Source: Christensenellales bacterium (GTDB taxonomy: Bacteria; Bacillota; Clostridia; Christensenellales; SZUA-584). From it: a stretch of DNA of 64,000 nt. Below are positions 1-64,000 of this stretch, piece by piece. Made by a program: the position numbers and the translations under genes. Under the pieces are notes generated by a model. That model made no database searches, was not told where the DNA came from, and saw nothing but the letters and a program-made list of their open reading frames with translations. Where the stretch lies: positions 723,806 to 787,805 of the forward strand of contig JAXGMA010000001.1 of NCBI GenBank assembly GCA_040768905.1, given 5' to 3'. How positions within the stretch are numbered: position 1 is the first letter of the stretch; each line of letters begins with the position of its first letter.

Positions 1-1295
1 TTTTCAATGAAGACAAGGCTCTGGGGCAAAACATAGAAAACACACTAAGCGAAATAGACAGATACGCAGGCCTGCAAAACGCCATCCGTGCGTCAAGCGC
101 GCACAAAGACGAGGACTACAAACGCCTCGAGGAGCAGTACCGTGAAAAGACTTCAAAAATAGAGTCGCTCAAGCAACGGCTGCATGAAGCAGAACTGCGC
201 TGCGCTGAGCTTTTCAGGGAGAATGCGGCGATCTCAAACGACATGCTCCGTATCGGGCTCGAAAAACAGGAGATAGAGCGCAAGCGCGCCTCTCTTTCAA
301 AAACGCTCGAACTCAATGCGGAAAGCGGTGTGAACTTTGTACAGCTTAAAAAGCAGCTTGAGTCGACGCGGGATGAAAAAGCAGTTTTGCTGGAAGAACA
401 AAAGCAGCAGCAGGGCAATATGGCCGCCGGACGCGTTGAAGCGCTGCGTGCGCTTGCGGAACTCGAGCACGGCATCGAACAGGCGCGGACAGCGCAGACG
501 GCAGCTGCAGAAAAAAGCATCCGCACGGATTTTCTGATCGAAAAGGCACAAAGCGATATCGAAGCCGCACAAAACAGACTGTGGGATACCCATCAGATCA
601 CCTACTTAAGCGCTCTTGAAATCAGGCAGGACATCGATGTGTCCCGCGCTCAGGCCGAGGCAGAGCAGATACGCACGCGCATCCGGGAACTCGGCATCGT
701 GAATCCTGCGGCAATAGAAGAATATACATCACTCAAAGAACGGATGGCCTCTCTGTCGGATCAAAGAGACGATTTGAACAAAGCCGAGGCAGACCTGCAT
801 AAACTTATCGGCTCGCTGCTTTCTGAAATGAGGCGCACGTTCCGCACCAGCTTTGAACAGATCAACAAGCACTTCGGCGACACGTTCCGCGAACTGTTCG
901 ACGGCGGGCATGCCAGGTTGCTGCTCGAAGAAGGCGAGGACATCATGGAATGCGGCATTGAGATCGTCGCGGAGCCTCCGGGCAAAAAACTGCAGAAGAT
1001 ATCACTGCTCTCCGGCGGCGAAAAGGCGCTGACAGCGATAAGCCTGCTTTTTGCGCTGCTCAAGCTCAATCCTTCGCCTGTGTGCATACTCGATGAGATA
1101 GACGCTGCGCTTGATGAAGCCAACGTGCGCAAATTCGCCGACTATCTGGAAAAGTACGCATCAAAAATGCAGTTTATCGTCATCACGCACAGAAAGCCCA
1201 CCATGGCAAAATGTGAAAGCTTGTTTGGTTTTGCAATGGAGGAAAAGGGCGTATCCAAAATTCTTTCAGTGCGGCTTGACAGGGAGAGCATATGA
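1..1295 (+). CDS. smc: Chromosome segregation ATPase SMC, C-terminal part (5' end outside window)
   Basis: Frame 3 is open from nt 3 (no stop before the track ORF at 243). Long E/Q/L/R-rich coiled coil, then ABC signature LSGGEKALTAISLLFAL and Walker B CILDEIDAALD. Followed by ftsY. Confidence 0.9.
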   Translation, partial: FNEDKALGQNIENTLSEIDRYAGLQNAIRASSAHKDEDYKRLEEQYREKTSKIESLKQRLHEAELRCAELFRENAAISNDMLRIGLEKQEIERKRASLSKTLELNAESGVNFVQLKKQLESTRDEKAVLLEEQKQQQGNMAAGRVEALRALAELEHGIEQARTAQTAAAEKSIRTDFLIEKAQSDIEAAQNRLWDTHQITYLSALEIRQDIDVSRAQAEAEQIRTRIRELGIVNPAAIEEYTSLKERMASLSDQRDDLNKAEADLHKLIGSLLSEMRRTFRTSFEQINKHFGDTFRELFDGGHARLLLEEGEDIMECGIEIVAEPPGKKLQKISLLSGGEKALTAISLLFALLKLNPSPVCILDEIDAALDEANVRKFADYLEKYASKMQFIVITHRKPTMAKCESLFGFAMEEKGVSKILSVRLDRESI

Positions 1296-2197
1296 GCCAG
1301 AATGTTTTTGAAAAAATAAAAAGCGGCCTTTTGAAAACACGCCAAAGCATTTCTGGAAAGCTTGGCGGCGTGCTGGCCGCGTTTAAAAAGATAGACGAAG
1401 ATTTTTATGAAGAACTGGAAGAATCGCTGATACTTTGTGACATAGGCCTGGGCGCTGCGGAAAGCATCATGACTGCGCTCAAGCAGCAGGTGAAAGAACA
1501 AAAGATCATTGAAACCGCACAGGTCAAACCTTTGCTGGTCAGTATTATTGCAGATATTCTCAGCATTCACGACAAGCCGCTTGAAGGCAAGTGCGCAATA
1601 CTTGTTGTCGGCGTCAATGGTGTTGGGAAAACAACGGCCATAGGCAAACTCGCATATCACTATAAATCACAAGGAAAGAGCGTGCTGCTCGCGGCGGCCG
1701 ACACCTTCCGCGCTGCGGCGGCCGAACAGCTTTGCGGATGGGGAGAACGCACGGGCGTGCGTGTCGTCAAATACGGAGAGGGCGCCGACCCCGCAGCCGT
1801 GGTTTTTGATGCGGTAGATTCAGCGCGGCATAAGAATATCGACCTTGTCATCTGTGACACGGCCGGGCGGCTGCATAATAAAAAGCACCTGATGGAGGAA
1901 CTTGCGAAGATCAACCGCGTGCTCGATAAGGCCTATGACGAGCAACACCGAAGAACCTATCTCGTCGTGGACGCGACCACAGGGCAGAATGCCATAGCGC
2001 AGGCACGCGAATTCTCGCGCGTCACCAATCTTTCCGGATTGATACTAACCAAAGTGGACGGCACCGCGAAAGGCGGCATCGTTTGCGCCATCTGCGACGC
2101 ATTAAAGCTGCCTGTTGTTTTTCTTGGCGTCGGGGAAGCCATGGAAGACCTGCAGCCGTTTGATGCACAAGCGTTCGCGCAAAGCCTGTTTGAATAA
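1292..2197 (+). CDS. ftsY: Signal recognition particle receptor FtsY
   Basis: SRP GTPase motifs GVNGVGKTTAIGKLA, DTAGRLHNK, LTKVDGTAKGG. ATGA overlap with the smc stop; RBS GGGAGAG. Confidence 0.92.
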   Translation: MSQNVFEKIKSGLLKTRQSISGKLGGVLAAFKKIDEDFYEELEESLILCDIGLGAAESIMTALKQQVKEQKIIETAQVKPLLVSIIADILSIHDKPLEGKCAILVVGVNGVGKTTAIGKLAYHYKSQGKSVLLAAADTFRAAAAEQLCGWGERTGVRVVKYGEGADPAAVVFDAVDSARHKNIDLVICDTAGRLHNKKHLMEELAKINRVLDKAYDEQHRRTYLVVDATTGQNAIAQAREFSRVTNLSGLILTKVDGTAKGGIVCAICDALKLPVVFLGVGEAMEDLQPFDAQAFAQSLFE

Positions 2198-2322
2198 AAA
2201 ACCTTCTCAATGATACAGTCAGCAACCCTTGAAGCCTATTTTTGAAACAATGCCAAAAGCATTTTGTGATTGTTTGCTTCTATGTAAAGTGTTATAATAT
2301 GGATAGATTAACGGGCCATTGA

Positions 2323-3498
2323 TTGCGAGGTCATGCCTCAGTGAAACCAAGAACAAGCATAATCCTTTTTTCACTTATCGCTGCGCTTCTGATTGCAGCC
2401 TTTCCTTTTCGTGTTATTCATGCAGATGACATGCTAAGTTCGTCTGTTTATGCGATCGACAGGGCACGCGGCATTGTAACGGGAATTTCTGAAAACACAT
2501 CGGCGGCAAGCCTGACGGCCGGTTTTGATAACGATGTTTCCCGTATCAAAGTATATGGACTTAACAACAGCGTTTACACCGGTACAGCCGTCTCTACAGG
2601 CATGAAAATCAGGCTGTTCGCGGACGGCCTGCAAAAAGATGAATTAAAGTCCGTTGTGCGCGGGGATACCAGCGGTGACGGGCGCATCAACATTACCGAT
2701 TATACGCTGATCCGGCTTCATATACTCTCGCGGAACATGCTGCAGAATGAGTATGTCTTGGCAGGCGACATCGATCTTGACGGACGCATCACGGTCACGG
2801 ATTATACACTTATCCGCCTGCATATTTTGGGCTTAAAACCCATACTGCCGTCCGCGCTGCCTTTGGCTGGCCTTGTGATTGGGCTTGACCCCGGGCACCA
2901 GCGCTATGCCAACAACGCACTCGAACCCGTTGCGCCGGGCAGCAAGACGATGAAGAAAAAAGTCTCTTCCGGTACGCAAGGGCGTTTTACGAGAGTGCCC
3001 GAATATATCGTGGTGCTTGAGGTCGGGCTCAAGCTCAAAAGCAAGCTTGAGGAGCTTGGCGCAACGGTCATCATGACGCGCGAAACGCATGATGTCGATA
3101 TATCCAACTCGGAGCGTGCTATCATGATGAACAAAGCCAATGTCGACTGCTGGCTGCGCATTCATGCGGACGGCAACGATGATCCGAAAATATACGGCAT
3201 GAGCATGCTTGTGCCGGCTAAAGGCTGCATGAACTCGGCCGACCCTGCCGTGCAGCAAAAAAGCACGGCCATCGGGCAGGTGCTGCTTGACTGTGCGGCC
3301 AAGGAAGCGGGCGCAAAAAACCTCGGGCTGAAGCCGCGCTCCGACCAAACGGGCTTTAACTGGTCGTCCGTACCAGTGTGCAATATCGAGATGGGATACA
3401 TGACCAATGAGACGGAAGACCGCCTGCTCATCACGGGCGCTTATCAGGACAAGATCGTCGCGGGGCTCGTCAAAGGCTTCGTTCAATACTATTCATAA
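2323..3498 (+). CDS. Secreted N-acetylmuramoyl-L-alanine amidase (Amidase_3/CwlD type) with internal dockerin-like duplicated repeat
   Basis: Signal peptide KPRTSIILFSLIAALLIAAFPFRVIHA. Two repeats, GDTSGDGRINITDYTLIRLHIL and GDIDLDGRITVTDYTLIRLHIL, fit the dockerin type-I pattern. C-terminal GLDPGHQ, LRIHADG and NIEMGYMTN are typical of Amidase_3. The track start 2323 is TTG; GTG at 2341 is an equally plausible start. Confidence 0.75.
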   Translation: MRGHASVKPRTSIILFSLIAALLIAAFPFRVIHADDMLSSSVYAIDRARGIVTGISENTSAASLTAGFDNDVSRIKVYGLNNSVYTGTAVSTGMKIRLFADGLQKDELKSVVRGDTSGDGRINITDYTLIRLHILSRNMLQNEYVLAGDIDLDGRITVTDYTLIRLHILGLKPILPSALPLAGLVIGLDPGHQRYANNALEPVAPGSKTMKKKVSSGTQGRFTRVPEYIVVLEVGLKLKSKLEELGATVIMTRETHDVDISNSERAIMMNKANVDCWLRIHADGNDDPKIYGMSMLVPAKGCMNSADPAVQQKSTAIGQVLLDCAAKEAGAKNLGLKPRSDQTGFNWSSVPVCNIEMGYMTNETEDRLLITGAYQDKIVAGLVKGFVQYYS

Positions 3499-3545
3499 AA
3501 ATACTCAGCAAATAAACTAACACTAGTGCGAATCAAACAATCTGC

Positions 3546-3573
3546 TTGACATTGGAAAAAAGGGCTGTATAAT
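3546..3573 (+). promoter_or_regulatory. SigA-type promoter for ylxM-ffh operon
   Basis: TTGACA (3546-3551), 16-nt spacer, TATAAT (3568-3573), about 45 nt upstream of the ylxM start. Confidence 0.5.
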
Positions 3574-3618
3574 AGCACTGTAAAGCAATTATGCTTTACA
3601 CCATTATGCTTTGGCGGT

Positions 3619-3957
3619 GTGCTTTTGGAAAAAGATCTTACAACAGTACTGCTGCTGGATACATATGGCGGCCTGCTCACGGACAAGCAGCAGCGTCTTT
3701 GTGACATGTACTACAACCAGGATTTCTCGCTTGCGGAGATCGCGCAGATAGAGCGGACCACGCGCCAGGCCGTGCAGGACGGCATCGGCAAAGCGCGCCA
3801 CAAACTGCTTGAATTCGAGCAGCGGCTCGGGTTTTCCGGCATACGTCAAAAGTCTTTGGCGGCCATTGAGCAGGCACGCGCCCATGCAGATTCGCCTGCG
3901 CTCGAGCAGCTTTTTAATAAGCTTACAACCCTATGGGAGAATGACGATGGCCTTTGA
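3619..3957 (+). CDS. ylxM: YlxM/UPF0122 helix-turn-helix protein (sigma-70 region-4-like), SRP operon partner
   Basis: LLLDTYGGLLTDKQQRLCDMYYNQDFSLAEIAQIERTTRQAVQDGI matches the YlxM pattern. Lies directly upstream of and overlapping ffh. GTG start at 3619 (TTG at 3625 also possible). Confidence 0.8.
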   Translation: MLLEKDLTTVLLLDTYGGLLTDKQQRLCDMYYNQDFSLAEIAQIERTTRQAVQDGIGKARHKLLEFEQRLGFSGIRQKSLAAIEQARAHADSPALEQLFNKLTTLWENDDGL

Positions 3958-5266
3958 AAGCCTTTCAGAAAAACTGCAGCACATATTCTCGAAGCTGAAA
4001 AGCCGTGGTAAGCTGACAGAGCTTGAGGTCAAGGCTGCGATGCACGAGGTCAAACTGGTGCTGCTTGAGGCGGATGTCAACTTCAAGGTCGTCAAAGGCT
4101 TCGTGCAGCGCGTCACGGAACGCGCCGTGGGCGAAGAAGTGCTCAAAAGCTTAACACCCGGCCAGCAGGTTATCAAAATCGTGCGTGACGAACTTATCGC
4201 AGAGCTTGGAGAAAAGCATGTTGGCATCAATTTTTCCGCCAACCCGCCCACAGTGGTGATGATGTGCGGATTGCAGGGCGCCGGGAAGACAACGATGTGC
4301 GGCAAACTCGCAAAGCTCTGGAAAAAGGAAGGCCGCAGCGTGATGCTTGCGGCGCTTGACATACACAGACCAGCTGCGATACGGCAGCTTGAGGTGGTCG
4401 CGGAAAAGGCTGGCGCGCTGTTCTTTGAAAAAGGCGGGCAGGACCCTGCCAGAACGGCACAGCAGACCGTGGCGGAGGCCAAAAAGAAGCTTGCCGATGT
4501 GGTGATACTTGATACTGCGGGGCGCCTGCATATCGATACTGAGATGATGGACGAAGCAGTGCGCATCGCTGCTGCAGTCCGCCCGCATGAAAAGCTGCTT
4601 GTGGTGGATGCCATGACAGGCCAGGATGCCGTGAATGCGGCTGTGGCCTTTAATGAGAAGCTAACGCTGGACGGTGTGATACTGACCAAGCTCGACGGCG
4701 ACACGCGCGGCGGCGCGGCGATATCGACGCGGGCCGTGACTGGCAAACCGATCAAATTTGCCGGCGTGGGGGAAAAGCTTGAGGATATCGAGGTATTCCA
4801 TCCCGACCGTATGGCCGGACGCATCCTCGGCATGGGCGATATGCTCTCGCTCATCGAAAAAGCCGAGCAAAGTTTTGAAGCGGCATCAGCGGCAGAGATC
4901 GAGAAAAAGCTAAAAAAAGCCGAATTCACGCTTGAAGATTTTTTAGAGCAGATGGTGCAGTTAAAGAAAATGGGAGGCATCGAGGACATGCTTGCAATGA
5001 TGCCCGGCGGCAGCAAACTTTCAGGGCTGCAGCTCGACGAAAAGCAAATGGCGCACACAGAAGCCATCATCAAGTCGATGACGCCAGAAGAACGTCGGCG
5101 TCCTTCTATGATCGGCGGCAGCCGGAAAAAACGCATTGCTGTTGGCAGCGGCACAAAAGTCCAGGATGTCAATCGCCTGCTTACGCAGTTTGAGCAGATG
5201 ACAAAGATGCTCAAGAATATGACAGGGAAACACGCAAAAAAAGGCATGATGGGCATGCCGTTTTGA
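3947..5266 (+). CDS. ffh: Signal recognition particle protein Ffh
   Basis: MAFESLSEKLQ N-terminus, GLQGAGKTTMCGKLA, DTAGRLHID, LTKLDGDTRGGAA, and a Met-rich M domain. The track ORF starts at 3809, but the conserved N-terminus begins at ATG 3947. Confidence 0.93.
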   Translation: MAFESLSEKLQHIFSKLKSRGKLTELEVKAAMHEVKLVLLEADVNFKVVKGFVQRVTERAVGEEVLKSLTPGQQVIKIVRDELIAELGEKHVGINFSANPPTVVMMCGLQGAGKTTMCGKLAKLWKKEGRSVMLAALDIHRPAAIRQLEVVAEKAGALFFEKGGQDPARTAQQTVAEAKKKLADVVILDTAGRLHIDTEMMDEAVRIAAAVRPHEKLLVVDAMTGQDAVNAAVAFNEKLTLDGVILTKLDGDTRGGAAISTRAVTGKPIKFAGVGEKLEDIEVFHPDRMAGRILGMGDMLSLIEKAEQSFEAASAAEIEKKLKKAEFTLEDFLEQMVQLKKMGGIEDMLAMMPGGSKLSGLQLDEKQMAHTEAIIKSMTPEERRRPSMIGGSRKKRIAVGSGTKVQDVNRLLTQFEQMTKMLKNMTGKHAKKGMMGMPF

Positions 5267-5328
5267 GGAAACGTTGAAGCCTTGGCTTTAAAACAATTCC
5301 GAAATATTAAAATAATTTGGAGGATAAC

Positions 5329-5568
5329 ATGGCAGTAAAAATCAGGCTCAAGAGGATCGGGGCAAAGAAAAACCCGTTTTACAGGATCGTTGTCGCCGAT
5401 GCGCGCGCGCCGCGTGACGGACGGTTTGTTGAGGAGATCGGCAATTATGATCCGATGAACAAAAAGATCGTTGTCGACGGAGACAAGGCACTTGAATGGA
5501 TCAAAAAGGGTGCACAGCCAACCGAGACGGTAAGAGCGCTATTAAAGAAAAACGGCGTTCTCAAATAG
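5329..5568 (+). CDS. rpsP: 30S ribosomal protein S16
   Basis: [24 protein letters not shown]; GGAGG RBS immediately upstream of ATG 5329. Confidence 0.93.
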
Positions 5569-5577
5569 GAGATGCAT

Positions 5578-5814
5578 ATGTTAGAGCTGGTGAAATATGT
5601 GGCTGAAGCACTTGTTCAAAAGCCCGAAGAGGTCAAAGTCAAGCAGACTGAGACAGACAAGACCATCATCATCGAGCTTTCAGTTGCGCGCGAGGATATG
5701 GGAAAGGTCATAGGCAAGCAAGGGCGTATTGCCAAGGCGATTCGAGCCGTTGTCAAAGCGGCGTCAACAAAATCACGCAAAAAATATGTTGTTGAGATCA
5801 TAGAACATGATTGA
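5578..5814 (+). CDS. khpA: KH-domain RNA-binding protein (YlqC/KhpA family)
   Basis: VIGKQGRIAKAIRAVV KH motif. Conserved position between rpsP and rimM. ATG 5578 has better spacing to AGGAG than ATG 5572. Confidence 0.8.
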   Translation: MLELVKYVAEALVQKPEEVKVKQTETDKTIIIELSVAREDMGKVIGKQGRIAKAIRAVVKAASTKSRKKYVVEIIEHD

Positions 5815-6319
5815 AATCGCCAAAGTGATAAAGCCTCACGGCATTCACGGAGATTTGAAGGTGAGGCTTTATTCTGAAAACTTTGACGAATTCTCGGTGC
5901 GCGGTTTTGCGCATATCAAAGAAGACGGCAGCTTTAAGCGCGTCGCCTATACGGCGCTGCGCACTGTCCCGCCCTTTATTTATATACATTTTGCAGGCAT
6001 TGACACGCGCAGCGATGCAGAAACGCTGGCAGGCACCGCGCTTTTTCTAAAACGTAATGAGCTTGAGCCGCCCGCTCAGGGTGAGTATTATCTCTTTGAT
6101 CTTATCGGGATCAGCGTGGTCGATGAAAATGGTACGGTGCTTGGGCAGCTTAAGGATGTGCTGCAGCACGGCGCGGCGGATGTGTATGTGGTCAGCGGCG
6201 GGAGAGGGTTTATGTTTCCGGCGCTCAAACGCGTGATCCAAAGCGTTGATATAGCGGCCGGTGTGCTTCGTGTCAACGCGGCTGCGCTCCAAGAGGTGGC
6301 GGTATATGACGACCTATAA
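5807..6319 (+). CDS. rimM: 16S rRNA processing protein RimM
   Basis: KPHGIHGDLKV N-terminal motif, PRC-barrel C-terminus, rpsP-rimM-trmD synteny. Confidence 0.88.
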   Translation: MIEIAKVIKPHGIHGDLKVRLYSENFDEFSVRGFAHIKEDGSFKRVAYTALRTVPPFIYIHFAGIDTRSDAETLAGTALFLKRNELEPPAQGEYYLFDLIGISVVDENGTVLGQLKDVLQHGAADVYVVSGGRGFMFPALKRVIQSVDIAAGVLRVNAAALQEVAVYDDL

Positions 6320-7037
6320 TCTGCTGACGCTGTTTCCAGAAATGTTTGCGTCGGTCTGCAATTCGAGCATATGGGCGCGTGCCATCGCGGCGGGGCATAT
6401 CGCCGTGAGCCCGGTGGATATCCGCGTATTTGCAACGGACAAGCACCGGCGTGCGGACGATTACCCGCTGGGCGGCGGCGCAGGTATGGTATTAAAACCT
6501 GAACCTGTGGACGCTTGTTTTCGTGCTGTGATGCAGCGCAGCGAAAAGCCAAGCCTCAACATCTATATGTCACCGTCAGGCCGAAAACTATCCCACAACC
6601 TTGTGCTTGAGCTTGCGCAATACTGTACTCTTAATATTCTCTGCGGCCATTACGAAGGCGTAGACGCGCGCGTACTGAGGCGGCACATCGATATGGAAAT
6701 ATCCACCGGTGACTATGTACTTACAGGCGGCGAACTGCCCGCAATGGTGCTGATCGATGCGTGTATACGCCATGTGGGAGGCGTTCTGGGCAACGAACAA
6801 TCGGCCGCGGGCGAATCATTCTCGGACGGCCTGCTTGAACATCCGCAATACACACGTCCCGCAGTTTATGACGGGGAAGAGGCACCCGAGGTGCTGCTTT
6901 CCGGCCACCACGCCAATGTGGCGGCATACAGGCGGCGCAGCTCGCTTAAAGAAACGGCGCAAAAACGCCCAGACCTGCTGTCAAGAACGCGGCTTTCCAA
7001 AGAGGATATGGGCATCATAACCGGCAGCGATGAATAA
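6306..7037 (+). CDS. trmD: tRNA (guanine37-N1)-methyltransferase TrmD
   Basis: MTTYNLLTLFPEMF start, GHYEGVDARV, GGELPAMVLIDA. The track ORF start 6261 lies inside rimM; the conserved N-terminus starts at ATG 6306. Confidence 0.9.
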   Translation: MTTYNLLTLFPEMFASVCNSSIWARAIAAGHIAVSPVDIRVFATDKHRRADDYPLGGGAGMVLKPEPVDACFRAVMQRSEKPSLNIYMSPSGRKLSHNLVLELAQYCTLNILCGHYEGVDARVLRRHIDMEISTGDYVLTGGELPAMVLIDACIRHVGGVLGNEQSAAGESFSDGLLEHPQYTRPAVYDGEEAPEVLLSGHHANVAAYRRRSSLKETAQKRPDLLSRTRLSKEDMGIITGSDE

Positions 7038-7038
7038 C

Positions 7039-7060
7039 CAAACCGCACAAGCGGTTTTTT
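7039..7060 (+). terminator. Rho-independent terminator after trmD
   Basis: AAACCGC-ACAA-GCGGTTT stem-loop followed by a T-run, 2 nt after the trmD stop. Confidence 0.65.
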
Positions 7061-7141
7061 CATGCATATGTGTTTTCAAGCAAAACCGGCGTTAAGCTGT
7101 GTTTTTTTGTGTTATAATAATTCCGAAGAAGGGGGAGGCTT

Positions 7142-8311
7142 ATGGCAAAATTTATTATCGTCGTGATGGACAGTTTAGGCATAGGAGAGATGCCTGACGC
7201 GGCGCTTTTTGGAGACGAAGGCTCGGATACCCTCGGCAATATCATCAAAGCGTATCCGGATATCGCGCTTGACAACCTTGCGCGGCTTGGGCTGTGCCGT
7301 GTATCCGCGCTGCCCTTTGGCGGCAAAGTCAAGGGCGCGCACGGCAGGGCGGCTGAAAAGTTTCCGGGCAAGGACACCACTGGCGGCCATTTCGAGATCG
7401 CAGGGCTGGTGCTTGAGCAGCCTTTCCCGCTGTTCCCAAACGGTTTTCCCAATGATTTTATAGCAGCGTTTGAAAAGGTCGCAGGCCGAGGCACCATCGG
7501 GAATTATGCTGCTTCTGGGACTGAGATTATTGCACAGCTCGGGCAGCAGCATGTGGAAACGGGGAAACTTATCGTTTACACTTCGGCGGACAGCGTGTTT
7601 CAGATCGCCGCACATGAAGATATCGTGCCGCTTGATGAACTCTACGCCATTTGCAGCAAAGCAAGGCAAATGCTTATCGGCCCGCTGGCGGTTGGGCGCG
7701 TGATCGCGCGTCCGTTTTCCGGAGAGGCCGGACGCTTTATACGCACCAAAAACCGCCGGGATTACTCTTTTGAACCGCCGGGGCCAACCATTCTGACAGC
7801 ATTAAAGGATCAGGGCTATGAAGTTGCGGGGGTCGGCAAAATTGAGGACATCTTCGCTGGTGTCGGTCTGACCAAAATCAATCACACAAAAGACAACGAG
7901 AGCGGCGTTTCGGCTACCGTGGAGTATATGCGCCAGCATTTTGACGGGCTTGTGTTAACCAACCTTGTGGATTTTGACATGTTGTACGGCCACCGTAATG
8001 ACGCGCTGGGCTACAAAAATGCGCTTGAAGCGCTGGATCGCCGCGTACCCGAAATCCTCGGCGCGATGCAGCCGGAGGATATCATCGTTTTCACGGCAGA
8101 CCACGGCTGTGACCCCACGACAAAAAGCACCGATCATTCGCGCGAATATGTACCGGTGCTCGCTTACGGCAGCATGGTTAAGCCGGATGTAAGCATCGGC
8201 ACGCGCGCTTCATTTGCGGATATCGCGGCGACAGCAGCCGAGTTTTTTGGGCTTAGGCCCTGGCATGCCGGACAATCGTTTTTTAAGCAGATCACAGGAG
8301 GTGCGAAATGA
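7142..8311 (+). CDS. deoB: Phosphopentomutase
   Basis: MAKFIIVVMDSLGIGEMPDA, TADHGCDPT; RBS GGGGGAGG. Confidence 0.9.
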   Translation: MAKFIIVVMDSLGIGEMPDAALFGDEGSDTLGNIIKAYPDIALDNLARLGLCRVSALPFGGKVKGAHGRAAEKFPGKDTTGGHFEIAGLVLEQPFPLFPNGFPNDFIAAFEKVAGRGTIGNYAASGTEIIAQLGQQHVETGKLIVYTSADSVFQIAAHEDIVPLDELYAICSKARQMLIGPLAVGRVIARPFSGEAGRFIRTKNRRDYSFEPPGPTILTALKDQGYEVAGVGKIEDIFAGVGLTKINHTKDNESGVSATVEYMRQHFDGLVLTNLVDFDMLYGHRNDALGYKNALEALDRRVPEILGAMQPEDIIVFTADHGCDPTTKSTDHSREYVPVLAYGSMVKPDVSIGTRASFADIAATAAEFFGLRPWHAGQSFFKQITGGAK

Positions 8312-9126
8312 CAGCCGAAAGGATCGCTCAGGCTTATGCGTATTTACGCAGTGCAACAGCACAGAGCCCTTTGCTCTGCGTGGTACTCGGCAGCGGGCTT
8401 GGGGCTTATGCGGACACGCTTGAAGGCAGCCAGGTTATAGACTACGCCCAAATCAGCGGTTTCCCCGTATCCACCGTGCCGGGGCATGCAGGGCGGCTCG
8501 TTTTCGGGAAAAAACATGGTGTACCGCTCGTGTGCATGCAGGGGCGTTTCCATTGCTACGAGGGTTATGCGCCCGAGGAGACGGTTATACCGCTGCGCAC
8601 GCTCATTAAACTTGGCATCAAATATCTTTTGGTCACCAACGCAGCCGGAGGCGTGAACACGGATTTTTCTGCCGGTGACATCATGGCCATGACAGACCAC
8701 ATCAATTTTACTTTCTTAAACCCGCTCGAAGGCGCGAATTTGGATGACCTTGGGCCGCGTTTTCCCGATATGTCGTACGCCTATGACAAAGACATGCTGG
8801 CTGCGCTTTTTGCATCGGCCGAGCAAAACGGTATCAAGCTGCAAAAAGGCGTGTACGCCATGATGAAAGGGCCTTCGTTCGAAACGCCTGCGGAGATAAA
8901 AGCGTTGCGCCTGCTCGGTGCGGATGCCGTGGGCATGTCCACCGTGCCGGAGATCATCGCGGCGGCACATGCAGGCGTCAAATCCGCCGGCATCTCATGC
9001 ATCACCAATATGGCGGCCGGAATACTTGATCAGCCGCTCACGCATGAAGAGGTGATGGAAACGGGACGTATCGCCGCCGGACGTATACAAACGCTGATTG
9101 ACGGGTTTATTAATAACTTAAAGTGA
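8308..9126 (+). CDS. punA: Purine nucleoside phosphorylase (PNP family 2)
   Basis: GSGLG, STVPGHAGRLVFG, VGMSTVPE motifs. ATGA overlap with deoB; RBS AGGAGGTG. Confidence 0.88.
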   Translation: MTAERIAQAYAYLRSATAQSPLLCVVLGSGLGAYADTLEGSQVIDYAQISGFPVSTVPGHAGRLVFGKKHGVPLVCMQGRFHCYEGYAPEETVIPLRTLIKLGIKYLLVTNAAGGVNTDFSAGDIMAMTDHINFTFLNPLEGANLDDLGPRFPDMSYAYDKDMLAALFASAEQNGIKLQKGVYAMMKGPSFETPAEIKALRLLGADAVGMSTVPEIIAAAHAGVKSAGISCITNMAAGILDQPLTHEEVMETGRIAAGRIQTLIDGFINNLK

Positions 9127-9240
9127 CAGAGCGATACGCTTCTAATACGCAAAAAGCACTGTTTTGTATTGCAGTCTTGGGCTGTATAGCCCCGTAATAT
9201 CAAACTGACAACCTCCAAGGCTTTGTTTTGTATATGATTT

Positions 9241-9936
9241 CTATTCAAATATCTTTGGCCGACCGAACGTATCCCACGGCTTGTTTTCAATCACGCCGCC
9301 GCGCACGATGTCATTGTAAACGCGCCTGTCAACGGTGCGCTTATAGACAACGCCCACAAAACCGCTGACAGCCTCGTAAATGTGGCCGTGCCGACCGACG
9401 ATGCCCATGTGTACGATACGCCCCTCATCGCCCATGACAAAAACGATGTCACCAGGGCGCAGATCCTCTTTGACAATGGGTGTGCAGTCATCGCGGAAGG
9501 TATCGTGTGCCGTCCTGTCTGTGTATTCTTCGTAAAGATGAAGTTCGTTGACAGCGTACCACCAGAGCCCGCTGCAGTCAAAGGCATAGTCTTCCGGAAA
9601 ATGGTGCCCGCTGAGCTTCGCTTTATCCGCGATGGCGCGCAGGTATTCCACCCTTCCATCGGTCAAGTATTTTGCATACAGCCTGCTTGTCTCGTCAATA
9701 AAGGTGTGTGTGATTTGGTGGCCCTGGCCTCCGAACACATATTTTGCGCCCACACATGAGTCAAGAAAATCAAGCAGTCTTGCGATGTCTCCCTCCGGTT
9801 CAGGCTCGTTAGCATACCGCTGTTCGTAATAAGCGCGCTCACGCTCGGATTCTTCTGCGGTCAGCGGTGCGCATCCTGAAGCCAAAAAAGCTGTCAGAAA
9901 AAGCAACGCCACCATAATTTTCGTGATACTATTCAT
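9241..9936 (-). CDS. NlpC/P60 (C40) cell-wall peptidase lipoprotein
   Basis: MNSITKIMVALLFLTAFLASGC lipobox. FDCSGLWWY catalytic Cys motif with downstream His residues. The track ORF extends to 9996; ATG 9936 gives the canonical lipoprotein signal. Confidence 0.8.
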   Translation of the reverse strand: MNSITKIMVALLFLTAFLASGCAPLTAEESERERAYYEQRYANEPEPEGDIARLLDFLDSCVGAKYVFGGQGHQITHTFIDETSRLYAKYLTDGRVEYLRAIADKAKLSGHHFPEDYAFDCSGLWWYAVNELHLYEEYTDRTAHDTFRDDCTPIVKEDLRPGDIVFVMGDEGRIVHMGIVGRHGHIYEAVSGFVGVVYKRTVDRRVYNDIVRGGVIENKPWDTFGRPKIFE

Positions 9937-10080
9937 GCGCCCCATTATATACAAACAGTCGTTTCTTTTCAATGCCTGTGAAATTCCCCACATCAAATAA
10001 CGAAAGAATATGAAGCAAACCTTTCGGAGAAACTAAAAGAGTACTGGAACAGTATTTAAAATAGAAAAAGGAGCAGTACG

Positions 10081-11220
10081 ATGAAAAAGATTTTCACCGT
10101 TATCATAGCCGCCGCCATGATTATTGCGCTGCCTGCGCCGGCAAAAGCACAAAGCTTTCAATCCACAGCCAAAGCAGCCATCCTCATAGACGCGGCTTCC
10201 GGACACGTTATTTATGAGAAAAATGCAGATGAACAGCTTGCGTGTGCAGGCGTTGCCAAAACAATGTCGATGCTTCTGTTTTTTGAAGCAGAAAAAAACG
10301 GCAGGCTGTCGCTTGGCGATACAGTGTCCATCAGCAAACATGCAGCATCCATGGGCGGCACACAGGTGTTTTTGGATACCAATACCACACATACTGTAGA
10401 AGAGCTGCTCAAAGCCGTGGTGGTGTGCAGCGCCAACGATGCGGCTGTCGCGCTGGCTGAAAAAACGGCAGGCAGCGAGGAAGCCTTTGTGGAGATGATG
10501 AACAAAAAAGCCCAGGTCATGGGGCTTGGTGCCACGTTCGTGAACGCGACAGGCCTTGGAGACAGCCAGAAGATGAGCGCGAGAGATATTGCGGCAGTCT
10601 GCAGCGAACTGGCGCAGTACAGCCTTTTCTTTGAATGGAGCGGAATTTTTATGGATACTTACATCCACCCGGACGGACGCGAGACAGAAATGGTCAACCA
10701 GAACCGGCTTGTGCGTTTTTACGAAGGAAGTGACGGCTTTTCCACGGGGTCATCGGCAGAAGCGGGGTATTGCCTGGCTGCCGGCGTTAAAAGATCCGAC
10801 GGGCGATTTGTGTATGTCTCTTTGGGAACGAACAACAGCACAGCACGTTTTGATGATGCAAAAGCCGCTTTGGATTATGCGTTCGCGGGGTTTACTGCAA
10901 AGACAGTCGTACGCGAAGGCCAGCAGCTTGGCAAGAATCTGGGTGTGACAGGCGGTACGATGCCGTTTATCAACATTTACGCGTCAAAGGATTTTTCGCT
11001 GCTGATCGAAAAAGGCAGAGAGAGCGCCCTTGAAAAGGAGCTTGTTTTACTGGAGCAGATCAGCGCTCCTGTCAAGAAAGGCGATGTCGTGGGGTTCCTT
11101 CGTATCACGATAGACGGCGAAGAGGTTGGCCGTGTCGATGCAGTCACCGGACAAGATGTGGAAGTGCTCGATTTCGGGAATGCTTTTTCGCGCATACTCA
11201 CTTGGTGGCTGTTTGCATAA
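10081..11220 (+). CDS. D-alanyl-D-alanine carboxypeptidase (peptidase S11, DacF-like) homologue with degenerate active-site motifs
   Basis: Signal peptide. HAASMGGTQVFL and VVCSANDAAVALAE align to DacF. The expected ASMTK is AGVAK, and the expected KTG is STG (DGFSTGSS). RBS AAGGAG. Confidence 0.8.
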   Translation: MKKIFTVIIAAAMIIALPAPAKAQSFQSTAKAAILIDAASGHVIYEKNADEQLACAGVAKTMSMLLFFEAEKNGRLSLGDTVSISKHAASMGGTQVFLDTNTTHTVEELLKAVVVCSANDAAVALAEKTAGSEEAFVEMMNKKAQVMGLGATFVNATGLGDSQKMSARDIAAVCSELAQYSLFFEWSGIFMDTYIHPDGRETEMVNQNRLVRFYEGSDGFSTGSSAEAGYCLAAGVKRSDGRFVYVSLGTNNSTARFDDAKAALDYAFAGFTAKTVVREGQQLGKNLGVTGGTMPFINIYASKDFSLLIEKGRESALEKELVLLEQISAPVKKGDVVGFLRITIDGEEVGRVDAVTGQDVEVLDFGNAFSRILTWWLFA

Positions 11221-11280
11221 GCCGGCGGCGTTGACATGCCTGCTCGCTCTGCTGTAGAATGTGGAGGCGGAGGGCTAAAC

Positions 11281-12054
11281 ATGAGGATATTGATTGTCAA
11301 CGATGACGGCATTCATGCCGAAGGAATTAGAACGCTCGCTGCGCATTTATCGCGTTCCCATGATGTGGCTGTCGTGGCACCGGAATCAGAAAAAAGCGCG
11401 ACGGCGCACGCTATCACAATCTATCGTCCGCTGCGTGTTAAGAGTGTTGATCTCTCAGGACTTGAGAGTGTTCCCTGCTTTGCTGTAGACGGATTGCCTG
11501 TGGACTGCACAAAGATCGGCCTTTCCCACTTGATGCATGACGGCGTGGATATGGTTGTTTCCGGCATCAATCACGGTCCGAACCTTGGATCAGATGTGGT
11601 CTATTCTGGCACTGTCGCAGCTGCGCTTGACGCGGTCATTATGGGGTATCCCGCGCTGGCCGTTTCTATTGGGGCGCATCGCCCAAAACATCTTGAAACC
11701 GCAGCAATCATTGCAGTGTCGCTGATTGACAAAGGAGTGGTGGGTAAACCGGATGACGTTCTTTACAATCTCAATGTGCCGGATTTGCCGATAGCAAGCA
11801 TAAAAGGGATCAGAGCTGCGCGGCAGGGGCACACTTTTTATGACCATGCGGTAGAAGTGCGGGACGACCCCCGCGGCAATAAATATATCTGGATGGCAGG
11901 TACATTGCGCGATATCGATACAGATGCAGATACGGATGTCGCGCTGTTGCGTGATGGTTATGCAACGCTTACTCCGGTGAAATATGATCTGACGGCGAAA
12001 GACAAGATGCACGAACTCTCATGCAAGATTGAAAATTTAAAATTGCATTATTGA
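11281..12054 (+). CDS. surE: 5'/3'-nucleotidase SurE
   Basis: MRILIVNDDGIHAEGI, SGINHGPNLG; RBS GGAGGG before ATG 11281 (track ORF starts at 11236). Confidence 0.9.
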   Translation: MRILIVNDDGIHAEGIRTLAAHLSRSHDVAVVAPESEKSATAHAITIYRPLRVKSVDLSGLESVPCFAVDGLPVDCTKIGLSHLMHDGVDMVVSGINHGPNLGSDVVYSGTVAAALDAVIMGYPALAVSIGAHRPKHLETAAIIAVSLIDKGVVGKPDDVLYNLNVPDLPIASIKGIRAARQGHTFYDHAVEVRDDPRGNKYIWMAGTLRDIDTDADTDVALLRDGYATLTPVKYDLTAKDKMHELSCKIENLKLHY

Positions 12055-12104
12055 TTCTTTTGTGATAAATTATATCGTGTAGCCATCTATTTGGAGGTAT
12101 TGTT

Positions 12105-12971
12105 ATGCAGGGCACTGATATTTTAAAGATCATAAAAGACCGGCAAAGCAAAATGAGCAAAGGCCACAAAGCCATTGCAACTTATATCATTGAGCATTAC
12201 GATACAGCCGCATTTATCACGGCATCAAAGCTTGGGGACACCGTAGGCGTGAGCGAATCAACGGTTGTGCGCTTTGCCTCTTCTCTGGGTTACGAAGGTT
12301 ATCCCGAACTGCAAAAAAAGCTGCAGGAACTGATTCGCGCAAGGCTGACCAATGTGCAGCGCATGGGCCTCGGCGGCGATATGTCCGAGGAAGACCTGCT
12401 TCGATGGTCGCTGCGCAATGATATCACCAGTCTGCGCCATATCCGTGAAGTGCTTGACTACAGCATGATCCAAAAAACTGCCGACGCGATCATAAACGCT
12501 GATCATGTGTATATCATGGGGCTGCGTTCGAGTGCTCCGCTTGCGCATTTTTTCTGGTATTATCTTAATTACATCATCAGCAAGACAAGCCTGGTGATTT
12601 CAAGCATCGGCGGTGATATTTTCGGCCAGCTTATGCATGCCAAAGCAGGCGACCTCGTGCTGGCCATCAGCTTCCCGCGCTATTCGTCCCGTACGGTCGA
12701 CGGCGCGGAATTTGCAAAGAATAACGGGGCGAAAATCATCGCGATCACCGACAACGCTTTGGCCCCGCTTGCGCAGATCGCTGATGAGAGTATTTTTGTC
12801 AACTCGGACATGAATCTTTTTGTGGATTCTCTCGTCGCGCCAATGAGTATCTTAAGTGCGCTGATACTGCTTATCGGCATGAGGGAAAAGGATGGTTTAA
12901 AGCACAATTTTGAGATGCTTGAGGATCTGTGGCGCAAGCATGATGTCTACACCGGCAAGGAAGAAAACTGA
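12105..12971 (+). CDS. MurR/RpiR family transcriptional regulator (HTH + SIS domain)
   Basis: N-terminal HTH (IASKLGDTVGVSESTVVRFASSLGYEGY) and a C-terminal SIS-like domain; RBS GGAGG. Confidence 0.85.
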   Translation: MQGTDILKIIKDRQSKMSKGHKAIATYIIEHYDTAAFITASKLGDTVGVSESTVVRFASSLGYEGYPELQKKLQELIRARLTNVQRMGLGGDMSEEDLLRWSLRNDITSLRHIREVLDYSMIQKTADAIINADHVYIMGLRSSAPLAHFFWYYLNYIISKTSLVISSIGGDIFGQLMHAKAGDLVLAISFPRYSSRTVDGAEFAKNNGAKIIAITDNALAPLAQIADESIFVNSDMNLFVDSLVAPMSILSALILLIGMREKDGLKHNFEMLEDLWRKHDVYTGKEEN

Positions 12972-12972
12972 T

Positions 12973-14184
12973 ATGGGCAATGTGTGCGTTGTAGGCGGCG
13001 GGCCTGCAGGCATGATGGCGGCGTACGCTGCGGCGGAAAACGGGCATACGGTGACGCTTTACGAAAAGAATGAAAAACTTGGGAAGAAATTATACCTTAC
13101 TGGCAAAGGGCGCTGCAACTTGACCAATGCGGCCCCGATAGAAGACTTTTTTACCAGCGTCGTGCAGGGCGGCGCTTTTTTGTACAGTGCATTTTATACG
13201 TTTGACAACACACAGCTGATCCAAATGCTCGAACGTTTTGGGATGAAAACAAAAACGGAGCGCGGCGGGCGTGTTTTTCCTTTGACGGACAAATCGAGCG
13301 ATGTGATCAAAGCGCTGTCAAAGGCGCTTAAAAGCGTTGGCGCACGCATAAAGCTCGGCACGAAGATCGATGCGGTGATCATCAACGGCGGCCGCGTTGC
13401 GGGCGTTAAATACTGCGGTGAATGTGAAGCATACGACAGCGTCATCATCGCCACCGGCGGTTTGTCATATACCTCGACGGGCTCAACAGGAGACGGTTAT
13501 ATATTCGCAAAGGCGGCAGGGCATAACATCTCAGCTCTTTATGCTTCTCTTGTCGGCCTTGATACCAGCGAGGATACAACATCGCTTGCAGGCCTCACAC
13601 TGAAAAATGTGACGCTCACTCTGTTTGAAAACAGCCGCAGAGTCTTTCGCGAACAGGGCGAGCTGTTATTTACGCACACAGGCATCTCCGGCCCGCTTGT
13701 GCTTTCCGCGAGTGCACTTATGGGCAGCAAAGGCCCTTTTGAAGCCGATATCGATTTGAAACCTGCGCTCGATCAAAAAATGCTGGATCAACGCCTTTTG
13801 CGTGATTTTGAGGAAAAATCCAACAAAGATTTTGCAGGTGTTCTCGGAGGCCTCGTGCCGTCAAAACTCTCTGCGCTGATCGCAGACAGATCCGGCATAC
13901 ATCTTAAGCAAAAAGCCCATTCGGTCACGCGCGTACAGCGCAGCAGCCTGTGCGCGGTTTTAAAAAGTCTTAAGTTCTCCATAACAGGGAAAAGGCCGCT
14001 TGAGGAGGCGGTGGTCACGCGCGGCGGTGTGGATATCAAACAGATCGACCCTTCCACGATGCAAAGCCGATTGTGTGCCGGGCTTTATTTCGCAGGAGAG
14101 GTCATCGATGTGGATGCTTTGACTGGCGGGTACAACCTTCAGATCGCTTTTTCTACGGGTTATCTTGCGGGAACTAGCTGTTGA
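12973..14184 (+). CDS. NAD(P)/FAD-dependent oxidoreductase, HI0933/BaiN family
   Basis: VVGGGPAGMMAA dinucleotide fold, GKKLYLTGKGRCNLTN, C-terminal GGYNLQIAFSTG. Start at ATG 12973 (track ORF 12910 overlaps the rpiR-like gene). Confidence 0.85.
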   Translation: MGNVCVVGGGPAGMMAAYAAAENGHTVTLYEKNEKLGKKLYLTGKGRCNLTNAAPIEDFFTSVVQGGAFLYSAFYTFDNTQLIQMLERFGMKTKTERGGRVFPLTDKSSDVIKALSKALKSVGARIKLGTKIDAVIINGGRVAGVKYCGECEAYDSVIIATGGLSYTSTGSTGDGYIFAKAAGHNISALYASLVGLDTSEDTTSLAGLTLKNVTLTLFENSRRVFREQGELLFTHTGISGPLVLSASALMGSKGPFEADIDLKPALDQKMLDQRLLRDFEEKSNKDFAGVLGGLVPSKLSALIADRSGIHLKQKAHSVTRVQRSSLCAVLKSLKFSITGKRPLEEAVVTRGGVDIKQIDPSTMQSRLCAGLYFAGEVIDVDALTGGYNLQIAFSTGYLAGTSC

Positions 14185-14209
14185 CATCTTCCCAAGTTTG
14201 TGTTATCAT
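14181..14209 (+). promoter_or_regulatory. SigA-type promoter of infC-rpmI-rplT operon
   Basis: TTGACA (14181-14186), 17-nt spacer, TATCAT (14204-14209). Confidence 0.45.
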
Positions 14210-14215
14210 CCATTT

Positions 14216-14334
14216 GCTTGAAAGAAGGAACTGCCCGTTTCTCACCTGCCGGTTAAGCCAGGCACGGTAAGCATTTTTAAAAAATGAGCAACGGGTCTGT
14301 GTACCCGTTTTTTTATTGGTGTTTGCAAAAAATA
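14216..14334 (+). promoter_or_regulatory. L20-leader-like transcription attenuator upstream of infC
   Basis: Leader between the promoter and infC ends in an intrinsic terminator. An upstream GCCCGTT (14233-14239) duplicates the terminator 3' arm and could pair with AACGGG (14290-14295) as an alternative structure. The position matches the Firmicutes L20 leader. Confidence 0.45.
14289..14316 (+). terminator. Intrinsic terminator inside infC leader
   Basis: AACGGGT (14290-14296) / ACCCGTT (14303-14309), 6-nt loop, then a T-run of about 8. Confidence 0.7.
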
Positions 14335-14346
14335 ATGGAGGTGTTT

Positions 14347-14859
14347 ATAATCGCAAACGAACATCAGATTAACGAGCAGATCAGGGACAAAAGTGTCCGT
14401 GTGATCGGTGATGACGGAGAACAACTCGGCATCATGACTGCGCGTGAGGCGATGGCTATTGCAGAGGAAAAGGGGCTTGATCTTGTCAAGGTTTCACCTG
14501 GCGCACAGCCTCCTGTCTGCAAGATCCTTGACTACGGGAAGTACAGGTTTGAACAGGCGAAAAAGCAGAAGGAAGCAAAGAAGCATCAGCATGTGATCAC
14601 CATCAAAGAAATGCGCCTGTCCATAACGATAGACAAGCACGACCTTGATGTCAAGGCGAAGAACGTCAATAAGTTTTTGATGGCGGGCGATAAAGTCAAG
14701 GTATCGCTGCGCTTCAAAGGGAGACAGATGACACATACCGAAAAAGGAAGACAAATGATGGATCTTTTCTTTTCCATGGTTCAGGATAACGCTGTGATGG
14801 AGAGAAACGCCAAACTTGAAGGCCGGAGTATGTTTATGATATTAGCACCAAAGAACTAA
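14347..14859 (+). CDS. infC: Translation initiation factor IF-3 (probable non-AUG start)
   Basis: INEQIRDKSVRVIGDDGEQLGIM and KEMRLSITIDKHDLDVK are typical of IF-3. GGAGGTG RBS at 14337-14343, followed in frame by ATA (14347) and ATC (14350). The track start 14284 lies upstream of the leader terminator, and ATG 14335 overlaps the RBS. Confidence 0.85.
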   Translation: MIANEHQINEQIRDKSVRVIGDDGEQLGIMTAREAMAIAEEKGLDLVKVSPGAQPPVCKILDYGKYRFEQAKKQKEAKKHQHVITIKEMRLSITIDKHDLDVKAKNVNKFLMAGDKVKVSLRFKGRQMTHTEKGRQMMDLFFSMVQDNAVMERNAKLEGRSMFMILAPKN

Positions 14860-14874
14860 CAAGGAGGACAGACA

Positions 14875-15072
14875 ATGCCAAAAATCAAGACGCACAGAGG
14901 CGCAGCCAAAAGGTTTTCGCTGACTGGAAGCGGAAAAGTGAAAAGAGCCAAGGCTTATAAAAGCCACATCCTGAATAAAAAGAGCACCAAAAGAAAAAGG
15001 AATTTGAGGCAGGGCACTTATATTGTCGCGCAAGAGGAAAAAAATATCAAGCAGCTTATTCCTTACAAATAG
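14875..15072 (+). CDS. rpmI: 50S ribosomal protein L35
   Basis: [14 protein letters not shown]; RBS AGGAGG. Confidence 0.93.
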
Positions 15073-15093
15073 TCAGCATAGGAGGAAACAATA

Positions 15094-15453
15094 ATGGCAA
15101 GAGTCAAAGGGGCTGTCAATGCCCGTAAAAAACACAAAAAAGTTTTAAAGCTCGCAAAAGGATATTTTGGCGCGAAGTCCAAACAGTTCAAAGCTGCCAA
15201 CCAGGCTGTGATGCGTTCTTTGCGCTATGCTTATGTCGGCCGCAAACTGAAGAAAAGAGATTACCGCAGCCTTTGGATCACCCGTATAAATGCTGAGGCC
15301 CGCAACAACGGCTTAAGCTACTCGCGCTTTATCAACGGATTAAAGCTAGCAGGGGTCACCGTCAACAGAAAGCTGCTCGCGGACATGGCCGTCAACGACA
15401 AGACAGCATTTGCCGGTATGGTGAACGTAGCAAAAAAGAAAATCAAAGCTTAA
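15094..15453 (+). CDS. rplT: 50S ribosomal protein L20
   Basis: [26 protein letters not shown]; RBS AGGAGG. Confidence 0.93.
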
Positions 15454-15609
15454 AACGAAAACAAGAGGGGCCTTGTAAAAAAGGCTTCTTTTTTATATGC
15501 CGGAGCTATGGAAAACAGACAGAAATGATGATAAAATAACTATAAAGAACAATGCCTCATTGATAAATCCAAAGAATTTGACATACAAAAGAATAAGGGA
15601 GGATGGGAG

Positions 15610-16419
15610 ATGACAAACAATCAGCCGCTGATTTCGATGAATCTGATCAGCACCAAGCTCGGTATTGAAAACGCCATACGTACTTACTACGAAGCCGGAT
15701 ATGAGGGTATCGGTTTGTGGCACGACCAAGTTGATAAATACGGCGTAGAGAGGACTGTACAGCTTCTGAAAAAATTCCCGCTGAAAGTCACGCATTTGAT
15801 TTACGCCGGGCCGTTTAACCAGACAAATGAAAAAGATTACAGAGCCGCACGGGAAGCGGACAAGGAAAAGCTGCGTGTTGCAGAAAAACTGGGCGCCGAC
15901 AGCGTGCTCGCCATGACGGGCTCTATCAACGGCCTCGGGCAGCGTGAAGCATTTCGCCAATTAAACCGCAGCCTGCGTGACCTGGTGGATACCGCAGAGA
16001 AATGCAACGTCAAAATTGGCCTGGAGCCTCTCAATTATATTATTCAGGACGATTCCTTCATTTTTACGCTCAAAGATGCCATGGATATCATTGAGGATAT
16101 TAACCATCCGGCTCTGGGCACTTTTTTGGATGTGTTTCATATCTGGAGCGAGCCCGGGATCATGGAAACGCTCAAACGGGCAAAAGGGAAAATCGTCGGG
16201 TGCCATATATGCGATTTTCGCAGCATCAACCGCTCTGCTTATGACCGTGTGCTCATGGGCGACGGCGTGATCCCGATACGTGAGCTGCTGGAAGCTTTCA
16301 AAGAACAGGGATGGGACAAGTGGTACGATATCGAGATATTCTCTGATGAGCTGTGGGCCATGGAACCAAAAGAGTTCTTGAAACTGGCAAGAGAGAAATA
16401 CGAAAAAATATGGGCATAA
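15610..16419 (+). CDS. Sugar phosphate isomerase/epimerase (xylose-isomerase-like TIM barrel)
   Basis: Length and pattern (GLEPLN, DVFH, ... DIEIF) are typical of the AP-endonuclease-2/xylose-isomerase-like TIM-barrel family; RBS GGGAGG. Confidence 0.72.
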   Translation: MTNNQPLISMNLISTKLGIENAIRTYYEAGYEGIGLWHDQVDKYGVERTVQLLKKFPLKVTHLIYAGPFNQTNEKDYRAAREADKEKLRVAEKLGADSVLAMTGSINGLGQREAFRQLNRSLRDLVDTAEKCNVKIGLEPLNYIIQDDSFIFTLKDAMDIIEDINHPALGTFLDVFHIWSEPGIMETLKRAKGKIVGCHICDFRSINRSAYDRVLMGDGVIPIRELLEAFKEQGWDKWYDIEIFSDELWAMEPKEFLKLAREKYEKIWA

Positions 16420-16420
16420 C

Positions 16421-16447
16421 GGGCTTGATACAAAGCCCTTTTCTTTG
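16421..16447 (+). terminator. Rho-independent terminator
   Basis: GGGCTT-GATACA-AAGCCC followed by TTTTCTTTG, 2 nt after the stop codon. Confidence 0.7.
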
Positions 16448-16589
16448 ATAACAAGAGGCAAGTAAGCGATTGGGTTTTACGCAACAGCGACATTTGTTAA
16501 GGTGTATGTGTGAAGGATGCGGAGCTATATTTGACAGACGCACTGCTTGCATTTATAGTTATACCAGAAATCTTTGAAAGGCAGCCTGA

Positions 16590-17084
16590 ATGCTTATACT
16601 AGGTATTGATCCGGGCCTGGCTCTGATGGGATACGGCTTGATCCGGTTTGATGACAGCCGTTTGCATCTTATTGATTGCGGCGCCATCGTGACTGAGGCG
16701 GGCATGCCGCTGCCGCGCAGGCTCAAGATCATCCATGAAAGCATGCTGACCATCATAAGAAAACATGATCCGGATGCAATAGCGTTTGAGGAGCTGTTCT
16801 CTGGCCGGAATGTCAAAACCGTGATCCAGGTTGCGCAGGCGCGCGGAGCGGCCATGGCGGCTGCTTTTTCTACGGGCGCTATGCTCTATGAGTATACCCC
16901 AATGCAGATCAAACAGGCTATCGTCGGATACGGGCGTGCTGATAAAAAACAGGTACAGCAGATGGTGCGTGTGCTTTTAGGCCTTGACGATGTGATCAGG
17001 CCAGATGATGCGTCTGACGCTGTGGCCTGTGCCATTTGCCATGCACACTCGAGCCGTTTTGCCGACACATTCCGCGTCAGATAG
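16590..17084 (+). CDS. ruvC: Holliday junction resolvase RuvC
   Basis: ILGIDPGLALMGYG, AFEELF, PDDASDAVACAICH. Confidence 0.88.
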   Translation: MLILGIDPGLALMGYGLIRFDDSRLHLIDCGAIVTEAGMPLPRRLKIIHESMLTIIRKHDPDAIAFEELFSGRNVKTVIQVAQARGAAMAAAFSTGAMLYEYTPMQIKQAIVGYGRADKKQVQQMVRVLLGLDDVIRPDDASDAVACAICHAHSSRFADTFRVR

Positions 17085-17095
17085 AGAGGTTTTCA

Positions 17096-17683
17096 ATGTA
17101 CGATTATATTCGCGGTGAGGTTGCAAGCATAGAGAAGGACAGCGCTGTGATAGAGACCGGCGGCATCGGCTACCGCATCTATTCGACTGCGCAGTCGTTG
17201 ATGCGTTTACAGGCGGGGCAGACAGCTAAATTGTACTGCCACTTCGTGGTGAGGGAAGACGCGCACATGCTTTACGGGTTTGTCATGCCTGAAGAAAAAG
17301 AAATGTTCGTGCGTCTGACCGGTGTGTCCGGCATTGGCCCCAAAGCTGCGCTTGCTGTGCTTTCCGCCATGAAAGTCAGCGAACTGGCCGTGGCCATCAT
17401 CACGTCTGACGAAGCTGCGTTTCAAAAAATATCTGGCATAGGCAAAAAAACGGCACAGCGTATCATTATAGACCTTGCGGAAAAGATCCATACGTCCGAG
17501 ATGCTTAACAGCGATACGGGTATGGTTCCCGGCACAGCCGGTGCAGAAGCCGAAGCGATCAGTGCGCTGGTGTCGCTGGGGTATAACCGTGCGGAGGCTA
17601 CGCGTGCCGTCTCTTCTGTCAAAAACCTCGGCGACACAACTGAAGAGCTCATACTGATGGCGTTAAAACGCATAGGCGCATAA
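17096..17683 (+). CDS. ruvA: Holliday junction branch migration protein RuvA
   Basis: MYDYIRGEV start and HhH motifs ([21 protein letters not shown]). The track ORF start 17036 lies inside ruvC. Confidence 0.9.
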
Positions 17684-17696
17684 AGGAGGGACGATT

Positions 17697-18734
17697 TTGG
17701 ACGAAAACAGGATCGTATCTGCGCAGCACAGTGAAACGGACGATATTAATGATTTGTCGCTGCGTCCCGCTACGCTTGCTGAATATGTCGGGCAGCACAA
17801 AGCCAAGCAAAACCTTAAAATATTCATGCAGGCAGCCAAAAGCCGCGCAGAATCTCTCGACCATGTTTTGCTCTACGGCCCGCCGGGGCTAGGAAAAACA
17901 ACGCTGGCCTATATCATTGCGGCAGAAATGGGTGCCGGGATCCGTGTGACTTCAGGGCCTGCGATAGAGCGGCCGGGCGATCTGGCATCGATACTGACCA
18001 ACTTAAATAAAGGAGACGTGCTGTTTATTGATGAGATCCACCGCTTAAACAGCAGCGTCGAAGAGGTGCTTTATCCGGCGATGGAAGACTTCGCGCTTGA
18101 TATCATCATCGGCAAAGGGCCTTCCGCACGTACGCTACGGCTCGGGCTCCCTTCATTCACGCTTGTGGGGGCAACCACGCGTGCCGGCATGCTTACTTCG
18201 CCTCTGCGCGACCGATTCGGGATCATCAACAGGTTGCAGATTTACAGCGCAGAAGAATTAAGGGATATCATCATGCGTTCAGCGGGCATACTTGGTATAG
18301 CAATAGATGACGATGCAGCACTGGAGATCGCATCGCGTTCTCGGGGAACGCCGCGTATCGCCAACAGGCTGCTAAAGCGCGTGCGAGATTTTTCACAGGT
18401 CAAAGGCGAGGGGCGCGTGACGCTCGCCATGGCGCGGTATGGCCTGGAGCAGCTTGAGGTCGACGAGATCGGTCTTGACGGCGTTGATAAAACGATACTT
18501 GAGGCGATCATTTATAAATTTGACGGGGGGCCGGTGGGGCTTGATACGCTCTGTGCTGCAACCGGCGAGGAGAATGTGACCATAGAAGATATCTATGAGC
18601 CGTTTTTGATACAGCTGGGGTTCATCAACAAAACACCGCGAGGTCGAGTGGCCACACAGCTTGCTTATGCGCATCTGGGCTGTAAGTATAAAAACAGCAC
18701 CCAGCAGCTGAGGATTGACATCACGGAGGAATGA
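17697..18734 (+). CDS. ruvB: Holliday junction branch migration ATPase RuvB
   Basis: [23 protein letters not shown]; TTG start preceded by AGGAGG. Confidence 0.93.
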
Positions 18735-20878
<2,144 letters not shown>

Positions 20879-21045
20879 GCTGCACAATAGAGCCTATACA
20901 TAAGCTTTGCGCAAAAAAGCTTTGCGTAATAAAGGATGAAGTTTTTGCAAATAAACAAAGGCTACGCTAAAAAACAGTTGATTATTTGCCTTTTCTCATA
21001 TAATATATGTTAATATGATATTTTTTAAAAAGGTAGGTATACGGA

Positions 21046-21354
21046 ATGGGTACTGGAACTGCAAATGATCTGATGAGCTTTCTGCCGATGATCGGCATTT
21101 TTGTGGTTTTTATTCTTTTGATGGTCATACCACAGAGGAGAAGAAAAAAGCAAATGCAGGCAATGCTCGAAAGCCTCAAGCCGGGAAAGATGATCAAAAC
21201 GATTGGCGGGATTTACGGAAAAATCGTAGCTGTCAAGGAAGACCTTATCACTGTTGAAGTGCTGCCTGACAAAGTGCGTATGGTATTTGCCAAAGGCGCA
21301 GTGGCCACGGTAGAAGATTCGGAGCTTCCGGACAACGAAATCAGCTCAAAGTAA
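21046..21354 (+). CDS. yajC: Preprotein translocase subunit YajC
   Basis: Single TM followed by IPQRRRKKQ and a GDxVxTxGGIxG-like segment (MIKTIGGIYGKIV). queA-tgt-yajC synteny. Confidence 0.85.
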   Translation: MGTGTANDLMSFLPMIGIFVVFILLMVIPQRRRKKQMQAMLESLKPGKMIKTIGGIYGKIVAVKEDLITVEVLPDKVRMVFAKGAVATVEDSELPDNEISSK

Positions 21355-21365
21355 GGCAAACGAAA

Positions 21366-21388
21366 GAAGACCTAAACGGTCTTTTTTT
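21366..21388 (+). terminator. Terminator between convergent yajC and rqcH
   Basis: AAGACC-TAAAC-GGTCTT followed by T7; overlaps the rqcH stop codon. Confidence 0.65.
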
Positions 21389-23114
21389 ATTGCTCTTCTT
21401 TTTTTCGGAGGGTTTCAAGCAGCGCTTTGTCAGGGCTGGCAAGCAGGGAAGTGTGTTTTTCGTATATGACCATGCCCGGGTGCGCACCGCCGGGTTTGCG
21501 TACATTTTTACGCTGCGTATAATCCACCTGAACTTTCGCGCCGTATTTTGCTTTGCTGAGCGTAGCGGCTATCGCAGCGGCTTCTGACAACGTCGCGCTT
21601 GGAACGGCTCCTTTGGCGCCGGCGATAATAACATGCGCACCGGGAATGTCTTTGGTGTGCAGCCATATGTCATCTGATGCTGCCGTTTTCAATGTGAGAA
21701 GATCGTTCTGCCGGTTGTTTTTGCCGGCATAAATGAGATAACCTTCAGAAGACTTAAAACGGTGCGGCTGTGAAGGCGCGTGCTGAGTGCGGTGCGTTGC
21801 AGCTTGAGTGCGCGGAAAAAAGCCTGTTTTTATCAATTCGAACTCGATTTCACTGAGTTCCTGCGCCGTTTCGCATGTATCAACAGAAACCTGTACGCTT
21901 TCCAAAAAAGCAATGTCATTCTGTGTTTCTGCCATCCGCTTCTGGATGATACCAATTCCGGCGCGCAGCTTATTGTAAAGCCTGTATTGCTGCTGTGCGT
22001 TTGCAGCCGGTGACAAACGGGCATTGAGAGGGATGGCGACATCTTCACCTGTTTTAAAATCCTGAGCCACAAGCGTTTGCTGTCCGCGCTTGATTTGATA
22101 AATGTTGGCTGTGATTATATCTCCCCTTGTTTTATAGATCTGCGCCTTTTTTGCACGTTCCGCAGAAATCTGCTGTTTTTGCAGCGTGGAGATCAATTTT
22201 TCAAGCTGTTTTGTTACCAATTTGTGCAGCTTATCCCGTTTGCCTGAGAGCAGCTTGATCGCGGCAAGCCTGCTGTAGAAGGCGTCGGTCATCTCGTTGA
22301 ATGAACTGTATGCCATAGCGTCTGACTGTATGCTTTTATATTGGCAGTGTGAATATAAAAAGGGCATATTTTCACGCAGATACATTGTGGGCAAAGGAGC
22401 AGACGAAAAAAAATCAATGATCACATCAGCGAGCTTTTCAGCCTCTTTGGGCTTATGGGCGAAACCTGAAGGCATATAGCGGTATAGTATTTCGTCTGCA
22501 GCCTGGCCGGAGACCCCTTGGAGAAACGACGACAGATAAGCTTTCAGCTTTGCATCGCCGCGCTTTTCGAGCATTTCAATAAGCGTTGCGCGGGAGATGT
22601 GCAGCGGATTGAGCTTACTTGACTTCGGCGGCTTGTAAGCAATGCCGGGCAGCACGCAGCGTACGCGGCTGACGGAATGCGGTACGCGCCGAAGGCTGTC
22701 CATGACGACGCCTTCAGAAACGAGTATCGCATTCGAGTATTTGCCCATCAATTCAAAGATTAGACAAAGGTTTTTTGAAAGGCCAAGTTCGTCTTTTGCA
22801 GAGAAGTTCAGTGTGACGATGCGCTCTAAGCCCGTCTGCTCAATGCCGGTCACGGTAGCGCCGGAAAGATGTTTTCGCAAAAACATGCAGAAGGCAGGAG
22901 GGGAGGAGGGGTTTTCATATTTGTATGAGGTCAGATGCAGCCGTGAGTTAAAAGCGCCTGTGCTGATGAGCAGCCGGGGGTTTCTGCCCGGCGCGCGCAG
23001 AGCTATCACAAGCATGCCCGGCTGCGGCTGGTGAATTTTGTCGACCTTGCAGCGAAGGATATGTTCCTTTATCTCATTGACCGTATAAAAAAGTGTCAGC
23101 CCGTCCTGTGTCAT
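21387..23114 (-). CDS. rqcH: Ribosome quality control protein RqcH (NFACT / FbpA family)
   Basis: NFACT-N N-terminus, central coiled coil, C-terminal DDIWLHTKDIPGAHVII (NFACT-R/DUF814); RBS GGAGGA. Confidence 0.85.
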   Translation of the reverse strand: MTQDGLTLFYTVNEIKEHILRCKVDKIHQPQPGMLVIALRAPGRNPRLLISTGAFNSRLHLTSYKYENPSSPPAFCMFLRKHLSGATVTGIEQTGLERIVTLNFSAKDELGLSKNLCLIFELMGKYSNAILVSEGVVMDSLRRVPHSVSRVRCVLPGIAYKPPKSSKLNPLHISRATLIEMLEKRGDAKLKAYLSSFLQGVSGQAADEILYRYMPSGFAHKPKEAEKLADVIIDFFSSAPLPTMYLRENMPFLYSHCQYKSIQSDAMAYSSFNEMTDAFYSRLAAIKLLSGKRDKLHKLVTKQLEKLISTLQKQQISAERAKKAQIYKTRGDIITANIYQIKRGQQTLVAQDFKTGEDVAIPLNARLSPAANAQQQYRLYNKLRAGIGIIQKRMAETQNDIAFLESVQVSVDTCETAQELSEIEFELIKTGFFPRTQAATHRTQHAPSQPHRFKSSEGYLIYAGKNNRQNDLLTLKTAASDDIWLHTKDIPGAHVIIAGAKGAVPSATLSEAAAIAATLSKAKYGAKVQVDYTQRKNVRKPGGAHPGMVIYEKHTSLLASPDKALLETLRKKEEQ

Positions 23115-23206
23115 GGTGCATCCTCCGATTTTGTATTATACAACCTCGTGACACCGGATGCAAATAGTGTTATAATGGCATAAATTTATGGCGGAGGAAA
23201 CCGCAG

Positions 23207-24442
23207 ATGCAGCACGTTCTGGAAAAAGCTAAAAATGCGCAAAAGGCCTCGGGTATACTCGCCTGCATGGGCGCGCGCCAAAAAAACGCCGGGTTGTGCG
23301 GTATGGCACAGGCTCTGCGCGACAACACAGATTATATCCTTGAAGAAAATCAAAAGGATCTGGCTGCGGGAAGAAACAAGGGCACCTCAGATGCGCTCTT
23401 AGACAGGCTTGCGCTCAGCCGCGAGCGTATCGAAGGGATGGCAAAAGGTTTGGAGAGCGTAGCCATGCTTGCCGACCCCGTGGGGGAGGTCATCCATACC
23501 TCTTTGCGTCCGAACGGCCTGAGCATCGGGGCCAAACGCGTACCGATCGGCGTGGTCGGCATCATTTATGAAGCCCGTCCCAATGTGACATCAGACGCAG
23601 CAGGCCTTTGTATCAAAACGGGGAATGCCGCGCTTTTGCGCGGCGGCAGCGATGCGATATATTCCAACATCGCTATTGTGCGTGTGCTGCGCGAAGCAGC
23701 GGCCAAAGCAGGGCTGCCCGAGGATGCCGTGACGCTTATTGACGATACATCGCGTGAAGCGGCGACGTACATGATGGGGCTCAGTGGCATTATCGATGTG
23801 CTGATACCGCGCGGCGGCGCTGGGCTGATACAGTCTGTGGTCAAGAATGCGACCGTGCCTGTCATAGAAACGGGCGTGGGCAATTGCCATGTGTATATTG
23901 ACTCCGGCGCAGATTTTGATATGGGCATAAACATCATCCACAACGCCAAAACCAGCCGGCCTTCAGTTTGCAACGCGGCAGAGACTCTGCTGGTGCATGA
24001 AGATATCGCGCAGGGTTTTCTTCCGCTGATGGCGAAAAAGCTTAAAAACGTTGAGCTGCGCGGCTGTGAGAAAACGTGCAGCATCATAAAAATAAAACCG
24101 GCAACAGAACAGGATTATTATACGGAATTTTTGGATTACATACTCGCCGTAAAAGTCGTTGATAGTATTGACGAAGCCATCGCCCATATCAACACTTACG
24201 GTACAAAACACTCTGAAGCCATCGTGACGCAGAATTATGCGAATGCTGAGCTTTTTTTGGAACGCGTCGATGCCGCTGCGGTGTTTGTCAACGCTTCCAC
24301 GCGCTTCACTGACGGCGAGGAGTTCGGGTTTGGCGCGGAGATAGGCATAAGCACACAGAAGCTGCATGCCAGAGGCCCGATGGGCCTTAAAGAATTGACC
24401 ACAATCAAATATATTGTGCGCGGCAGCGGTCAAACAAGGTAG
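23207..24442 (+). CDS. proA: Gamma-glutamyl phosphate reductase
   Basis: GVGNCHVYID catalytic Cys region and NASTRFTDGEEFGFGAEIGISTQKLHARGPMG. No proB is adjacent. Confidence 0.92.
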   Translation: MQHVLEKAKNAQKASGILACMGARQKNAGLCGMAQALRDNTDYILEENQKDLAAGRNKGTSDALLDRLALSRERIEGMAKGLESVAMLADPVGEVIHTSLRPNGLSIGAKRVPIGVVGIIYEARPNVTSDAAGLCIKTGNAALLRGGSDAIYSNIAIVRVLREAAAKAGLPEDAVTLIDDTSREAATYMMGLSGIIDVLIPRGGAGLIQSVVKNATVPVIETGVGNCHVYIDSGADFDMGINIIHNAKTSRPSVCNAAETLLVHEDIAQGFLPLMAKKLKNVELRGCEKTCSIIKIKPATEQDYYTEFLDYILAVKVVDSIDEAIAHINTYGTKHSEAIVTQNYANAELFLERVDAAAVFVNASTRFTDGEEFGFGAEIGISTQKLHARGPMGLKELTTIKYIVRGSGQTR

Positions 24443-24453
24443 GTTGCATGCAT

Positions 24454-24486
24454 AAAGGGAGGCGATAAAAGGCCTCTCTTTTTTAT
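24454..24486. terminator. Bidirectional terminator between proA and the convergent lipoprotein gene
   Basis: AAAGGGAGGC / GCCTCTCTTT 10-bp stem (one G-U pair), 8-nt loop, A-run before and T-run after. Confidence 0.65.
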
Positions 24487-24511
24487 ACTGATTTTTTTCC
24501 GCATCGCATGA

Positions 24512-25090
24512 TCAAAAGGATTTATTATTATTCAAAGGTTCCGTACCGGTCAAAGACACGCGCAGCTCTTTTTCCGCAGCCGTTAAGGGCAGCTCGATGA
24601 TAATGTGCCACTGCGCCATATCGTCTGTGCCGATCATCGCAACGATACGTTCAATGCTTATTTTAAGCTTATCCGCATCGGAATCAACGCGCACAACCTT
24701 ATGGCGGTTTGAGCCGCTGGGTTCTTCAAGAACAACGAGCGCGAGGCAGTTGTTTTTAAAATACGCGCTTCCATACTTTTGCATCGCATCATAAAAGTTC
24801 GTATCCGCGCCGTCTGATTGACGGCTTTCAAGGTCAAAGGAGCCTTTGTAGGCATCGTAATAAGCCTTAAGCTCATCTGCGGATGTGATCAGCGTGGCAG
24901 CAGGGTAACTTCTTTTTTCGTCGTATCCATCAGTACGAATGTATTGTGCGGAAAATTCAAGCGTTAAGGCCGGCCCGGGCGTTACAACAGCCGGTTCCGT
25001 GTCAGCTGTATCCTGTGCGCTTTTTTCTGTAGGGCCGGGGCTTACCGGTAAATCTTTGCCGCTGTTCGGCGGCGTGCAGCTTGCAAGCAA
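24512..25090 (-). CDS. Putative lipoprotein of unknown function; 5' end apparently frameshifted
   Basis: The track ORF starts LLASCTPPNSG. The same frame reads SIFLCISAFAAAFLLASC upstream (lipoprotein signal) back to a TGA. The RBS-backed ATG at 25133 is one frame off across a T5 run. Confidence 0.55.
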   Translation of the reverse strand: MLASCTPPNSGKDLPVSPGPTEKSAQDTADTEPAVVTPGPALTLEFSAQYIRTDGYDEKRSYPAATLITSADELKAYYDAYKGSFDLESRQSDGADTNFYDAMQKYGSAYFKNNCLALVVLEEPSGSNRHKVVRVDSDADKLKISIERIVAMIGTDDMAQWHIIIELPLTAAEKELRVSLTGTEPLNNNKSF

Positions 25091-25198
25091 AAAAGCTGCG
25101 GCAAAGGCCGAGATACAAAGAAAAATGCTTCATGTTCTTGGCTCCTTTTTATCAATAAGACGCTTCCGCAAAAAAAAGTTCCCGTCAGCGTTTTACTT

Positions 25199-26578
25199 CT
25201 ATTCGGCAATGAATTCCTTGATCAAAGCCATGTGTTTTTTGACACTTTTTGCGCCCGGGCCGCCGAATACGCCGCGGCGTTCGATGCAGTTTTTCAGGGA
25301 GAGCGCATCGAAGATATCCGTATCGAACAACGAAGAATGGCTTTTCAGCTCATCCAGAGAAAGCGAATCAATGGATTTGCCGTGCTGTTCGCAATAAAGC
25401 ACAAGTTTGCCGACGATTTCATGCGCATCACGGAACGGCAGCCCCTTTTTGACAAGGTAATCTGCCGCGTCGGTGGCGTTGGCAAACCCAAGCCCTGCAC
25501 TGCTGAGCATACGATCCGTATTAAAGGCAGCTGTGCGCAGCATGCCGCCCATCACTGGCAGACAAGCGAGCAGCGTATCGTGCGCATCAAAAAGAGCTTC
25601 CTTGTCTTCCTGCATGTCTTTGTTGTAGGCGAGCGCAAGCCCCTTCATTGTTGTTAGCAGTGCCATCAAACTGCCGTAAACGCGCCCTGTTTTTCCGCGT
25701 ATCAATTCAGCCATGTCCGGGTTTTTTTTCTGCGGCATGATGCTTGAACCGGTTGCATACGCATCGGAAAGCGAAATAAAACCAAACTCATGGGTCGACC
25801 AGAATACGATCTCTTCAGACAGCCGCGAGAGATGCATGGCACATACCGCGCATGCGTATAAATAATCAAGCACACAGTCGCGGTCGGAAACTGCATCCAT
25901 ACTGTTGGGGGTCAATGCCGAGAAAGAAAGCGCATCCTTGACCATTTCGCGGTCAAGCGGATAAGTGGTCGCGCAAAGCGCGCCCGAACCAAGAGGCATC
26001 ATATCGGCGGCAGCCTTAGCGTGTGAGAACCGTATGCAGTCGCGCAGGAACATCTGGGCATAAGCCATCATATGATGCGCAAGCGTCGTGGGCTGCGCTT
26101 TTTGCAGATGCGTATACGCAGGCATCACGGTTTCAAGATGCTGCTCCGCTATCCCGCAAAGTATTGACATCAGCGCTTTTATCTGTTCGGTTGTCGTATC
26201 GCATGCCTGCTTTAAGAACATGCGCACATCGAGCGCGACCTGATCGTTTCGGCTGCGTCCCGTGTGCAGCCGTTTTCCGGCCTCGCCGATGCGCTCCGTC
26301 AGCAGCCTTTCTATGTTCATGTGGATATCTTCATCACTTTCGCAGAACGCGATTTTCCCGTTCTCGATATCCTTCAATATGGATTCCAGTCCGCCAACGA
26401 TCGCTTCACTGTCTGCCTGAGGGATGATGCCTGTGGCGCCGAGCATTTTTGCATGTGCAATGCTCCCCGTGATATCTACGCGGTATAAACGTTTGTCAAA
26501 CGAAATCGATGAATGAAAGCCTGCCGCGAGATTATCTGTCTCAGACTCAAAGCGGCCGCCCCACATCTTTTTGCTCAT
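25199..26578 (-). CDS. argH: Argininosuccinate lyase
   Basis: [19 protein letters not shown] signature; 4-nt overlap with argG. Confidence 0.93.
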
Positions 26579-27786
26579 TTTTGTTTCCTTTCGGCGTCCA
26601 GCAATGCTTTGACCTTCAAAGGCAGGCCGAACAGGTTGATAAACCCTTCTGCATCCTTCTGATTGTAGACTTCATCTTCGCCGAATGTCGCGAACGCCTC
26701 ACTGTACAGCGAATACAAAGAGCGTATCCCGACGGCTGTGCAGCGGCCCTTATACATCTTAAGGCGCACGTCGCCCGATACGTTTTGCTGCGTACTGTCC
26801 ACAAAAGCGCTCAGCGCTTCGCGCAGCGGCGAGAACCACTGCCCGTAATAGACCATCTCAGCAAATTTTAATGCGACGCCTTGTTTGTAGTGCAGCGTGT
26901 CCCGGTCAAGCGTAATACTCTCAAGCGCCCTGTGCGCCTCGTAAAGCACTGTGCCGCCCGGCGTTTCATACACCCCGCGCGATTTCATGCCCACAAGCCG
27001 GTTTTCGACGATATCGTCTATGCCTACGCCGTTTTCCGCGCCTATAGCGTTGAGAGTCTCAATGATACTGACCGGCGGGAGGGCTTTGCCGTCTACCGCG
27101 GAAGGAACGCCTTTTTCGAAGCTGACCGTCACATAAGCAGGTTTGCCGGGCGCGGATTCAGGCGGCGTGCAGATAAGGTATAGATCGTCATTGGGCTCAT
27201 TCCAGGGGTCCTCAAGATCAGCCCCTTCGTGGCTCAAGTGCCAGATGTTGCGGTCCATGCTATAAGGCCGCTTTTTTGATACCGGAACAGGCAGCCCGCG
27301 CTGCTCAAGGTAATCGATCGCCTGCTCGCGTGATTTGATGTTCCATTCGCGCCATGGGGCAATGATGGCCATTTTGGGAGCCAGCGCCTTGATGGTCAGC
27401 TCGAAGCGGACCTGATCGTTGCCTTTGCCCGTTGCACCGTGGCAGATCGCGTCGCAGCCTTCGCGCAGCGCGATCTCAACAAGCCTTTTTGCGATCACCG
27501 GGCGTGCCATCGACGTGCCGAGCAGGTATCTGCCCTCATAGACAGCGCCGGCCATTAGCGTTGGGAAGACGAAATCCCTGACAAACTCGTCACGCAGATC
27601 CTCGATATATATTTTTTTGGCGCCGCTTTGTATCGCGCGGTCATTGAGCGGCGCAAGCTCGTCCCCCTGGCCGACATCAGCGGCCATGGCGATCACTTCA
27701 CAACCATAGTTTTCTTTCAGCCATGGGATGATCACCGATGTATCAAGCCCGCCGGAGTAGGCAAGCAGCACTTTTTTGTATGTCAT
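26575..27786 (-). CDS. argG: Argininosuccinate synthase
   Basis: [35 protein letters not shown] 27786 is preceded by GGAGG; the track ORF extends to 27843. Confidence 0.93.
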
Positions 27787-27826
27787 TGACCAACCTCCAT
27801 ATAAAATATTAATAATTATACAACAA

Positions 27827-27844
27827 TATGCATAAATATTCAAC
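27827..27844. promoter_or_regulatory. Candidate ARG box (ArgR/AhrC operator) upstream of argG
   Basis: TATGCATAAATATTCAAC matches 16 of 18 positions of TNTGAATWWWWATTCANW; lies 41 nt upstream of the argG start. Confidence 0.4.
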
Positions 27845-28048
27845 CCTTTTTTTGTTTAATGCGGCTGTTTGAAGCCAAAAAGCATCGGATATTTCCCGTG
27901 CAAAACACATAGTGCTGATAAATTGAAATTTCAATGAACATTGCCGCGTTTTTGATTGCATTGAATTTATACTTATGTTACTATATAGAGCGGTGTTTTT
28001 GCAAGATGGCAAGCCGCTATTTATTTATTATACCGGGAGGAACAAAAA

Positions 28049-29386
28049 TTGGCGAAAGTGGAAGCGCTCGGCGCAAACAAAGTAAAACTCACCGTGGATA
28101 TACCAGCAGAGGATTTTGGCGCAGCGCTGCAGCAGGCATATATCAAAAACAGGAGCAAGTTTTCTATTCAGGGCTTTCGCAAGGGCAAAGCGCCAAAGCC
28201 TGTGATAGAGAGCCAATACGGAGAAGGGATATTCTTTGAAGACGCTTTTGACATTGTGTTCCCTGACAGCTACTCAAAGGCAGTGGAAGAATGCAGCTTG
28301 GAACCAGTTTCAAGGCCGCAGCTTGATGTGTCACAGATAAGCAAGAAAGACGGGGTTCAATACACCGCTGAAATTTTTGTCAAACCGGAGGTTAAGCTCG
28401 GGGAATACAAAGGTGTTAAGGCCGAGCAGGTAAAAGCCGAAAATATAGATAAAAAGGTTGAAGATGAGATCGCCCGCGCTGCAGACAGAAATGCAAGATG
28501 GGTGGATGTACAGCGTCCCGCACAGGACAAAGACAAGGCGATCATCGATTATTCCGGAAGTGTTGACGGGGAATTGTTTGACGGAGGTACTGCGGAAAAT
28601 CAAGTGCTTGAACTGGGCTCGGGCACATTTATTCCGGGCTTCGAAGAGCAGATCATCGGCTTAAGCGCAGGCGAAGAGAAAGATTTGACAGTCACTTTCC
28701 CGGAGGATTACCGTGCCACACACCTTGCAGGCAAAGAAGCGGTTTTCCATATCGTGCTGCATGAAGTCAAGCAAAAGGAATTGCCAACGATCAATGATGA
28801 ATTCGCGCAGGATGTTTCCGAGTTCGATACACTCGAAGATTACCGTGCAAGCATACGGCAAAGGCTTGAAGAACAGGCGCAAAAGCAGGCCCAAGATGCG
28901 ACTGAGAGCAACGTCATTGCTGCTGTGGTCAAGAATGCAAAGATCGATCTGCCCGAATGTATGATCGAGAATCAGATAGACCATCAGCTCAAGCAGCTCG
29001 AATACAGCATGATGTATCAGGGCATTAAGCTTGCCGACTATCTTGAGATGACGGGAACCAAAATAGAGGATGTCCGTGCGCAATACCGTGAAAGTGCAGA
29101 ACACACAGTGCGCACGCAGCTTGTGATCGAAGCTGTTATGAAAAAAGAAGGCATTGAGGCTGATGGCGAAAAATTAGAAGAGGCGATCGCCAAGCGCGCT
29201 GAACAGGCTAAAAAGGCTTTGGAAGACTACCGTAAAAACATCAGCGAAGATGAGCTTGCGTATATCAAGGAAAATCTGGCGTATGATAATACGGTGCATT
29301 TTCTGGTTGAAAACGCCGTGCTCAATGCCCCAAAGAAAAAAACCGAGAAGAAAAAAGCCGGGAAGGAAAACAGTTCAGACGAATAG
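28049..29386 (+). CDS. tig: Trigger factor
   Basis: N-terminal KVKLTVDIP, central FKBP-type PPIase (GSGTFIPGFEEQIIG), tig-clpP-clpX synteny. TTG start 8 nt after GGGAGG. Confidence 0.92.
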   Translation: MAKVEALGANKVKLTVDIPAEDFGAALQQAYIKNRSKFSIQGFRKGKAPKPVIESQYGEGIFFEDAFDIVFPDSYSKAVEECSLEPVSRPQLDVSQISKKDGVQYTAEIFVKPEVKLGEYKGVKAEQVKAENIDKKVEDEIARAADRNARWVDVQRPAQDKDKAIIDYSGSVDGELFDGGTAENQVLELGSGTFIPGFEEQIIGLSAGEEKDLTVTFPEDYRATHLAGKEAVFHIVLHEVKQKELPTINDEFAQDVSEFDTLEDYRASIRQRLEEQAQKQAQDATESNVIAAVVKNAKIDLPECMIENQIDHQLKQLEYSMMYQGIKLADYLEMTGTKIEDVRAQYRESAEHTVRTQLVIEAVMKKEGIEADGEKLEEAIAKRAEQAKKALEDYRKNISEDELAYIKENLAYDNTVHFLVENAVLNAPKKKTEKKKAGKENSSDE

Positions 29387-29415
29387 AATAGTATAGTTAT
29401 ATAATCGGAGGGATA

Positions 29416-30006
29416 ATGATGACTTTGGTGCCTTTTGTAATAGAACAGACAAGCAAGGGAGAGAGAAGCTATGACATTTATTCGCGTCTTCTTAAAGACA
29501 GGATCGTGTTCATCAGCGGTGAGATAGAAGATAACATGGCCAATCTGGCCGTTGCACAGATGATATTTTTAGAGGCGGAAGACCCGGACAAGGATATATT
29601 CTTGTACATCAACAGCCCGGGAGGCTCTGTGACTGCAGGAATGGCCATTTATGACACGATGCAGTACATCAAATGCGACGTGTGCACGATCTGCATCGGC
29701 CTTGCCGCGTCAATGGGCGCTTTTCTGCTCGCTGCAGGCACTAAAGGGAAAAGGAAGGCGCTGCCCAACAGTGAAGTGATGATCCATCAGCCCTCAGGCG
29801 GCACGCGCGGGCAGGCCACGGATATAGCCATTCATGCAGAACATATTCTGAAAACAAAGAAAAAGATGCAGGCTATTCTGGCCGAGAGGACCGGCCAGCC
29901 CCTTAAAAAAGTAGCGAGTGATACGGAGAGAGATAATTTCTTAAGCGCTGAAGAAGCGCTCGAATACGGGATAATCGACGAGATTATTCCGCCGAAACAC
30001 AAGTAA
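29416..30006 (+). CDS. clpP: ATP-dependent Clp protease proteolytic subunit
   Basis: [26 protein letters not shown] (Ser), MIHQP (His). ATG 29419 is an alternative start. Confidence 0.93.
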
Positions 30007-30024
30007 CGGAAAAGAGGTGAACGG

Positions 30025-31308
30025 ATGCCAAACTACAACGACGATCAAAAACAACTCAAATGCTCTTTTTGCGGAAAGGCGCAGGAACAGGTCAGGCGCT
30101 TGGTCGCCGGCCCGGGTGTATATATTTGCAACGAGTGTATCGAGCTTTGCAAAGAGATCATAGAGGAGGATTATCAGGAAGCCTCAGCTTTTGAATTGGG
30201 TGACGTTCCAAAACCCGCTGATATCATGGCGTCTTTAGATGATTATGTGATCGGGCAGCAGGCTGCCAAGCGCAATCTTGCTGTAGCGGTTTACAACCAT
30301 TATAAACGCATTAACTCTGACGTCAAACAGGATGATGTTGAGCTGCAAAAAAGCAATATCGTCATGCTCGGCCCTACAGGCTGCGGAAAAACACTGCTTG
30401 CGCAGACTCTTGCACGCGTTCTTAATGTGCCTTTTGCCATGGCTGATGCGACATCGCTGACCGAAGCCGGCTATGTCGGTGAAGACGTTGAGAACATTCT
30501 GTTAAAGCTGATCCAATCCGCTGACTATGATATTGAACGCGCGCAGCGCGGCATCATCTATATCGACGAGATTGATAAGATCGCCCGTAAAAGCGACAAT
30601 CCTTCGATCACGCGTGATGTCTCCGGCGAAGGCGTGCAGCAGGCTCTGCTGAAGATCATAGAAGGTACGGTGGCAAGCGTTCCGCCTCAGGGCGGCCGCA
30701 AACACCCGCATCAGGAATTTCTGCAGATTGACACGACCAACATCTTGTTTATATGCGGCGGTGCCTTCGGGGGCCTCGATAAAATCATAGAACGGCGCAT
30801 CGGGCGCAAAACGATGGGATTTGGCGCAAAAATCGTGTCCAACGAACATAAAGACCTCTCGGAACTTTACAAAAACATCCTTCCGGAAGATCTGCTCAAG
30901 TTTGGATTAATACCGGAGTTTGTGGGCCGCGTCCCTATCATCGTGACGCTGCACCAGCTTGATGAGCAGGCGCTTATCAACATCCTGACACAGCCAAAGA
31001 ATGCGCTTGTCAAACAATTTGCCAAGCTTTTGGAAATGGACGGCGTGACATTGGAGTTTGAGGAAGAAGCACTTTGTGAGATTTCGAAAATGGCCATTGA
31101 GCGCAAGACCGGAGCGCGCGGTTTGCGTGCGATACTTGAAACCATTATGCTGGATGTGATGTTTGAGATTCCCTCGCGTTCAGATGTGAAAAAGTGTGTG
31201 ATCACACGCGACACTGTCAGAAATGCAAAAGTGCCAATGCTGATACTCGGAGAAAAGGACAACAAGCAAAAAGCGCTCCCTAAGGCAAAAAAAGAAAGCC
31301 TTGCCTGA
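30025..31308 (+). CDS. clpX: ATP-dependent Clp protease ATP-binding subunit ClpX
   Basis: Zinc ribbon CSFCGK...[24 protein letters not shown]. Confidence 0.95.
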
Positions 31309-31350
31309 TGTCCGAAGAACCATAAGGATATAAAAAACACATAAATAAAA

Positions 31351-31384
31351 AAAGCGGCTGCAGCATAGCAGCCGCTTTTTTTTT
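31351..31384 (+). terminator. Strong rho-independent terminator after clpX (left edge of the island)
   Basis: AGCGGCTGC-AGCATA-GCAGCCGCT followed by T9. Confidence 0.85.
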
Positions 31385-31474
31385 AGACTCGTCCATGGAT
31401 GAAAAAAAGTTATGTATGCCTTGGCTTGTATGTCAGGCATTTATTGATTATTTCTTGTTTTGTTGAGATTATTA

Positions 31475-31503
31475 TTGACAGTGAAAAAAATAGTGGGTAT
31501 TAT
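31475..31503 (+). promoter_or_regulatory. SigA-type promoter of the left island operon
   Basis: TTGACA (31475-31480), 17-nt spacer, TATTAT (31498-31503), followed by a CAA-rich leader. Confidence 0.5.
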
Positions 31504-31577
31504 AATAACAAACAACAACAAACAACAGAATTAGACAGGCGAAATCAAATTTACTATTTCTTTATGGAGTAAAAAAA

Positions 31578-32363
31578 TTGAAAACGCAACAGCACACAAA
31601 TCATCAAAAAGAAGATTTTTCCCTCAATGGAAAAACGACACTGATCACCGGCGCTGCCGGCGGTATTGGGTACGCCATCGCAGAATTGTTTATAAGGAAA
31701 GGGAGTCAGCTTGTTCTTTTCGACATCTCTGACGACATAGCGGAAAAAGCAGAAAGCCTAAGGCGAAATGGATGCACGGTGTTATCCTATAAGGTGGATT
31801 TATGTGATCTGAATGCCATCAAGGATGCCTTTGATGATGCAACTGGGAAAATCGGCCATATCAATGTACTTGTCAATTGCGCAGGCATAGGGCCGCTTGC
31901 AAAGGCGCATGAGTTTCCTGTTGAGACATGGAAAAAAACCTTTGATATCAATCTGAATGCCCCGTTTTACTTATCGCAGCTCGTTGCAAAAAAGCTTATT
32001 GCGGACGGCAAACCCGGAAAAATCATCAATATAGCATCACAGGCGGGCATCGTGGCTATTGACGGGCATTTGGCGTATACATCAAGTAAAGCCGCCTTGC
32101 TCGGAATGACAAAATCTATGGCCTTTGAGTGGGGCAAATACGCGATCAATGTAAATGCGATTTCGCCGACTGTGATCATGACTGAGCTGGCTGCAGGATA
32201 TTGGAAGGATGATGTGGCGAAATCCGCGCTTCAAAAAATACCGCTCGGGCGGTTCGGACAGCCCAATGAAGTTGCCTCTGCGGCTTTGTATCTCGCGTCT
32301 GACGAAGCCGGTTTGATAACAGGATCCAATCTTGTCATTGACGGCGGGTATACAATCAACTAA
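31578..32363 (+). CDS. Short-chain dehydrogenase/reductase (SDR), polyol/sugar-acid dehydrogenase-like
   Basis: TGAAGGIGYA cofactor motif, catalytic YTSSKAA, C-terminal GSNLVIDGGYT; TTG start 8 nt after GGAG. Confidence 0.85.
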   Translation: MKTQQHTNHQKEDFSLNGKTTLITGAAGGIGYAIAELFIRKGSQLVLFDISDDIAEKAESLRRNGCTVLSYKVDLCDLNAIKDAFDDATGKIGHINVLVNCAGIGPLAKAHEFPVETWKKTFDINLNAPFYLSQLVAKKLIADGKPGKIINIASQAGIVAIDGHLAYTSSKAALLGMTKSMAFEWGKYAINVNAISPTVIMTELAAGYWKDDVAKSALQKIPLGRFGQPNEVASAALYLASDEAGLITGSNLVIDGGYTIN

Positions 32364-32408
32364 AGGCACACGTTTAATCAGTATCAACATATTTATCGAA
32401 AGGAGAGT

Positions 32409-33503
32409 ATGGTGGCCGAATCGGCATATGCCGCAAAGGCACCATGCGCATCGCAAATGGAAAAGAGAAAAGCTGCAGTTTTGTACGGCCCGAAAGACAT
32501 CAGGATAGAAATGATCGATATGCCCAAGATAGGCGAACATGATGTGCTTGTCAAGGTCAGAAGCGTGGGCATCTGCGGATCAGACCTGCACTATTATAAA
32601 GATTTCAAGATGGGCAAAGATGTCGTCACTGGCCCCCATATACTTGGGCATGAGTGTGCCGGAGATATTATGGAAGTCGGGAGTGCAGTAAAAAACAGAA
32701 AACCTGGCGACAGGGTCGCAGTTGAACCTGGCGTTCCGTGTTTTCATTGTGAGTATTGCCTGACCGGAAGATATAACCTGTGCGCAAATATGGTATTTCG
32801 TTCTCACCCTATGACTGAAGGCGCTTTGACTGAATATCTGGTGACTCCGGCAGCAATGACATTCCTGATGGATGATTCTATGAGCTATGACTGCGGAGCC
32901 ATGATAGAGCCTTTGTCGGTGGGGGTGCATGCCTTGCAGCGCGGCACTGTGAAGATGTGTGATAAAATAGCCATTTTCGGATGCGGCACGATTGGCCTTT
33001 GCACTTTGATGGCGGCAAAAGCCATGGGCGTATCCAAAGTGTATATGTGCGATATAAACAGTTTTCGTATCAATCTGGCCAAAGAATACGGTGCAGATAT
33101 CGTCATTGACTCCAGCCAGAGTGATTTTTATAAGACTGTCATGGATGCCACACAGGGCTTTGGCGTTGACGGGGTTTTTGATACTGTTGCCAACGATTTC
33201 ACACTTTCAAATTGCACAAGGATCTCAAAAAGAGGCGGCGTGGTGACGCATATCGCGATGTACAAGGATCCTATTGCACCGCTTAACATGTATGATCTGA
33301 TTGATAAGGAAATGGATTTCAGAGGAATATTCAGATATGCCAACACCTATAAGCTTGCGGTTGAGCTTGAGTCAAACGGCCAGACTGATCTTCAAAAGCT
33401 GATCACGCATACATTCCCTGTGGATGACATCAAAAACGCAATGGAAATGGCGCTTTGCAATCTCGGGACAAAAGATGTAATGAAAGTTGTTGTCAGATTT
33501 TAA
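32409..33503 (+). CDS. Zinc MDR dehydrogenase, sorbitol/xylitol (L-iditol 2-) dehydrogenase-like
   Basis: GICGSDLHYY, GHECAG, structural zinc CFHCEYCLTGRYNLC, EPLSVGVHA, GCGTIG. Confidence 0.85.
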   Translation: MVAESAYAAKAPCASQMEKRKAAVLYGPKDIRIEMIDMPKIGEHDVLVKVRSVGICGSDLHYYKDFKMGKDVVTGPHILGHECAGDIMEVGSAVKNRKPGDRVAVEPGVPCFHCEYCLTGRYNLCANMVFRSHPMTEGALTEYLVTPAAMTFLMDDSMSYDCGAMIEPLSVGVHALQRGTVKMCDKIAIFGCGTIGLCTLMAAKAMGVSKVYMCDINSFRINLAKEYGADIVIDSSQSDFYKTVMDATQGFGVDGVFDTVANDFTLSNCTRISKRGGVVTHIAMYKDPIAPLNMYDLIDKEMDFRGIFRYANTYKLAVELESNGQTDLQKLITHTFPVDDIKNAMEMALCNLGTKDVMKVVVRF

Positions 33504-33586
33504 ACGGCTCATGCTTTAAGTGCCATCATCAAAAAAACAAAGCAGTCAATGCTTTAATAAAATTTGAAAAGAGACGGTAGTACAGT

Positions 33587-34633
33587 ATGAAGGTAGCATA
33601 TTATTATGGAATCGGCGATATCAGGATGGAAGAGAAAAAAGTACCGGATATCAAGGAAAATGAGATTCTCATTAAGGTGAGGGCCTGCGCGGTATGCGGA
33701 ACTGATTTGAGGATCTTCAAATTCGGCCATTTCAAGATTCCGCAAGGCACAAAAAGAGTTCTCGGGCATGAGATAGCAGGTGAGATAGCTGCTGTCGGCA
33801 CAAATGTTAAAGGGTATAAAGTTGGAGAGAAGGTGGCCGTCCCGCCGAACATAGGGTGCGGCAAGTGCCGCGAATGCATGAAAGGCAAAAACCAACTATG
33901 CGCGCAATACGAAGCATTTGGCATCAGCCTGGACGGCGGTTTCCAGGAATATATGGTTGTTCCCGATTTTGCCGTCGCGTCAGGCGCAGTCTTCTCTGTG
34001 CCGGAAGGTTTATCATTTGAAGAGGCCGCGCTGGCCGAATCATTTTCATGTGTTTACAACGCCTTTGATTCGCTCAAGACTTCTCCGGGAGACACTGTAC
34101 TTGTCATCGGTGCCGGCCCGATCGGGAACATGCATGTCATTATCAACAAGCTGGCCGGAGCAACAAAAATCATGGTTGCCGATATCAATATGAAAAGGCT
34201 GGAGGAGTCAGAAAAATTCGGAGCAGACGTTATCATTGATACTTCAAAGCAAGATATTGTAGAGATGGTCAAACAAAATACAGACGGGCTTGGTGCGGAC
34301 GTTGTGATTACGGCCTGTTCAGTACCCGATTTGCAGGCAACTGCGCTTGAACTGGCAGCGACTTGCGGCAGGATCAATTTCTTTGGCGGGCTGCCCTTAG
34401 GGAAAGAATACGTGACATTGAATACAAATCTTATCCACTATAAGGAGCTGAGCGTACTTGCAACAACAGGGTCAAGCAAAGATGACTTTTATAAGACGCT
34501 GCACATACTTGCATCTGGCAGAATCAGCTTAAAGCCTTTGATCAGCCATAGATACAAAATAGAAAATATCAATGAAGCCTTTAAAATGGCTGCGTCGGGA
34601 GACGCGATGAAAGTATTTGTGGTCAATGAATAA
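33587..34633 (+). CDS. Zinc MDR dehydrogenase (paralogue 2)
   Basis: CAVCGTDL, GHEIAGE, CGKCRECMKGKNQLC, GAGPIG. Confidence 0.8.
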   Translation: MKVAYYYGIGDIRMEEKKVPDIKENEILIKVRACAVCGTDLRIFKFGHFKIPQGTKRVLGHEIAGEIAAVGTNVKGYKVGEKVAVPPNIGCGKCRECMKGKNQLCAQYEAFGISLDGGFQEYMVVPDFAVASGAVFSVPEGLSFEEAALAESFSCVYNAFDSLKTSPGDTVLVIGAGPIGNMHVIINKLAGATKIMVADINMKRLEESEKFGADVIIDTSKQDIVEMVKQNTDGLGADVVITACSVPDLQATALELAATCGRINFFGGLPLGKEYVTLNTNLIHYKELSVLATTGSSKDDFYKTLHILASGRISLKPLISHRYKIENINEAFKMAASGDAMKVFVVNE

Positions 34634-34659
34634 AAAACAAGAGAGGAACAGCCAAATAT

Positions 34660-35721
34660 ATGGGTTCATCTATGGAAGCTGCTGTGCTTTATGCACCGGG
34701 CGATCTAAGGGTAGAAAAAGTTCAATTCAATAAAGAGCCAGACAGTAACGAAGTTTTGGTTGAAGTCAAGGCTGCCGGTATATGCGGTTCAGATACCGAC
34801 AGGATAATGAAAACAGGGACTTACAGCTTTCCGACCATACCCGGCCATGAGTTTTGCGGTGTGATAAGCAAAGCAGGTGACAGCGTCGAGGGGTTTAAAC
34901 AAGGGGACAGGGTTGTCGTGATCCCTATTTTGCCGTGTTTTGCGTGTGATTCGTGCCAAAAAGGCAACTACGGGCAGTGCATTACCTATGATTACATGGG
35001 CTCGAGATCGGACGGCGGCTTTGCGCAGCACATCAAAGTCAAGCCGAAAAATCTCATTCATTTACCTGATAATGTCTCCTTCATTGAGGGCGCAATGATA
35101 GAGCCCGCGGCTGTGACGCTTCACGGTATTCGTAAAATTCCCATCAAGGCGGGTGACACCACAGCCGTTTTGGGATGCGGTACTTTAGGGCTGCTCGCTA
35201 TTCAGTTTATAAAAATCCTCGGCGCCACTAAAGTGATCGCAGCTGATATCGATAAAGACAAATTAAAGCTCGCCAAAGAACTGGGCGCAGATACTATCAT
35301 TGATGCATCCAAAGTGGACTCAGCAGAAGAAATCATGCGGATCACAGGCGGAAAAGGCGTAGAAGCAGTGGTCGAGACAGCAGGATTGTCACTGACTCAG
35401 GAACAGTGCATAAGGGCTGCAGCCAAGCAAGGCAGGATACTGTATCTTGGCTCATCGCATAAGGATGTTGTCATACCGCCAAAGACATTTGAGCTAATTA
35501 TCAGGAACGAGCTTAAGATCGCAGGCTCATGGAACTCATATTCTGCACCATTCCCGGGTGTTGATTGGCTGGCGACTCTTGGCTATGTAAAAGACGGCAG
35601 GTTAAAGCTCGAACCTCTGATGTCCCATCAGTGCAGTTTGAAGCAGCTGCCGGAAATGATAAAGAAAATGTATGAAAGGAAGATAAATTTCAACAAGATA
35701 TTGGTTATAATGAGTAAATAA
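34660..35721 (+). CDS. Zinc MDR dehydrogenase, galactitol-1-phosphate 5-dehydrogenase (GatD)-like
   Basis: GICGSDTDR, GHEFCGV, CFACDSCQKGNYGQC, and YMGSRSDGGFAQ, which resembles the GatD segment FIGSRRDGGFAE. Confidence 0.78.
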   Translation: MGSSMEAAVLYAPGDLRVEKVQFNKEPDSNEVLVEVKAAGICGSDTDRIMKTGTYSFPTIPGHEFCGVISKAGDSVEGFKQGDRVVVIPILPCFACDSCQKGNYGQCITYDYMGSRSDGGFAQHIKVKPKNLIHLPDNVSFIEGAMIEPAAVTLHGIRKIPIKAGDTTAVLGCGTLGLLAIQFIKILGATKVIAADIDKDKLKLAKELGADTIIDASKVDSAEEIMRITGGKGVEAVVETAGLSLTQEQCIRAAAKQGRILYLGSSHKDVVIPPKTFELIIRNELKIAGSWNSYSAPFPGVDWLATLGYVKDGRLKLEPLMSHQCSLKQLPEMIKKMYERKINFNKILVIMSK

Positions 35722-35885
35722 TCTATAATAAAAGCATCGGGTGTATTTCTGTTTTTTGAAACATAGCTGAGTGCCTCGTATCTTGTTCGAGGATAATGCA
35801 GACGGCAAAGCCATCAGCTATGGCGAGAAGAAGGAGATTTGCCCCAAAATGTCTTTTGACAAATAAAAAATATAAGGAGTCATTT

Positions 35886-37406
35886 ATGCAGACAAAGCTT
35901 ATGATGGCCGTAGATCTTGGGACCAGCTTTATTAAGGTGGGTGTATACGACACACAAGGCAACTGTCTGGTGATTACTTCGGAGCCCGTAAAAGAACATT
36001 GCCCCAAACCCGGTATCTATATTCAGTATGGCGATGAAATATTTACTTCTGTACTGGCAAGCATAAACAGCGCGGCAGCAGAGCTTGGTGAAAGATCCGG
36101 CAATGTTGAAGCGATTTCGTTTACAGGTCAGATGGCAGGCTTCATGGGTGTCGACAAAGACTGGAACGACATCACAACATGGTCTTGCTCTCTGGATGGC
36201 AGATATTTGCCTTTCATTGACAGAATGATGCAAGAACATGCCGACCTTTTTTTAGAAGAGGCGGGCACAAACTCGCCGGTCATGGCCCCGAAGATCAAAT
36301 GGTTCGAGCATGACTTTCCCGAAGAATCAAAGAAAATCGCAAAATACTGCATGATCAGCAGCTATGTCCTTGGAAGATTGGGCGCTGTGCCTATTGAAGA
36401 GGCTTCCATCAACAGGTCATATCTTGAATGGACGGGACTCTCAGACATAAGGAATGATAAGTGGTCCGAAAAAGTGTGCAGTGCTTTGTCGATCGATAAA
36501 AATACGCTTCCCAAAATTGTTCAATCGTATGATATTTGCGGGCACTTATCCGCTGAAATGGCGGGCAAGATAGGTTTGAAAAGCGGCATTCCGCTTATCT
36601 CAGGCTGTGGAGACAAGCCCGCGGGATGCCTCGGGGCGGCTGTCGTTGAACCCGGGGAGGTCATACTTGAAGCGGCTTCCTATGCCGGGATGAGCTGCTG
36701 TGTGGAAAGCTATAAACCCGATTATGACAGCCGGCGCGTCGATCTGATCCCTTCTGCCATACCCGGAGAATTCTATATGCACAATTTTCTTGCAGGGTCA
36801 GGCATCACTTTAAAGTGGTTTATTGATAATTTTGCTGCAGATACCGGCCAGCCGTCCGAAGCTTTTCGTATCATTGAAAACAACATTGCAGGTATTGAAC
36901 CGGGCTCAGACGGGTTGCTTGCTATCGGCATGCTTGGCGGTAGGGCCATGCCTTTTGACGGAAACATCAGAGGCATGTGGATGAATTTCAACTGGACGCA
37001 TAAAAAAGAGCATTTCTACAGGGCATTGCTGGAATCATACTCGTATGAATTTGCTCTGACGCTCGATACATTAGACAAGCTATACACAGAATATGCCTTT
37101 AACAATGTGAAAATCATCGGCGGAGGTGCAAAATCTGTGATTTGGAACCAAATGAATGCTGATGTATGCAGGAGAACCTTCTCGACGCTGAACAGAAGCG
37201 ATGTTGCGCTTTGGGGCGCTTCGATCATTGCAGGAAAAGCGGTCGGCATTTTCGATGATATGAAAAAGACGGCAAGAGAACATGTGAAGGTGCTTAAAGA
37301 TTATAAACCCGACCCTGATATGTATACTAAATATGAAAAATTTATGAAGACATATGCGCAATATATCGTTTCGTTGAGCGGTCATTTTAAAAACCTTAAC
37401 AAATAA
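35886..37406 (+). CDS. FGGY-family carbohydrate kinase (xylulokinase-like)
   Basis: MAVDLGTSFIKVGVYD N-terminus, IIGGGAKSVIWNQMNADV C-terminal motif. ATG 35886 is preceded by AAGGAG; the track ORF starts at 35796. Confidence 0.85.
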   Translation: MQTKLMMAVDLGTSFIKVGVYDTQGNCLVITSEPVKEHCPKPGIYIQYGDEIFTSVLASINSAAAELGERSGNVEAISFTGQMAGFMGVDKDWNDITTWSCSLDGRYLPFIDRMMQEHADLFLEEAGTNSPVMAPKIKWFEHDFPEESKKIAKYCMISSYVLGRLGAVPIEEASINRSYLEWTGLSDIRNDKWSEKVCSALSIDKNTLPKIVQSYDICGHLSAEMAGKIGLKSGIPLISGCGDKPAGCLGAAVVEPGEVILEAASYAGMSCCVESYKPDYDSRRVDLIPSAIPGEFYMHNFLAGSGITLKWFIDNFAADTGQPSEAFRIIENNIAGIEPGSDGLLAIGMLGGRAMPFDGNIRGMWMNFNWTHKKEHFYRALLESYSYEFALTLDTLDKLYTEYAFNNVKIIGGGAKSVIWNQMNADVCRRTFSTLNRSDVALWGASIIAGKAVGIFDDMKKTAREHVKVLKDYKPDPDMYTKYEKFMKTYAQYIVSLSGHFKNLNK

Positions 37407-37469
37407 GTAAGTGTAATAAACAATCATGGCTACGCCAAATTTAATTTATTTTAAGCGGAGGGAAGAGTG

Positions 37470-38492
37470 ATGAAACAGGCAGTAATGATAGAACCGGGGA
37501 AAATAGAATTTCGAGATGTCGATATTCCGAAAATCAATCCGGATGAAGTATTGATCAAGACACATCGCATCGGCATATGCGGTTCGGATATCCATGTTTA
37601 TCACGGCAAGCATCCGTACACCTCTTATCCGATCGTTCAGGGCCACGAGATCTCGGGCGAAATCGCCAAAGTCGGTGAAAATGTGCAAGGCCTTAAAGAA
37701 GGAGACCTAGTGACGGTCATGCCTCAGGTTGTGTGCGGAGAATGTTACCCTTGTCTTCACGATCAGTATCATATTTGCGATAATTTAAAAGTACTGGGGT
37801 TTCAAACGACGGGCACGGCTTCAGAGTATTTCAAGATCAATGCAGCCAGCGTGCTGAAGACTGACAGTATCACAGACTTAAATGATATCGCCTTTATCGA
37901 ACCCGTCGCTGTGGCCGTCCACGCGCTTGGTAGGCTGGGCGATATAAGCGGTAAAAAAATACTGGTTCTCGGCGCGGGACCGATCGGCAATCTGATCGGG
38001 CAGGCAGCAAAAGCATTGGGTGCACAGCAGGTAATGATCACTGATGTAAGCGATTTTCGTCTGGAGCTGGCAGCAAAATGCAATATAGACCATTGCATCA
38101 ACACACAAAAGGTTGATTTGGGCTCCGCGCTGGTTGAAAAATTCGGCCATGACAAAGCAGACTGCATTTTAGACTGCGCCGGTGTCAGCGCATCCATTGA
38201 TGCAGCCATCAGCAACGCAAGAAAAGGCTCCGATATTGTTGTTGTCGCGGTGTTTTCAAAAAAGGAAAGCGTCGATCTTGGGCTTATACAAGACAGGGAG
38301 CTTCGGCTGATCGGTACGCTGATGTACAAAAAAGAGGATTTTTTGAAAGCCATCGATATCATTGCAAAAAAACAAATCAACATCGGGATCCTCGTGACCA
38401 ATACATTTGGCTTTGATGAGTTTTCTGATGCTTATGAATTTATTGAAAAACAAAAAGATCAGGCGATGAAAATCATAGTTCAATTAGATTAA
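37470..38492 (+). CDS. Zinc MDR dehydrogenase (paralogue 4, YdjJ/threonine-DH-like)
   Basis: GICGSDIHVY, GHEISGE, CGECYPCLHDQYHIC, GAGPIG; RBS GGAGGG. Confidence 0.8.
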   Translation: MKQAVMIEPGKIEFRDVDIPKINPDEVLIKTHRIGICGSDIHVYHGKHPYTSYPIVQGHEISGEIAKVGENVQGLKEGDLVTVMPQVVCGECYPCLHDQYHICDNLKVLGFQTTGTASEYFKINAASVLKTDSITDLNDIAFIEPVAVAVHALGRLGDISGKKILVLGAGPIGNLIGQAAKALGAQQVMITDVSDFRLELAAKCNIDHCINTQKVDLGSALVEKFGHDKADCILDCAGVSASIDAAISNARKGSDIVVVAVFSKKESVDLGLIQDRELRLIGTLMYKKEDFLKAIDIIAKKQINIGILVTNTFGFDEFSDAYEFIEKQKDQAMKIIVQLD

Positions 38493-38510
38493 TACATAGG
38501 GGGGGATATA

Positions 38511-39935
38511 ATGAGGAATGTCAAAGTCGGGTTGGTCGGTTTGTTTCACAGGAACGCCCGGGGTGACGACGAGGCTTTCGACCGCATTGTTCTTGAGCTC
38601 GAAGCCTTGTCAAAACAAAAGGGATTCGATTTTTTCCCTGTGAGAGAAAAGGTTTACAGCTACGACGACGGTATTAAGGCAGTCAACACGCTGAATGATG
38701 CGGGAGTGGATTTCACACTGATGCTCTCTGCAAGCGTCACGATCGGAAATGCTGTGATTCCGTTCGGGAATTTGAACAGTTATATCGGGATCTGGTCGAT
38801 CCCTGAGGGCACACAGGAAGGCTTTTTGCCGTTGAATTCTTTTTGCGGTTCCATGATATTTGCAGGGGTGCTTGGCACTTACCTCAAAGACAAAAATATT
38901 CAATTCAAGTGGTTCTATGGGTATACGGACAATCCGCTTTTTATAGAAAGGTTCGAGATCACGCTGAAAGCCATCAAAGCGATTCTGCTGCTTAAACACA
39001 GCAGAGTCGGCTGTGTTGGCCCTTTGGTGGAAGGCTTTGATTATTTAGCTGTCAATGAAGCACAGATCTACAAGCTGTACGGGACATACACAGGCAGGCT
39101 GCACTCAGTCGAAGAGATCATCAAGAGGGCAAAGGCTTACGCACACAGCAATGTGAAAAGCGAATTAGACCTGATACATGAGGAAGGCGCATCAACAAAA
39201 AGCGTCAGCGATGAATCGATGGACAAAATGGCGCGTTTATCTCTGGCGCTCAAAGACTTTGCCAACGAAAACAGTTACAATGCACTGGCGATCAGCTGCT
39301 GGACGAGACTGCGTGAAGAATACGGCATGGTGCCATGTGCTGTTATCAGCAGATTAAACAATCAGGGGCTTATCGCTGCCTGCGAAGCCGATTTTGACGG
39401 TGCAATCGGTATGCTGATAGAATCTTCTTTTGGCGGCCAGCCGTCATCGCTCGTTGACCTCGTGAGCCTTGATGAACAGGACATGTCGATGAATATTTGG
39501 CATTGCGGGCCGGCGCCCAAATGTATGGCCGATGAAAAGGGCATCAAATGGGATGAGCATTTTAATATGGGTTGTTACGATAAGAACGGCGCATGGTGCG
39601 GATGCGGCGCGGTCGCCGACCTGCAGTTCAAAATGGGAAAGGTGACTGTCAGCCGTCTGTCAAGCAAAGCGGAGGAAGCTGTGGTCTTTACAGCAGACAT
39701 GATCGACAAAATTGCGTATCAGGGTTCTTCCGGCTGGATCAAAAACTTCAAGATGCAGGGCAAGAAGCTCGATCTTAAAGAATTGCTTTCAGTGATATAC
39801 AATTACAGAGTTGACCATCATATGACTTTCGGCTACGGCGACAATGAGGACGCATACCTGGAGTTTGCCAACTGGAAGAAGCTGAAGATAGCAGCAGCAA
39901 GCCAGTATGCGCCGTATTTACAAAGCCGCGGGTAA
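38511..39935 (+). CDS. Sugar isomerase of the L-fucose/L-arabinose isomerase superfamily (specificity unknown)
   Basis: 474 aa. The overall pattern (CWTRLREEYGMVPCAVISRLNNQGLIAACEADFDGAI ... WHCGPAP) recalls FucI/AraA-like (COG2407-type) proteins. The assignment is from memory of the family, not a search. Confidence 0.55.
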   Translation: MRNVKVGLVGLFHRNARGDDEAFDRIVLELEALSKQKGFDFFPVREKVYSYDDGIKAVNTLNDAGVDFTLMLSASVTIGNAVIPFGNLNSYIGIWSIPEGTQEGFLPLNSFCGSMIFAGVLGTYLKDKNIQFKWFYGYTDNPLFIERFEITLKAIKAILLLKHSRVGCVGPLVEGFDYLAVNEAQIYKLYGTYTGRLHSVEEIIKRAKAYAHSNVKSELDLIHEEGASTKSVSDESMDKMARLSLALKDFANENSYNALAISCWTRLREEYGMVPCAVISRLNNQGLIAACEADFDGAIGMLIESSFGGQPSSLVDLVSLDEQDMSMNIWHCGPAPKCMADEKGIKWDEHFNMGCYDKNGAWCGCGAVADLQFKMGKVTVSRLSSKAEEAVVFTADMIDKIAYQGSSGWIKNFKMQGKKLDLKELLSVIYNYRVDHHMTFGYGDNEDAYLEFANWKKLKIAAASQYAPYLQSRG

Positions 39936-40014
39936 AAAAGCAGCATAGAAAATACAACATAAACTAAAAAACAAAAATAAAAAACAAAAAACAAAAAACA
40001 AGAGGGAGATGTTC

Positions 40015-40884
40015 ATGAATAAAGTAGGGATATATTTTGCATTCTGGACCCATGATTGGACTGCGGATTATATGTTATATCTGGATAAGGTTTCAAGGCT
40101 CGGCTTTGATATCTTAGAGGTCGGCTCGGGTGCCGTATTGGAGATGCCAAAACATAAACAGAGGGATCTTAAAAAGGCAGCGCAGGATAAAGGCGTTGAG
40201 CTGACATACTGTATTGGTTTTACGGCAGACAAGGACATGGCTTCTGAGGATGAGACAGTGCGGCGAAATGGCATCGAATACGCAAAAAAGACGATCGAAA
40301 TGATCGGTTTTATGGAAGGTAAAGTATTCGGCGGCATCAATTATTCTTCATGGCCCGGCGTCCTCAATGAAGGCATTCGGGATAAAAGGCCATATCTTGA
40401 CCGCAGTATCGCCGGCATAAAAGAAGTCATCAAAACGGCTGAAGACTGCGGCGTACTGTATTGCCTTGAAGTCGTGAACCGCTTTGAACAGTATTTGATA
40501 AATACTGCGGCCGAGGGCGTCGCCTATATAGATGAAGTCGGAAGTCCTAATTTAAAACTGCTGCTTGATGTTTTTCATATGAATATTGAGGAAGATGATA
40601 TGACGCAGGCCATCATCACTGCCGGAGACAAACTTGGGCATTTTCATATTGGCGAAACAAACAGAAGGCCTCCCGGACAGGGCAGGATGCCATGGAAAGA
40701 GATTTTCGGAGCATTGAAATCCATTGGATACAGCGGCAGGATTGTCATGGAGCCGTTTGTCATGATGGGCGGCGAAGTGGGAAGAGATATCAAAGTATGG
40801 AGAGAGCTTAATCCGGAAAAGAGTGAAGAACTGCTTGACGCACAAGCAAAAGAAGCGCTGTCGTTTGTTAGAAGCATGATATAA
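40015..40884 (+). CDS. Ketose 3-epimerase (D-psicose/D-tagatose 3-epimerase family)
   Basis: Collinear resemblance to Clostridium cellulolyticum D-psicose 3-epimerase. All four metal/catalytic motifs are conserved: CLEVVNRFE, LDVFHMNIEE, HFHIGETNR, IVMEPF. ATG 40015 is better spaced to GGGAG than ATG 40009. Confidence 0.85.
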   Translation: MNKVGIYFAFWTHDWTADYMLYLDKVSRLGFDILEVGSGAVLEMPKHKQRDLKKAAQDKGVELTYCIGFTADKDMASEDETVRRNGIEYAKKTIEMIGFMEGKVFGGINYSSWPGVLNEGIRDKRPYLDRSIAGIKEVIKTAEDCGVLYCLEVVNRFEQYLINTAAEGVAYIDEVGSPNLKLLLDVFHMNIEEDDMTQAIITAGDKLGHFHIGETNRRPPGQGRMPWKEIFGALKSIGYSGRIVMEPFVMMGGEVGRDIKVWRELNPEKSEELLDAQAKEALSFVRSMI

Positions 40885-40909
40885 AATTATGAACAAGGTG
40901 ACACAAATA

Positions 40910-40936
40910 AGCCGGAGAAGCAGTGCTTCTCCGGCT
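40910..40936. terminator. Bidirectional hairpin between the convergent epimerase and DeoR genes
   Basis: AGCCGGAGAAGC / GCTTCTCCGGCT near-perfect 12-bp stem with A/T-rich flanks on both sides. Confidence 0.6.
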
Positions 40937-40971
40937 AATTATATGTGATTTGTTCAGAACGGGAAACCGAG

Positions 40972-41772
40972 CTATTTCTGGGTATTTTTTGCGATCACGA
41001 CGTTGATATCAATATTTTCAAGTTCTTCAAGCATATCTTTTTGGATCTTTGAATCAGTGATCATCACATCGATGGCACTTAATTCTGAAAAACGTACGAA
41101 TGAAGTTTTTCCGAATTTACTGCTGTCTGTCAGTAAAAAGATTTCATTGGCCATAGACAGATAAAACTCTTTCACCTTAGCCAGATCTATATTGGGCGTT
41201 GTGAGGCCTTGTGAGACGGTAATCCCATTTGCGGCTATGAAGGCTTTATCAACATGCAATCCCTCTAAAGAAGCCAAGGTTCTTGCGCCTACAGTACAAT
41301 GAAACCCTTTTCTTAATATACCCCCAGCCAAAATGATGCTGACAGAAGGCTCTCTTTCCAGATAAAAAGCGGTTTGAAGATCGTTAGTAACGACAGTCAA
41401 GTTGTTTCTTTGCTTTAATAATTTTGAAAACTCGAAGATGGTGGTTCCCGTGTCAAGTATGATGGTATCGCCGTTTCTGACATAATCAAGGGCACACGCG
41501 GCGATCTCTTTTTTTTCATTGACATGCGAAATTTCCTTCTCAAAGGAATTTGGTTCAAAGTTGGCCTGCTCTTTATTTTGTATCGCACCGCCGTGTGTGC
41601 GTTTGATAAGACCCATGGATTCTAAGTCACGAAGATCATTCCGGATGGTGGCGGGAGAAACATTAAACAAATCACATAATTGCGGCACAGTGACTTTGCT
41701 GTTTTTATTGATTGTGCTGACGATCAAATTCTTTCTTTCTTCAGCGAATATCCCGATTGGCTGTTCTTCCAT
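40972..41772 (-). CDS. DeoR/GlpR family transcriptional regulator
   Basis: N-terminal HTH (VTVPQLCDLFNVSPATIRNDLRDLESMGLIKRTHGG) and a C-terminal DeoR sugar-phosphate sensor domain. Confidence 0.88.
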   Translation of the reverse strand: MEEQPIGIFAEERKNLIVSTINKNSKVTVPQLCDLFNVSPATIRNDLRDLESMGLIKRTHGGAIQNKEQANFEPNSFEKEISHVNEKKEIAACALDYVRNGDTIILDTGTTIFEFSKLLKQRNNLTVVTNDLQTAFYLEREPSVSIILAGGILRKGFHCTVGARTLASLEGLHVDKAFIAANGITVSQGLTTPNIDLAKVKEFYLSMANEIFLLTDSSKFGKTSFVRFSELSAIDVMITDSKIQKDMLEELENIDINVVIAKNTQK

Positions 41773-41984
41773 AAGACAAAGACACTCCGTTTTTTTTAAC
41801 TATAATAACATATTTTATCTGAGTCTACAACTAGATTATGCATATATTAATAACAATCAACACTAAACACTAAAAAACAAAAACAGCAATGCGTTAATAG
41901 CAAAGTATGATAAAGAAAATGAAGTCAGGCAGAAACCATCATGCCCCAAAGTGAAAAAAAGAACAACGCAATTATGTTGAGCAG

Positions 41985-43016
41985 TTATTGAGAAGCCGGA
42001 GAGGAAGTGGACTGGCCAAGGACCAGACGCGTCGGAACGGTAATGTGCTGCCGTCCATTGGATAAATTTCCGGAAATATTCTTGAAGAGAAGTTCTGTCG
42101 CGATAGTAGCAATAGAACTGATGGGCTGAGATACGGTGGTTAAAGAAGGCGCGCATAAACGTGAAATGAGCGTTCCGTCAAAACCAGTAAGTGAAATGTC
42201 ATGCGGAATACTAAGATTTTTGTCTCTTATGGCAAGATAAGCGCCGCTGGCCGTGAATTCATTAAAACAATGAATGGCCGTAGGCCGATCTTTCATATCT
42301 ATAAGCATGCAGGTATTCTCATAACCATACCGAGGAGACGGATAGCCGAAACGGACATATTCATCATTGTAAGCGATGCCGTGTGCTGCAAGAGCATCTT
42401 TATACCCTTTGAGACGATTGGCAAAAGCGCCGGCATCAGTATAACCGAGAAAAGCGATCTTTCTGTGGCCTAAGGCGATCAAGTGCTCGACGATTTCTCT
42501 TGTGCCATGTTCGTCAGCGGAGTCAACCAGATCCACATCATCAATAACGGACTGTATAGAGACCACCTTTAACTGTTTGATTAAACTGTAAATATTCAAA
42601 TTAGTTTCAGGGACCCTGGCAAAGGCAATGATGCATCCGTCAATCTTTCTGTCGACCATTTCCTGAAGATACATTTCTAACACCTTGTTATCGGTATTGT
42701 ATGTACAAAGTGTCATGAGGTAACCTTTTGCCATGAGGTTTTTCTCGATACATTCAACCAATTCGCCGACAAAAGGGTTTATGATGTCGGATACAAAAAC
42801 GCCAACATTCTTTGTGATGAAAGGAACACGAAAATTTGAAGTGGAAGAAGGCCTGTAGTCCAGATCCGTGATGGCTTGAATGATTGATTGCTTTGTCGCC
42901 TCTTTGACCATGCCCTCGTTATTGATATAACGGGAGACCGTGCTTGCGGACACGTTCGCTCTTTTTGCAACATCAGCAATCGTGACATGCTTGCGGCGGA
43001 CAGTGGCTTTTCTCAT
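41985..43016 (-). CDS. LacI family transcriptional regulator
   Basis: VTIADVAKRANVSASTVSRYIN HTH plus a periplasmic-binding-protein-like core; RBS AAGGGG. Confidence 0.9.
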   Translation of the reverse strand: MRKATVRRKHVTIADVAKRANVSASTVSRYINNEGMVKEATKQSIIQAITDLDYRPSSTSNFRVPFITKNVGVFVSDIINPFVGELVECIEKNLMAKGYLMTLCTYNTDNKVLEMYLQEMVDRKIDGCIIAFARVPETNLNIYSLIKQLKVVSIQSVIDDVDLVDSADEHGTREIVEHLIALGHRKIAFLGYTDAGAFANRLKGYKDALAAHGIAYNDEYVRFGYPSPRYGYENTCMLIDMKDRPTAIHCFNEFTASGAYLAIRDKNLSIPHDISLTGFDGTLISRLCAPSLTTVSQPISSIATIATELLFKNISGNLSNGRQHITVPTRLVLGQSTSSPASQ

Positions 43017-43084
43017 CTGAAAACCCCTTAATATGTTTATACTAGAACATTATACAGCATCATTGATATACAAGCAACCTTAAA

Positions 43085-43139
43085 AAATATCAAAATATCA
43101 AAATATCAATTCATAAAATATCAAAATATGAAAATAATA
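43085..43139. repeat. Array of AAATATCA octamers abutting the -35 box
   Basis: Three perfect tandem copies (43085-43108), a 7-nt gap, one perfect copy (43116-43123), then degenerate copies AAATATGA and AAATAATA. Confidence 0.8.
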
Positions 43140-43169
43140 TTGACAAAAACACGCGGATAGAGATATAAT
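43140..43169 (+). promoter_or_regulatory. SigA-type promoter of the Fe-ADH / tautomerase unit
   Basis: TTGACA (43140-43145), 18-nt spacer, TATAAT (43164-43169). The palindrome TGCAATTGCA lies at 43201-43210 in the leader. Confidence 0.5.
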
Positions 43170-43253
43170 GACGCAGAACATGAAACATACGCAGCTGACA
43201 TGCAATTGCAGTTTGTGACACCACGATATTAAGACGAGCGCGGAGAAAAATGA

Positions 43254-44429
43254 ATGAATCCTTTTGAAGTATATTTTCCCGTAAAATTGATATTCGGAGT
43301 GGGTAAATACAAAGAGCTGGCCGTGCTCGCCAAAGAATATGGAAACAAGGCCCTTGCTGTGCTTGACCCTTTTCTGTTTGGAACGCCAAAGATGGATGAG
43401 ATAAGGGGCCTGTTTGCTGAAAAGGGCGTTAAACTGGTCGAATTCTATGAAGTCAAGCCGAATCCGCGTTATACGGATATGGATATGGGCGTTAGAAAGT
43501 GCATTGAAGAGCAATGCGATGTTGTTATCAGCATTGGCGGCGGCAGTGCCATTGATTCCGGAAAAGCCATAGCCATTGCGGCGGTACATGGAGGCTCGTG
43601 CTGGGATTATACTGTGCGCTATTATGAAATGGACAAAGTGCGCACCCCTTCATCAAAAGGTTTGCCGCATATCGTTGTCCCGACGACTGCCGGAACCGGG
43701 ACTGAAGCCACTTTCTGTTCGGTTATCAACAACCCTGAATTAAAATTAAAATGTGCGATCATCAATAAAATCGCTTTTCCGGATATCGGCATTATTGATC
43801 CGTCGATCATGGTTTCTGCACCCAAGGATGTAACGGCATTGACAGGAATGGATACGTTTGCGCATGCATTTGAAACGTATATCAGCAACGGCGCCACACC
43901 GTGGTCCGAAGCTTTATCTTTAAAATCTATTGAACTCTTTGCAAAAAGTATACGGACTGCCGTCCATGAACCAGATAATCTCAATGCGCGCATGGATATG
44001 GCGGTTTCATGCAGTTTAGCTGGTGCAGCGATCTGTCAGGCAGGCCTCGCGGCACCCCATGCGATCGGGCAGCCGGTCAGCGCACTCAAAGATGCACCCC
44101 ACGGGGGAACTCTTGCCGCATGTATCCCACAGATTATTGAATGGACTATTCCCTTCGCTCAGGAGAAATTTGCCAAGGTCTCAGAAATTTTTGATCCAAC
44201 GATATTTAAACTGACAACCGAAGAAAAGGCGAAAAAGCTTCCGGAAATATTGATGTCGTTATACAAAGATATTGAAATTTCACCCACGTTCGGAGGTTAC
44301 GGTCTTAGCAAAGAGGAGATACCCAATGCAGTAGACATATGCTTTGGTGGCTTTCAATGGGATTTGGGAGGGCATCCGAAACCCATCTCGAAGGAAGACG
44401 CTGCCGAATTGTTTTTAAGATGTCTGTAA
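43254..44429 (+). CDS. Iron-containing (group III) alcohol dehydrogenase
   Basis: GGGSAIDSGKA, PTTAGTGTEAT, and His-rich metal site (DTFAHAFE, ... PHG); RBS GGAG. Confidence 0.85.
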   Translation: MNPFEVYFPVKLIFGVGKYKELAVLAKEYGNKALAVLDPFLFGTPKMDEIRGLFAEKGVKLVEFYEVKPNPRYTDMDMGVRKCIEEQCDVVISIGGGSAIDSGKAIAIAAVHGGSCWDYTVRYYEMDKVRTPSSKGLPHIVVPTTAGTGTEATFCSVINNPELKLKCAIINKIAFPDIGIIDPSIMVSAPKDVTALTGMDTFAHAFETYISNGATPWSEALSLKSIELFAKSIRTAVHEPDNLNARMDMAVSCSLAGAAICQAGLAAPHAIGQPVSALKDAPHGGTLAACIPQIIEWTIPFAQEKFAKVSEIFDPTIFKLTTEEKAKKLPEILMSLYKDIEISPTFGGYGLSKEEIPNAVDICFGGFQWDLGGHPKPISKEDAAELFLRCL

Positions 44430-44459
44430 AAGCAAAAGTCAATCTATAAGGAGATTTAT

Positions 44460-44804
44460 ATGCCATATATAAGTATAAGCACATCAAAAAAACTGACACA
44501 GGAAAAAATGGATGAAATAAAAAAAAGTATTGGAAAAATCATTGACATCATTCCGGAAAAAACGGAAGAATGGCTGATGATCAAGTTTGATGGCGGCAGC
44601 AGCATGTATTTTGGCGGAAAAGGACATGACGGGATTGCATATATAGAAATAAACCTATATAAAAAAGCACCGATGCAAAATAAAAAAGATTTAACAGAAC
44701 AGGTATATTCCGTTTTTGAAAAAGTTTTAGGGATGAAAAGTAAAGATATTTTCCTAACGATCAATGAACATGAAAACTGGGGTGCTGAGGGAAAATATAA
44801 ATAA
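44460..44804 (+). CDS. MIF/tautomerase-superfamily protein (N-terminal Pro-1)
   Basis: 114 aa beginning MPYISISTS. Collinear with macrophage migration inhibitory factor (MPMFIVNTN ... FGG ... ). Strong RBS AAGGAG. Confidence 0.6.
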   Translation: MPYISISTSKKLTQEKMDEIKKSIGKIIDIIPEKTEEWLMIKFDGGSSMYFGGKGHDGIAYIEINLYKKAPMQNKKDLTEQVYSVFEKVLGMKSKDIFLTINEHENWGAEGKYK

Positions 44805-44888
44805 AACATGCCCGAAAAGATAAAGAATCTGTTTCTTATTCATATGAACAGATAAGATGTATTTCAAAAAAATGAAGAGATAAAAATG

Positions 44889-44917
44889 TTGACAAGCCTA
44901 TATAGAATAGATAAAAT
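44889..44917 (+). promoter_or_regulatory. SigA-type promoter of the ABC-transporter operon, with a ~160-nt leader
   Basis: TTGACA (44889-44894), 17-nt spacer, TAAAAT (44912-44917). Confidence 0.45.
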
Positions 44918-45077
44918 GAAAGCAATAAAGAACAAATGAAAACGAAGCACACATAAACGCTATCGAACATTAGCAGTTTGGTCAAATATGACCATAGGTA
45001 TGTATTTTATGCAGTTTATACAATGCTATCAGAATCCACAATAAAATAGTTCTGCAATACCTGGGGGAGGTGGAAGA

Positions 45078-46607
45078 ATGGTTAAAGAAAATGATACCGC
45101 ACAAGAATCAAACACCATCAGGGTCGATATGACGGATATCAGCAAACACTTCGGCGGTGTTAAAGCGCTTGAGGATGTCTCATTGAAAGTGAAGCAAGGT
45201 GAAATTCACGCTCTGATGGGGGAGAATGGTGCCGGAAAATCCACTTTGATGAAGATTCTTTCCGGAGCTTATACCAAAGATAAAGGGACTATCATCATCG
45301 AAGGAAAAGAGGCGAACATTACCAGCCCGAAGAGCGGCAGGGAGCACGGCATATCCATCATCTATCAGGAATTTGCCTTGGCTCCTGATCTGACAGTGGC
45401 TGAAAACATTTTTATCGATAACCTTGGGTCTGGAAAGTCGGTCATCGACTGGAAACAACTTAGAAAAAATGCACAGGAGCTGCTTAATGAGCTTGGGTTT
45501 GGCAATATTAACGTGAGAGCCAAAGTGCGTGATATATCTGTGGCCTATCAGCAGGTCGTCGAGATATGCAAAGCGATTTCAAGGAAGTGTTCCGTATTGG
45601 TTTTGGATGAACCTACGGCGGTGCTTGCCTCCAATGAAGTCAAGCAATTATTCAAACTCTTAAGGCAATTAAAACAGCAAGGGGTCAGTATCATCTATGT
45701 TTCACATCGCTTGAATGAGATCTTTGAAATGTGCGACAGGATCACAGTGCTCAAGGACGGCAAGAACGTTGATACGGTCAATGTGACAGATATTGATGAA
45801 CACAGATTGGCGACCATGATGGTTGGCCGCGAACTTAAAGACTTGTTTCCGCCTCGGCATGCAAAGATCGGTGATGTTGTCCTCAAGGTTGAAGATATTA
45901 CAAACGGAAGACGCGCCAGAAATATTTCGCTTGAAGTCAGATCTGGGGAAGTTCTCGGAATCAGCGGGTTGATAGGTTCCGGTCGTACAGAAACAATGCG
46001 GGCGGTTTTCGGCGCGGACAGAAAAGATTCAGGCGTTGTCTATTTATTTGATAAGAAAGTGCATATCAAAAAGCCGCGCCATGCAGTCAAGCTCGGGATG
46101 GGCATGCTGCCTGAAGACAGAAAAGCACAAGGCGTTTTGCTTAACATGTCTGTGAAGGTCAATTCAACATTAAGTTCCATCAATAAGTTCAGCGGGCTGT
46201 TCGGCTGGATCAACAAAAAACAGGAAACGTCGACGGTCAGAGATCTTGTCAAAAAAATGACTGTCAAAACAACATCTATTGATTCGTTGGTGAACAGCTT
46301 GTCAGGCGGCAACCAGCAAAAAGTATCGCTCATCAAATGGCTGGCTTCCGGCTGTAAGGTCATCATACTTGATGAACCGACACGGGGTGTCGATATCGGC
46401 GCAAAAGTTGAGATCTACAAGGTCATTAACCAGCTTGCTGAAGAAGGTGTCGCATTGATCATGATCTCGTCCGAAATGCAGGAAGTGGTCGGCATGAGTG
46501 ACAGAATAATCGTCATGCGGGAAGGAAAGCTCATGGGAGAGCTCAACGGCAATGAAGCCAGTGAACAAAGCTTAATCAATTTATGTATGGGGGTAGCCTG
46601 TCAATGA
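45078..46607 (+). CDS. Sugar ABC transporter ATP-binding protein (CUT2 family, duplicated NBD)
   Basis: Two ABC cassettes: GENGAGKST with VLVLDEPT, and LSGGNQQK with IILDEPTRGVD. RbsA/MglA-like length (509 aa). Confidence 0.92.
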   Translation: MVKENDTAQESNTIRVDMTDISKHFGGVKALEDVSLKVKQGEIHALMGENGAGKSTLMKILSGAYTKDKGTIIIEGKEANITSPKSGREHGISIIYQEFALAPDLTVAENIFIDNLGSGKSVIDWKQLRKNAQELLNELGFGNINVRAKVRDISVAYQQVVEICKAISRKCSVLVLDEPTAVLASNEVKQLFKLLRQLKQQGVSIIYVSHRLNEIFEMCDRITVLKDGKNVDTVNVTDIDEHRLATMMVGRELKDLFPPRHAKIGDVVLKVEDITNGRRARNISLEVRSGEVLGISGLIGSGRTETMRAVFGADRKDSGVVYLFDKKVHIKKPRHAVKLGMGMLPEDRKAQGVLLNMSVKVNSTLSSINKFSGLFGWINKKQETSTVRDLVKKMTVKTTSIDSLVNSLSGGNQQKVSLIKWLASGCKVIILDEPTRGVDIGAKVEIYKVINQLAEEGVALIMISSEMQEVVGMSDRIIVMREGKLMGELNGNEASEQSLINLCMGVACQ

Positions 46608-47614
46608 AGAATGATCAAATAAATCAAAACGGCAAAGCTTTTTCGGTTAAAGAATTCGTGCTCAGGTACAATGCTGTCATTATGCTTATCGCTTTAATCA
46701 TCGTATCAAGCTTGCTTTCCAATGTGTTTTTCACCACGATAAACATTTTTAATCTTCTGCGGCAAAATACACCCTTGCTTATGGTCAGCTTAGGGATGCT
46801 CATGGTCATCTTAACAGGCGGGATCGATCTTTCTGTGGGCTCTATTGCCGGTGTCAGCGCGATGGTATTATCAGTAGCCATAGAATCGTGGAAATGGAGC
46901 AGTGCAGTCGGATTGATCATGGGGATACTCTTTGCCTTGATCATTGGGTTTGCCATCGGCAGTTTCAGCGGCTTGCTTGTATCCATACTCCGCATGGCGC
47001 CTTTTGTCGCCACGCTCGCAGTCATGACGATGGGACGCGGGCTTGCGTTCCTGATCACAAACGGCCAGCCGGTCAGGCTGTCTACAGATATGACGGCGAC
47101 AAAGATCTTAAACGAAATCGGCAGCGGCAATGTGCCTTTGCTGGGTTTTCCCTGGCCGATTTTGATCGGCATCATCGTTGTTGTCTTGTTCATTCTCGTG
47201 ACACGGTATACGACATTTGGTAGACTTGTCATTGCAACAGGCAGCAATGAAACTGCGGTTCGTCTTGCGGGTATCACCGTTGAAAAATATAAATTTTTCG
47301 CATATGCACTCAGCGGTGTCTTGAGCGCTTTGGCTGGAATCATATCAACATCAAGAGCAACGATAGGCGTACCGATAGCGGGACAGGGTTATGAACTAGA
47401 TGCAATCGCTGCATGTGTGATCGGCGGCGCCAGCCTCGCAGGCGGGAAAGGCACAGTGTTCAACACTTTGATCGGCGTTATAGTATTAGGCTTGATCACA
47501 AACATTATGAACCTTTTAAGTGTTGCGGCTTATCCGCAGCAAATAATAAAAGGCGCTATAATTATACTCGCTGTGTTGCTTCAGGGTATCACCAGCAAGA
47601 AGGACAGTGTGTAG
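46604..47614 (+). CDS. Sugar ABC transporter permease (RbsC-like)
   Basis: Multi-TM protein with the GGIDLSVGS motif; ATGA overlap with the ATPase stop. The track ORF starts at 46583. Confidence 0.9.
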   Translation: MKNDQINQNGKAFSVKEFVLRYNAVIMLIALIIVSSLLSNVFFTTINIFNLLRQNTPLLMVSLGMLMVILTGGIDLSVGSIAGVSAMVLSVAIESWKWSSAVGLIMGILFALIIGFAIGSFSGLLVSILRMAPFVATLAVMTMGRGLAFLITNGQPVRLSTDMTATKILNEIGSGNVPLLGFPWPILIGIIVVVLFILVTRYTTFGRLVIATGSNETAVRLAGITVEKYKFFAYALSGVLSALAGIISTSRATIGVPIAGQGYELDAIAACVIGGASLAGGKGTVFNTLIGVIVLGLITNIMNLLSVAAYPQQIIKGAIIILAVLLQGITSKKDSV

Positions 47615-47760
47615 CCTTAAGGCTATACATTTGTCAAGACACACAAAATAAAACGACATAATGAAAAAACGGCTGTAAAAAGGGCATATTAACAAAAAAT
47701 GTTATGTCATTTTCACAGGCTTGGTTAAGTATTGAATAAAGCTGATAAGGAGAGTTTGTT

Positions 47761-48867
47761 ATGACTCAGATATTTGGATCGCCGGGGAAATACATACAGG
47801 GCTTTGGCGAGCTCAACAGAATAAAGCAGCATATCTCATGGATCGGAGATTCATATCTTGTAATTGCAAGTCAGAACAGGATAAATGATCTTGGAAAAAA
47901 GATAAAAAACAGTTTCGGGTCAGATTTCCACGTTATCTTCGAAAGGTTTAACGGAGAAAGCACAAAAATTGAAGTTAAGCGCCTTGCTGATATCGCAACA
48001 AAAGAAAAATGCAAAGGTATTATTGGCATGGGCGGCGGTAAAGTCATTGATACCGCAAAAACAGTCGGCGACCAGTTAAATCTGCCCACAGTGATCATTC
48101 CGACGACAGCGTCAAATGACGCTGCGACGAGTGCATTGGCTGCCATGTATTTTGAAGACGGCGCCTTGGATGAACTTGTATTTTTCAATAAAAACCCGGA
48201 TATCGTTCTGGTTGATACGGAAGTCATCATGAATGCGCCTGTCAGGTTTCTGGTGGCTGGTATGGGCGATACGCTTTCAACCTATTTTGGGGCGCGTGTA
48301 TGTGTTCAAGGATATAAAAACAATTACTACAATGCTAAAGCGACCGAAACATCCTTTGCGCTTGCAAAGCTGTCCTACGAACTGGTCAGAAAATACGGAT
48401 TGTCCGCAAAGATAGCCTGTGAGAACAAAGTCATGACGAAAGATCTTAACCGGATCATCGAGGCGAATATTTTGCTGAGCGGCGTGGGCTTTGAGACCAA
48501 CGGCATTGCTTCCGACCATTGCTTCTATTTTGGTTTTTGTGACTTAACGCACAGGGAAGAACACATGTATCACGGAGAATACGTTTCGTTTTCAACTTGC
48601 TGCATGCTTGTGCTTGAAGGGGCGCCCAAGGAAGAGTTGGATGAGATATACAGTTTTTGCGTCAGCGTCGGCCTTCCGATCACTTTAGACCAGATCATGT
48701 TGGGTGATCTGACTGACGAAGAATTTGATATTGTGGCAAAAGGCGTCTTAAAGCATGATACGACACACTACCACCCGTTTGAAGTCACGCAGACAGATGT
48801 TTTGGGTGCGATAAAAACGGCAGACGCCATAGGTAAACTATACCTTTCGGGAAACCGATTGGTTTGA
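47761..48867 (+). CDS. Glycerol dehydrogenase-like iron-ADH-family polyol dehydrogenase
   Basis: FGSPGKYIQG start, GMGGGKVIDTAKT, PTTASNDAATS; length 368 aa as for GldA. Confidence 0.8.
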   Translation: MTQIFGSPGKYIQGFGELNRIKQHISWIGDSYLVIASQNRINDLGKKIKNSFGSDFHVIFERFNGESTKIEVKRLADIATKEKCKGIIGMGGGKVIDTAKTVGDQLNLPTVIIPTTASNDAATSALAAMYFEDGALDELVFFNKNPDIVLVDTEVIMNAPVRFLVAGMGDTLSTYFGARVCVQGYKNNYYNAKATETSFALAKLSYELVRKYGLSAKIACENKVMTKDLNRIIEANILLSGVGFETNGIASDHCFYFGFCDLTHREEHMYHGEYVSFSTCCMLVLEGAPKEELDEIYSFCVSVGLPITLDQIMLGDLTDEEFDIVAKGVLKHDTTHYHPFEVTQTDVLGAIKTADAIGKLYLSGNRLV

Positions 48868-48920
48868 TAAAGTTTATCGGCCCATAATGGCTGATAATAG
48901 AAAAAACAGGAGGAAGTAGA

Positions 48921-50279
48921 ATGAACAGAGCAAAAAAGAGTTTTGTATTGTTGCTGGCTTTATGTATGGTCTTTGCCATCGTGATGGCAGGATGTACAGA
49001 AGCGCCCCCGGCACAGCCGGCAGACCCCGCGAAACCGGCAGACCCCGCGAAACCGGCAGACCCCGCGAAACCGGCAGAACCAGCGGCCAATACGGACGGC
49101 GAGCTGCATGAACTTTACACATTGTTGCCGCAAACCTCGCTGACGGGTGTTGTCAGCCCGGAGCTAAAGGACAGAGCGAACATCGACAAGGCATGGCCTA
49201 AGACTCCGAAAGACCCCAATAAAATAGTGATCGGCTGGACGGAGATCACGCTTGGCAACCCATGGTTCATCGGAGTTCAGAAGGCTGCCGAAGAGGCAGC
49301 AGCCAAATACGGCTTCCAGCTCGATATGCTTGTGGCCGATGGCAGCGTTGAAAGACAGAGCGAGCACATCGATTCATTCATCACCAGGGGCGTTGACATT
49401 ATCGTCGTTGACCCATGTGACGTTTTGGGTCCTGTGAATGACATCAAGAGAGCTGTCGAAGCCGGTATCCCGGTCGTCGGCATGGGCACGGTTATGGACG
49501 ATTCAGCCCCGATCTTAACGACAGTTATTCTTAATCCGTTTGAAGTCGGATATTCCTGCGGTGAGTATATTTCCACAAAATACGAACCGGACCAGAACGT
49601 AAACCTTGCCATCGTGCTTGGCGTAATGGGCAACTCGACATCTGAAAGCCGTATCTGCGGCGGCATCAGCGGCATGATCGCTGAACGCCAGAGACAAAAC
49701 GGCACATTCACATCAAAAGAAGATGCCATCCTTGCAGGCTACAACTTGTTTGACCAGGTGAAGAGAACAGGCAAAGGAGAAGACCCTGTCAATAAATTTA
49801 CGGTACTGGCATATGGCGACGGAAATTGGACAGAAGAAGACGGCCTGGCTGTGACGGAAGATATCCTGACAGCTGTCGGCGACCAGCTTGACCTGATCAT
49901 TGCATGTAATGACTTCGAAGCACTTGGCGCTCTAAAAGCAGTTAAGGCTCGTGGCCTTCAGGACAAAATCAAGATCGCTGCATTTGCTGACGGCGCAAAG
50001 ACAGGCCTTGACGCAGTCAAAGCTGGCGACCTTATCTGCACCGGCACATTCGGCGGCCCTGGATTTGGCGCACATACCATCGAGTTCATCAAAGCGATCT
50101 TCATAGACGGAAAAGATCCGAGCAATCTGCCCATGGGAACATTCGGCCCCGTGTCTGTCATCAACCGCGAGAACATGGATCAGTACTATGATGATGACCC
50201 GAACAACGAGTTTTACAAGATACCTGGCTTTGAATTCCCCAAATCAATACCTGAAATAAAAGCATCATTTGGGAACTAA
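48921..50279 (+). CDS. Sugar ABC transporter substrate-binding lipoprotein with repetitive PADPAK linker
   Basis: Lipobox VMAGC, (PADPAK)x3 linker, then a periplasmic-binding-protein type-I fold (IVIGWTEITLGNPWF). Confidence 0.85.
   Translation: MNRAKKSFVLLLALCMVFAIVMAGCTEAPPAQPADPAKPADPAKPADPAKPAEPAANTDGELHELYTLLPQTSLTGVVSPELKDRANIDKAWPKTPKDPNKIVIGWTEITLGNPWFIGVQKAAEEAAAKYGFQLDMLVADGSVERQSEHIDSFITRGVDIIVVDPCDVLGPVNDIKRAVEAGIPVVGMGTVMDDSAPILTTVILNPFEVGYSCGEYISTKYEPDQNVNLAIVLGVMGNSTSESRICGGISGMIAERQRQNGTFTSKEDAILAGYNLFDQVKRTGKGEDPVNKFTVLAYGDGNWTEEDGLAVTEDILTAVGDQLDLIIACNDFEALGALKAVKARGLQDKIKIAAFADGAKTGLDAVKAGDLICTGTFGGPGFGAHTIEFIKAIFIDGKDPSNLPMGTFGPVSVINRENMDQYYDDDPNNEFYKIPGFEFPKSIPEIKASFGN
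49017..49079 (+). repeat. Perfect 18-bp tandem repeat (3.5 copies) inside the SBP gene
   Basis: CCGGCAGACCCCGCGAAA at 49017, 49035 and 49053, plus a partial copy to 49079. In frame, it encodes PADPAK. Confidence 0.95.
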
Positions 50280-50312
50280 TGAGTAAAAAGACCGGCTAGA
50301 CATGCTTTATCT

Positions 50313-50344
50313 CCCAGGCGCACAGATTATTCTGTGCGCCTGGG
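50313..50344 (+). other. GC-rich 13-bp perfect hairpin without a U-tract (intercistronic)
   Basis: CCCAGGCGCACAG-ATTATT-CTGTGCGCCTGGG, 34 nt after the SBP stop. No T-run on either strand. Confidence 0.8.
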
Positions 50345-50417
50345 TATAAAGAGTCGAACAAACAGAATATTTTTTTAAGAATCATCAATTTTTTTAACTT
50401 AATTTAAGGAAAACACA

Positions 50418-51449
50418 ATGAAAGCTGCTGTTGTAAATAGTATTGGAAAAGTATGCCTGGAGGAAAGAATCATACCGCAGGCAGGAAAAAATGAAGCCCT
50501 TGTTAAGGTCATATATGGTGGCATATGCGGAACGGATGTCCACGTTATGATGGGCAAACACAAAACAGCTAAATACCCTGTTGTTTTGGGGCATGAGTTT
50601 ATTGGCAAGCTTGTTGAACTCAACACGGCAGATGACATCGATGCAAAACCGGGAGACCTCGTTTTTGTACAGCCGTTTGAGTCCTGTGGAATCTGTGAGG
50701 CCTGCATTGAGGGCAGAGAGAATGTCTGCAGCAAACTTGCGATTCTCGGTGTGCATCGCGATGGCTGTTTTGCTGAGTATGTCTCGGTTCCTGCCAGTAA
50801 AGTCTTTAAAATGCCGGATAACCTTGATATGAAGCTGGCTACACTTGTCGAACCGTTGGCGGTCGCGGTCCATGATGTGAAACAAAGCGGTTTAAAGCTT
50901 GGCCAAACAGCTTTGATAATTGGCGGAGGGCCCATCGGTTTACTGATCGCTATAGTAGCAAGATTGGCGGGCGCAACAAAAATCGTTGTCAGCGAAGTGA
51001 ATGACTATAGGCTGCGTTTTGCTGAAAAACTTGGTTTCAAAATCATAGATGCAAAAAAATCAGATTTGAGAAGCATGGCCAAAGACTTCACCGGGTCGAA
51101 AGGTTTTGATGTGGTGTTCGAAGTTTCGGGCACAAAAATAGCGACTGAGCAAATGACGGAGTGCGTGAAGACTGGTGGAAGGATCGTGATCGTCGGCGTA
51201 CCGGGAGATAAATATGTTGTTGATACAGGATTGATGCTTGCCAAGGAGATCGAAATGGTGGGTGTCAGGATACACGCCACTAAAAATTATGTGGCCGCCA
51301 TTGAAATTCTTAAATCTAATATCATTAACGATCAGTTAATAGACTTTATTGACAGTGAATTTTCGTTGGATAAAATAGAAGAAGCGATGAAATATTCGAT
51401 CGAAGATCAGAAGCATTTTAAAACGCTAATAAAAATTGGGGAGATTTAA
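50418..51449 (+). CDS. Zinc MDR dehydrogenase (paralogue 5)
   Basis: GICGTDVHV, GHEFIGK, CGICEACIEGRENVC, GGGPIG. Confidence 0.82.
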   Translation: MKAAVVNSIGKVCLEERIIPQAGKNEALVKVIYGGICGTDVHVMMGKHKTAKYPVVLGHEFIGKLVELNTADDIDAKPGDLVFVQPFESCGICEACIEGRENVCSKLAILGVHRDGCFAEYVSVPASKVFKMPDNLDMKLATLVEPLAVAVHDVKQSGLKLGQTALIIGGGPIGLLIAIVARLAGATKIVVSEVNDYRLRFAEKLGFKIIDAKKSDLRSMAKDFTGSKGFDVVFEVSGTKIATEQMTECVKTGGRIVIVGVPGDKYVVDTGLMLAKEIEMVGVRIHATKNYVAAIEILKSNIINDQLIDFIDSEFSLDKIEEAMKYSIEDQKHFKTLIKIGEI

Positions 51450-51478
51450 GTGTACTTCATATATAAATAAAGAAAATC

Positions 51479-52288
51479 ATGCGGAGGGGCATATTGATAT
51501 ATATCAACCAGGATAAGTGTATAGGATGCCAAAGCTGTGCAAAGGCTTGTCCAGTCAGAGTTTTGGAAATGGATTCAGATCAAAAGGCATTTGTCAAAAG
51601 GCCGACCTTTTGTATTCGCTGCGCCCATTGCTTAAGCGTCTGTCCTTCAGGCGCTGTCTCTTCAGATTTTGAAGATTCAGTACCGGATAAAAGCATAAAA
51701 GGACTTGATATGCCAAGCACTCAGCAGGTCGAGAACCTGATCCTAACAAGAAGAAGCATCCGCTCATATTCAAAGCAAGCCATTCCAAGAGAGATGATTG
51801 AAAAGCTGCTTTTGCTTGCAGCGCAGGCTCCGACGGCCAGAAATGCGCAGGATGTCAAGTATATCGTTGTATCTGATCCGGATAAAACCAAAGAGCTTGA
51901 AAAACTGGCACAAGACTATTTCAGAGCTCAAAAGAACGACAATATCGGAGTGATCACGAGAGATGCGGGTTTTGAGCTGCTGCTTGGAGCGCCTGTAACG
52001 ATCGGGTTCTATGCTGAAAAACGTGAACAGGGCAACGCCAATGAGGCATTATGGAATTGTCTGATCGCTGCGCACAACCTTTTGCTTGCAGCGCATGGCA
52101 TGGGGCTCGGCGGATGCTATAACGGGCTTCTGCTGCATGCTTACCGAAACAAACAGGAATTAAAAAGCTTTTTTGATATGCCAAAGGAAGCAGAAATCTA
52201 TATGTTTGTCGTTATTGGATATCCCGATCCGGACATTTATTATTCAGAGACCATTGCGAGAAAACATCCGCAAGTTATTTGGAGATAA
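51479..52288 (+). CDS. Ferredoxin-domain / nitroreductase-family fusion protein
   Basis: N-terminal 2x[4Fe-4S] motifs CIGCQSCAKACP and CIRCAHCLSVCP, fused to a nitroreductase fold (RRSIRSY ... ). TTG 51494 after GGAGGGG is an alternative start. Confidence 0.75.
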   Translation: MRRGILIYINQDKCIGCQSCAKACPVRVLEMDSDQKAFVKRPTFCIRCAHCLSVCPSGAVSSDFEDSVPDKSIKGLDMPSTQQVENLILTRRSIRSYSKQAIPREMIEKLLLLAAQAPTARNAQDVKYIVVSDPDKTKELEKLAQDYFRAQKNDNIGVITRDAGFELLLGAPVTIGFYAEKREQGNANEALWNCLIAAHNLLLAAHGMGLGGCYNGLLLHAYRNKQELKSFFDMPKEAEIYMFVVIGYPDPDIYYSETIARKHPQVIWR

Positions 52289-52315
52289 CAATTCTATTTT
52301 TGAGAGGTTTATAAC

Positions 52316-53485
52316 ATGATTGATTTTGAGTTTCAGAATAAAACGCGAATTATTTTTGGAAAAGGCAAAGAAAAAACGATCGGTGAGCAAATAAAGCCTT
52401 ACAGCAACAATATATTGTTTGTGCATTATGGCGACGGTATCATTGAGAGTTTGGGATTGTATGACAGTATAGTCGCTTCGCTGAAGGCAAATGGCATAAG
52501 CTTTACGGAGCTAAAAGGGATAAAGCCAAACCCTGAGTTGGGCAAGGTAAAAGAAGGCATAGAAGTTTGCCGGAAAAACAACATCGGTTTTGTGTTGGCA
52601 GTCGGCGGCGGCAGCGTGATCGACACAGTCAAAGGCATTGCAGCCGGTGTGCCATACAGCGGAGATCTCTGGGATTATTTTGAAGGCAAAGCAGGGATAG
52701 TACAAACAGCGCTGCCTACTGGAGTGATCGTGACGCTGCCCGCCTCAGGAAGCGAGACCAGTACCGGGACGGTCATCACGAAAGAAAACGGTAAATACAA
52801 AAGATTCATTGACAGCAACGAGCTTCGGCCACAGTTTGCGATTCTCAATCCTGAGCTTACTTTGAAGCTGCCTCCGTTTTTGACTGCATGCGGAATCGCA
52901 GACATCATCTCCCACACTATGGAGAAATATTTTACGCAGGTAAAAGGCGTTGACTTTATTGATCGGCTTTCGGAGGCGTTGATGCGTTCAATGATCGTCA
53001 ACGGCAGAAAACTTCTTGAATCTCCCGGGGATTATAATGCGCGTGCAGATGTAATGCTGGCGGCCTCGTTTTCTCACAACGGATATCTTGATTCCGGCAG
53101 GACTGCGGATTGGGCAAGCCATATCATCGAGCATGAGTTAAGCGCGCTGTACGGAGTAACCCACGCTGCCGGGCTGACGGCAGTAATCCCGGCCTGGATG
53201 TCATATGTATACAAAAGCGGGCTTGAACGCTTCGTTCAATACGCCGTAAGAGTCTGGGATGTTGATGTCGAATATGGAAGTTTTGAAGATGTCGCTCTTG
53301 AGGGCATAAAAAGAACAAAATTATTCTTTAAAGAATTAGGGCTGCCAACCAGCTTGAAGGAGCTGGATATTGATAACAGCCGATTTGAAGAAATGGCTGC
53401 AAAAGCCACAGAAAACGGAGATGTCGGAAGCTTTTTGAAGCTTGGCAAGCAGGATATCATCAATATCCTTGAATCTGCTTTATAA
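52316..53485 (+). CDS. Iron-containing alcohol dehydrogenase (butanol-dehydrogenase/YqhD-like)
   Basis: FEFQNKTRIIFGKG start, GGGSVIDTVKG, and the downstream His cluster (ISHTMEKY, HIIEHELS). Confidence 0.85.
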   Translation: MIDFEFQNKTRIIFGKGKEKTIGEQIKPYSNNILFVHYGDGIIESLGLYDSIVASLKANGISFTELKGIKPNPELGKVKEGIEVCRKNNIGFVLAVGGGSVIDTVKGIAAGVPYSGDLWDYFEGKAGIVQTALPTGVIVTLPASGSETSTGTVITKENGKYKRFIDSNELRPQFAILNPELTLKLPPFLTACGIADIISHTMEKYFTQVKGVDFIDRLSEALMRSMIVNGRKLLESPGDYNARADVMLAASFSHNGYLDSGRTADWASHIIEHELSALYGVTHAAGLTAVIPAWMSYVYKSGLERFVQYAVRVWDVDVEYGSFEDVALEGIKRTKLFFKELGLPTSLKELDIDNSRFEEMAAKATENGDVGSFLKLGKQDIINILESAL

Positions 53486-53529
53486 AGATGTGAATGAAAA
53501 AGGTTAAGACACGAAGAGGTATGTGATTT

Positions 53530-54363
53530 ATGAAAACAAGCTATAATGAAGCAACAGCGATGGGATGCTCGACGCTTGAGAAGGACCTTGTTCTTTGCGA
53601 AAAATACGGATTCGATTTTATTGAAATCAGGATTGACATGCTGCGAAAGTATTTGGATAAGCATTCAGCCGATGATTTGAAAGCGTTTTTTGATAACAGC
53701 CATATAAAACCTCACGCCTTTAATGCCATATATATTAACTTTTGTGATGATGGCGAATGGCAGTGCGTCATGGATGATTTTTTGCTGGCGTGCAAAGTCG
53801 GCGAAAAAATCGGCGACCATTATATCATCGTGTGCCCGAGAATCACGCCATTGCCATGCACACAAAGTGAGAAGGCGATATTTGAAGATTCGGTGGAGAG
53901 GCTTAACAAACTGGCGGATATAGGGGAAGGTTATGGCATGAATCTCGCTTTTGAACCGGTTGGCAATCCCGGCTGCTGTGTGAGGACGGTCAGACAGGCA
54001 TGGGATATCGTCAAATCAATAGACAGGGACAATGTCGGGATCACGGTCGATGCTTTCAATCTGTATTTGTACAACAAGCTGAGTAATTTTGAAGACATGA
54101 AAATGATCGACACTGATAAGCTTTTTGCGGTTCACCTTGATGACAGCGATGAAAAACCGCTTGAGCAGCTCGATCATTCAGACAGATGCTTTCCCGGGTT
54201 AGGCGTTATCAATCTTAAGAGCTATTTAGGCACTCTCAAAGAGATGAATTATAACGGCATGGTTTCCGTGGAGACCTTCAGGCCGGAATATTGGGAAAAG
54301 GATCCTGAATGGGTCATTAAGACAAGTTATGAATACACAAAGAAGATTTTAGAAGCATACTGA
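53530..54363 (+). CDS. Sugar phosphate isomerase/epimerase (xylose-isomerase-like TIM barrel)
   Basis: AFEPVG, DAFNLY, HLDD, VSVETF pattern of metal-dependent TIM-barrel isomerases. Confidence 0.72.
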   Translation: MKTSYNEATAMGCSTLEKDLVLCEKYGFDFIEIRIDMLRKYLDKHSADDLKAFFDNSHIKPHAFNAIYINFCDDGEWQCVMDDFLLACKVGEKIGDHYIIVCPRITPLPCTQSEKAIFEDSVERLNKLADIGEGYGMNLAFEPVGNPGCCVRTVRQAWDIVKSIDRDNVGITVDAFNLYLYNKLSNFEDMKMIDTDKLFAVHLDDSDEKPLEQLDHSDRCFPGLGVINLKSYLGTLKEMNYNGMVSVETFRPEYWEKDPEWVIKTSYEYTKKILEAY

Positions 54364-54417
54364 TTTTTTTAAGCTGACTTTCTTCATGGCGGTGATGATT
54401 TTCATGCCGCGACTTCT

Positions 54418-54457
54418 AACCTCAGATATGGCTCTGCTGTATCTGGGGTTTTGTTTT
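54418..54457 (+). terminator. Rho-independent terminator (right edge of the island)
   Basis: AACCTCAGATA / TATCTGGGGTT 11-bp stem (one G-U pair), 11-nt loop, then TTTTGTTTT. Confidence 0.7.
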
Positions 54458-54468
54458 CGCAAGGTTGA

Positions 54469-56349
54469 TTAACCGACGAACATTACATAAAAGCTGTTTG
54501 TTTTGGTGTCCGGTATGCCGTATACGTTATAGAGATTTTGATTTTCCAGGTCTGCGTCGCCGTGATAGTAACAATTCAGCCTGCTGTTGCCCGAAAACAG
54601 TACGAAAGTTTTCATATACAAAGCTGCTTCAAGATGATCAATACAGCCAGTCAGATGAACAGGTTTGCCCGATAAACTCTTGAATCTTCTTGACGCATCG
54701 CCAACGGAAAGCTGCTGGGCTTTTGAAATAAAAGAGTCCTGATTGGGTAATCTTTCGACAGCTATAACAGCTTCACTGGGTTTCCAGCCCTCGCTGGAAG
54801 CACGCAGGCCATACATGTTCAGGCCAAGCTGCTCCGATTCGCATACAATAGAATAACGGCCGTCACTCAAGGCCGTTGATGAGGAGACTTTGCCGTTTGA
54901 TGAGCAGGTGATCGTTGCACCAGGCTCAGAGATGCCGGTGCATTCAAAAACGTCTTTATAAACGCGCATATACACAGAATCCGGAGTCAGCGCGAGCTGG
55001 GGGAGTTCTCGGACAACTGTAATACTGTCTTTTGTGATACTTCGGCCAGGCTGGCGCACATCGATATGATAAAAATTTTCGCCCACGGTATCAAGCGGCA
55101 GGATGAGGGAAAGGTGTCCGTTATTGCTGATCATGGGTGAATAATCGGTGTTGTTGATAAAAACAAGAGCATCCGGGCTGACTGCCATTGCGATGTTTAT
55201 GGTCTCGTCCGTTGTGACCGTATATTCCTCCGGCGGTAATTTTCGGGCGTAAGAAGCGGCATTTAACTTCAGTTTAAGAGGTTCTGCTGAATACGTATGC
55301 GTTTCTGATGGAGTGTTGATCATTAAACTTAAATTGTCTGCCGTAAAAGTGTCTTCAAGCGAGAATACGCCGAGTGCACGTGCCAGCGTCTCGTCAGGGA
55401 TCAGAAAGCTTGCTTTCCCCTTTTCCATATCATAAGTTTCCCCGAGAGGCCATACGGTGACGCTTTTTCCGCCGAAGATGGAAACATCAAATTGATGCGT
55501 CGATATGCTGTTGGCCTGCGTTTCACTGATCAATACAACCATGCTGGCAGACAGTGCGCTCCCAGTGCTAAGATCGATTTTACCGCCGGTCAGTTCCCGC
55601 AGCAATGCAGGATAGCTGCCGTATGTCGTCATGACATAGTTGTTAAAAAAGTAAAAACCTGCAAAAAGCGCAGCCGCCAGCAAGCACCAGATAAGAGCAG
55701 TCAAAACGGAGTTTAATTTCCGGCGTTCTTTCTTTTCTGCGTATGTTTCCGGCTGTGTTTTGCGGTACCGACGCCCGATATCATCTTGCTGTGTTTCATT
55801 CGAATCCGAAGATGGCGGCGTTTTCTGCAAATAGGGAGAAGGCGAAGCCTCCACTTCAACGATCTCCAGCCACGGTTTATCAAGCTTTTGTTCAGAAACT
55901 GCTGAATCTGACCCGACGGGCGGCTCAACGGCCGCAAATATTTCTTCAGCTGTATCTTGTTTGCCGGAACCGTTGAGGGATGGCGGGCTGTCTGAAGGAA
56001 TTTCGGCCTGTTTGTTATTGGATGACGAAATGCCGTCACTGGACAGCAAGACGGCAAATGATTCACCAAGATCGGGAATGGCTGTTTGCTGCTCCTTCCG
56101 CTGAAGCGTTTCCGGCGCTGCGTCACCAAGTTTCGCCTCAAAAGCTGGCTTTTCAGCTGTTGCATTTTTGTTATTTTCATTTTGTCCCGAATCTGTCTGC
56201 GCATTTTTTTCTGCGCGCTCCGGCATTTTTTGGGGATCATTGGCATGAACACCAAGCCGGACATTGATGTTTTCCACCAACGCACCGCACCTCGGGCAAA
56301 GCACATCAATAGGGCTTAACTTGTTGCCGCATTTTGGACATTTTTCCAT
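54469..56349 (-). CDS. Zinc-ribbon / single-pass membrane protein with large extracytoplasmic domain, unknown function
   Basis: MEKCPKCGNKLSPIDVLCPRCG, then ~200 aa of low-complexity acidic/Ser/Pro region, one TM (LTALIWCLLAAALFAGFYFF), and ~380 aa of beta-rich C-terminus. ATG 56349 is preceded by GGAGG; the track start 56361 is TTG. Confidence 0.7.
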   Translation of the reverse strand: MEKCPKCGNKLSPIDVLCPRCGALVENINVRLGVHANDPQKMPERAEKNAQTDSGQNENNKNATAEKPAFEAKLGDAAPETLQRKEQQTAIPDLGESFAVLLSSDGISSSNNKQAEIPSDSPPSLNGSGKQDTAEEIFAAVEPPVGSDSAVSEQKLDKPWLEIVEVEASPSPYLQKTPPSSDSNETQQDDIGRRYRKTQPETYAEKKERRKLNSVLTALIWCLLAAALFAGFYFFNNYVMTTYGSYPALLRELTGGKIDLSTGSALSASMVVLISETQANSISTHQFDVSIFGGKSVTVWPLGETYDMEKGKASFLIPDETLARALGVFSLEDTFTADNLSLMINTPSETHTYSAEPLKLKLNAASYARKLPPEEYTVTTDETINIAMAVSPDALVFINNTDYSPMISNNGHLSLILPLDTVGENFYHIDVRQPGRSITKDSITVVRELPQLALTPDSVYMRVYKDVFECTGISEPGATITCSSNGKVSSSTALSDGRYSIVCESEQLGLNMYGLRASSEGWKPSEAVIAVERLPNQDSFISKAQQLSVGDASRRFKSLSGKPVHLTGCIDHLEAALYMKTFVLFSGNSRLNCYYHGDADLENQNLYNVYGIPDTKTNSFYVMFVG

Positions 56350-56448
56350 AACGACCTCCAACCAACAAAAAAACTGCTTAAAATATTTTGCTTATCATGT
56401 TATGATGAACATATTATATACTAATAAGTTGCAGGAGGCACTATTTTT

Positions 56449-57549
56449 TTGGAAATATATCTTGACAATGCTGCGACGACCAAGCCGCTGGAGCCGGCAT
56501 TCAAAAGCCACCTGGTAGCCGGATGGTATAACCCGTCCGCCTCATATGGGCAGGCTGAAGCAGTATTCAATCAAATAAACAGTACGCGAAGGCTATTGGC
56601 ACAAACCGCAGGGCTTTCTGACGGCAGCTGCATTTTCACATCAGGCGGTACCGAAGCAAATAATATGTGCATAAGCGCCTGTCTTCGCCGCGATGCCCAC
56701 TACATCACCAGCACCATAGAGCATCCTTCAGTTTATTCGGTGTTCGAATTTTTGGAGCAGCAGGGTGCCGATGTCAGTTATATAAAACCGCGCAATTTCT
56801 GCATCGACGCACAGGATGTGGCAGGCCTTGTACGTGAAAATACCGTGCTCGTGAGCATCATGCATGTCAACAATGAAACAGGTGCACTCAATAATATTGA
56901 AGAAATCTGCGCGAAAGTTAAAGCCAAAAACAAAAATACGCTGTTTCATTCAGACGGTGTACAAGCGCTTTTTAAAGTGCATTTGAACTTATCGGCGTTC
57001 GGGGCAGACTATTACAGTGTGAGCGCGCACAAAATACACGGGCTGAAAGGCACAGGCGCTCTGCTCTGCAGAAAAGGCGTTCATATCAAGCCTCTGCTTT
57101 TTGGCGGCGGACAGGAATACGGCCTGCGTGCAGGCACGGAAAATACTGCAGGCATACAGGCGTTTGACATGGCTTTGCTTCAGGGCGCGATGGACAACGC
57201 TTATGCACAATCGCTGCATACTGCTTTGATTGACGGCCTTCAAAGCATCCAGGGTGCCGTCATCAACATGCCGGAAAGAAAAGTACCGCACATCGTGAGC
57301 GTGTCTTTTGATGGGGTGCGCGCAGAGGTTCTCGCACGGCTTCTCGGACAGCAGGGCATCTGTATCGGCACGGGAGCTGCCTGCGCCCGCGGGAAAATAA
57401 GCCGTGTGTTGCTCGAATGCGGTTTGAAGCGGAAGCTTGCGGAGGGCACAATACGTATCAGCTTGTGCAGGAACAATACGCATGAGGACATCAGCAAATG
57501 CTTAGACGCCTTAGAACAAGGCGTCAAACAGCTTCGGAGGTTGCGTTGA
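56449..57549 (+). CDS. Cysteine desulfurase (NifS/IscS class V aminotransferase), ThiI partner
   Basis: IYLDNAATTKP, SAHKIHGLKG (PLP Lys), GTGAAC active-site Cys region; directly upstream of thiI. TTG start. Confidence 0.88.
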   Translation: MEIYLDNAATTKPLEPAFKSHLVAGWYNPSASYGQAEAVFNQINSTRRLLAQTAGLSDGSCIFTSGGTEANNMCISACLRRDAHYITSTIEHPSVYSVFEFLEQQGADVSYIKPRNFCIDAQDVAGLVRENTVLVSIMHVNNETGALNNIEEICAKVKAKNKNTLFHSDGVQALFKVHLNLSAFGADYYSVSAHKIHGLKGTGALLCRKGVHIKPLLFGGGQEYGLRAGTENTAGIQAFDMALLQGAMDNAYAQSLHTALIDGLQSIQGAVINMPERKVPHIVSVSFDGVRAEVLARLLGQQGICIGTGAACARGKISRVLLECGLKRKLAEGTIRISLCRNNTHEDISKCLDALEQGVKQLRRLR

Positions 57550-58725
57550 ATGGAAAAAATCATTATCATTCGTTATGCGGAGATCCATTTAAAAGGTCTC
57601 AACCGCCCTTTTTTTGAAAAGGCACTGGTCAGCAATGCCAAAAAAGCTCTCATAAATATAGGCGGCGTTGATGTCAGCCGCGGTGAAGGGCGTATCTATG
57701 TAAAAAACGTTCCGGAGGACATGATGTCTGAGGCGCTTGATGCGCTGACCCGCGTTTTTGGCGTACATTCTATAAGCCCTGCGGTGCGCCTCAAACAGGA
57801 TTTTGATGCGGCAGCGCATGTGCTGGCTGATATGGTGGCCGATGAACGTAAACACTTTGCACAGGAGACACTGCAGTTCCGTGTGGAAGCGCGCCGCGCA
57901 GACAAACGCTTTCCCATGACTTCGGCGCAGATGGCAGCAGAAGCCGGTGCTGTTGTGCTGTCGCGTGTTGATGGGTTAAAGGTCAACCTTAATCACCCCG
58001 AACTGACGGCATATCTTGAGATGCGAGACATGGCCTACTGCTATACAAAAGTCTTCAAAGGGCCGGGCGGCATGCCTGTGGGCTGCAACGGCCGCGCAGC
58101 GCTGCTGCTGTCGGGCGGCATAGACAGCCCGGCCGCGGGCTGCATGATCGCCAAACGCGGCGTGATTTTATCGGCGGTGCATTTTGAAAGTTTCCCGTAT
58201 ACGAGCGACAAAGCGCTTGAAAAGGTGCATCAGCTTGCACGCCTGATGGCGCGTTACACAGGCCCCATAAAGCTGCACACCATACGCTTCACCGATTTGC
58301 AGATGACGCTGCATGAGCGCTGTCCGCATGATTATCTAACAGTACTGATGCGGCGTTTTATGATGCGCATCGCGGAACGCATCGCACACAAAGACAAATG
58401 CCTTGCGCTGGTGACGGGAGAGAGTGTGGGACAGGTGGCGAGCCAGACGTTGGAGAGCCTTGCTGCCACCAACGCGGCTGTTTCCATGCCCGTGCTGCGC
58501 CCGCTGATCGGTATGGACAAGGCGGAGATCACGGAGATTGCACAGCGTTACGGCACGTTTGAGACGTCGATACTGCCCTTTGAAGACTGCTGCACCGTAT
58601 TCGTACCCAAACATCCTGTGACCAGGCCGCGGCTTGATGCCATACGCGAAGCAGAAGCGGGTATTGATGCCGAGGCGATGATATCTGCCGCGCTTGAAAG
58701 CGATGTCGTGACAATGATCGGGTAA
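57550..58725 (+). CDS. thiI: tRNA 4-thiouridine synthase ThiI (no rhodanese domain)
   Basis: THUMP-type N-terminus, PP-loop LLSGGIDSPAA, 391 aa. Confidence 0.92.
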   Translation: MEKIIIIRYAEIHLKGLNRPFFEKALVSNAKKALINIGGVDVSRGEGRIYVKNVPEDMMSEALDALTRVFGVHSISPAVRLKQDFDAAAHVLADMVADERKHFAQETLQFRVEARRADKRFPMTSAQMAAEAGAVVLSRVDGLKVNLNHPELTAYLEMRDMAYCYTKVFKGPGGMPVGCNGRAALLLSGGIDSPAAGCMIAKRGVILSAVHFESFPYTSDKALEKVHQLARLMARYTGPIKLHTIRFTDLQMTLHERCPHDYLTVLMRRFMMRIAERIAHKDKCLALVTGESVGQVASQTLESLAATNAAVSMPVLRPLIGMDKAEITEIAQRYGTFETSILPFEDCCTVFVPKHPVTRPRLDAIREAEAGIDAEAMISAALESDVVTMIG

Positions 58726-58780
58726 TATTTTCCGCATCACCCTTAAAAATTATTTCTCGTAGAATCTTTATCTTTGCATA

Positions 58781-58840
58781 TTGACACCGCTGTTCCCATA
58801 TATTAATATTAGACCAATCAGTACAGACCATACGGTCTAA
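58781..58840 (+). promoter_or_regulatory. Promoter plus inverted-repeat operator of the TetR/ABC-2 operon
   Basis: TTGACA (58781-58786), 17 nt, TAATAT (58804-58809). TTAGACC (58809-58815) and GGTCTAA (58834-58840) are inverted. Inner palindrome AGACC-ATAC-GGTCT (58825-58838). Confidence 0.5.
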
Positions 58841-58881
58841 TCGGGCGCAACGTTTTATTATTTAATAAGGAGGGCATAACC

Positions 58882-59007
58882 ATGGAATGGTGGATCTGGG
58901 TGCTGATCGCTGTGGGCGTGATCTTGATAGGGGCGCTCAAACTCGTCTTTTTCAAAAAGTTTATGCAGAAGAAGAAAGCACAAAAACCAAAATTCGAGGA
59001 TGACTAA
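58882..59007 (+). CDS. 41-aa single-TM peptide (absent from the ORF track)
   Basis: ATG 8 nt after AGGAGG. Encodes MEWWIWVLIAVGVILIGALKLVFFKKFMQKKKAQKPKFEDD: a hydrophobic helix plus a Lys-rich tail. First cistron after the operator-bearing promoter. Confidence 0.5.
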   Translation: MEWWIWVLIAVGVILIGALKLVFFKKFMQKKKAQKPKFEDD

Positions 59008-59015
59008 AAAGGCAG

Positions 59016-59657
59016 ATGAAAAGAACCATTGATTATAAAGAGCTGATTGGTGAAAACAATCCGATCAAACGCTTTCCTCTGCTTTTAGAGGCGGCGCTCG
59101 ACGAATTTTCGCAAAAAAAGTTCAATGAAGCCTCGCTGAACGATATCTTAAAGCAGGCCGGTATGAGCAAGGGAAGTTTCTATCACCACTTTGGCGATAA
59201 ATTCGGGCTGTATATCTGCGTCAGCGATATTCTGGTCGTAAAAAAGCTTGCTTATTTTACGCCGAGGCTCAAAGATGCGGACATCAATGATTTTTTCGGC
59301 TTTTTAAAACAGTTGATGCGCGCGACAGTCGAATATATGCTTGAGGATAAAAGAATGCAGGAGTTTGCAAACAGGTATCTTGAGGAACCAGAAGTGCTAA
59401 AAAACAAGGTGCTGACGCTTTTCCCTTATGATTTTGACTCAGGATTCGGCCCGGTCGTTGCGGCAGCCATGGAAGCCGGCACGCTGAGCAACCGGTTCTC
59501 GCCGCAGTTCGTCACAAAACTTTTTGAGCTTTTTATGTCCAATTCATATAAGCTGATCAGCGAAAGCCAAACGAGAAATACTAAGACAGTCTTTGAGCTT
59601 GTCAACCAATTGATCGATTTTATGCAGTATGGCATTGCCGCAAAGGAGAGGGAATAA
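59016..59657 (+). CDS. TetR/AcrR family transcriptional regulator
   Basis: N-terminal HTH ASLNDILKQAGMSKGSFYHHFGDK. Confidence 0.85.
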   Translation: MKRTIDYKELIGENNPIKRFPLLLEAALDEFSQKKFNEASLNDILKQAGMSKGSFYHHFGDKFGLYICVSDILVVKKLAYFTPRLKDADINDFFGFLKQLMRATVEYMLEDKRMQEFANRYLEEPEVLKNKVLTLFPYDFDSGFGPVVAAAMEAGTLSNRFSPQFVTKLFELFMSNSYKLISESQTRNTKTVFELVNQLIDFMQYGIAAKERE

Positions 59658-60517
59658 TGGAACATGCTTTCAAAGTGAAAGACCTACAATACAACTACCG
59701 CACATCCAGAGAAGACGTGATCAGAGGCGTCAGTTTCGATGTGCACAGCGGAGAAGTTTTCGGGCTGCTCGGTCCATCGGGTGCAGGAAAAACGACCATA
59801 CAGAAAATACTTATAAAGCTCCTTGAAGGCTACAGAGGCCAAATTGCTTATTTCGAAAAGGATTTAAAATCAATCGGCAAAGAGCTTTATGAAGAGATCG
59901 GCGTCGGGTTTGAGATGCCGGTGCATTTTACCAAGATGACCGCGCTTGAAAACATGAAGTATTTTTCCGGCTTCTATAAAAAAACGGCCAGTATACAGGA
60001 GCTCATGGAAAAGGTCGGCCTTTGGGAATACCGCGACTACAAGGTGGGGGAGTACTCAAAAGGCATGAAGGTGCGGCTCAATTTCGTACGCGCCATGCTC
60101 AACGCTCCGCGCATGCTGTTCCTCGACGAGGTCACCAACGGGCTAGACCCCAAAAACGCGCGCATCATCAAAGACATCATCTCAGATTTTCGTGACAAGG
60201 GCGGCACGGTGTTTTTAACGACGCATCTGATGAACGATGTGGAACAGCTTTGTGACCGCATCGTCTTTTGCGTGCAGGGCAAACTGGGCGAGATATCCAC
60301 GCCGCGCGACCTGAAAATCAAATACGGCAAGCGTGAGCTCAAAGTGGAGTACAGGGAAAACGGTACGACGGAAAACGCTATTTTCTCTATGCAGGATATC
60401 GGCACGAACAAGGAATTTATTTCGCTGCTCAAAGCCAAAGAGATCGAGACCATCCATTCGGGCGAAACGACGATGGAGGATATCTTCATCAAGGTGACGG
60501 GAGTTGAAGTCAAATGA
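59657..60517 (+). CDS. ABC transporter ATP-binding protein (ABC-2/DrrA-like exporter)
   Basis: GPSGAGKTT, YSKGMKVRL signature variant, LFLDEVTNGLD. Confidence 0.9.
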   Translation: MEHAFKVKDLQYNYRTSREDVIRGVSFDVHSGEVFGLLGPSGAGKTTIQKILIKLLEGYRGQIAYFEKDLKSIGKELYEEIGVGFEMPVHFTKMTALENMKYFSGFYKKTASIQELMEKVGLWEYRDYKVGEYSKGMKVRLNFVRAMLNAPRMLFLDEVTNGLDPKNARIIKDIISDFRDKGGTVFLTTHLMNDVEQLCDRIVFCVQGKLGEISTPRDLKIKYGKRELKVEYRENGTTENAIFSMQDIGTNKEFISLLKAKEIETIHSGETTMEDIFIKVTGVEVK

Positions 60518-61227
60518 AAGGGATGCTCAAGCTGCTCAAGGGCGAGCTGCACCGCCTTGTTCTCTATAAGATACTGCCTGTCAGCCTTGTCACTTCGCTT
60601 ATATGGATCGTGATCTTTCTGTTTATTACAGCGCAGGAGGCAAAAGAACTGCTCCCGCTGCTTGTGTTCGTTGATGTCTCAATGATGTCGATCATTCTGA
60701 TCGGCGCGTCGCACCATCTTGAACGGCAGGAAGGCATCATCAAATCGATGATGATCATGCCGGTATCGTTGGGGCAGATACTCTGTGCTAAGATCATCGC
60801 CGCGATGGTGCTTGCTGTCGAAGCCGCTGTGATCACGTCTCTCGCGCTTCTTGTAATACACGGCGTGGTCATCAACTATGCGATGCTGCTGTTTGCGGTC
60901 GTCCTCGGCGGCGCCGCACACGCGGCCATCGGTTTTTTCCTCGCACTGCACAGCCGCGATTTTTCGACGATGCTGGCGCTTTTGATGGCATACATGCTGC
61001 CGATGGCTTTACTTCCTATCCTTAACGAGCTTAATATCATCGACGTCAATGAGTGGATTTTGTTTGTTTCGCCGGCGCAATCCGGGCTTTTGCTGCTTGG
61101 CTCGGCAGTGACAGAAGTTGACATACTCAAGGTTTTTGCGGCGTTTGCTTACCTGCTGGCTCTGACCGTCATTCTGATCCGGTTTGCGGTATATCCACGG
61201 TTCAAACGCGTGTCGGTGAGGGGGTAG
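60514..61227 (+). CDS. ABC-2-type exporter permease subunit
   Basis: Six predicted hydrophobic helices; ATGA overlap with the ATPase gene. Confidence 0.7.
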   Translation: MKGMLKLLKGELHRLVLYKILPVSLVTSLIWIVIFLFITAQEAKELLPLLVFVDVSMMSIILIGASHHLERQEGIIKSMMIMPVSLGQILCAKIIAAMVLAVEAAVITSLALLVIHGVVINYAMLLFAVVLGGAAHAAIGFFLALHSRDFSTMLALLMAYMLPMALLPILNELNIIDVNEWILFVSPAQSGLLLLGSAVTEVDILKVFAAFAYLLALTVILIRFAVYPRFKRVSVRG

Positions 61228-61231
61228 TATC

Positions 61232-62023
61232 ATGAAAAAATATTTTTCGTTGTTTAAATATGAGGTGAAAACCATTATCCGCGATCCGATGAACATCTTT
61301 ATGCTGTCTTTCCCTCTCATCGTTTTTGTTCTCGGTGCGTTCGTCTTCCCGACAGTGTTTGATACAATGGCGGCAGACGAAGAGGCTTTGATGGTCGTGC
61401 TGCTGCTGCTGATCATTGTGATCCTGACTTTCGGCAATTATTTCATCGCTGCAATGGCTACCTTCCTCCTGCTCGACCATAAGGACGAATGCACACTCAA
61501 CACCATCGCGGTCACGCCAGTCGGGGCAGCCGGTTATCTAAGGTTCAAGATGACTTATGTCTATATATTTTCATTGATCACCACGCTGCTCGTGCTTGTC
61601 GGAGTCAAATACATCGCAGGAGCAAAGTACGCCATTTACGGGATGTCTCTTTTTGATAATGTCGGCATCGGAAAGATCATTGTATTTTCGGCGGTCTCGT
61701 CGCTGTTCGTGCCCGCTTTGGCTTTGTTCCAGAGCGCCTTTGCGAGAAATAAGGTGGAGGGGTTCGCGTACGTCAAAGGCGCTGGTATTGTTGCGTTCAT
61801 ACCCATACTGATGGTGCTCGATGCCATGCAGGGAGGTATGCAGTACATTCTTGGCATATTCCCGAACTTCTGGGCTGTCAAGGGTATGCTCAGCGCTTTT
61901 ATGCCGATGAAGGCCAGCAGCGCTGATTTGAACTTCGCGCTCTATATGGCCATCGGTGCGGTGTTCAATCTGCTGATCATCGGTGTCACATATCGTATGT
62001 TTATCAAGAAAACGCAATACTAA
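61232..62023 (+). CDS. ABC-2-type exporter permease subunit (second)
   Basis: Polytopic hydrophobic protein; RBS GAGGGGG. Same operon as the ATPase. Confidence 0.7.
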   Translation: MKKYFSLFKYEVKTIIRDPMNIFMLSFPLIVFVLGAFVFPTVFDTMAADEEALMVVLLLLIIVILTFGNYFIAAMATFLLLDHKDECTLNTIAVTPVGAAGYLRFKMTYVYIFSLITTLLVLVGVKYIAGAKYAIYGMSLFDNVGIGKIIVFSAVSSLFVPALALFQSAFARNKVEGFAYVKGAGIVAFIPILMVLDAMQGGMQYILGIFPNFWAVKGMLSAFMPMKASSADLNFALYMAIGAVFNLLIIGVTYRMFIKKTQY

Positions 62024-62091
62024 AAAATTTGTTGATGAGGGGTTATTTGCGATGGCTCTGCCCTCGGAATGATTCATCAAAATAACGCACA

Positions 62092-62120
62092 TAAAAAAGC
62101 CCCGGGACACCGGGGCTTTG
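62092..62120 (-). terminator. Rho-independent terminator of hydA (minus strand)
   Basis: GCCCCGG-GACA-CCGGGGC stem-loop; on the minus strand it is followed by a T6 run. Confidence 0.75.
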
Positions 62121-62126
62121 CCGACT

Positions 62127-63866
62127 CTATTTATATTTTGGTTTCTGGTGGTAGTGTGTGTGCAACAGCGCGTGCGCCTTGTGGCCGTTCGGCTCGCCAA
62201 GATATTCTTTATATAAAAGCTTGACCTCTTCGTTATCGTGCGATTTGCGCTTAGGCTTTCCTGCATCCTCGGCATATGTCGCTTTGGCGCGCAGCACATA
62301 AGGGTTGTAATCCATACGGTTACGCGCGGATACGATGGGCTGTCCGCCGCCCGTCACGCAGCCGCCGGGGCAGCCCATGACTTCAATGAAGTGATACTCT
62401 TTTTCGCCCGCCCGCACAGCCTCAAGAAGCTTCTTGGCGTTGCCCGTGCCGCTCGCGACGGCGACTTTGATGTCCATGCCGCCGATATTGAGCGTCGCCT
62501 CTTTGACGCCGTCGATACCGCGCACGCATTCATAATCCACTTCCTGCAGATCTTCGCCTGTCAGTATATCGGCGACGGTACGCAGCGCCGCTTCCATCAC
62601 TCCGCCCGTTGCGCCGAAGATGACTGCCGCGCCGGTGGATTCGCCGAGTACACGGTCAAAATCTTCCTCGGGCAGGTTGGCAAAATCAAGGTTCGCCTGC
62701 TTGATCATTTTGGCAAGCTCACGTGTGGTCAGTACAGCGTCCACATCGCGCAGGCCGTTTACCGCCATTTCATCGCGTTCTTTCTCAAATTTCTTTGCTG
62801 TACACGGCATGATCGAGACGACATATATGCTTTTTGGGTCGATCTTGAATTTTTCCGCATAGTATGACTTGATGACAGCGCCGCCCATCTGATGCGGTGA
62901 TTTGCACGTGGAAAGATTATCGAGGAAATCAGGGAAGAAATGTTCGCAGTATTTGATCCAGCCGGGGCTGCACGAAGTGATCATCGGCAGTTTTCCGCCG
63001 TTTTTGATACGCCCGATCAGCTCGGTGCCTTCCTCGAGTATGGTCAGATCTGCGCTGAAATCCACATCAAATATCTTATCAAACCCGAGCCTGCGCAGCG
63101 CTGCGGCCATTTTTCCCGTCACGCTGCGTCCCGGCTTAAGCCCGAACTCCTCGCCAAGACCGAAACGCACAGCAGGTGCAGTTTGAACAACGACGTGTTT
63201 GCTTGGATCTTCTATGGCTGCCCAGACGTGGTCGATCTCGCTTCTTTCGGTCAGCGCGCCGACGGGGCAGGAAATGATGCATTGTCCGCAGTTCACACAA
63301 GGCACATCATCAAGCGACTTGCCGAACACAGGCTCAACGATGGTGTTGAAACCGCGTTGTGTGGCGCCGACAGCCCCGATCTTTTGTATGCTGCCGCACA
63401 TCGCCACGCAGCGGCGGCAGAGTATGCATTTGTTGGGATCGCGCACGACGGAAGGGGAGACGGTGTCGAGCGGCCGGTCATGGTTGTTCCCCTCATACGG
63501 GATGTCGCCGATACCCAGCTCATCACACAGCGTCTGCAGCTCACAGTTGCGGTTTCTCACGCAGGAGAGACAGCGTTTGTCGTGGTTGGAGAGTATCAGC
63601 TCAAGATTCACGCGCCGCGCTTCCTGTACTGCCCTCGATTTGGTCGATATGACCATGCCTTCTTCGGCAGGAAGCACGCAGGAAGCCTGCAGGCCGCGGC
63701 CGCCTTCGATCATCTCGACGAGGCACATACGGCATGCGCCGATGGCATTAACGCCTTTCAAATAGCACAGTGTGGGTATTCTTATGCTGGCCGTCCGCGC
63801 CGCCTCCAAAACGGAGGTGTTCTTTGGTACCTGCACTTTGATTCCATCTATCGTTAAAGATATCAT
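62127..63866 (-). CDS. hydA: [FeFe]-hydrogenase catalytic subunit HydA (NuoG-like N-terminus, multimeric/bifurcating type)
   Basis: N-terminal 2Fe-2S and His-ligated 4Fe-4S motifs, two ferredoxin CxxCxxCxxxC motifs. H-cluster motifs MPCTAKKFE and EVMGCPGGCVTGGGQP are intact; the first motif reads TSCSPGW. RBS AAGGAG. Confidence 0.92.
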   Translation of the reverse strand: MISLTIDGIKVQVPKNTSVLEAARTASIRIPTLCYLKGVNAIGACRMCLVEMIEGGRGLQASCVLPAEEGMVISTKSRAVQEARRVNLELILSNHDKRCLSCVRNRNCELQTLCDELGIGDIPYEGNNHDRPLDTVSPSVVRDPNKCILCRRCVAMCGSIQKIGAVGATQRGFNTIVEPVFGKSLDDVPCVNCGQCIISCPVGALTERSEIDHVWAAIEDPSKHVVVQTAPAVRFGLGEEFGLKPGRSVTGKMAAALRRLGFDKIFDVDFSADLTILEEGTELIGRIKNGGKLPMITSCSPGWIKYCEHFFPDFLDNLSTCKSPHQMGGAVIKSYYAEKFKIDPKSIYVVSIMPCTAKKFEKERDEMAVNGLRDVDAVLTTRELAKMIKQANLDFANLPEEDFDRVLGESTGAAVIFGATGGVMEAALRTVADILTGEDLQEVDYECVRGIDGVKEATLNIGGMDIKVAVASGTGNAKKLLEAVRAGEKEYHFIEVMGCPGGCVTGGGQPIVSARNRMDYNPYVLRAKATYAEDAGKPKRKSHDNEEVKLLYKEYLGEPNGHKAHALLHTHYHQKPKYK

Positions 63867-63883
63867 GATCTGTACGCTCCTTC

Positions 63884-64000
63884 GTTATTTCTTATAGATC
63901 GCGTCAAACTTACACTTGGTCATGCATGCGCCGCATTTGATACATGCGCTCTGGTCAATCTCATACGGTTCTTTGAGTTTGCCGGATATACAATTGACGG
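63884..64000 (-). CDS. hydB: NuoF-like hydrogenase subunit HydB, C-terminal end (5' part outside window)
   Basis: The minus-strand frame ends ...EIDQSACIKCGACMTKCKFDAIYKK-stop (C-terminal 4Fe-4S ferredoxin motif), 17 nt upstream of hydA. Confidence 0.65.

Follow-up and report, generated by a model that had tools for sequence, protein, structure and literature searches.

A probable polyol and rare-sugar utilisation island of foreign composition downstream of clpX in a Christensenellales bacterium

Gene content of the island

In the 64,000-nt stretch of the Christensenellales genome that was analysed (the window), a ~23-kb block of 20 intact ORFs (31578-54363) follows clpX and is bounded by strong terminators (Table 1). 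Searches with Pfam and NCBIfam bore out the gene inventory of the initial annotation. Ten of the 20 genes encode oxidoreductases (five Zn-MDR enzymes, one SDR, three Fe-ADH-family enzymes and one ferredoxin-nitroreductase fusion), compared to ~3 of 36 flank genes (Fisher p=8e-4). The others encode an FGGY kinase, a ketose 3-epimerase, an AraA/FucI-fold isomerase, a tautomerase-like protein, a CUT2 ABC importer (three genes), DeoR and LacI regulators, and an IolI homolog, previously recorded as a second TIM-barrel isomerase. The genes of unit A (31578-40884) are ordered SDR, three MDRs, FGGY kinase, MDR, isomerase and 3-epimerase, and those of unit B (43254-54363) Fe-ADH, tautomerase, ABC ATPase, permease, GldA, solute-binding protein (SBP), MDR, ferredoxin-nitroreductase, Fe-ADH and IolI-like protein; the two regulator genes lie on the opposite strand. 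Both bounding terminators annotated earlier were recovered (31347-31382 and 54418-54450), together with a third, bidirectional one between unit A and the DeoR gene that had been overlooked. Five AAAATATC repeats (43076-43136) lie upstream of the promoter-like site preceding the Fe-ADH/tautomerase pair. Every ORF is full length relative to its model, and dN/dS for five unit-B genes was 0.035-0.135 (0.135 for the SBP) against a 93-96% identical copy on a metagenome contig (L088).

Table 1. Features of the island, in window coordinates
Feature	Coordinates	Strand	Basis
Bidirectional intrinsic terminator after clpX, left boundary	31347..31382	.	15-bp perfect stem between A-run and T-run
Putative promoter, unit A	31475..31503	+	TTGACA-17-TATTAT, 11/12; consensus match only
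SDR polyol dehydrogenase, GolD/DthD family	31578..32363	+	NCBIfam NF005309, 309.6 bits vs cutoff 286
Zn-MDR 1, polyol-dehydrogenase type	32409..33503	+	ADH_N + ADH_zinc_N; zinc motifs intact
Zn-MDR 2, polyol-dehydrogenase type	33587..34633	+	Family profile; zinc motifs intact
Zn-MDR 3, nearest galactitol-1-phosphate 5-dehydrogenase model	34660..35721	+	NF007642; zinc motifs intact
FGGY sugar kinase, xylulokinase-like	35796..37406	+	FGGY_N + FGGY_C
Zn-MDR 4	37467..38492	+	Family profile; zinc motifs intact
AraA/FucI-fold aldose-ketose isomerase, uncharacterised family	38511..39935	+	Predicted structure and family profile
Ketose 3-epimerase, D-psicose/D-tagatose 3-epimerase type	40009..40884	+	NCBIfam NF051856 equivalog, 403.7 vs cutoff 300
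Bidirectional terminator closing unit A and convergent DeoR gene	40910..40936	.	Both strands; 12-bp stem, 8 GC pairs
DeoR-family regulator	40972..41772	-	HTH_DeoR + DeoRC
LacI-family regulator	41985..43016	-	LacI + Peripla_BP_3
Putative promoter, Fe-ADH/tautomerase pair	43140..43169	+	TTGACA-18-TATAAT, 12/12
Fe-ADH, lactaldehyde-reductase/ErcA-like	43254..44429	+	Fe-ADH + ADH_Fe_C
Tautomerase-superfamily protein, 114 aa, N-terminal Met-Pro	44460..44804	+	PF01361, 25.5 bits vs cutoff 22, E=1.2e-5
Putative promoter, ABC/redox unit	44889..44917	+	TTGACA-17-TAAAAT, 11/12
CUT2 ABC ATPase, two ABC domains	45078..46607	+	AraG 572, XylG 564, RbsA 545 bits, all sub-cutoff
CUT2 ABC permease	46583..47614	+	BPD_transp_2
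GldA-type glycerol/1,2-diol dehydrogenase	47761..48867	+	NF006941 subfamily, 406 vs cutoff 336
CUT2 solute-binding lipoprotein, (PAKPAD)n linker	48921..50279	+	Peripla_BP_4; signal peptide, Cys, repeat
Zn-MDR 5	50418..51449	+	Family profile; zinc motifs intact; dN/dS 0.074 vs L088
2x[4Fe-4S] ferredoxin-nitroreductase fusion	51479..52288	+	Fer4 + Nitroreductase; dN/dS 0.108
Fe-ADH, YqhD-like	52316..53485	+	PRK15138, 277 vs cutoff 645; dN/dS 0.059
IolI-like TIM-barrel isomerase/epimerase	53530..54363	+	AP_endonuc_2; dN/dS 0.035
Unit B terminator, right boundary	54418..54460	+	15-bp stem + T-tract

The nearest solved structure to the SDR is 4npc, a 'sorbitol dehydrogenase' (3e-64). Both zinc sites are intact in every one of the five MDRs, as first annotated (catalytic Cys/His/Glu positions; structural-zinc motif CxxCxxCx7C), and pairwise identity among the five is only 28-33%. 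The top NCBIfam models for MDR 1, Tdh and L-idonate 5-DH, were all sub-cutoff, and MDR 3, at 290 bits, fell short of the cutoff (550) and is not a galactitol-1-phosphate 5-dehydrogenase equivalog. The kinase scored 197 with the XylB model (cutoff 380), and its nearest PDB match, LsrK, reached only 107 bits; its homologs (507-513 aa) cover 94% of the query, and the real start is probably ~30 codons further downstream. The epimerase matched solved DTE/DPE structures at 1e-80 to 1e-89, including D-tagatose 3-epimerase (2ou4, 1e-89) and the DPEases 7x7w, 3vni and 2hk0. In unit B, the first Fe-ADH scored 240 bits with ErcA and 226 each with FucO and GbsB (each sub-cutoff), the SBP was nearest to 4ry9 (92 bits) and the IolI-like protein matched B. 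subtilis IolI (1i60) at 9e-61. The closest model to the LacI regulator was RbsR, also sub-cutoff.

The isomerase had no Pfam match and scored 135 with the SftI model (cutoff 700). Its AlphaFold (AF2) model (pLDDT 95.3), searched with Foldseek, matched L-arabinose isomerases best (TM ~0.8, 12-14% identity), followed by D-arabinose and L-fucose isomerases. The family profile matched AraA at 3.5e-7 with the cEgD and HH motifs aligned, and E292, D294, D316, H331, H436 and H437 are invariant. The modelled protein is thus predicted to have an AraA/FucI fold with conserved catalytic-type Glu/Asp/His residues; the gene labelled 'FucI-like' earlier is nearer to AraA in fold.

Composition and chromosomal setting

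The island is clearly foreign in composition relative to the surrounding housekeeping chromosome. GC3 falls from 0.585 in the flanks to 0.486 in the island (Mann-Whitney p=1e-7), AGA and AGG make up 0.64 versus 0.21 of Arg codons, and CGC 0.11 versus 0.41, in agreement with the A/T-ending and AGA/AGG codon bias originally noticed by eye. GC1 also differs, and the tautomerase gene has a GC of 0.325. A leave-one-out codon likelihood test assigned 18 of 20 island genes and 33 of 36 flank genes to the correct class. Expression level alone does not explain the contrast, since accessory genes of the flanks with no housekeeping role (TetR, ABC exporter, RpiR) are at host level (GC3 0.54-0.66).

In the closest ClpX-bearing loci, clpX is followed by lonB, lon and engB. 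This order is broken exactly at the left edge of the island, and the window contains neither lon nor engB, as had been pointed out. The right flank is not lon/engB; what the site marks is a synteny breakpoint, not a clean insertion between clpX and lon. Only one further genomic copy includes a left flank (L089, same species, 98.6% identical), and there the island occupies the same position. Homology with L088 stops at ~54460, right after the terminal terminator and 9 nt before the stop of a convergent Zn-ribbon gene, a divergent junction represented by just 33 nt.

No integrase or mobility gene, tRNA, Rfam element or flanking direct repeat was found at the island, and no island-free relative among those searched. 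For these reasons the horizontal acquisition proposed in the initial annotation, which the compositional contrast, the synteny break and the loss of homology with L088 favour, is likely but not proven. Most likely, the island was acquired from lower-GC anaerobic Firmicutes, or assembled from modules circulating among them.

Recurrent modules in other Clostridia

A combination of ABC importer, isomerase and epimerase recurs in other Clostridia. The isomerase adjoins a CUT2 importer in five independent loci, including one in a Blautia MAG; across these loci, the importer components share 46-63% identity with their island counterparts (ATPases 61-63%, L081-L085 permeases 56-58%, SBPs 46-49%). The epimerases beside the isomerase in these loci scored 321-441 bits, above the DPE equivalog cutoff. 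A 43% identical homolog of MDR 4 lies between isomerase and epimerase in L081/L082, and MDR 2 has 43-44% identical homologs in L085 and L095. The GldA gene has the same position between permease and SBP in L088 and is absent from that position in L081-L085.

The pairing of FGGY kinase and DeoR regulator also recurs. In L095/L096, the nearest kinase homolog (69% identical) adjoins the nearest DeoR homolog (66%) and another distant AraA/FucI-superfamily gene, a neighbourhood that corresponds to the classical isomerase-kinase pairing. The island is a mosaic, made up of two or more recurrent modules and a set of accessory redox genes, and not one indivisible module. The general reading first suggested, that it serves to take up and interconvert polyols or rare ketoses, fits.

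A proposed polyol and rare-sugar funnel

In the route proposed here, the protein families were assigned by our analysis, and we infer the substrates and the order of the steps. Alditols and rare monosaccharides would be imported in unphosphorylated form by the CUT2 system. Oxidation of different alditols to 2-ketoses may fall to the six divergent NAD(P)-dependent polyol dehydrogenases, and the AraA/FucI-fold enzyme may convert an aldose to its ketose. The D-psicose-3-epimerase-type enzyme would invert C3 of free ketoses (e.g. D-ribulose to D-xylulose, or D-psicose to D-fructose), such that several inputs could converge on one common ketose. This ketose would be phosphorylated by the xylulokinase-like kinase, most simply to D-xylulose-5-P. 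The DeoR regulator, apparently co-inherited with the kinase, and the LacI regulator may repress the units until an inducer is present. Redox balance, or the turnover of short diol/aldehyde and keto-cyclitol side substrates, is probably the task of the Fe-ADHs, GldA, ferredoxin-nitroreductase and tautomerase. The host is a hydrogenase-bearing anaerobe.

Pfam and NCBIfam detected no aldolase, transketolase or PTS domain in the island, consistent with the initial annotation, which took this to leave any textbook route incomplete. That conclusion goes too far. In the classical pentitol scheme, a polyol dehydrogenase yields a ketopentose that an FGGY kinase converts to xylulose-5-P, with neither aldolase nor transketolase. 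Since the 3-epimerase can supply C3 inversion and a product of the D-xylulose-5-P type feeds central metabolism directly by way of the pentose-phosphate pathway, the absence of dedicated enzymes is not a real gap. We know of no FGGY fructokinase, and hexoses would therefore need a kinase from outside the island to leave the funnel.

Further observations weigh against this scheme. None of the MDRs, the kinase, the SBP or the ABC subunits reaches any equivalog cutoff, and it is hard to see where three unit-B products (ferredoxin-nitroreductase, tautomerase and IolI-like protein) would fit in a polyol funnel. The earlier statement that no characterised pathway has the full gene set stands: the erythritol, tetritol, gat, A. 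tumefaciens altritol, als, fuc and iol routes each have defining genes that are missing here, and a literature search, incomplete in coverage, did not find this gene combination described.

Collectively, these results lead us to favour, with some reservation, a real and functional ~23-kb carbohydrate-utilisation island, foreign in composition, that acts as a polyol and rare-sugar funnel. Sugar-alcohol and rare-sugar islands are a familiar type of locus, and this form is unusual. Of greatest interest within it is a trio that is conserved and uncharacterised: the importer, the isomerase of a new family and the ketose 3-epimerase.

Gene content and organisation of the island

The ORF scan placed 20 ORFs at 31578-54363, 18 on the + strand and two regulators on the - strand. 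Pfam and NCBIfam searches reproduced, almost item by item, the gene inventory of the initial annotation, which had been drawn up from the sequence alone. The zinc motifs, also reported there as intact, were complete in 5/5 MDR dehydrogenases, with both the catalytic Cys/His/Glu positions and the CxxCxxCx7C structural-zinc motif in place. Pairwise identity among these proteins was only 28-33%, which makes them long-diverged paralogues, and on the same grounds a recent origin of the MDR genes by tandem duplication was ruled out. Both terminators proposed as the boundaries of the block are real (31347-31382 and 54418-54450). A third one separates unit A (31578-40884), which ends with the isomerase and epimerase genes, from unit B (43254-54363), which contains the redox genes and the importer.

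Predicted genes and signals of the island (start coordinates where a single position is given)
Feature	Position	Strand	Basis
SDR, GolD/DthD dehydrogenase family	31578	+	309.6 vs curated cutoff 286
Zn-dependent MDR dehydrogenases (n=5)	32409, 33587, 34660, 37467, 50418	+	Pfam/NCBIfam
FGGY kinase, the only one in the island	35796-37406	+	Pfam/NCBIfam
AraA/FucI-fold isomerase	38511-39935	+	
Ketose 3-epimerase	40009-40884	+	
Third terminator, bidirectional, dividing the block in two	40910-40936	both	terminator scan
DeoR and LacI regulators (n=2)	between units A and B	-	Pfam
Fe-ADH, FucO/ErcA-like	43254	+	Pfam/NCBIfam
Tautomerase-superfamily protein, 114 aa, begins Met-Pro	44460-44804	+	Pfam
CUT2 ABC ATPase, permease, lipoprotein SBP	45078, 46583, 48921-50279	+	Pfam/NCBIfam
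Fe-ADH, GldA subfamily	47761	+	406 vs cutoff 336
2x[4Fe-4S]-ferredoxin/nitroreductase fusion	51479	+	Pfam
Fe-ADH, YqhD-like	52316	+	Pfam/NCBIfam
Second AP_endonuc_2 TIM barrel, IolI homolog	53530-54363	+	PDB 1i60 at 9e-61, full length
Strong sigma-70-like promoters (predicted)	31475, 43140 (12/12 match), 44889	+	consensus match

Every island ORF was full length against its model. For five unit-B genes, dN/dS was 0.035-0.135 relative to L088, a JGI metagenome contig of 6.3 kb with 93-96% identity to window positions 48186-54459. The intact ORFs and low dN/dS suggest that the genes are functional, and a decaying or pseudogenised island was ruled out by the same observations (dN/dS about 0.04-0.14).

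An 8-nt unit, AAAATATC, is present in five tandem copies at window positions 43076-43136, directly upstream of the promoter at 43140-43169. The array and this perfect-consensus promoter sit in the divergent LacI/Fe-ADH intergenic region, where the repeats may serve as a set of operators or as an UP-like element. Another tandem repeat, of 18 nt (window 49007-49096), encodes a Pro/Ala-rich (PAKPAD)n linker after the lipobox cysteine of the SBP and makes the SBP gene the most GC-rich of the island. The tautomerase-like ORF has a GC of 0.325 and a GC3 of 0.31, far under the island average, which suggests a separate origin for this gene. An N-terminal Met-Pro supplies the catalytic Pro-1 that is the hallmark of the tautomerase superfamily.

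An isomerase family with recurrent partners

The isomerase matched no Pfam family at E<=0.01 and had no sequence-level match in the PDB by phmmer. Its sole NCBIfam match was to the sulfoquinovose isomerase SftI, at a score of 134.9 against a cutoff of 700; literature searches on SftI, and on allitol/psicose catabolic operons, gave no relevant description. An AlphaFold (AF2) model built on 47 homologs had a pLDDT of 95.3 and a pTM of 0.93. Foldseek aligned this model over its whole length with L-arabinose isomerases (AraA) at a probability of 1.0, with TM scores of 0.76-0.82 and 12-14% identity, and placed D-arabinose isomerase and FucI next (TM 0.71-0.77). The gene had been annotated as 'FucI-like'; its AraA/FucI fold bears this out, but the protein is not FucI and its top structural matches are L-arabinose isomerases. 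A profile of the family aligned with AraA at E=3.5e-7, pairing cEgD with the AraA GEGD motif and the C-terminal HH with AHH, motifs which we take to be catalytic, active-site elements. Residues E292, D294, D316, H331, H436 and H437 were invariant in the 47 homologs. The isomerase thus has the three-domain fold and the conserved acidic and His positions of the AraA/FucI superfamily, with the overall fold (TM about 0.8 to AraA) and the Glu-x-Asp, Asp and His-His positions kept, whereas its low identity and the lack of a Pfam domain set it apart. Together, the modelled fold, the aligned motifs and the invariant residues suggest that it is a metal-dependent aldose-ketose isomerase of this superfamily. 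Assignment as AraA, FucI or SftI proper was ruled out because no model scored above its cutoff. The protein belongs to a separate, uncharacterised family within the AraA/FucI superfamily, with 757 50%-cluster representatives at E<=1e-30.

The epimerase exceeded the D-psicose 3-epimerase equivalog cutoff (NF051856, 403.7 versus 300, match 1-287/287). PDB matches covered its residues 3-290 (2ou4, 1e-89; 7x7w, 8e-86; 3vni, 7e-82; 2hk0, 8e-80), and it aligned end to end with the D-tagatose 3-epimerase (DTE) of P. cichorii (2ou4) and the D-psicose 3-epimerases (DPEs) of A. tumefaciens (2hk0) and C. cellulolyticum (3vni). By family, as judged from its sequence, it is a DPE/DTE-type enzyme, and C3 epimerisation of free ketoses is its predicted activity. 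Enzymes of this family are in heavy industrial use for allulose production; to our knowledge they are known as biocatalysts, with native pathways essentially undescribed and a poorly defined natural role. Unlike these biocatalysts without pathway context, the island epimerase is encoded in the company of an importer and an isomerase, as are its counterparts in related loci. The full-text literature searched, whose partial coverage makes this a weak negative, described neither a physiological role of ketose 3-epimerases or DPE-type enzymes nor the importer-isomerase-DPE module or the gene combination of the island.

The closest homologs of the isomerase were only 52-67% identical, and we compared its neighbourhoods in five independent loci, one of them a Blautia MAG. 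The isomerase gene directly follows a CUT2 ABC importer in three of them (L081, L083 and L085), and the importer subunits of these loci are 61-63% (ATPase), 56-58% (permease) and 46-49% (the unusually long SBP) identical to those of the island. In these three loci and in L091, the isomerase has one or two AP_endonuc_2 genes close by, at most a few genes away, and all of these partners (5/5) exceed the D-psicose 3-epimerase equivalog cutoff, with 321-441 bits. The more distant fifth locus, L093 (42% isomerase identity), has CUT2-type ABC components and no epimerase. In L083, the importer-isomerase-epimerase module is present without any dehydrogenase. Collectively, these loci suggest that the importer, the isomerase and a DPE-type epimerase form a recurrent module.

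The kinase has different neighbours. Its closest homolog (69% identity) adjoins the closest homolog of the DeoR regulator (66%) at the L095/96 locus, and it also adjoins another, very distant AraA/FucI-superfamily protein; isomerase-kinase adjacency is a classical pairing. This distant member (L095:8616-9947, from JGI 3300048576) is a 443-aa protein without a Pfam match, encoded directly upstream of the FGGY homolog, and has a profile E-value of 2e-11 and ACEGD and SHH motifs. The same locus also holds genes for an OYE, a PfkB, a class II aldolase and a second FGGY kinase. A further block that is not in the window recurs near isomerase or kinase homologs (L081:1991-3557, L091:1277-4779 and L095:14664-18805). 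In L091 and L095 it is complete and comprises a PTE-family lactonase, a 313-316-aa protein without a Pfam match, a cupin-type GPI, a 2-hydroxyacid dehydrogenase and a KDPG-type aldolase; L081 has just two of these genes, those for the no-Pfam protein and the cupin-type GPI. Since the modules have separate nearest neighbours, the island is a mosaic of at least two modules with extra dehydrogenases and redox genes.

A mosaic could also be a mere juxtaposition of several unrelated pathways, with no single integrated network. Unit A would then be a pentitol/hexitol and aldose route, the importer would be part of the isomerase-epimerase module alone, and unit B would serve other substrates, such as keto-cyclitols (the IolI-like protein and an MDR) and short-chain diols or aldehydes (the GldA-, FucO- and YqhD-like enzymes). 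The separate recurrence of the ABC-isomerase-epimerase and FGGY-DeoR sets is consistent with this, as are the three promoters, the internal bidirectional terminator, the two regulators and the IolI homolog as the last island gene. The gldA gene, moreover, sits between permease and SBP genes that are adjacent in L081, L083 and L085, and GC within the island ranges from gene to gene between 0.325 and 0.516. Against this, the module is split in the window: the isomerase-epimerase pair ends unit A and its conserved importer partner lies in unit B, which suggests that the two units are functionally tied. Codon usage is homogeneous over both units, and the L088 contig retains the unit-B order gldA-SBP-MDR-nitroreductase-FeADH-IolI under purifying selection. 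We therefore regard juxtaposition as a realistic possibility, though on balance not the probable arrangement.

Composition and genomic site of the island

Sliding-window GC falls from about 0.50-0.54 to 0.41-0.47 over the island, and the per-gene GC3 mean is 0.486, versus 0.585 in the 36 flank genes (Mann-Whitney p=1e-7). AGA and AGG together make up 64% of the arginine codons in the island versus 21% in the flanks, and CGC 11% versus 41%. A leave-one-out codon-usage likelihood test correctly classed 18/20 island genes and 33/36 flank genes. The compositional contrast drawn in the initial annotation thus held in the sliding-window GC, GC3 and codon-usage checks alike.

Upstream of the island lies core chromosome (smc, ftsY, ffh, rimM, trmD, deoB, pnp, dacA, surE, infC, ruvCAB, queA, tgt, proA, argH, argG, tig, clpP and clpX), and the downstream flank encodes a Zn-ribbon membrane protein, a cysteine desulfurase, ThiI, a TetR/ABC exporter set and an [FeFe]-hydrogenase. 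The upstream part of the window also encodes an N-acetylmuramoyl-L-alanine amidase with a type I dockerin (2323-3498); this protein and the hydrogenase hint at a host among the anaerobic, cellulosome-type Clostridia. An AP_endonuc_2 xylose-isomerase-like TIM-barrel gene at 15610-16419 follows the genes for an RpiR regulator and an HI0933-like flavoprotein; it has host-like composition and no NCBIfam match. The 630-aa Zn-ribbon protein (54469-56361, - strand) abuts the island; its gene has an island-like GC3 of 0.49 and host-like arginine codons. It is fast-evolving, with relatives at most 41% identical, and is kept in a divergent triad with the cysteine desulfurase and thiI.

The island begins 40 bp past the clpX terminator. 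Among GTDB species representatives, the best ClpX match was 76% identical, from a Caldicoprobacterales MAG, and none exceeded this value, so that the loci available for comparison are distant (ClpX <=76%). The order clpX-lonB-lon-engB occurs at the Caldicoprobacterales locus among others (L001, L002 and L014), whereas lon and engB are absent anywhere in the 64-kb window, in agreement with the earlier remark that these genes are missing after clpX. The order of Zn-ribbon, cysteine desulfurase and thiI genes downstream of clpX was found in 0/80 loci from the same scan. The right flank does not carry lon either, which makes the site a synteny breakpoint and not a simple insertion.

Two near-identical copies bear on the boundaries. 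L089 (GCA_040769305.1, JAXGLH010000044.1) is 98.6% identical, placing it in the same species, and has clpP-clpX followed by the left 13 kb of the island in identical arrangement. It has 166 gap positions over 15.5 kb and nearly all of its genes are broken into short ORFs, a pattern that resembles indel errors of long reads more than true pseudogenes. On the right, the homology of L088 stops abruptly past the terminal terminator, at ~54460, and its last 33 nt are unmatched in the window. L086, a more distant relative of the host (thiI 77%, hydrogenase 85%, Zn-ribbon 41%), keeps the Zn-ribbon/cysteine desulfurase/thiI triad, and neither clpX nor the island adjoins its Zn-ribbon gene. Exact look-ups of ClpX and of a 100% Zn-ribbon match returned no indexed contig, and the exact thiI match was a 1.3-kb contig without context. 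Metagenome scans with the Zn-ribbon protein gave no match, and those with the terminator sequence returned only the L088 contig. No tRNA, Rfam match or boundary repeats were found in the island or at its boundaries, and no integrase or transposase domains by Pfam in the window proteins. At the DNA level the island had no plasmid match, and the isomerase matched plasmid proteins only at <28% identity.

The island therefore combines deviant composition and broken synteny with sharp boundaries, and it carries no mobility signatures. No empty site was found among the loci compared. Horizontal origin is well supported by composition and boundary behaviour, and we consider it probable. The proposal that the block was inserted after horizontal acquisition is accordingly upheld as to composition, the broken clpX-lon-engB order and the sharp edges, but not as to a clean insertion. 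Were the block native, its lower GC3 and its preference for AGR arginine codons would stem from weak selection on inducible catabolic genes of rare expression, next to highly expressed housekeeping genes. Such an origin would explain why mobility genes, tRNA and direct repeats are absent and why L089, of the same species, has an identical left junction. Some flank genes also deviate, namely the Zn-ribbon gene by its GC3 and tig and clpP by codon LLRs near 0. However, GC1 is lower in the island as well (about 0.50 versus about 0.57), hence the amino-acid composition is shifted, and low-expression accessory genes of the flanks (TetR, ABC exporter, RpiR, HI0933-like) keep a host-like GC3 of 0.54-0.66, which makes expression level insufficient to explain the contrast. 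Taken with the leave-one-out classification, the break in gene order at the island edge and the end of L088 homology at the terminator, this makes a native origin unlikely.

Known systems and candidate routes

The ribitol and D-arabitol systems of Klebsiella (rbt/dal) pair a ribitol dehydrogenase with D-ribulokinase and a D-arabitol dehydrogenase with D-xylulokinase, under repressors. The island resembles them in its logic, with NAD-dependent polyol dehydrogenases leading to a free ketopentose and an FGGY kinase, a repressor and no aldolase. It differs in having six divergent dehydrogenases, only one kinase and CUT2 ABC uptake, and it adds the free-ketose 3-epimerase and the AraA/FucI-fold isomerase. 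The co-location of polyol dehydrogenases, FGGY kinase and repressor that marks a classical pentitol operon is present at the family level only, and every island enzyme scores below equivalog level for the proteins of Klebsiella or E. coli.

The D-allose (als) system of E. coli comprises the AlsBAC CUT2 importer, AlsK, RpiB/AlsI and AlsE. It shares with the island the CUT2 ABC importer and the logic of isomerising and then 3-epimerising toward a fructose derivative, but works on sugar phosphates with unrelated families (ROK kinase, RpiB and RPE-family AlsE). An als operon was ruled out, as the island has no ROK, RpiB or RPE-family protein and scored below cutoff for AlsA (508 versus 772) and AlsC (167 versus 396). 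Allulose use in a gut study was AlsE-based (PMC12216980).

CUT2 ABC importers with SDR/MDR dehydrogenases, to which the GolD/DthD-family SDR of the island corresponds, are likewise shared with two SBP-guided sets of polyol pathways, those for D-threitol, L-threitol and erythritol in M. smegmatis and for D-altritol and galactitol in A. tumefaciens. The M. smegmatis tetritol routes continue through erythrulose kinases and isomerases; the island lacks counterparts of these, and a tetritol system was ruled out. In A. tumefaciens, D-altritol and galactitol are routed through a tagatose kinase and a class-II-aldolase-family tagatose-6-P 4-epimerase, and this route was ruled out in the absence of PfkB and Aldolase_II domains from the island. 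The EryA-B-C-H-I pathway of Brucella and Sinorhizobium uses an FAD-dependent erythritol-phosphate dehydrogenase with TpiA2- and RpiB-type isomerases. No DAO/GlpD-type, TIM or RpiB domain occurs in the 20 island proteins, which rules out this erythritol pathway. E. coli gat was rejected for want of PTS and aldolase domains and for the score of the MDR at 34660 with the GatD model (290 versus 550). The last island gene product is a clear homolog of B. subtilis IolI, an inosose isomerase, but IolG, E, D, B, C and J are all absent, so the locus is not an iol operon.

Taken as a whole, the island is a catabolic sugar/polyol island of a kind already known. In the mechanism that we propose, free alditols and/or rare sugars would enter through the CUT2 ABC system. 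The SDR and the five MDRs would oxidise different alditols to 2-ketoses, the isomerase would turn an aldose into a ketose, the 3-epimerase would interconvert C3-epimeric free ketoses, and the single FGGY kinase would phosphorylate the ketose on which these steps converge. In the simplest self-contained version, pentitols and D-arabinose would be converted through D-ribulose or D-xylulose to D-xylulose-5-P. The hexose version, in which allitol, altritol, D-allose or D-altrose would yield D-psicose and then D-fructose, is equally compatible with the epimerase and would need a fructokinase encoded elsewhere. The initial annotation had stressed that no aldolase, transketolase or PTS component completes a textbook route. 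All three are indeed missing among the 20 island proteins by Pfam and NCBIfam, but the pentitol version can run without an island-encoded aldolase or transketolase, so the missing enzymes do not make the locus incomplete.

The best model for the kinase was XylB (TIGR01312), at 197 versus a cutoff of 380, with ribulokinase models at 51-78, and kinase homologs of 52-54% identity carry the automated name 'xylulokinase'. No substrate is assignable from sequence; the MDRs, kinase, SBP and ABC subunits all scored below every equivalog cutoff. The closest SBP structure, 4RY9, presumably a D-talitol-bound form, was kept out of the evidence. The scheme leaves the Fe-ADHs, gldA, the ferredoxin-nitroreductase, the tautomerase and the IolI homolog unexplained; their roles may lie in redox balance or in the use of additional substrates, for instance diols, aldehydes or keto-cyclitols.

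A 6-deoxyhexose (fucose-like) or L-arabinose-like core would instead use the isomerase, the FGGY kinase and an aldolase or 4-epimerase encoded elsewhere, with the FucO-like Fe-ADH reducing lactaldehyde and the DeoR protein acting as a FucR-like regulator. The fold of the isomerase fits such a core, as do the membership of FucK and AraB among the FGGY kinases, the proximity of the Fe-ADH at 43254 to lactaldehyde-reductase-type models, the weak match of the DeoR protein to the L-fucose operon activator model and the Aldolase_II gene near the kinase homolog in L095. However, a class II aldolase/epimerase and a mutarotase are both absent from the island, AraA and FucI share only 12-14% identity with the isomerase, and the conserved free-ketose 3-epimerase partner would be left without a role. 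The fuc regulon proper was ruled out on the fuculokinase (97 versus 471) and lactaldehyde reductase (FucO; 226 versus 523) scores, the missing Aldolase_II domain and the identity of the isomerase, and we find a core of this general type quite improbable. Mainly reductive dehydrogenases, forming polyols from ketoses, aldehydes or dicarbonyls either to provide an electron sink or to detoxify these compounds, would suit a fermentative anaerobe with an [FeFe]-hydrogenase, the nitroreductase fusion and the frequent reductase activity of YqhD-, FucO- and GldA-type enzymes, but are very unlikely given a dedicated high-affinity ABC importer, a kinase and two repressors, hallmarks of catabolic loci, and given the dehydrogenase-free module of L083.

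Within the catabolic scheme, the trio of importer, isomerase and DPE-type epimerase is the most novel element. Tentatively, and as a conjecture more apt to fail than to hold, we suggest that it is an undescribed, non-phosphorylative route from rare aldoses to common ketoses, fused here with six alditol dehydrogenases. Acting on the free sugar, it might convert D-allose or D-altrose to D-psicose and D-fructose, or D-arabinose to D-ribulose and D-xylulose. If true, this would be the first physiological pathway for the 'D-psicose 3-epimerases', which are mainly known industrially, and the six dehydrogenases together with the trio would form a natural 'Izumoring'-like hub through which numerous polyols and rare sugars reach a single kinase.

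Carbohydrate-utilisation islands are common, and the island as such is no surprise. What it points to is a native context for free-ketose 3-epimerases, partnered at all the loci compared with one type of importer and with an unstudied AraA/FucI-fold isomerase family. Under two repressors it gathers six polyol dehydrogenases that diverge from one another, together with one kinase, one epimerase and two isomerases; this makes it a compact source of candidate enzymes for interconverting rare sugars, and it is also a candidate determinant of the degradation of sugar alcohols and rare sweeteners by anaerobic Clostridia.

Follow-up and report, generated by a model that had tools for sequence, protein, structure and literature searches.

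What does a bacterium do with four zinc dehydrogenases of the MDR type and an SDR gathered around a single FGGY kinase? The question is raised by a stretch of JAXGMA010000001.1 (GCA_040768905.1), forward-strand positions 723,806 to 787,805, from an anaerobic-digester bacterium; we call these 64,000 nt the window and give all positions within it unless stated otherwise (Table 1). The original prediction placed the genes in one co-directional operon at 31578–38492, with a fifth MDR at 50418, and saw in them several polyols funnelled to one ketose or a relay of oxidations and reductions. The ORFs and their Pfam domains are present as described, and the SDR, MDR1 to MDR5 and the kinase are all on the + strand. 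The unit does not stop at 38492 but continues through an isomerase and an epimerase to the hairpin at 40910–40936. This gives eight genes at 31578–40884, in the order SDR, MDR1, MDR2, MDR3, FGGY kinase, MDR4, isomerase and ketose 3-epimerase.

Table 1. Features of the dehydrogenase operon and its surroundings (feature, positions in the window, strand, basis or remark).
Bidirectional terminator hairpin after clpX	31347–31382		15-bp stem between A and T runs; upstream unit boundary
Predicted sigma-70-type promoter, TTGACA-17-TATTAT	31475–31503	+	consensus match only, 11/12; about 75 nt 5' of the SDR start
SDR, GolD/DthD family, NAD-type	31578–32363	+	NF005309, 309.6 bits, above the cut-off of 286; Pfam adh_short_C2; Asp ends beta-2
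MDR1, sorbitol-dehydrogenase/YdjJ-like Zn dehydrogenase	32409–33503	+	GHE and structural-Zn motif at residues 80 and 111
MDR2, Zn dehydrogenase, uncharacterised clade pairing with GatD-clade genes	33587–34633	+	motifs; own clade, 100/99
MDR3, GatD-clade Zn dehydrogenase, candidate polyol-phosphate dehydrogenase	34660–35721	+	shares a clade of 7 rows (100/99) with E. coli GatD
MDR3-kinase gap, 164 nt	35722–35885	+	weak promoter-like site at 35756–35784 and short hairpin; possible internal start
FGGY carbohydrate kinase, lineage without assignment	35886–37406	+	Pfam FGGY_N and FGGY_C; ORF open from 35796
MDR4, Zn dehydrogenase	37467–38492	+	motifs; clade 99/90; orthologues accompany the isomerase in different phyla
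474-aa AraA/FucI-fold isomerase, presumed aldose-ketose isomerase	38511–39935	+	AF2 model, Foldseek; no Pfam model for the family
Free ketose 3-epimerase, D-psicose/D-tagatose 3-epimerase family	40009–40884	+	PsicseEpim, 403.7 bits, above the cut-off of 300
Bidirectional terminator	40910–40936		12-bp stem, 8 GC pairs; lies between the stop codons of epimerase and DeoR
DeoR-family regulator, presumed repressor	40972–41772	-	Pfam HTH_DeoR and DeoRC; convergent with the operon
CUT2 ABC ATPase and permease	45078–47614	+	probably the importer of the isomerase-epimerase module
Solute-binding protein of the CUT2 transporter	48921–50279	+	Pfam Peripla_BP_4; nearest structure 4ry9, 92 bits
MDR5, fifth Zn dehydrogenase, transporter locus	50418–51449	+	motifs; paired with a paralogue (50%) at 1.329 Mb

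Genes within the unit are 18–83 nt apart, except for 164 nt before the kinase. That gap follows from the kinase start, which we most likely place at 35886 and not at 35796 because there is an AAGGAG 6 nt upstream and because strain X6, which is about 5% diverged, has 8 differences in the 25 nt at 35817–35841. For MDR4, both GTG 37467 and ATG 37470 are possible starts. We found no strong terminator between the promoter and the downstream hairpin, and none in the MDR3-kinase gap. We infer that the eight genes are co-transcribed, although there may be two transcripts instead of one, split at the gap with its promoter-like site. The operon is real and maintained: the same sequence is present, and identical, in two digester studies, and a groundwater strain at about 95% covers 28 of 30 bins of the region and bridges both the FGGY-MDR4 and the isomerase-epimerase junctions.

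The five MDRs diverged long ago and are not recent copies. Each has PF08240 (ADH_N, GroES-like) and PF00107 (ADH_zinc_N) above cut-off, one GHE and one CxxCxxCx7C motif, as had been claimed for them, and also the upstream Cys of CG[ST]D at about residue 40, which with the His-Glu of GHE supplies the catalytic-zinc ligands. The claim that they are clearly diverged was correct too, with pairwise identities of 27.4–33.7%. Forcing all five into one clade costs 752 lnL units, and by the AU test (p 3.5e-5) we reject duplication in place as their origin. In a phylogeny that includes E. coli GatD and YdjJ, each falls into a separate supported clade. All of them have GxGxxG, and in all of them Rossmann strand beta-2 ends in an Asp or Glu; an acidic residue there goes with a preference for NAD. 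This suggests that all six dehydrogenases, including the SDR, are NAD-type, in keeping with catabolic oxidation.

In the PDB, MDR1 scores highest on human sorbitol dehydrogenase, at 247 bits, with 5vm2 close behind (244), followed by a ketose reductase (232), L-arabinitol 4-dehydrogenase (207) and xylitol dehydrogenase (192), and its clade in the tree contains E. coli YdjJ (99/86). The labels sorbitol dehydrogenase-like, GatD-like and YdjJ/Tdh-like were correct, with Tdh the best-scoring model for MDR2, MDR4 and MDR5 though far below its cut-offs. MDR2, for example, has Tdh as its best NCBIfam match (240 bits, cut-off 458). We rejected L-threonine 3-dehydrogenase for MDR2, MDR4 and MDR5, whose scores are 212–240 bits against cut-offs of 458 (TIGR00692) and 380 (NF003808). 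E. coli Tdh groups with YdjL, none of the five MDRs groups with either, and the 31.5–54.4 kb island has no kbl-like gene (the Tdh partner). No MDR reaches an NCBIfam equivalog cut-off and neither does the kinase, so the substrate assignments of these proteins are guesses.

The kinase is indeed alone, as it is the single one in the island. Its best NCBIfam matches are XylB (TIGR01312, 197.3 bits against 380) and GntK (188 against 649). We rejected it as a xylulokinase on that XylB score and on 24% identity to the XylB of the same genome. The true XylB (TIGR01312, 391.8 bits) lies at 1.314 Mb, 590 kb from the operon, and the genome also has GlpK, two further FGGY kinases and at least five other polyol or sugar islands.

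The isomerase sequence matches no Pfam family and no PDB sequence, and its NCBIfam match to the sulfoquinovose isomerase SftI is weak (135 bits against a cut-off of 700). Its AF2 model (pLDDT 93, pTM 0.92) has the three-domain AraA/FucI fold at full length, and Foldseek matches it to L-arabinose isomerases (TM 0.79–0.80) and then to D-arabinose/L-fucose isomerases (0.72–0.77). The protein is also close to AraA in length, but identity to the AraA and FucI structures is 11–14%. From the model, we presume that it is an aldose-ketose isomerase. The epimerase is a clear member of the family of the Pseudomonas cichorii D-tagatose (DTE) and clostridial D-psicose 3-epimerases (1e-89 to DTE). It keeps all four of what we take to be the metal and catalytic positions of DTE (Glu, Asp, His, Glu), and it is the one copy in the whole genome.

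MDR3 raises the question of phosphate. Its best PDB match is GatD (4a2c, 247 bits; the next is 175), although its score on the NCBIfam GatD model (NF007642, 290.1 bits) is below the cut-off of 550. R48, R116 and R282 align with R44, R112 and R278 of GatD, and all members of the GatD clade have this triad, which 14 other MDRs lack. Because MDR3 shares these clade-specific arginines, we think that its substrate is probably a phosphorylated polyol. The triad may hold the substrate phosphate but could bind a carboxylate instead. With the clade membership, the arginines and the RpiR/SIS genes in front of similar pairs elsewhere (see below), at least one "polyol dehydrogenase" probably works after the phosphorylation step and not before it. 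The E. coli gat operon (GatABC PTS, GatD, GatYZ) is similar in its GatD and also in having a DeoR-type regulator, GatR. Unlike gat and other PTS-linked operons, the 31.5–54.4 kb island has no galactitol PTS and no tagatose-bisphosphate aldolase, and the FGGY kinase is the sole possible phosphoryl donor step. In the Bacillus methanolicus arabitol operon atl, AtlD is co-transcribed with a second gene annotated as galactitol-1-phosphate 5-dehydrogenase, as MDR2 and MDR3 may be (PMC6685057).

We compared the operon with about 200 loci, 160 of them anchored on the isomerase and 40 from relatives. The original prediction called the arrangement unusual, and no comparable stack was found in this set; the full arrangement occurs in one species only. 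Parts of it do recur. MDR4 has orthologues (45–57%) beside the isomerase at 11 loci from genomes and 9 from metagenomes, those in Spirochaetota, Myxococcota and Halanaerobiales being at 49–57%, and a XylB-type xylulokinase accompanies the isomerase/MDR4 family in about 20 related loci. By analogy, such neighbours suggest pentoses and pentitols as inputs, with D-xylulose as the end point. The window operon has a different kinase, and the true XylB is elsewhere in the genome. Spirochaete and same-genus relatives cluster MDR4, an SDR, a second MDR and a XylB-type kinase, sometimes with the isomerase, without an epimerase. In Blautia and another Lachnospiraceae genome, the isomerase and epimerase sit behind an ABC importer without a dehydrogenase or kinase. 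A relative of MDR2 is next to a GatD-clade gene in five other genomes (L013, L094, L096, L097 and L107), and in two of these (L013 and L096) an RpiR/SIS regulator precedes the pair. Kinase orthologues (55–58%) in relatives have TIM-barrel, SDR, MDR and ABC genes as neighbours, five times in one genome. On this comparison, the operon is a mosaic whose modules are conserved apart from one another, not one co-evolved pathway. Such separate conservation would be expected equally well if several independent pathways shared a single promoter.

The Blautia importer also bears on uptake. Of the roughly 14 transporters in our genome, its parts best match the one at 45–50 kb (63%, 59% and, for the solute-binding protein, 46%), although the margin over a paralogue at 0.16 Mb is modest (60/51/38%). 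The CUT2 transporter is thus the probable uptake system of the isomerase-epimerase module, and we would link it to the operon on this basis. The best NCBIfam match of the DeoR regulator is AgaR (207 bits against 260). We searched for a DeoR operator and identified none.

On balance, and with modest conviction, we lean towards a DeoR-associated catabolic unit for rare sugars and sugar alcohols, joined from modules that are separate elsewhere. Substrates would enter through the CUT2 importer 5 kb downstream. At the level of free sugars, the NAD-dependent SDR, MDR1 and MDR4 would oxidize different polyols to ketoses and the AraA-like isomerase would turn an aldose into a ketose. The 3-epimerase would then invert C3 and so bring the various inputs together at one compound, the substrate of the lone FGGY kinase. 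MDR3, perhaps with MDR2 as a partner, would act on the phosphorylated polyol or ketose made by the kinase, and its product would enter central metabolism directly since the unit has no aldolase. DeoR would sense a phosphorylated intermediate. The substrates, the order of steps and the DeoR effector are our reading of the gene content. The earlier idea of many polyols leading to one ketose survives in part: the deep divergence, the NAD-type residues and the one kinase agree with it, but the dehydrogenases are accompanied by an isomerase and a 3-epimerase, and the probable phospho-level role of MDR3 means that it needs adjusting.

The stacked dehydrogenases might instead work in series on one substrate, with alternate oxidation and reduction inverting stereocentres (from a polyol through a ketose and another polyol to another ketose) before one final phosphorylation. 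The fungal L-arabinose route does this through L-arabitol, L-xylulose, xylitol and D-xylulose, using an MDR L-arabitol 4-dehydrogenase, an SDR L-xylulose reductase, an MDR xylitol dehydrogenase and an FGGY xylulokinase. The same enzyme families are in our operon, and this logic of MDR, SDR, MDR and FGGY kinase is shared by the fungal oxidoreductive L-arabinose/D-xylose and the bacterial pentitol pathways. MDR1 matches L-arabinitol 4-dehydrogenase and xylitol dehydrogenase structures, six NAD-type dehydrogenases would make the relay redox-neutral, and in the spirochaete and same-genus clusters that lack an epimerase, a redox route to D-xylulose would replace C3 epimerization. We nevertheless consider a relay unlikely in the window. 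A free ketose 3-epimerase in the unit makes it largely unnecessary, the modules are conserved apart and not together, the GatD kinship of MDR3 suggests a phosphorylated substrate, and the kinase, unlike that of pentitol pathways ending in xylulokinase, is not XylB-type by identity or by the XylB cut-off.

Somewhat unlikely, in our judgement, is an operon of convenience, in which two to four short pathways (SDR-MDR1; MDR2-MDR3; kinase-MDR4-isomerase-epimerase) share a promoter and regulator but no common ketose and use separate downstream enzymes, including XylB at 1.314 Mb. The tight spacing, the single strong promoter and terminator, and junctions that are the same in the strain about 5% diverged do not favor this, nor does the presence of a likely phospho-level MDR3 with no PTS or kinase nearby except the adjacent FGGY. 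Even so, every module is found alone elsewhere, the 164-nt gap and its promoter-like site exactly divide the dehydrogenase half from the kinase half, and XylB, GlpK, the two further FGGY kinases and at least five other islands could take the products. A sugar-acid route seems very unlikely to us. In it, SDR-MDR1 would correspond to IdnO-IdnD of E. coli, which convert L-idonate through 5-ketogluconate into gluconate, with a gluconokinase-type FGGY and the MDR3 arginines binding carboxylate. There are NCBIfam matches of the SDR to gluconate 5-dehydrogenase (200 bits) and of MDR1 to IdnD (205 bits), and idnD adjoins idnO in E. coli. IdnD is in the wider group of MDR1, YdjJ comes from a sugar-acid cluster, and the kinase scores nearly equally on FGGY-type GntK and XylB. 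All these scores are far under their cut-offs, while the SDR passes the GolD/DthD polyol-dehydrogenase model and MDR1 scores 192–247 bits on sorbitol, L-arabinitol and xylitol dehydrogenases in the PDB, well above the 156 bits for IdnD. A dehydratase, KDG kinase and KDPG aldolase are all absent from the island, and the epimerase and isomerase are of neutral free-sugar families.

The precedent originally proposed, E. coli ydjEFGHIJKL, is a loose one. Like our region, it is a sugar cluster that combines several Zn-MDRs with a regulator of the DeoR family, and its YdjJ is kin to MDR1, for which 5vm2 is the second-best structure; of its components, only a YdjJ relative and the DeoR regulator have counterparts here. 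However, ydj has two MDRs, an aldolase (YdjI), an aldo-keto reductase, MFS transporters and a non-FGGY kinase, the PfkB-type YdjH. The kinase family, aldolase, aldo-keto reductase and transporter are absent from our unit, and an isomerase, a 3-epimerase and an SDR are missing from ydj. Another likeness is to the Izumoring, the man-made scheme of rare-sugar biotechnology that combines a polyol dehydrogenase, a ketose 3-epimerase and an aldose isomerase. All three enzyme classes are encoded in the unit, with the difference that its isomerase is from an uncharacterised sequence family. To our knowledge, the Izumoring is not a described natural pathway, and we found no published natural operon composed of dehydrogenases, isomerase, 3-epimerase and kinase. 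Judged by its genes, the most likely role of the unit is to supply central metabolism from several rare sugars and sugar alcohols, and the isomerase and 3-epimerase could perform the stereochemical conversions without a redox relay.

The unit runs from a short-chain dehydrogenase (SDR) gene through eight genes, and the genes named in the original prediction (the SDR, the zinc-dependent MDR dehydrogenases MDR1 to MDR5 and an FGGY kinase between MDR3 and MDR4) all exist on the plus strand, with their Pfam domain pairs confirmed. The original prediction had a co-directional stack at 31578-38492. The common direction stands, but the end does not, as the unit runs on through two more genes, for proteins of 474 and 291 aa, to the next strong hairpin at 40910-40936. 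MDR5 lies outside the unit.

Features of the unit, its flanks and MDR5, with the position of each MDR in the phylogeny
Feature	Position	Strand	Basis or location	Phylogenetic placement	Ultrafast bootstrap/SH-aLRT
Strong hairpin	31347-31382		3' of clpX		
Putative promoter TTGACA-17-TATTAT	31475-31503		consensus match		
SDR	31578-32363	+	ORF, Pfam		
MDR1	32409-33503	+	ORF, Pfam domain pair	groups with YdjJ	99/86
MDR2	33587-34633	+	ORF, Pfam domain pair	clade without a characterised member	100/99
MDR3	34660-35721	+	ORF, Pfam domain pair	7-row clade that includes GatD	100/99
MDR4	37467-38492	+	ORF, Pfam domain pair	12-13-row clade, mostly from isomerase-anchored loci	99/90
474-aa protein	38511-39935	+	18-nt gap after MDR4		
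291-aa protein	40009-40884	+	last gene of unit		
Next strong hairpin	40910-40936		between stop codons of unit's last gene and convergent DeoR regulator		
MDR5	50418-51449	+	ORF, Pfam domain pair	groups with 50% paralogue at 1.329 Mb	quick tree only

The kinase reading frame is open from 35796, and we believe that its start is likely at 35886. An AAGGAG lies 6 nt 5' of this position, and from it the DxGTS motif starts at residue 10. A groundwater strain diverged by about 5% has 8 differences in 25 nt at 35817-35841, just 5' of 35886, as expected if 35796-35885 is non-coding. This start leaves a 164-nt gap after MDR3, in which we found a weak promoter-like site and no terminator, so an internal transcription start is possible between the half with four dehydrogenases and the half with the kinase, MDR4, isomerase and epimerase. 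An Rfam search of the whole window at the gathering threshold found no riboswitch or other structured RNA. Aligning the operon promoter with the upstream regions of the DeoR, LacI, ABC, GldA and MDR5 genes gave no common site; we rejected a shared operator because these regions have only A-rich 9-11-mers in common, and the operon's 31-nt promoter core is unique within the window.

Identical operon DNA is present in anaerobic-digester metagenomes of two studies, one of which may be the source sample, and DNA about 95% identical is present in a groundwater metagenome whose contigs bridge the FGGY-MDR4 and isomerase-epimerase junctions. With these bridged junctions and the recurrence in metagenomes, we concluded that the operon is not an assembly artefact. 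Two joints in the groundwater run, 32591/33759 and 33570/39146, have a shorter side of only 21 letters and were treated as unreliable.

All five MDRs keep the predicted GHE motif and CxxCxxCx7C zinc site, one of each per protein, along with GxGxxG. Rossmann strand beta-2 ends in an acidic residue in every MDR (Asp or Glu) and in the SDR (Asp); in Rossmann folds such a residue at this position means that NAD is preferred over NADP. Pairwise identity of MDR1 to MDR5 is 27-34%, so these are old paralogues, as the original prediction had it, and not recent near-identical duplicates. The phylogeny (72 sequences, IQ-TREE) included E. coli K-12 GatD, YdjJ, YdjL, Tdh, IdnD, RspB and Ahr, together with syntenic homologues and the ten remaining MDRs of the window's genome. 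It put MDR1 with YdjJ, MDR3 with GatD, and MDR2 and MDR4 each in a clade of its own, and constraining the five to one clade costs 752 log-likelihood units (p-AU 3.5e-5). Searches of the PDB agree with the tree: human sorbitol dehydrogenase for MDR1 (247 bits), GatD for MDR3 (247 bits, then 175 for the second match) and archaeal Tdh-like structures for MDR2 and MDR4 (182-192 bits). The predicted labels therefore find their owners, with MDR1 as the sorbitol-dehydrogenase-like/YdjJ member, MDR3 as the GatD-like one, and MDR2 and MDR4 as those with Tdh-like best structures. None of the MDRs, nor the kinase, reached an NCBIfam equivalog cut-off, and the SDR passes the GolD/DthD subfamily model. We rejected an inositol (IolM/IolO) reading, since the IolM model demands 450 bits and the MDRs all score 187-211, and inositol dehydrogenase and hydrolase are both absent.

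The 291-aa protein passes the NCBI D-psicose 3-epimerase equivalog (404 bits vs 300). Its match to P. cichorii D-tagatose 3-epimerase is at 1e-89, and none of the four metal/catalytic positions is lost. The 474-aa protein, a presumed isomerase, has no Pfam family and no sequence relative in the PDB. Superposed along its whole length, its AlphaFold model (pLDDT 93) fits L-arabinose isomerases best (TM 0.79-0.80), with D-arabinose/L-fucose isomerases next. Its closest homologues are 59-67% identical (P0001-P0004), and the family, which is without a characterised member, occurs in hundreds of uncultured genomes. The window's genome has a single ketose 3-epimerase and a single isomerase of this family.

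As a unit, the 9.3-kb arrangement was absent from 40 relatives, with 22 same-genus species among them, and from 80 genome loci and 80 metagenome loci anchored on the isomerase, so the four-MDR stack is as unusual as originally proposed. The metagenome loci came from a profile scan; a scan with a single protein gave no match. Parts of the arrangement do occur elsewhere. Orthologues of MDR4 (45-57%) adjoin the isomerase in Spirochaetota, Myxococcota, Halanaerobiales and unclassified MAGs, where the neighbours usually include an FGGY kinase, an SDR, a second MDR and an ABC importer. Two Lachnospiraceae genomes, one of them Blautia, have the isomerase and epimerase directly after an ABC importer; a two-component regulator alone lies nearby, and neither dehydrogenase nor kinase genes are present at these loci. 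Within the window's genome, all three parts of this importer have their best match in the CUT2 ABC transporter at 45-50 kb of the window (63/59/46%), and the second best in a paralogue at 0.16 Mb (60/51/38%). That paralogue, at 162137-166058, is 42% (solute-binding protein), 57% (ATPase) and 54% (permease) identical to the window's importer. At the Blautia locus, a 520-aa double ABC_tran ATPase (L001:3551-5113) on the opposite strand adjoins the histidine kinase and AraC-type response regulator 5' of the importer-isomerase-epimerase unit, and could belong to a sensor system.

A kinase beside the isomerase in a Treponemataceae locus passes the XylB equivalog (409 bits vs 380), and about 20 loci pair the isomerase with an orthologue of this kinase (49-81%); some of these loci are metagenome copies of the same MAGs. 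With a XylB-type kinase beside the isomerase and MDR4, D-xylulose appears to be the end point of the module in those genomes. The window's genome also encodes a XylB (392 bits vs 380; 52% to the Treponemataceae kinase), which adjoins an MDR at 1.314 Mb. In the window, the module is joined to a different kinase of a lineage without an assignment; it is only 24% identical to either of these and scores 197 bits on the XylB model. Its orthologues in relatives (55-58%) always lie amid TIM-barrel, SDR, MDR and ABC genes. Five of them are in one genome of the same family (G024), in separate clusters (L090, L099, L100, L101, L102), each also with an ABC importer, SDR/MDR genes and DPE-like TIM barrels; a single type of cluster has expanded greatly in this lineage. 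The best match in a plasmid search with the kinase was 30% identical, and none was characterised. We also observed that the closest relative of the XylB-adjacent MDR (locus L113, G000:C1:1314381-1316994) adjoins an MDR4 orthologue in a same-genus genome (L089). From these sequences, it looks as if an ancestral ABC-MDR-MDR4-SDR-XylB cluster split and MDR4 moved into the window operon.

MDR3 probably works at the phosphate level. Three arginines (GatD R44, R112 and R278; MDR3 R48, R116 and R282) are invariant in the 5 GatD-clade sequences of a 19-sequence alignment and missing from the other 14. By alignment, R48 is six residues past the catalytic Cys and R116 just past the structural-zinc lobe, regions which we take to line the substrate in sorbitol dehydrogenase. 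MDR2 adjoins a GatD-clade gene in four same-genus genomes and a Defluviitaleaceae MAG, and in both annotated cases (L013, L096) the pair follows an RpiR/SIS regulator. Regulators of this class usually sense sugar phosphates, as do those of the DeoR family, so the RpiR/SIS link fits a phosphorylated MDR3 substrate. The arabitol operon of B. methanolicus is a published precedent, with AtlD co-transcribed with a second gene annotated as galactitol-1-phosphate 5-dehydrogenase (PMC6685057). Given the clade-specific arginines, the regulator context and this precedent, a phosphorylated polyol is most likely the substrate class, although the arginines could instead hold a carboxylate ligand. There is no PTS in the island, which leaves the adjacent FGGY kinase as the only candidate to make this substrate.

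Some of these neighbourhoods have other companions. A URO-D-family (PF01208) gene, odd among carbohydrate genes, lies between two FGGY kinase genes of a sugar cluster that adjoins the RpiR-MDR2-MDR3-like module of a same-genus genome (L096:15366-16493, G014). Cupin-type glucose-6-phosphate isomerase and KDPG/KHG aldolases lie beside the closest MDR2-MDR3 pair (L013:1244-2569) and in a Halanaerobiales isomerase-epimerase-MDR4 locus (L012:1219-1863); these genes hint at a 2-keto-3-deoxy acid branch in those organisms.

The window's genome is one contig of 2.47 Mb with 15 MDR genes, five of them in a 19-kb island. Its FGGY kinases number five and its CUT2 ABC ATPases about 14; it also has 12 SDRs related to the window's and no fewer than five further islands of sugar/polyol genes. 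Taken over 23 kb (31383-54400), the island has nine NAD(P) dehydrogenases, two TIM-barrel enzymes, the isomerase, a MIF-like tautomerase and a ferredoxin-nitroreductase fusion. The transporter locus ends with a second TIM-barrel protein of xylose-isomerase-like type (53530-54363), which matches QuiC (52 bits) and IolO (48 bits) only weakly. Island GC is mildly atypical (44.6% vs 48.8% for the genome; 9th percentile of 23-kb windows), a signal too weak for a claim of horizontal transfer.

On balance we lean towards a unit that handles several rare sugars and polyols and grew by accretion. The SDR, MDR1, MDR4, isomerase and epimerase would interconvert free sugars, the single FGGY kinase would phosphorylate, MDR3 and perhaps MDR2 would carry out a dehydrogenase step at the phosphate level, and the neighbouring ABC system and DeoR would provide import and control. 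As for substrates, the link between the isomerase family and XylB speaks for pentoses and pentitols; the epimerase family and the GatD kinship would suit hexoses just as well. Independent pathways under one promoter are an unlikely explanation for the arrangement, a linear redox relay is rather improbable, and we give very little credence to a sugar-acid route.

A bolder reading is tentative. Here the isomerase and epimerase would be a dedicated rare-aldose salvage module that, in this bacterium, recruited a new FGGY kinase specificity along with an SDR and four unrelated zinc dehydrogenases. The outcome would be a natural 'Izumoring' network for free sugars, coupled to a polyol-phosphate branch that is independent of a PTS; the GatD-type enzyme would act downstream of a kinase and not of a PTS. 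If true, this would be the first physiological context for the industrial D-psicose/D-tagatose 3-epimerases and would define two new enzyme specificities.

In the literature that we searched, we found no natural operon of this composition, no description of a kinase-fed GatD-type step, of the isomerase family or of the kinase lineage, and no natural pathway placement of ketose 3-epimerases. The solute-binding protein structure 4RY9, which may hold D-talitol, has no citing paper in the searchable literature, and we gave it no weight as evidence. Bacterial use of allulose is described, in the literature searched, only via the phosphorylated AlsE route (PMC12216980).

All of the enzyme families are already known, and the locus does not overturn current understanding. 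For operon evolution, it is a stack built by module accretion and not by duplication. The new specificities to which it points are those of the isomerase family and the FGGY kinase lineage, and possibly that of a polyol-phosphate dehydrogenase fed by a kinase, not by a PTS. At stake is the natural role of the ketose 3-epimerases, the workhorses of commercial allulose and rare-sugar production, for which this locus and the simpler Lachnospiraceae importer-isomerase-epimerase unit provide a testable physiological setting.
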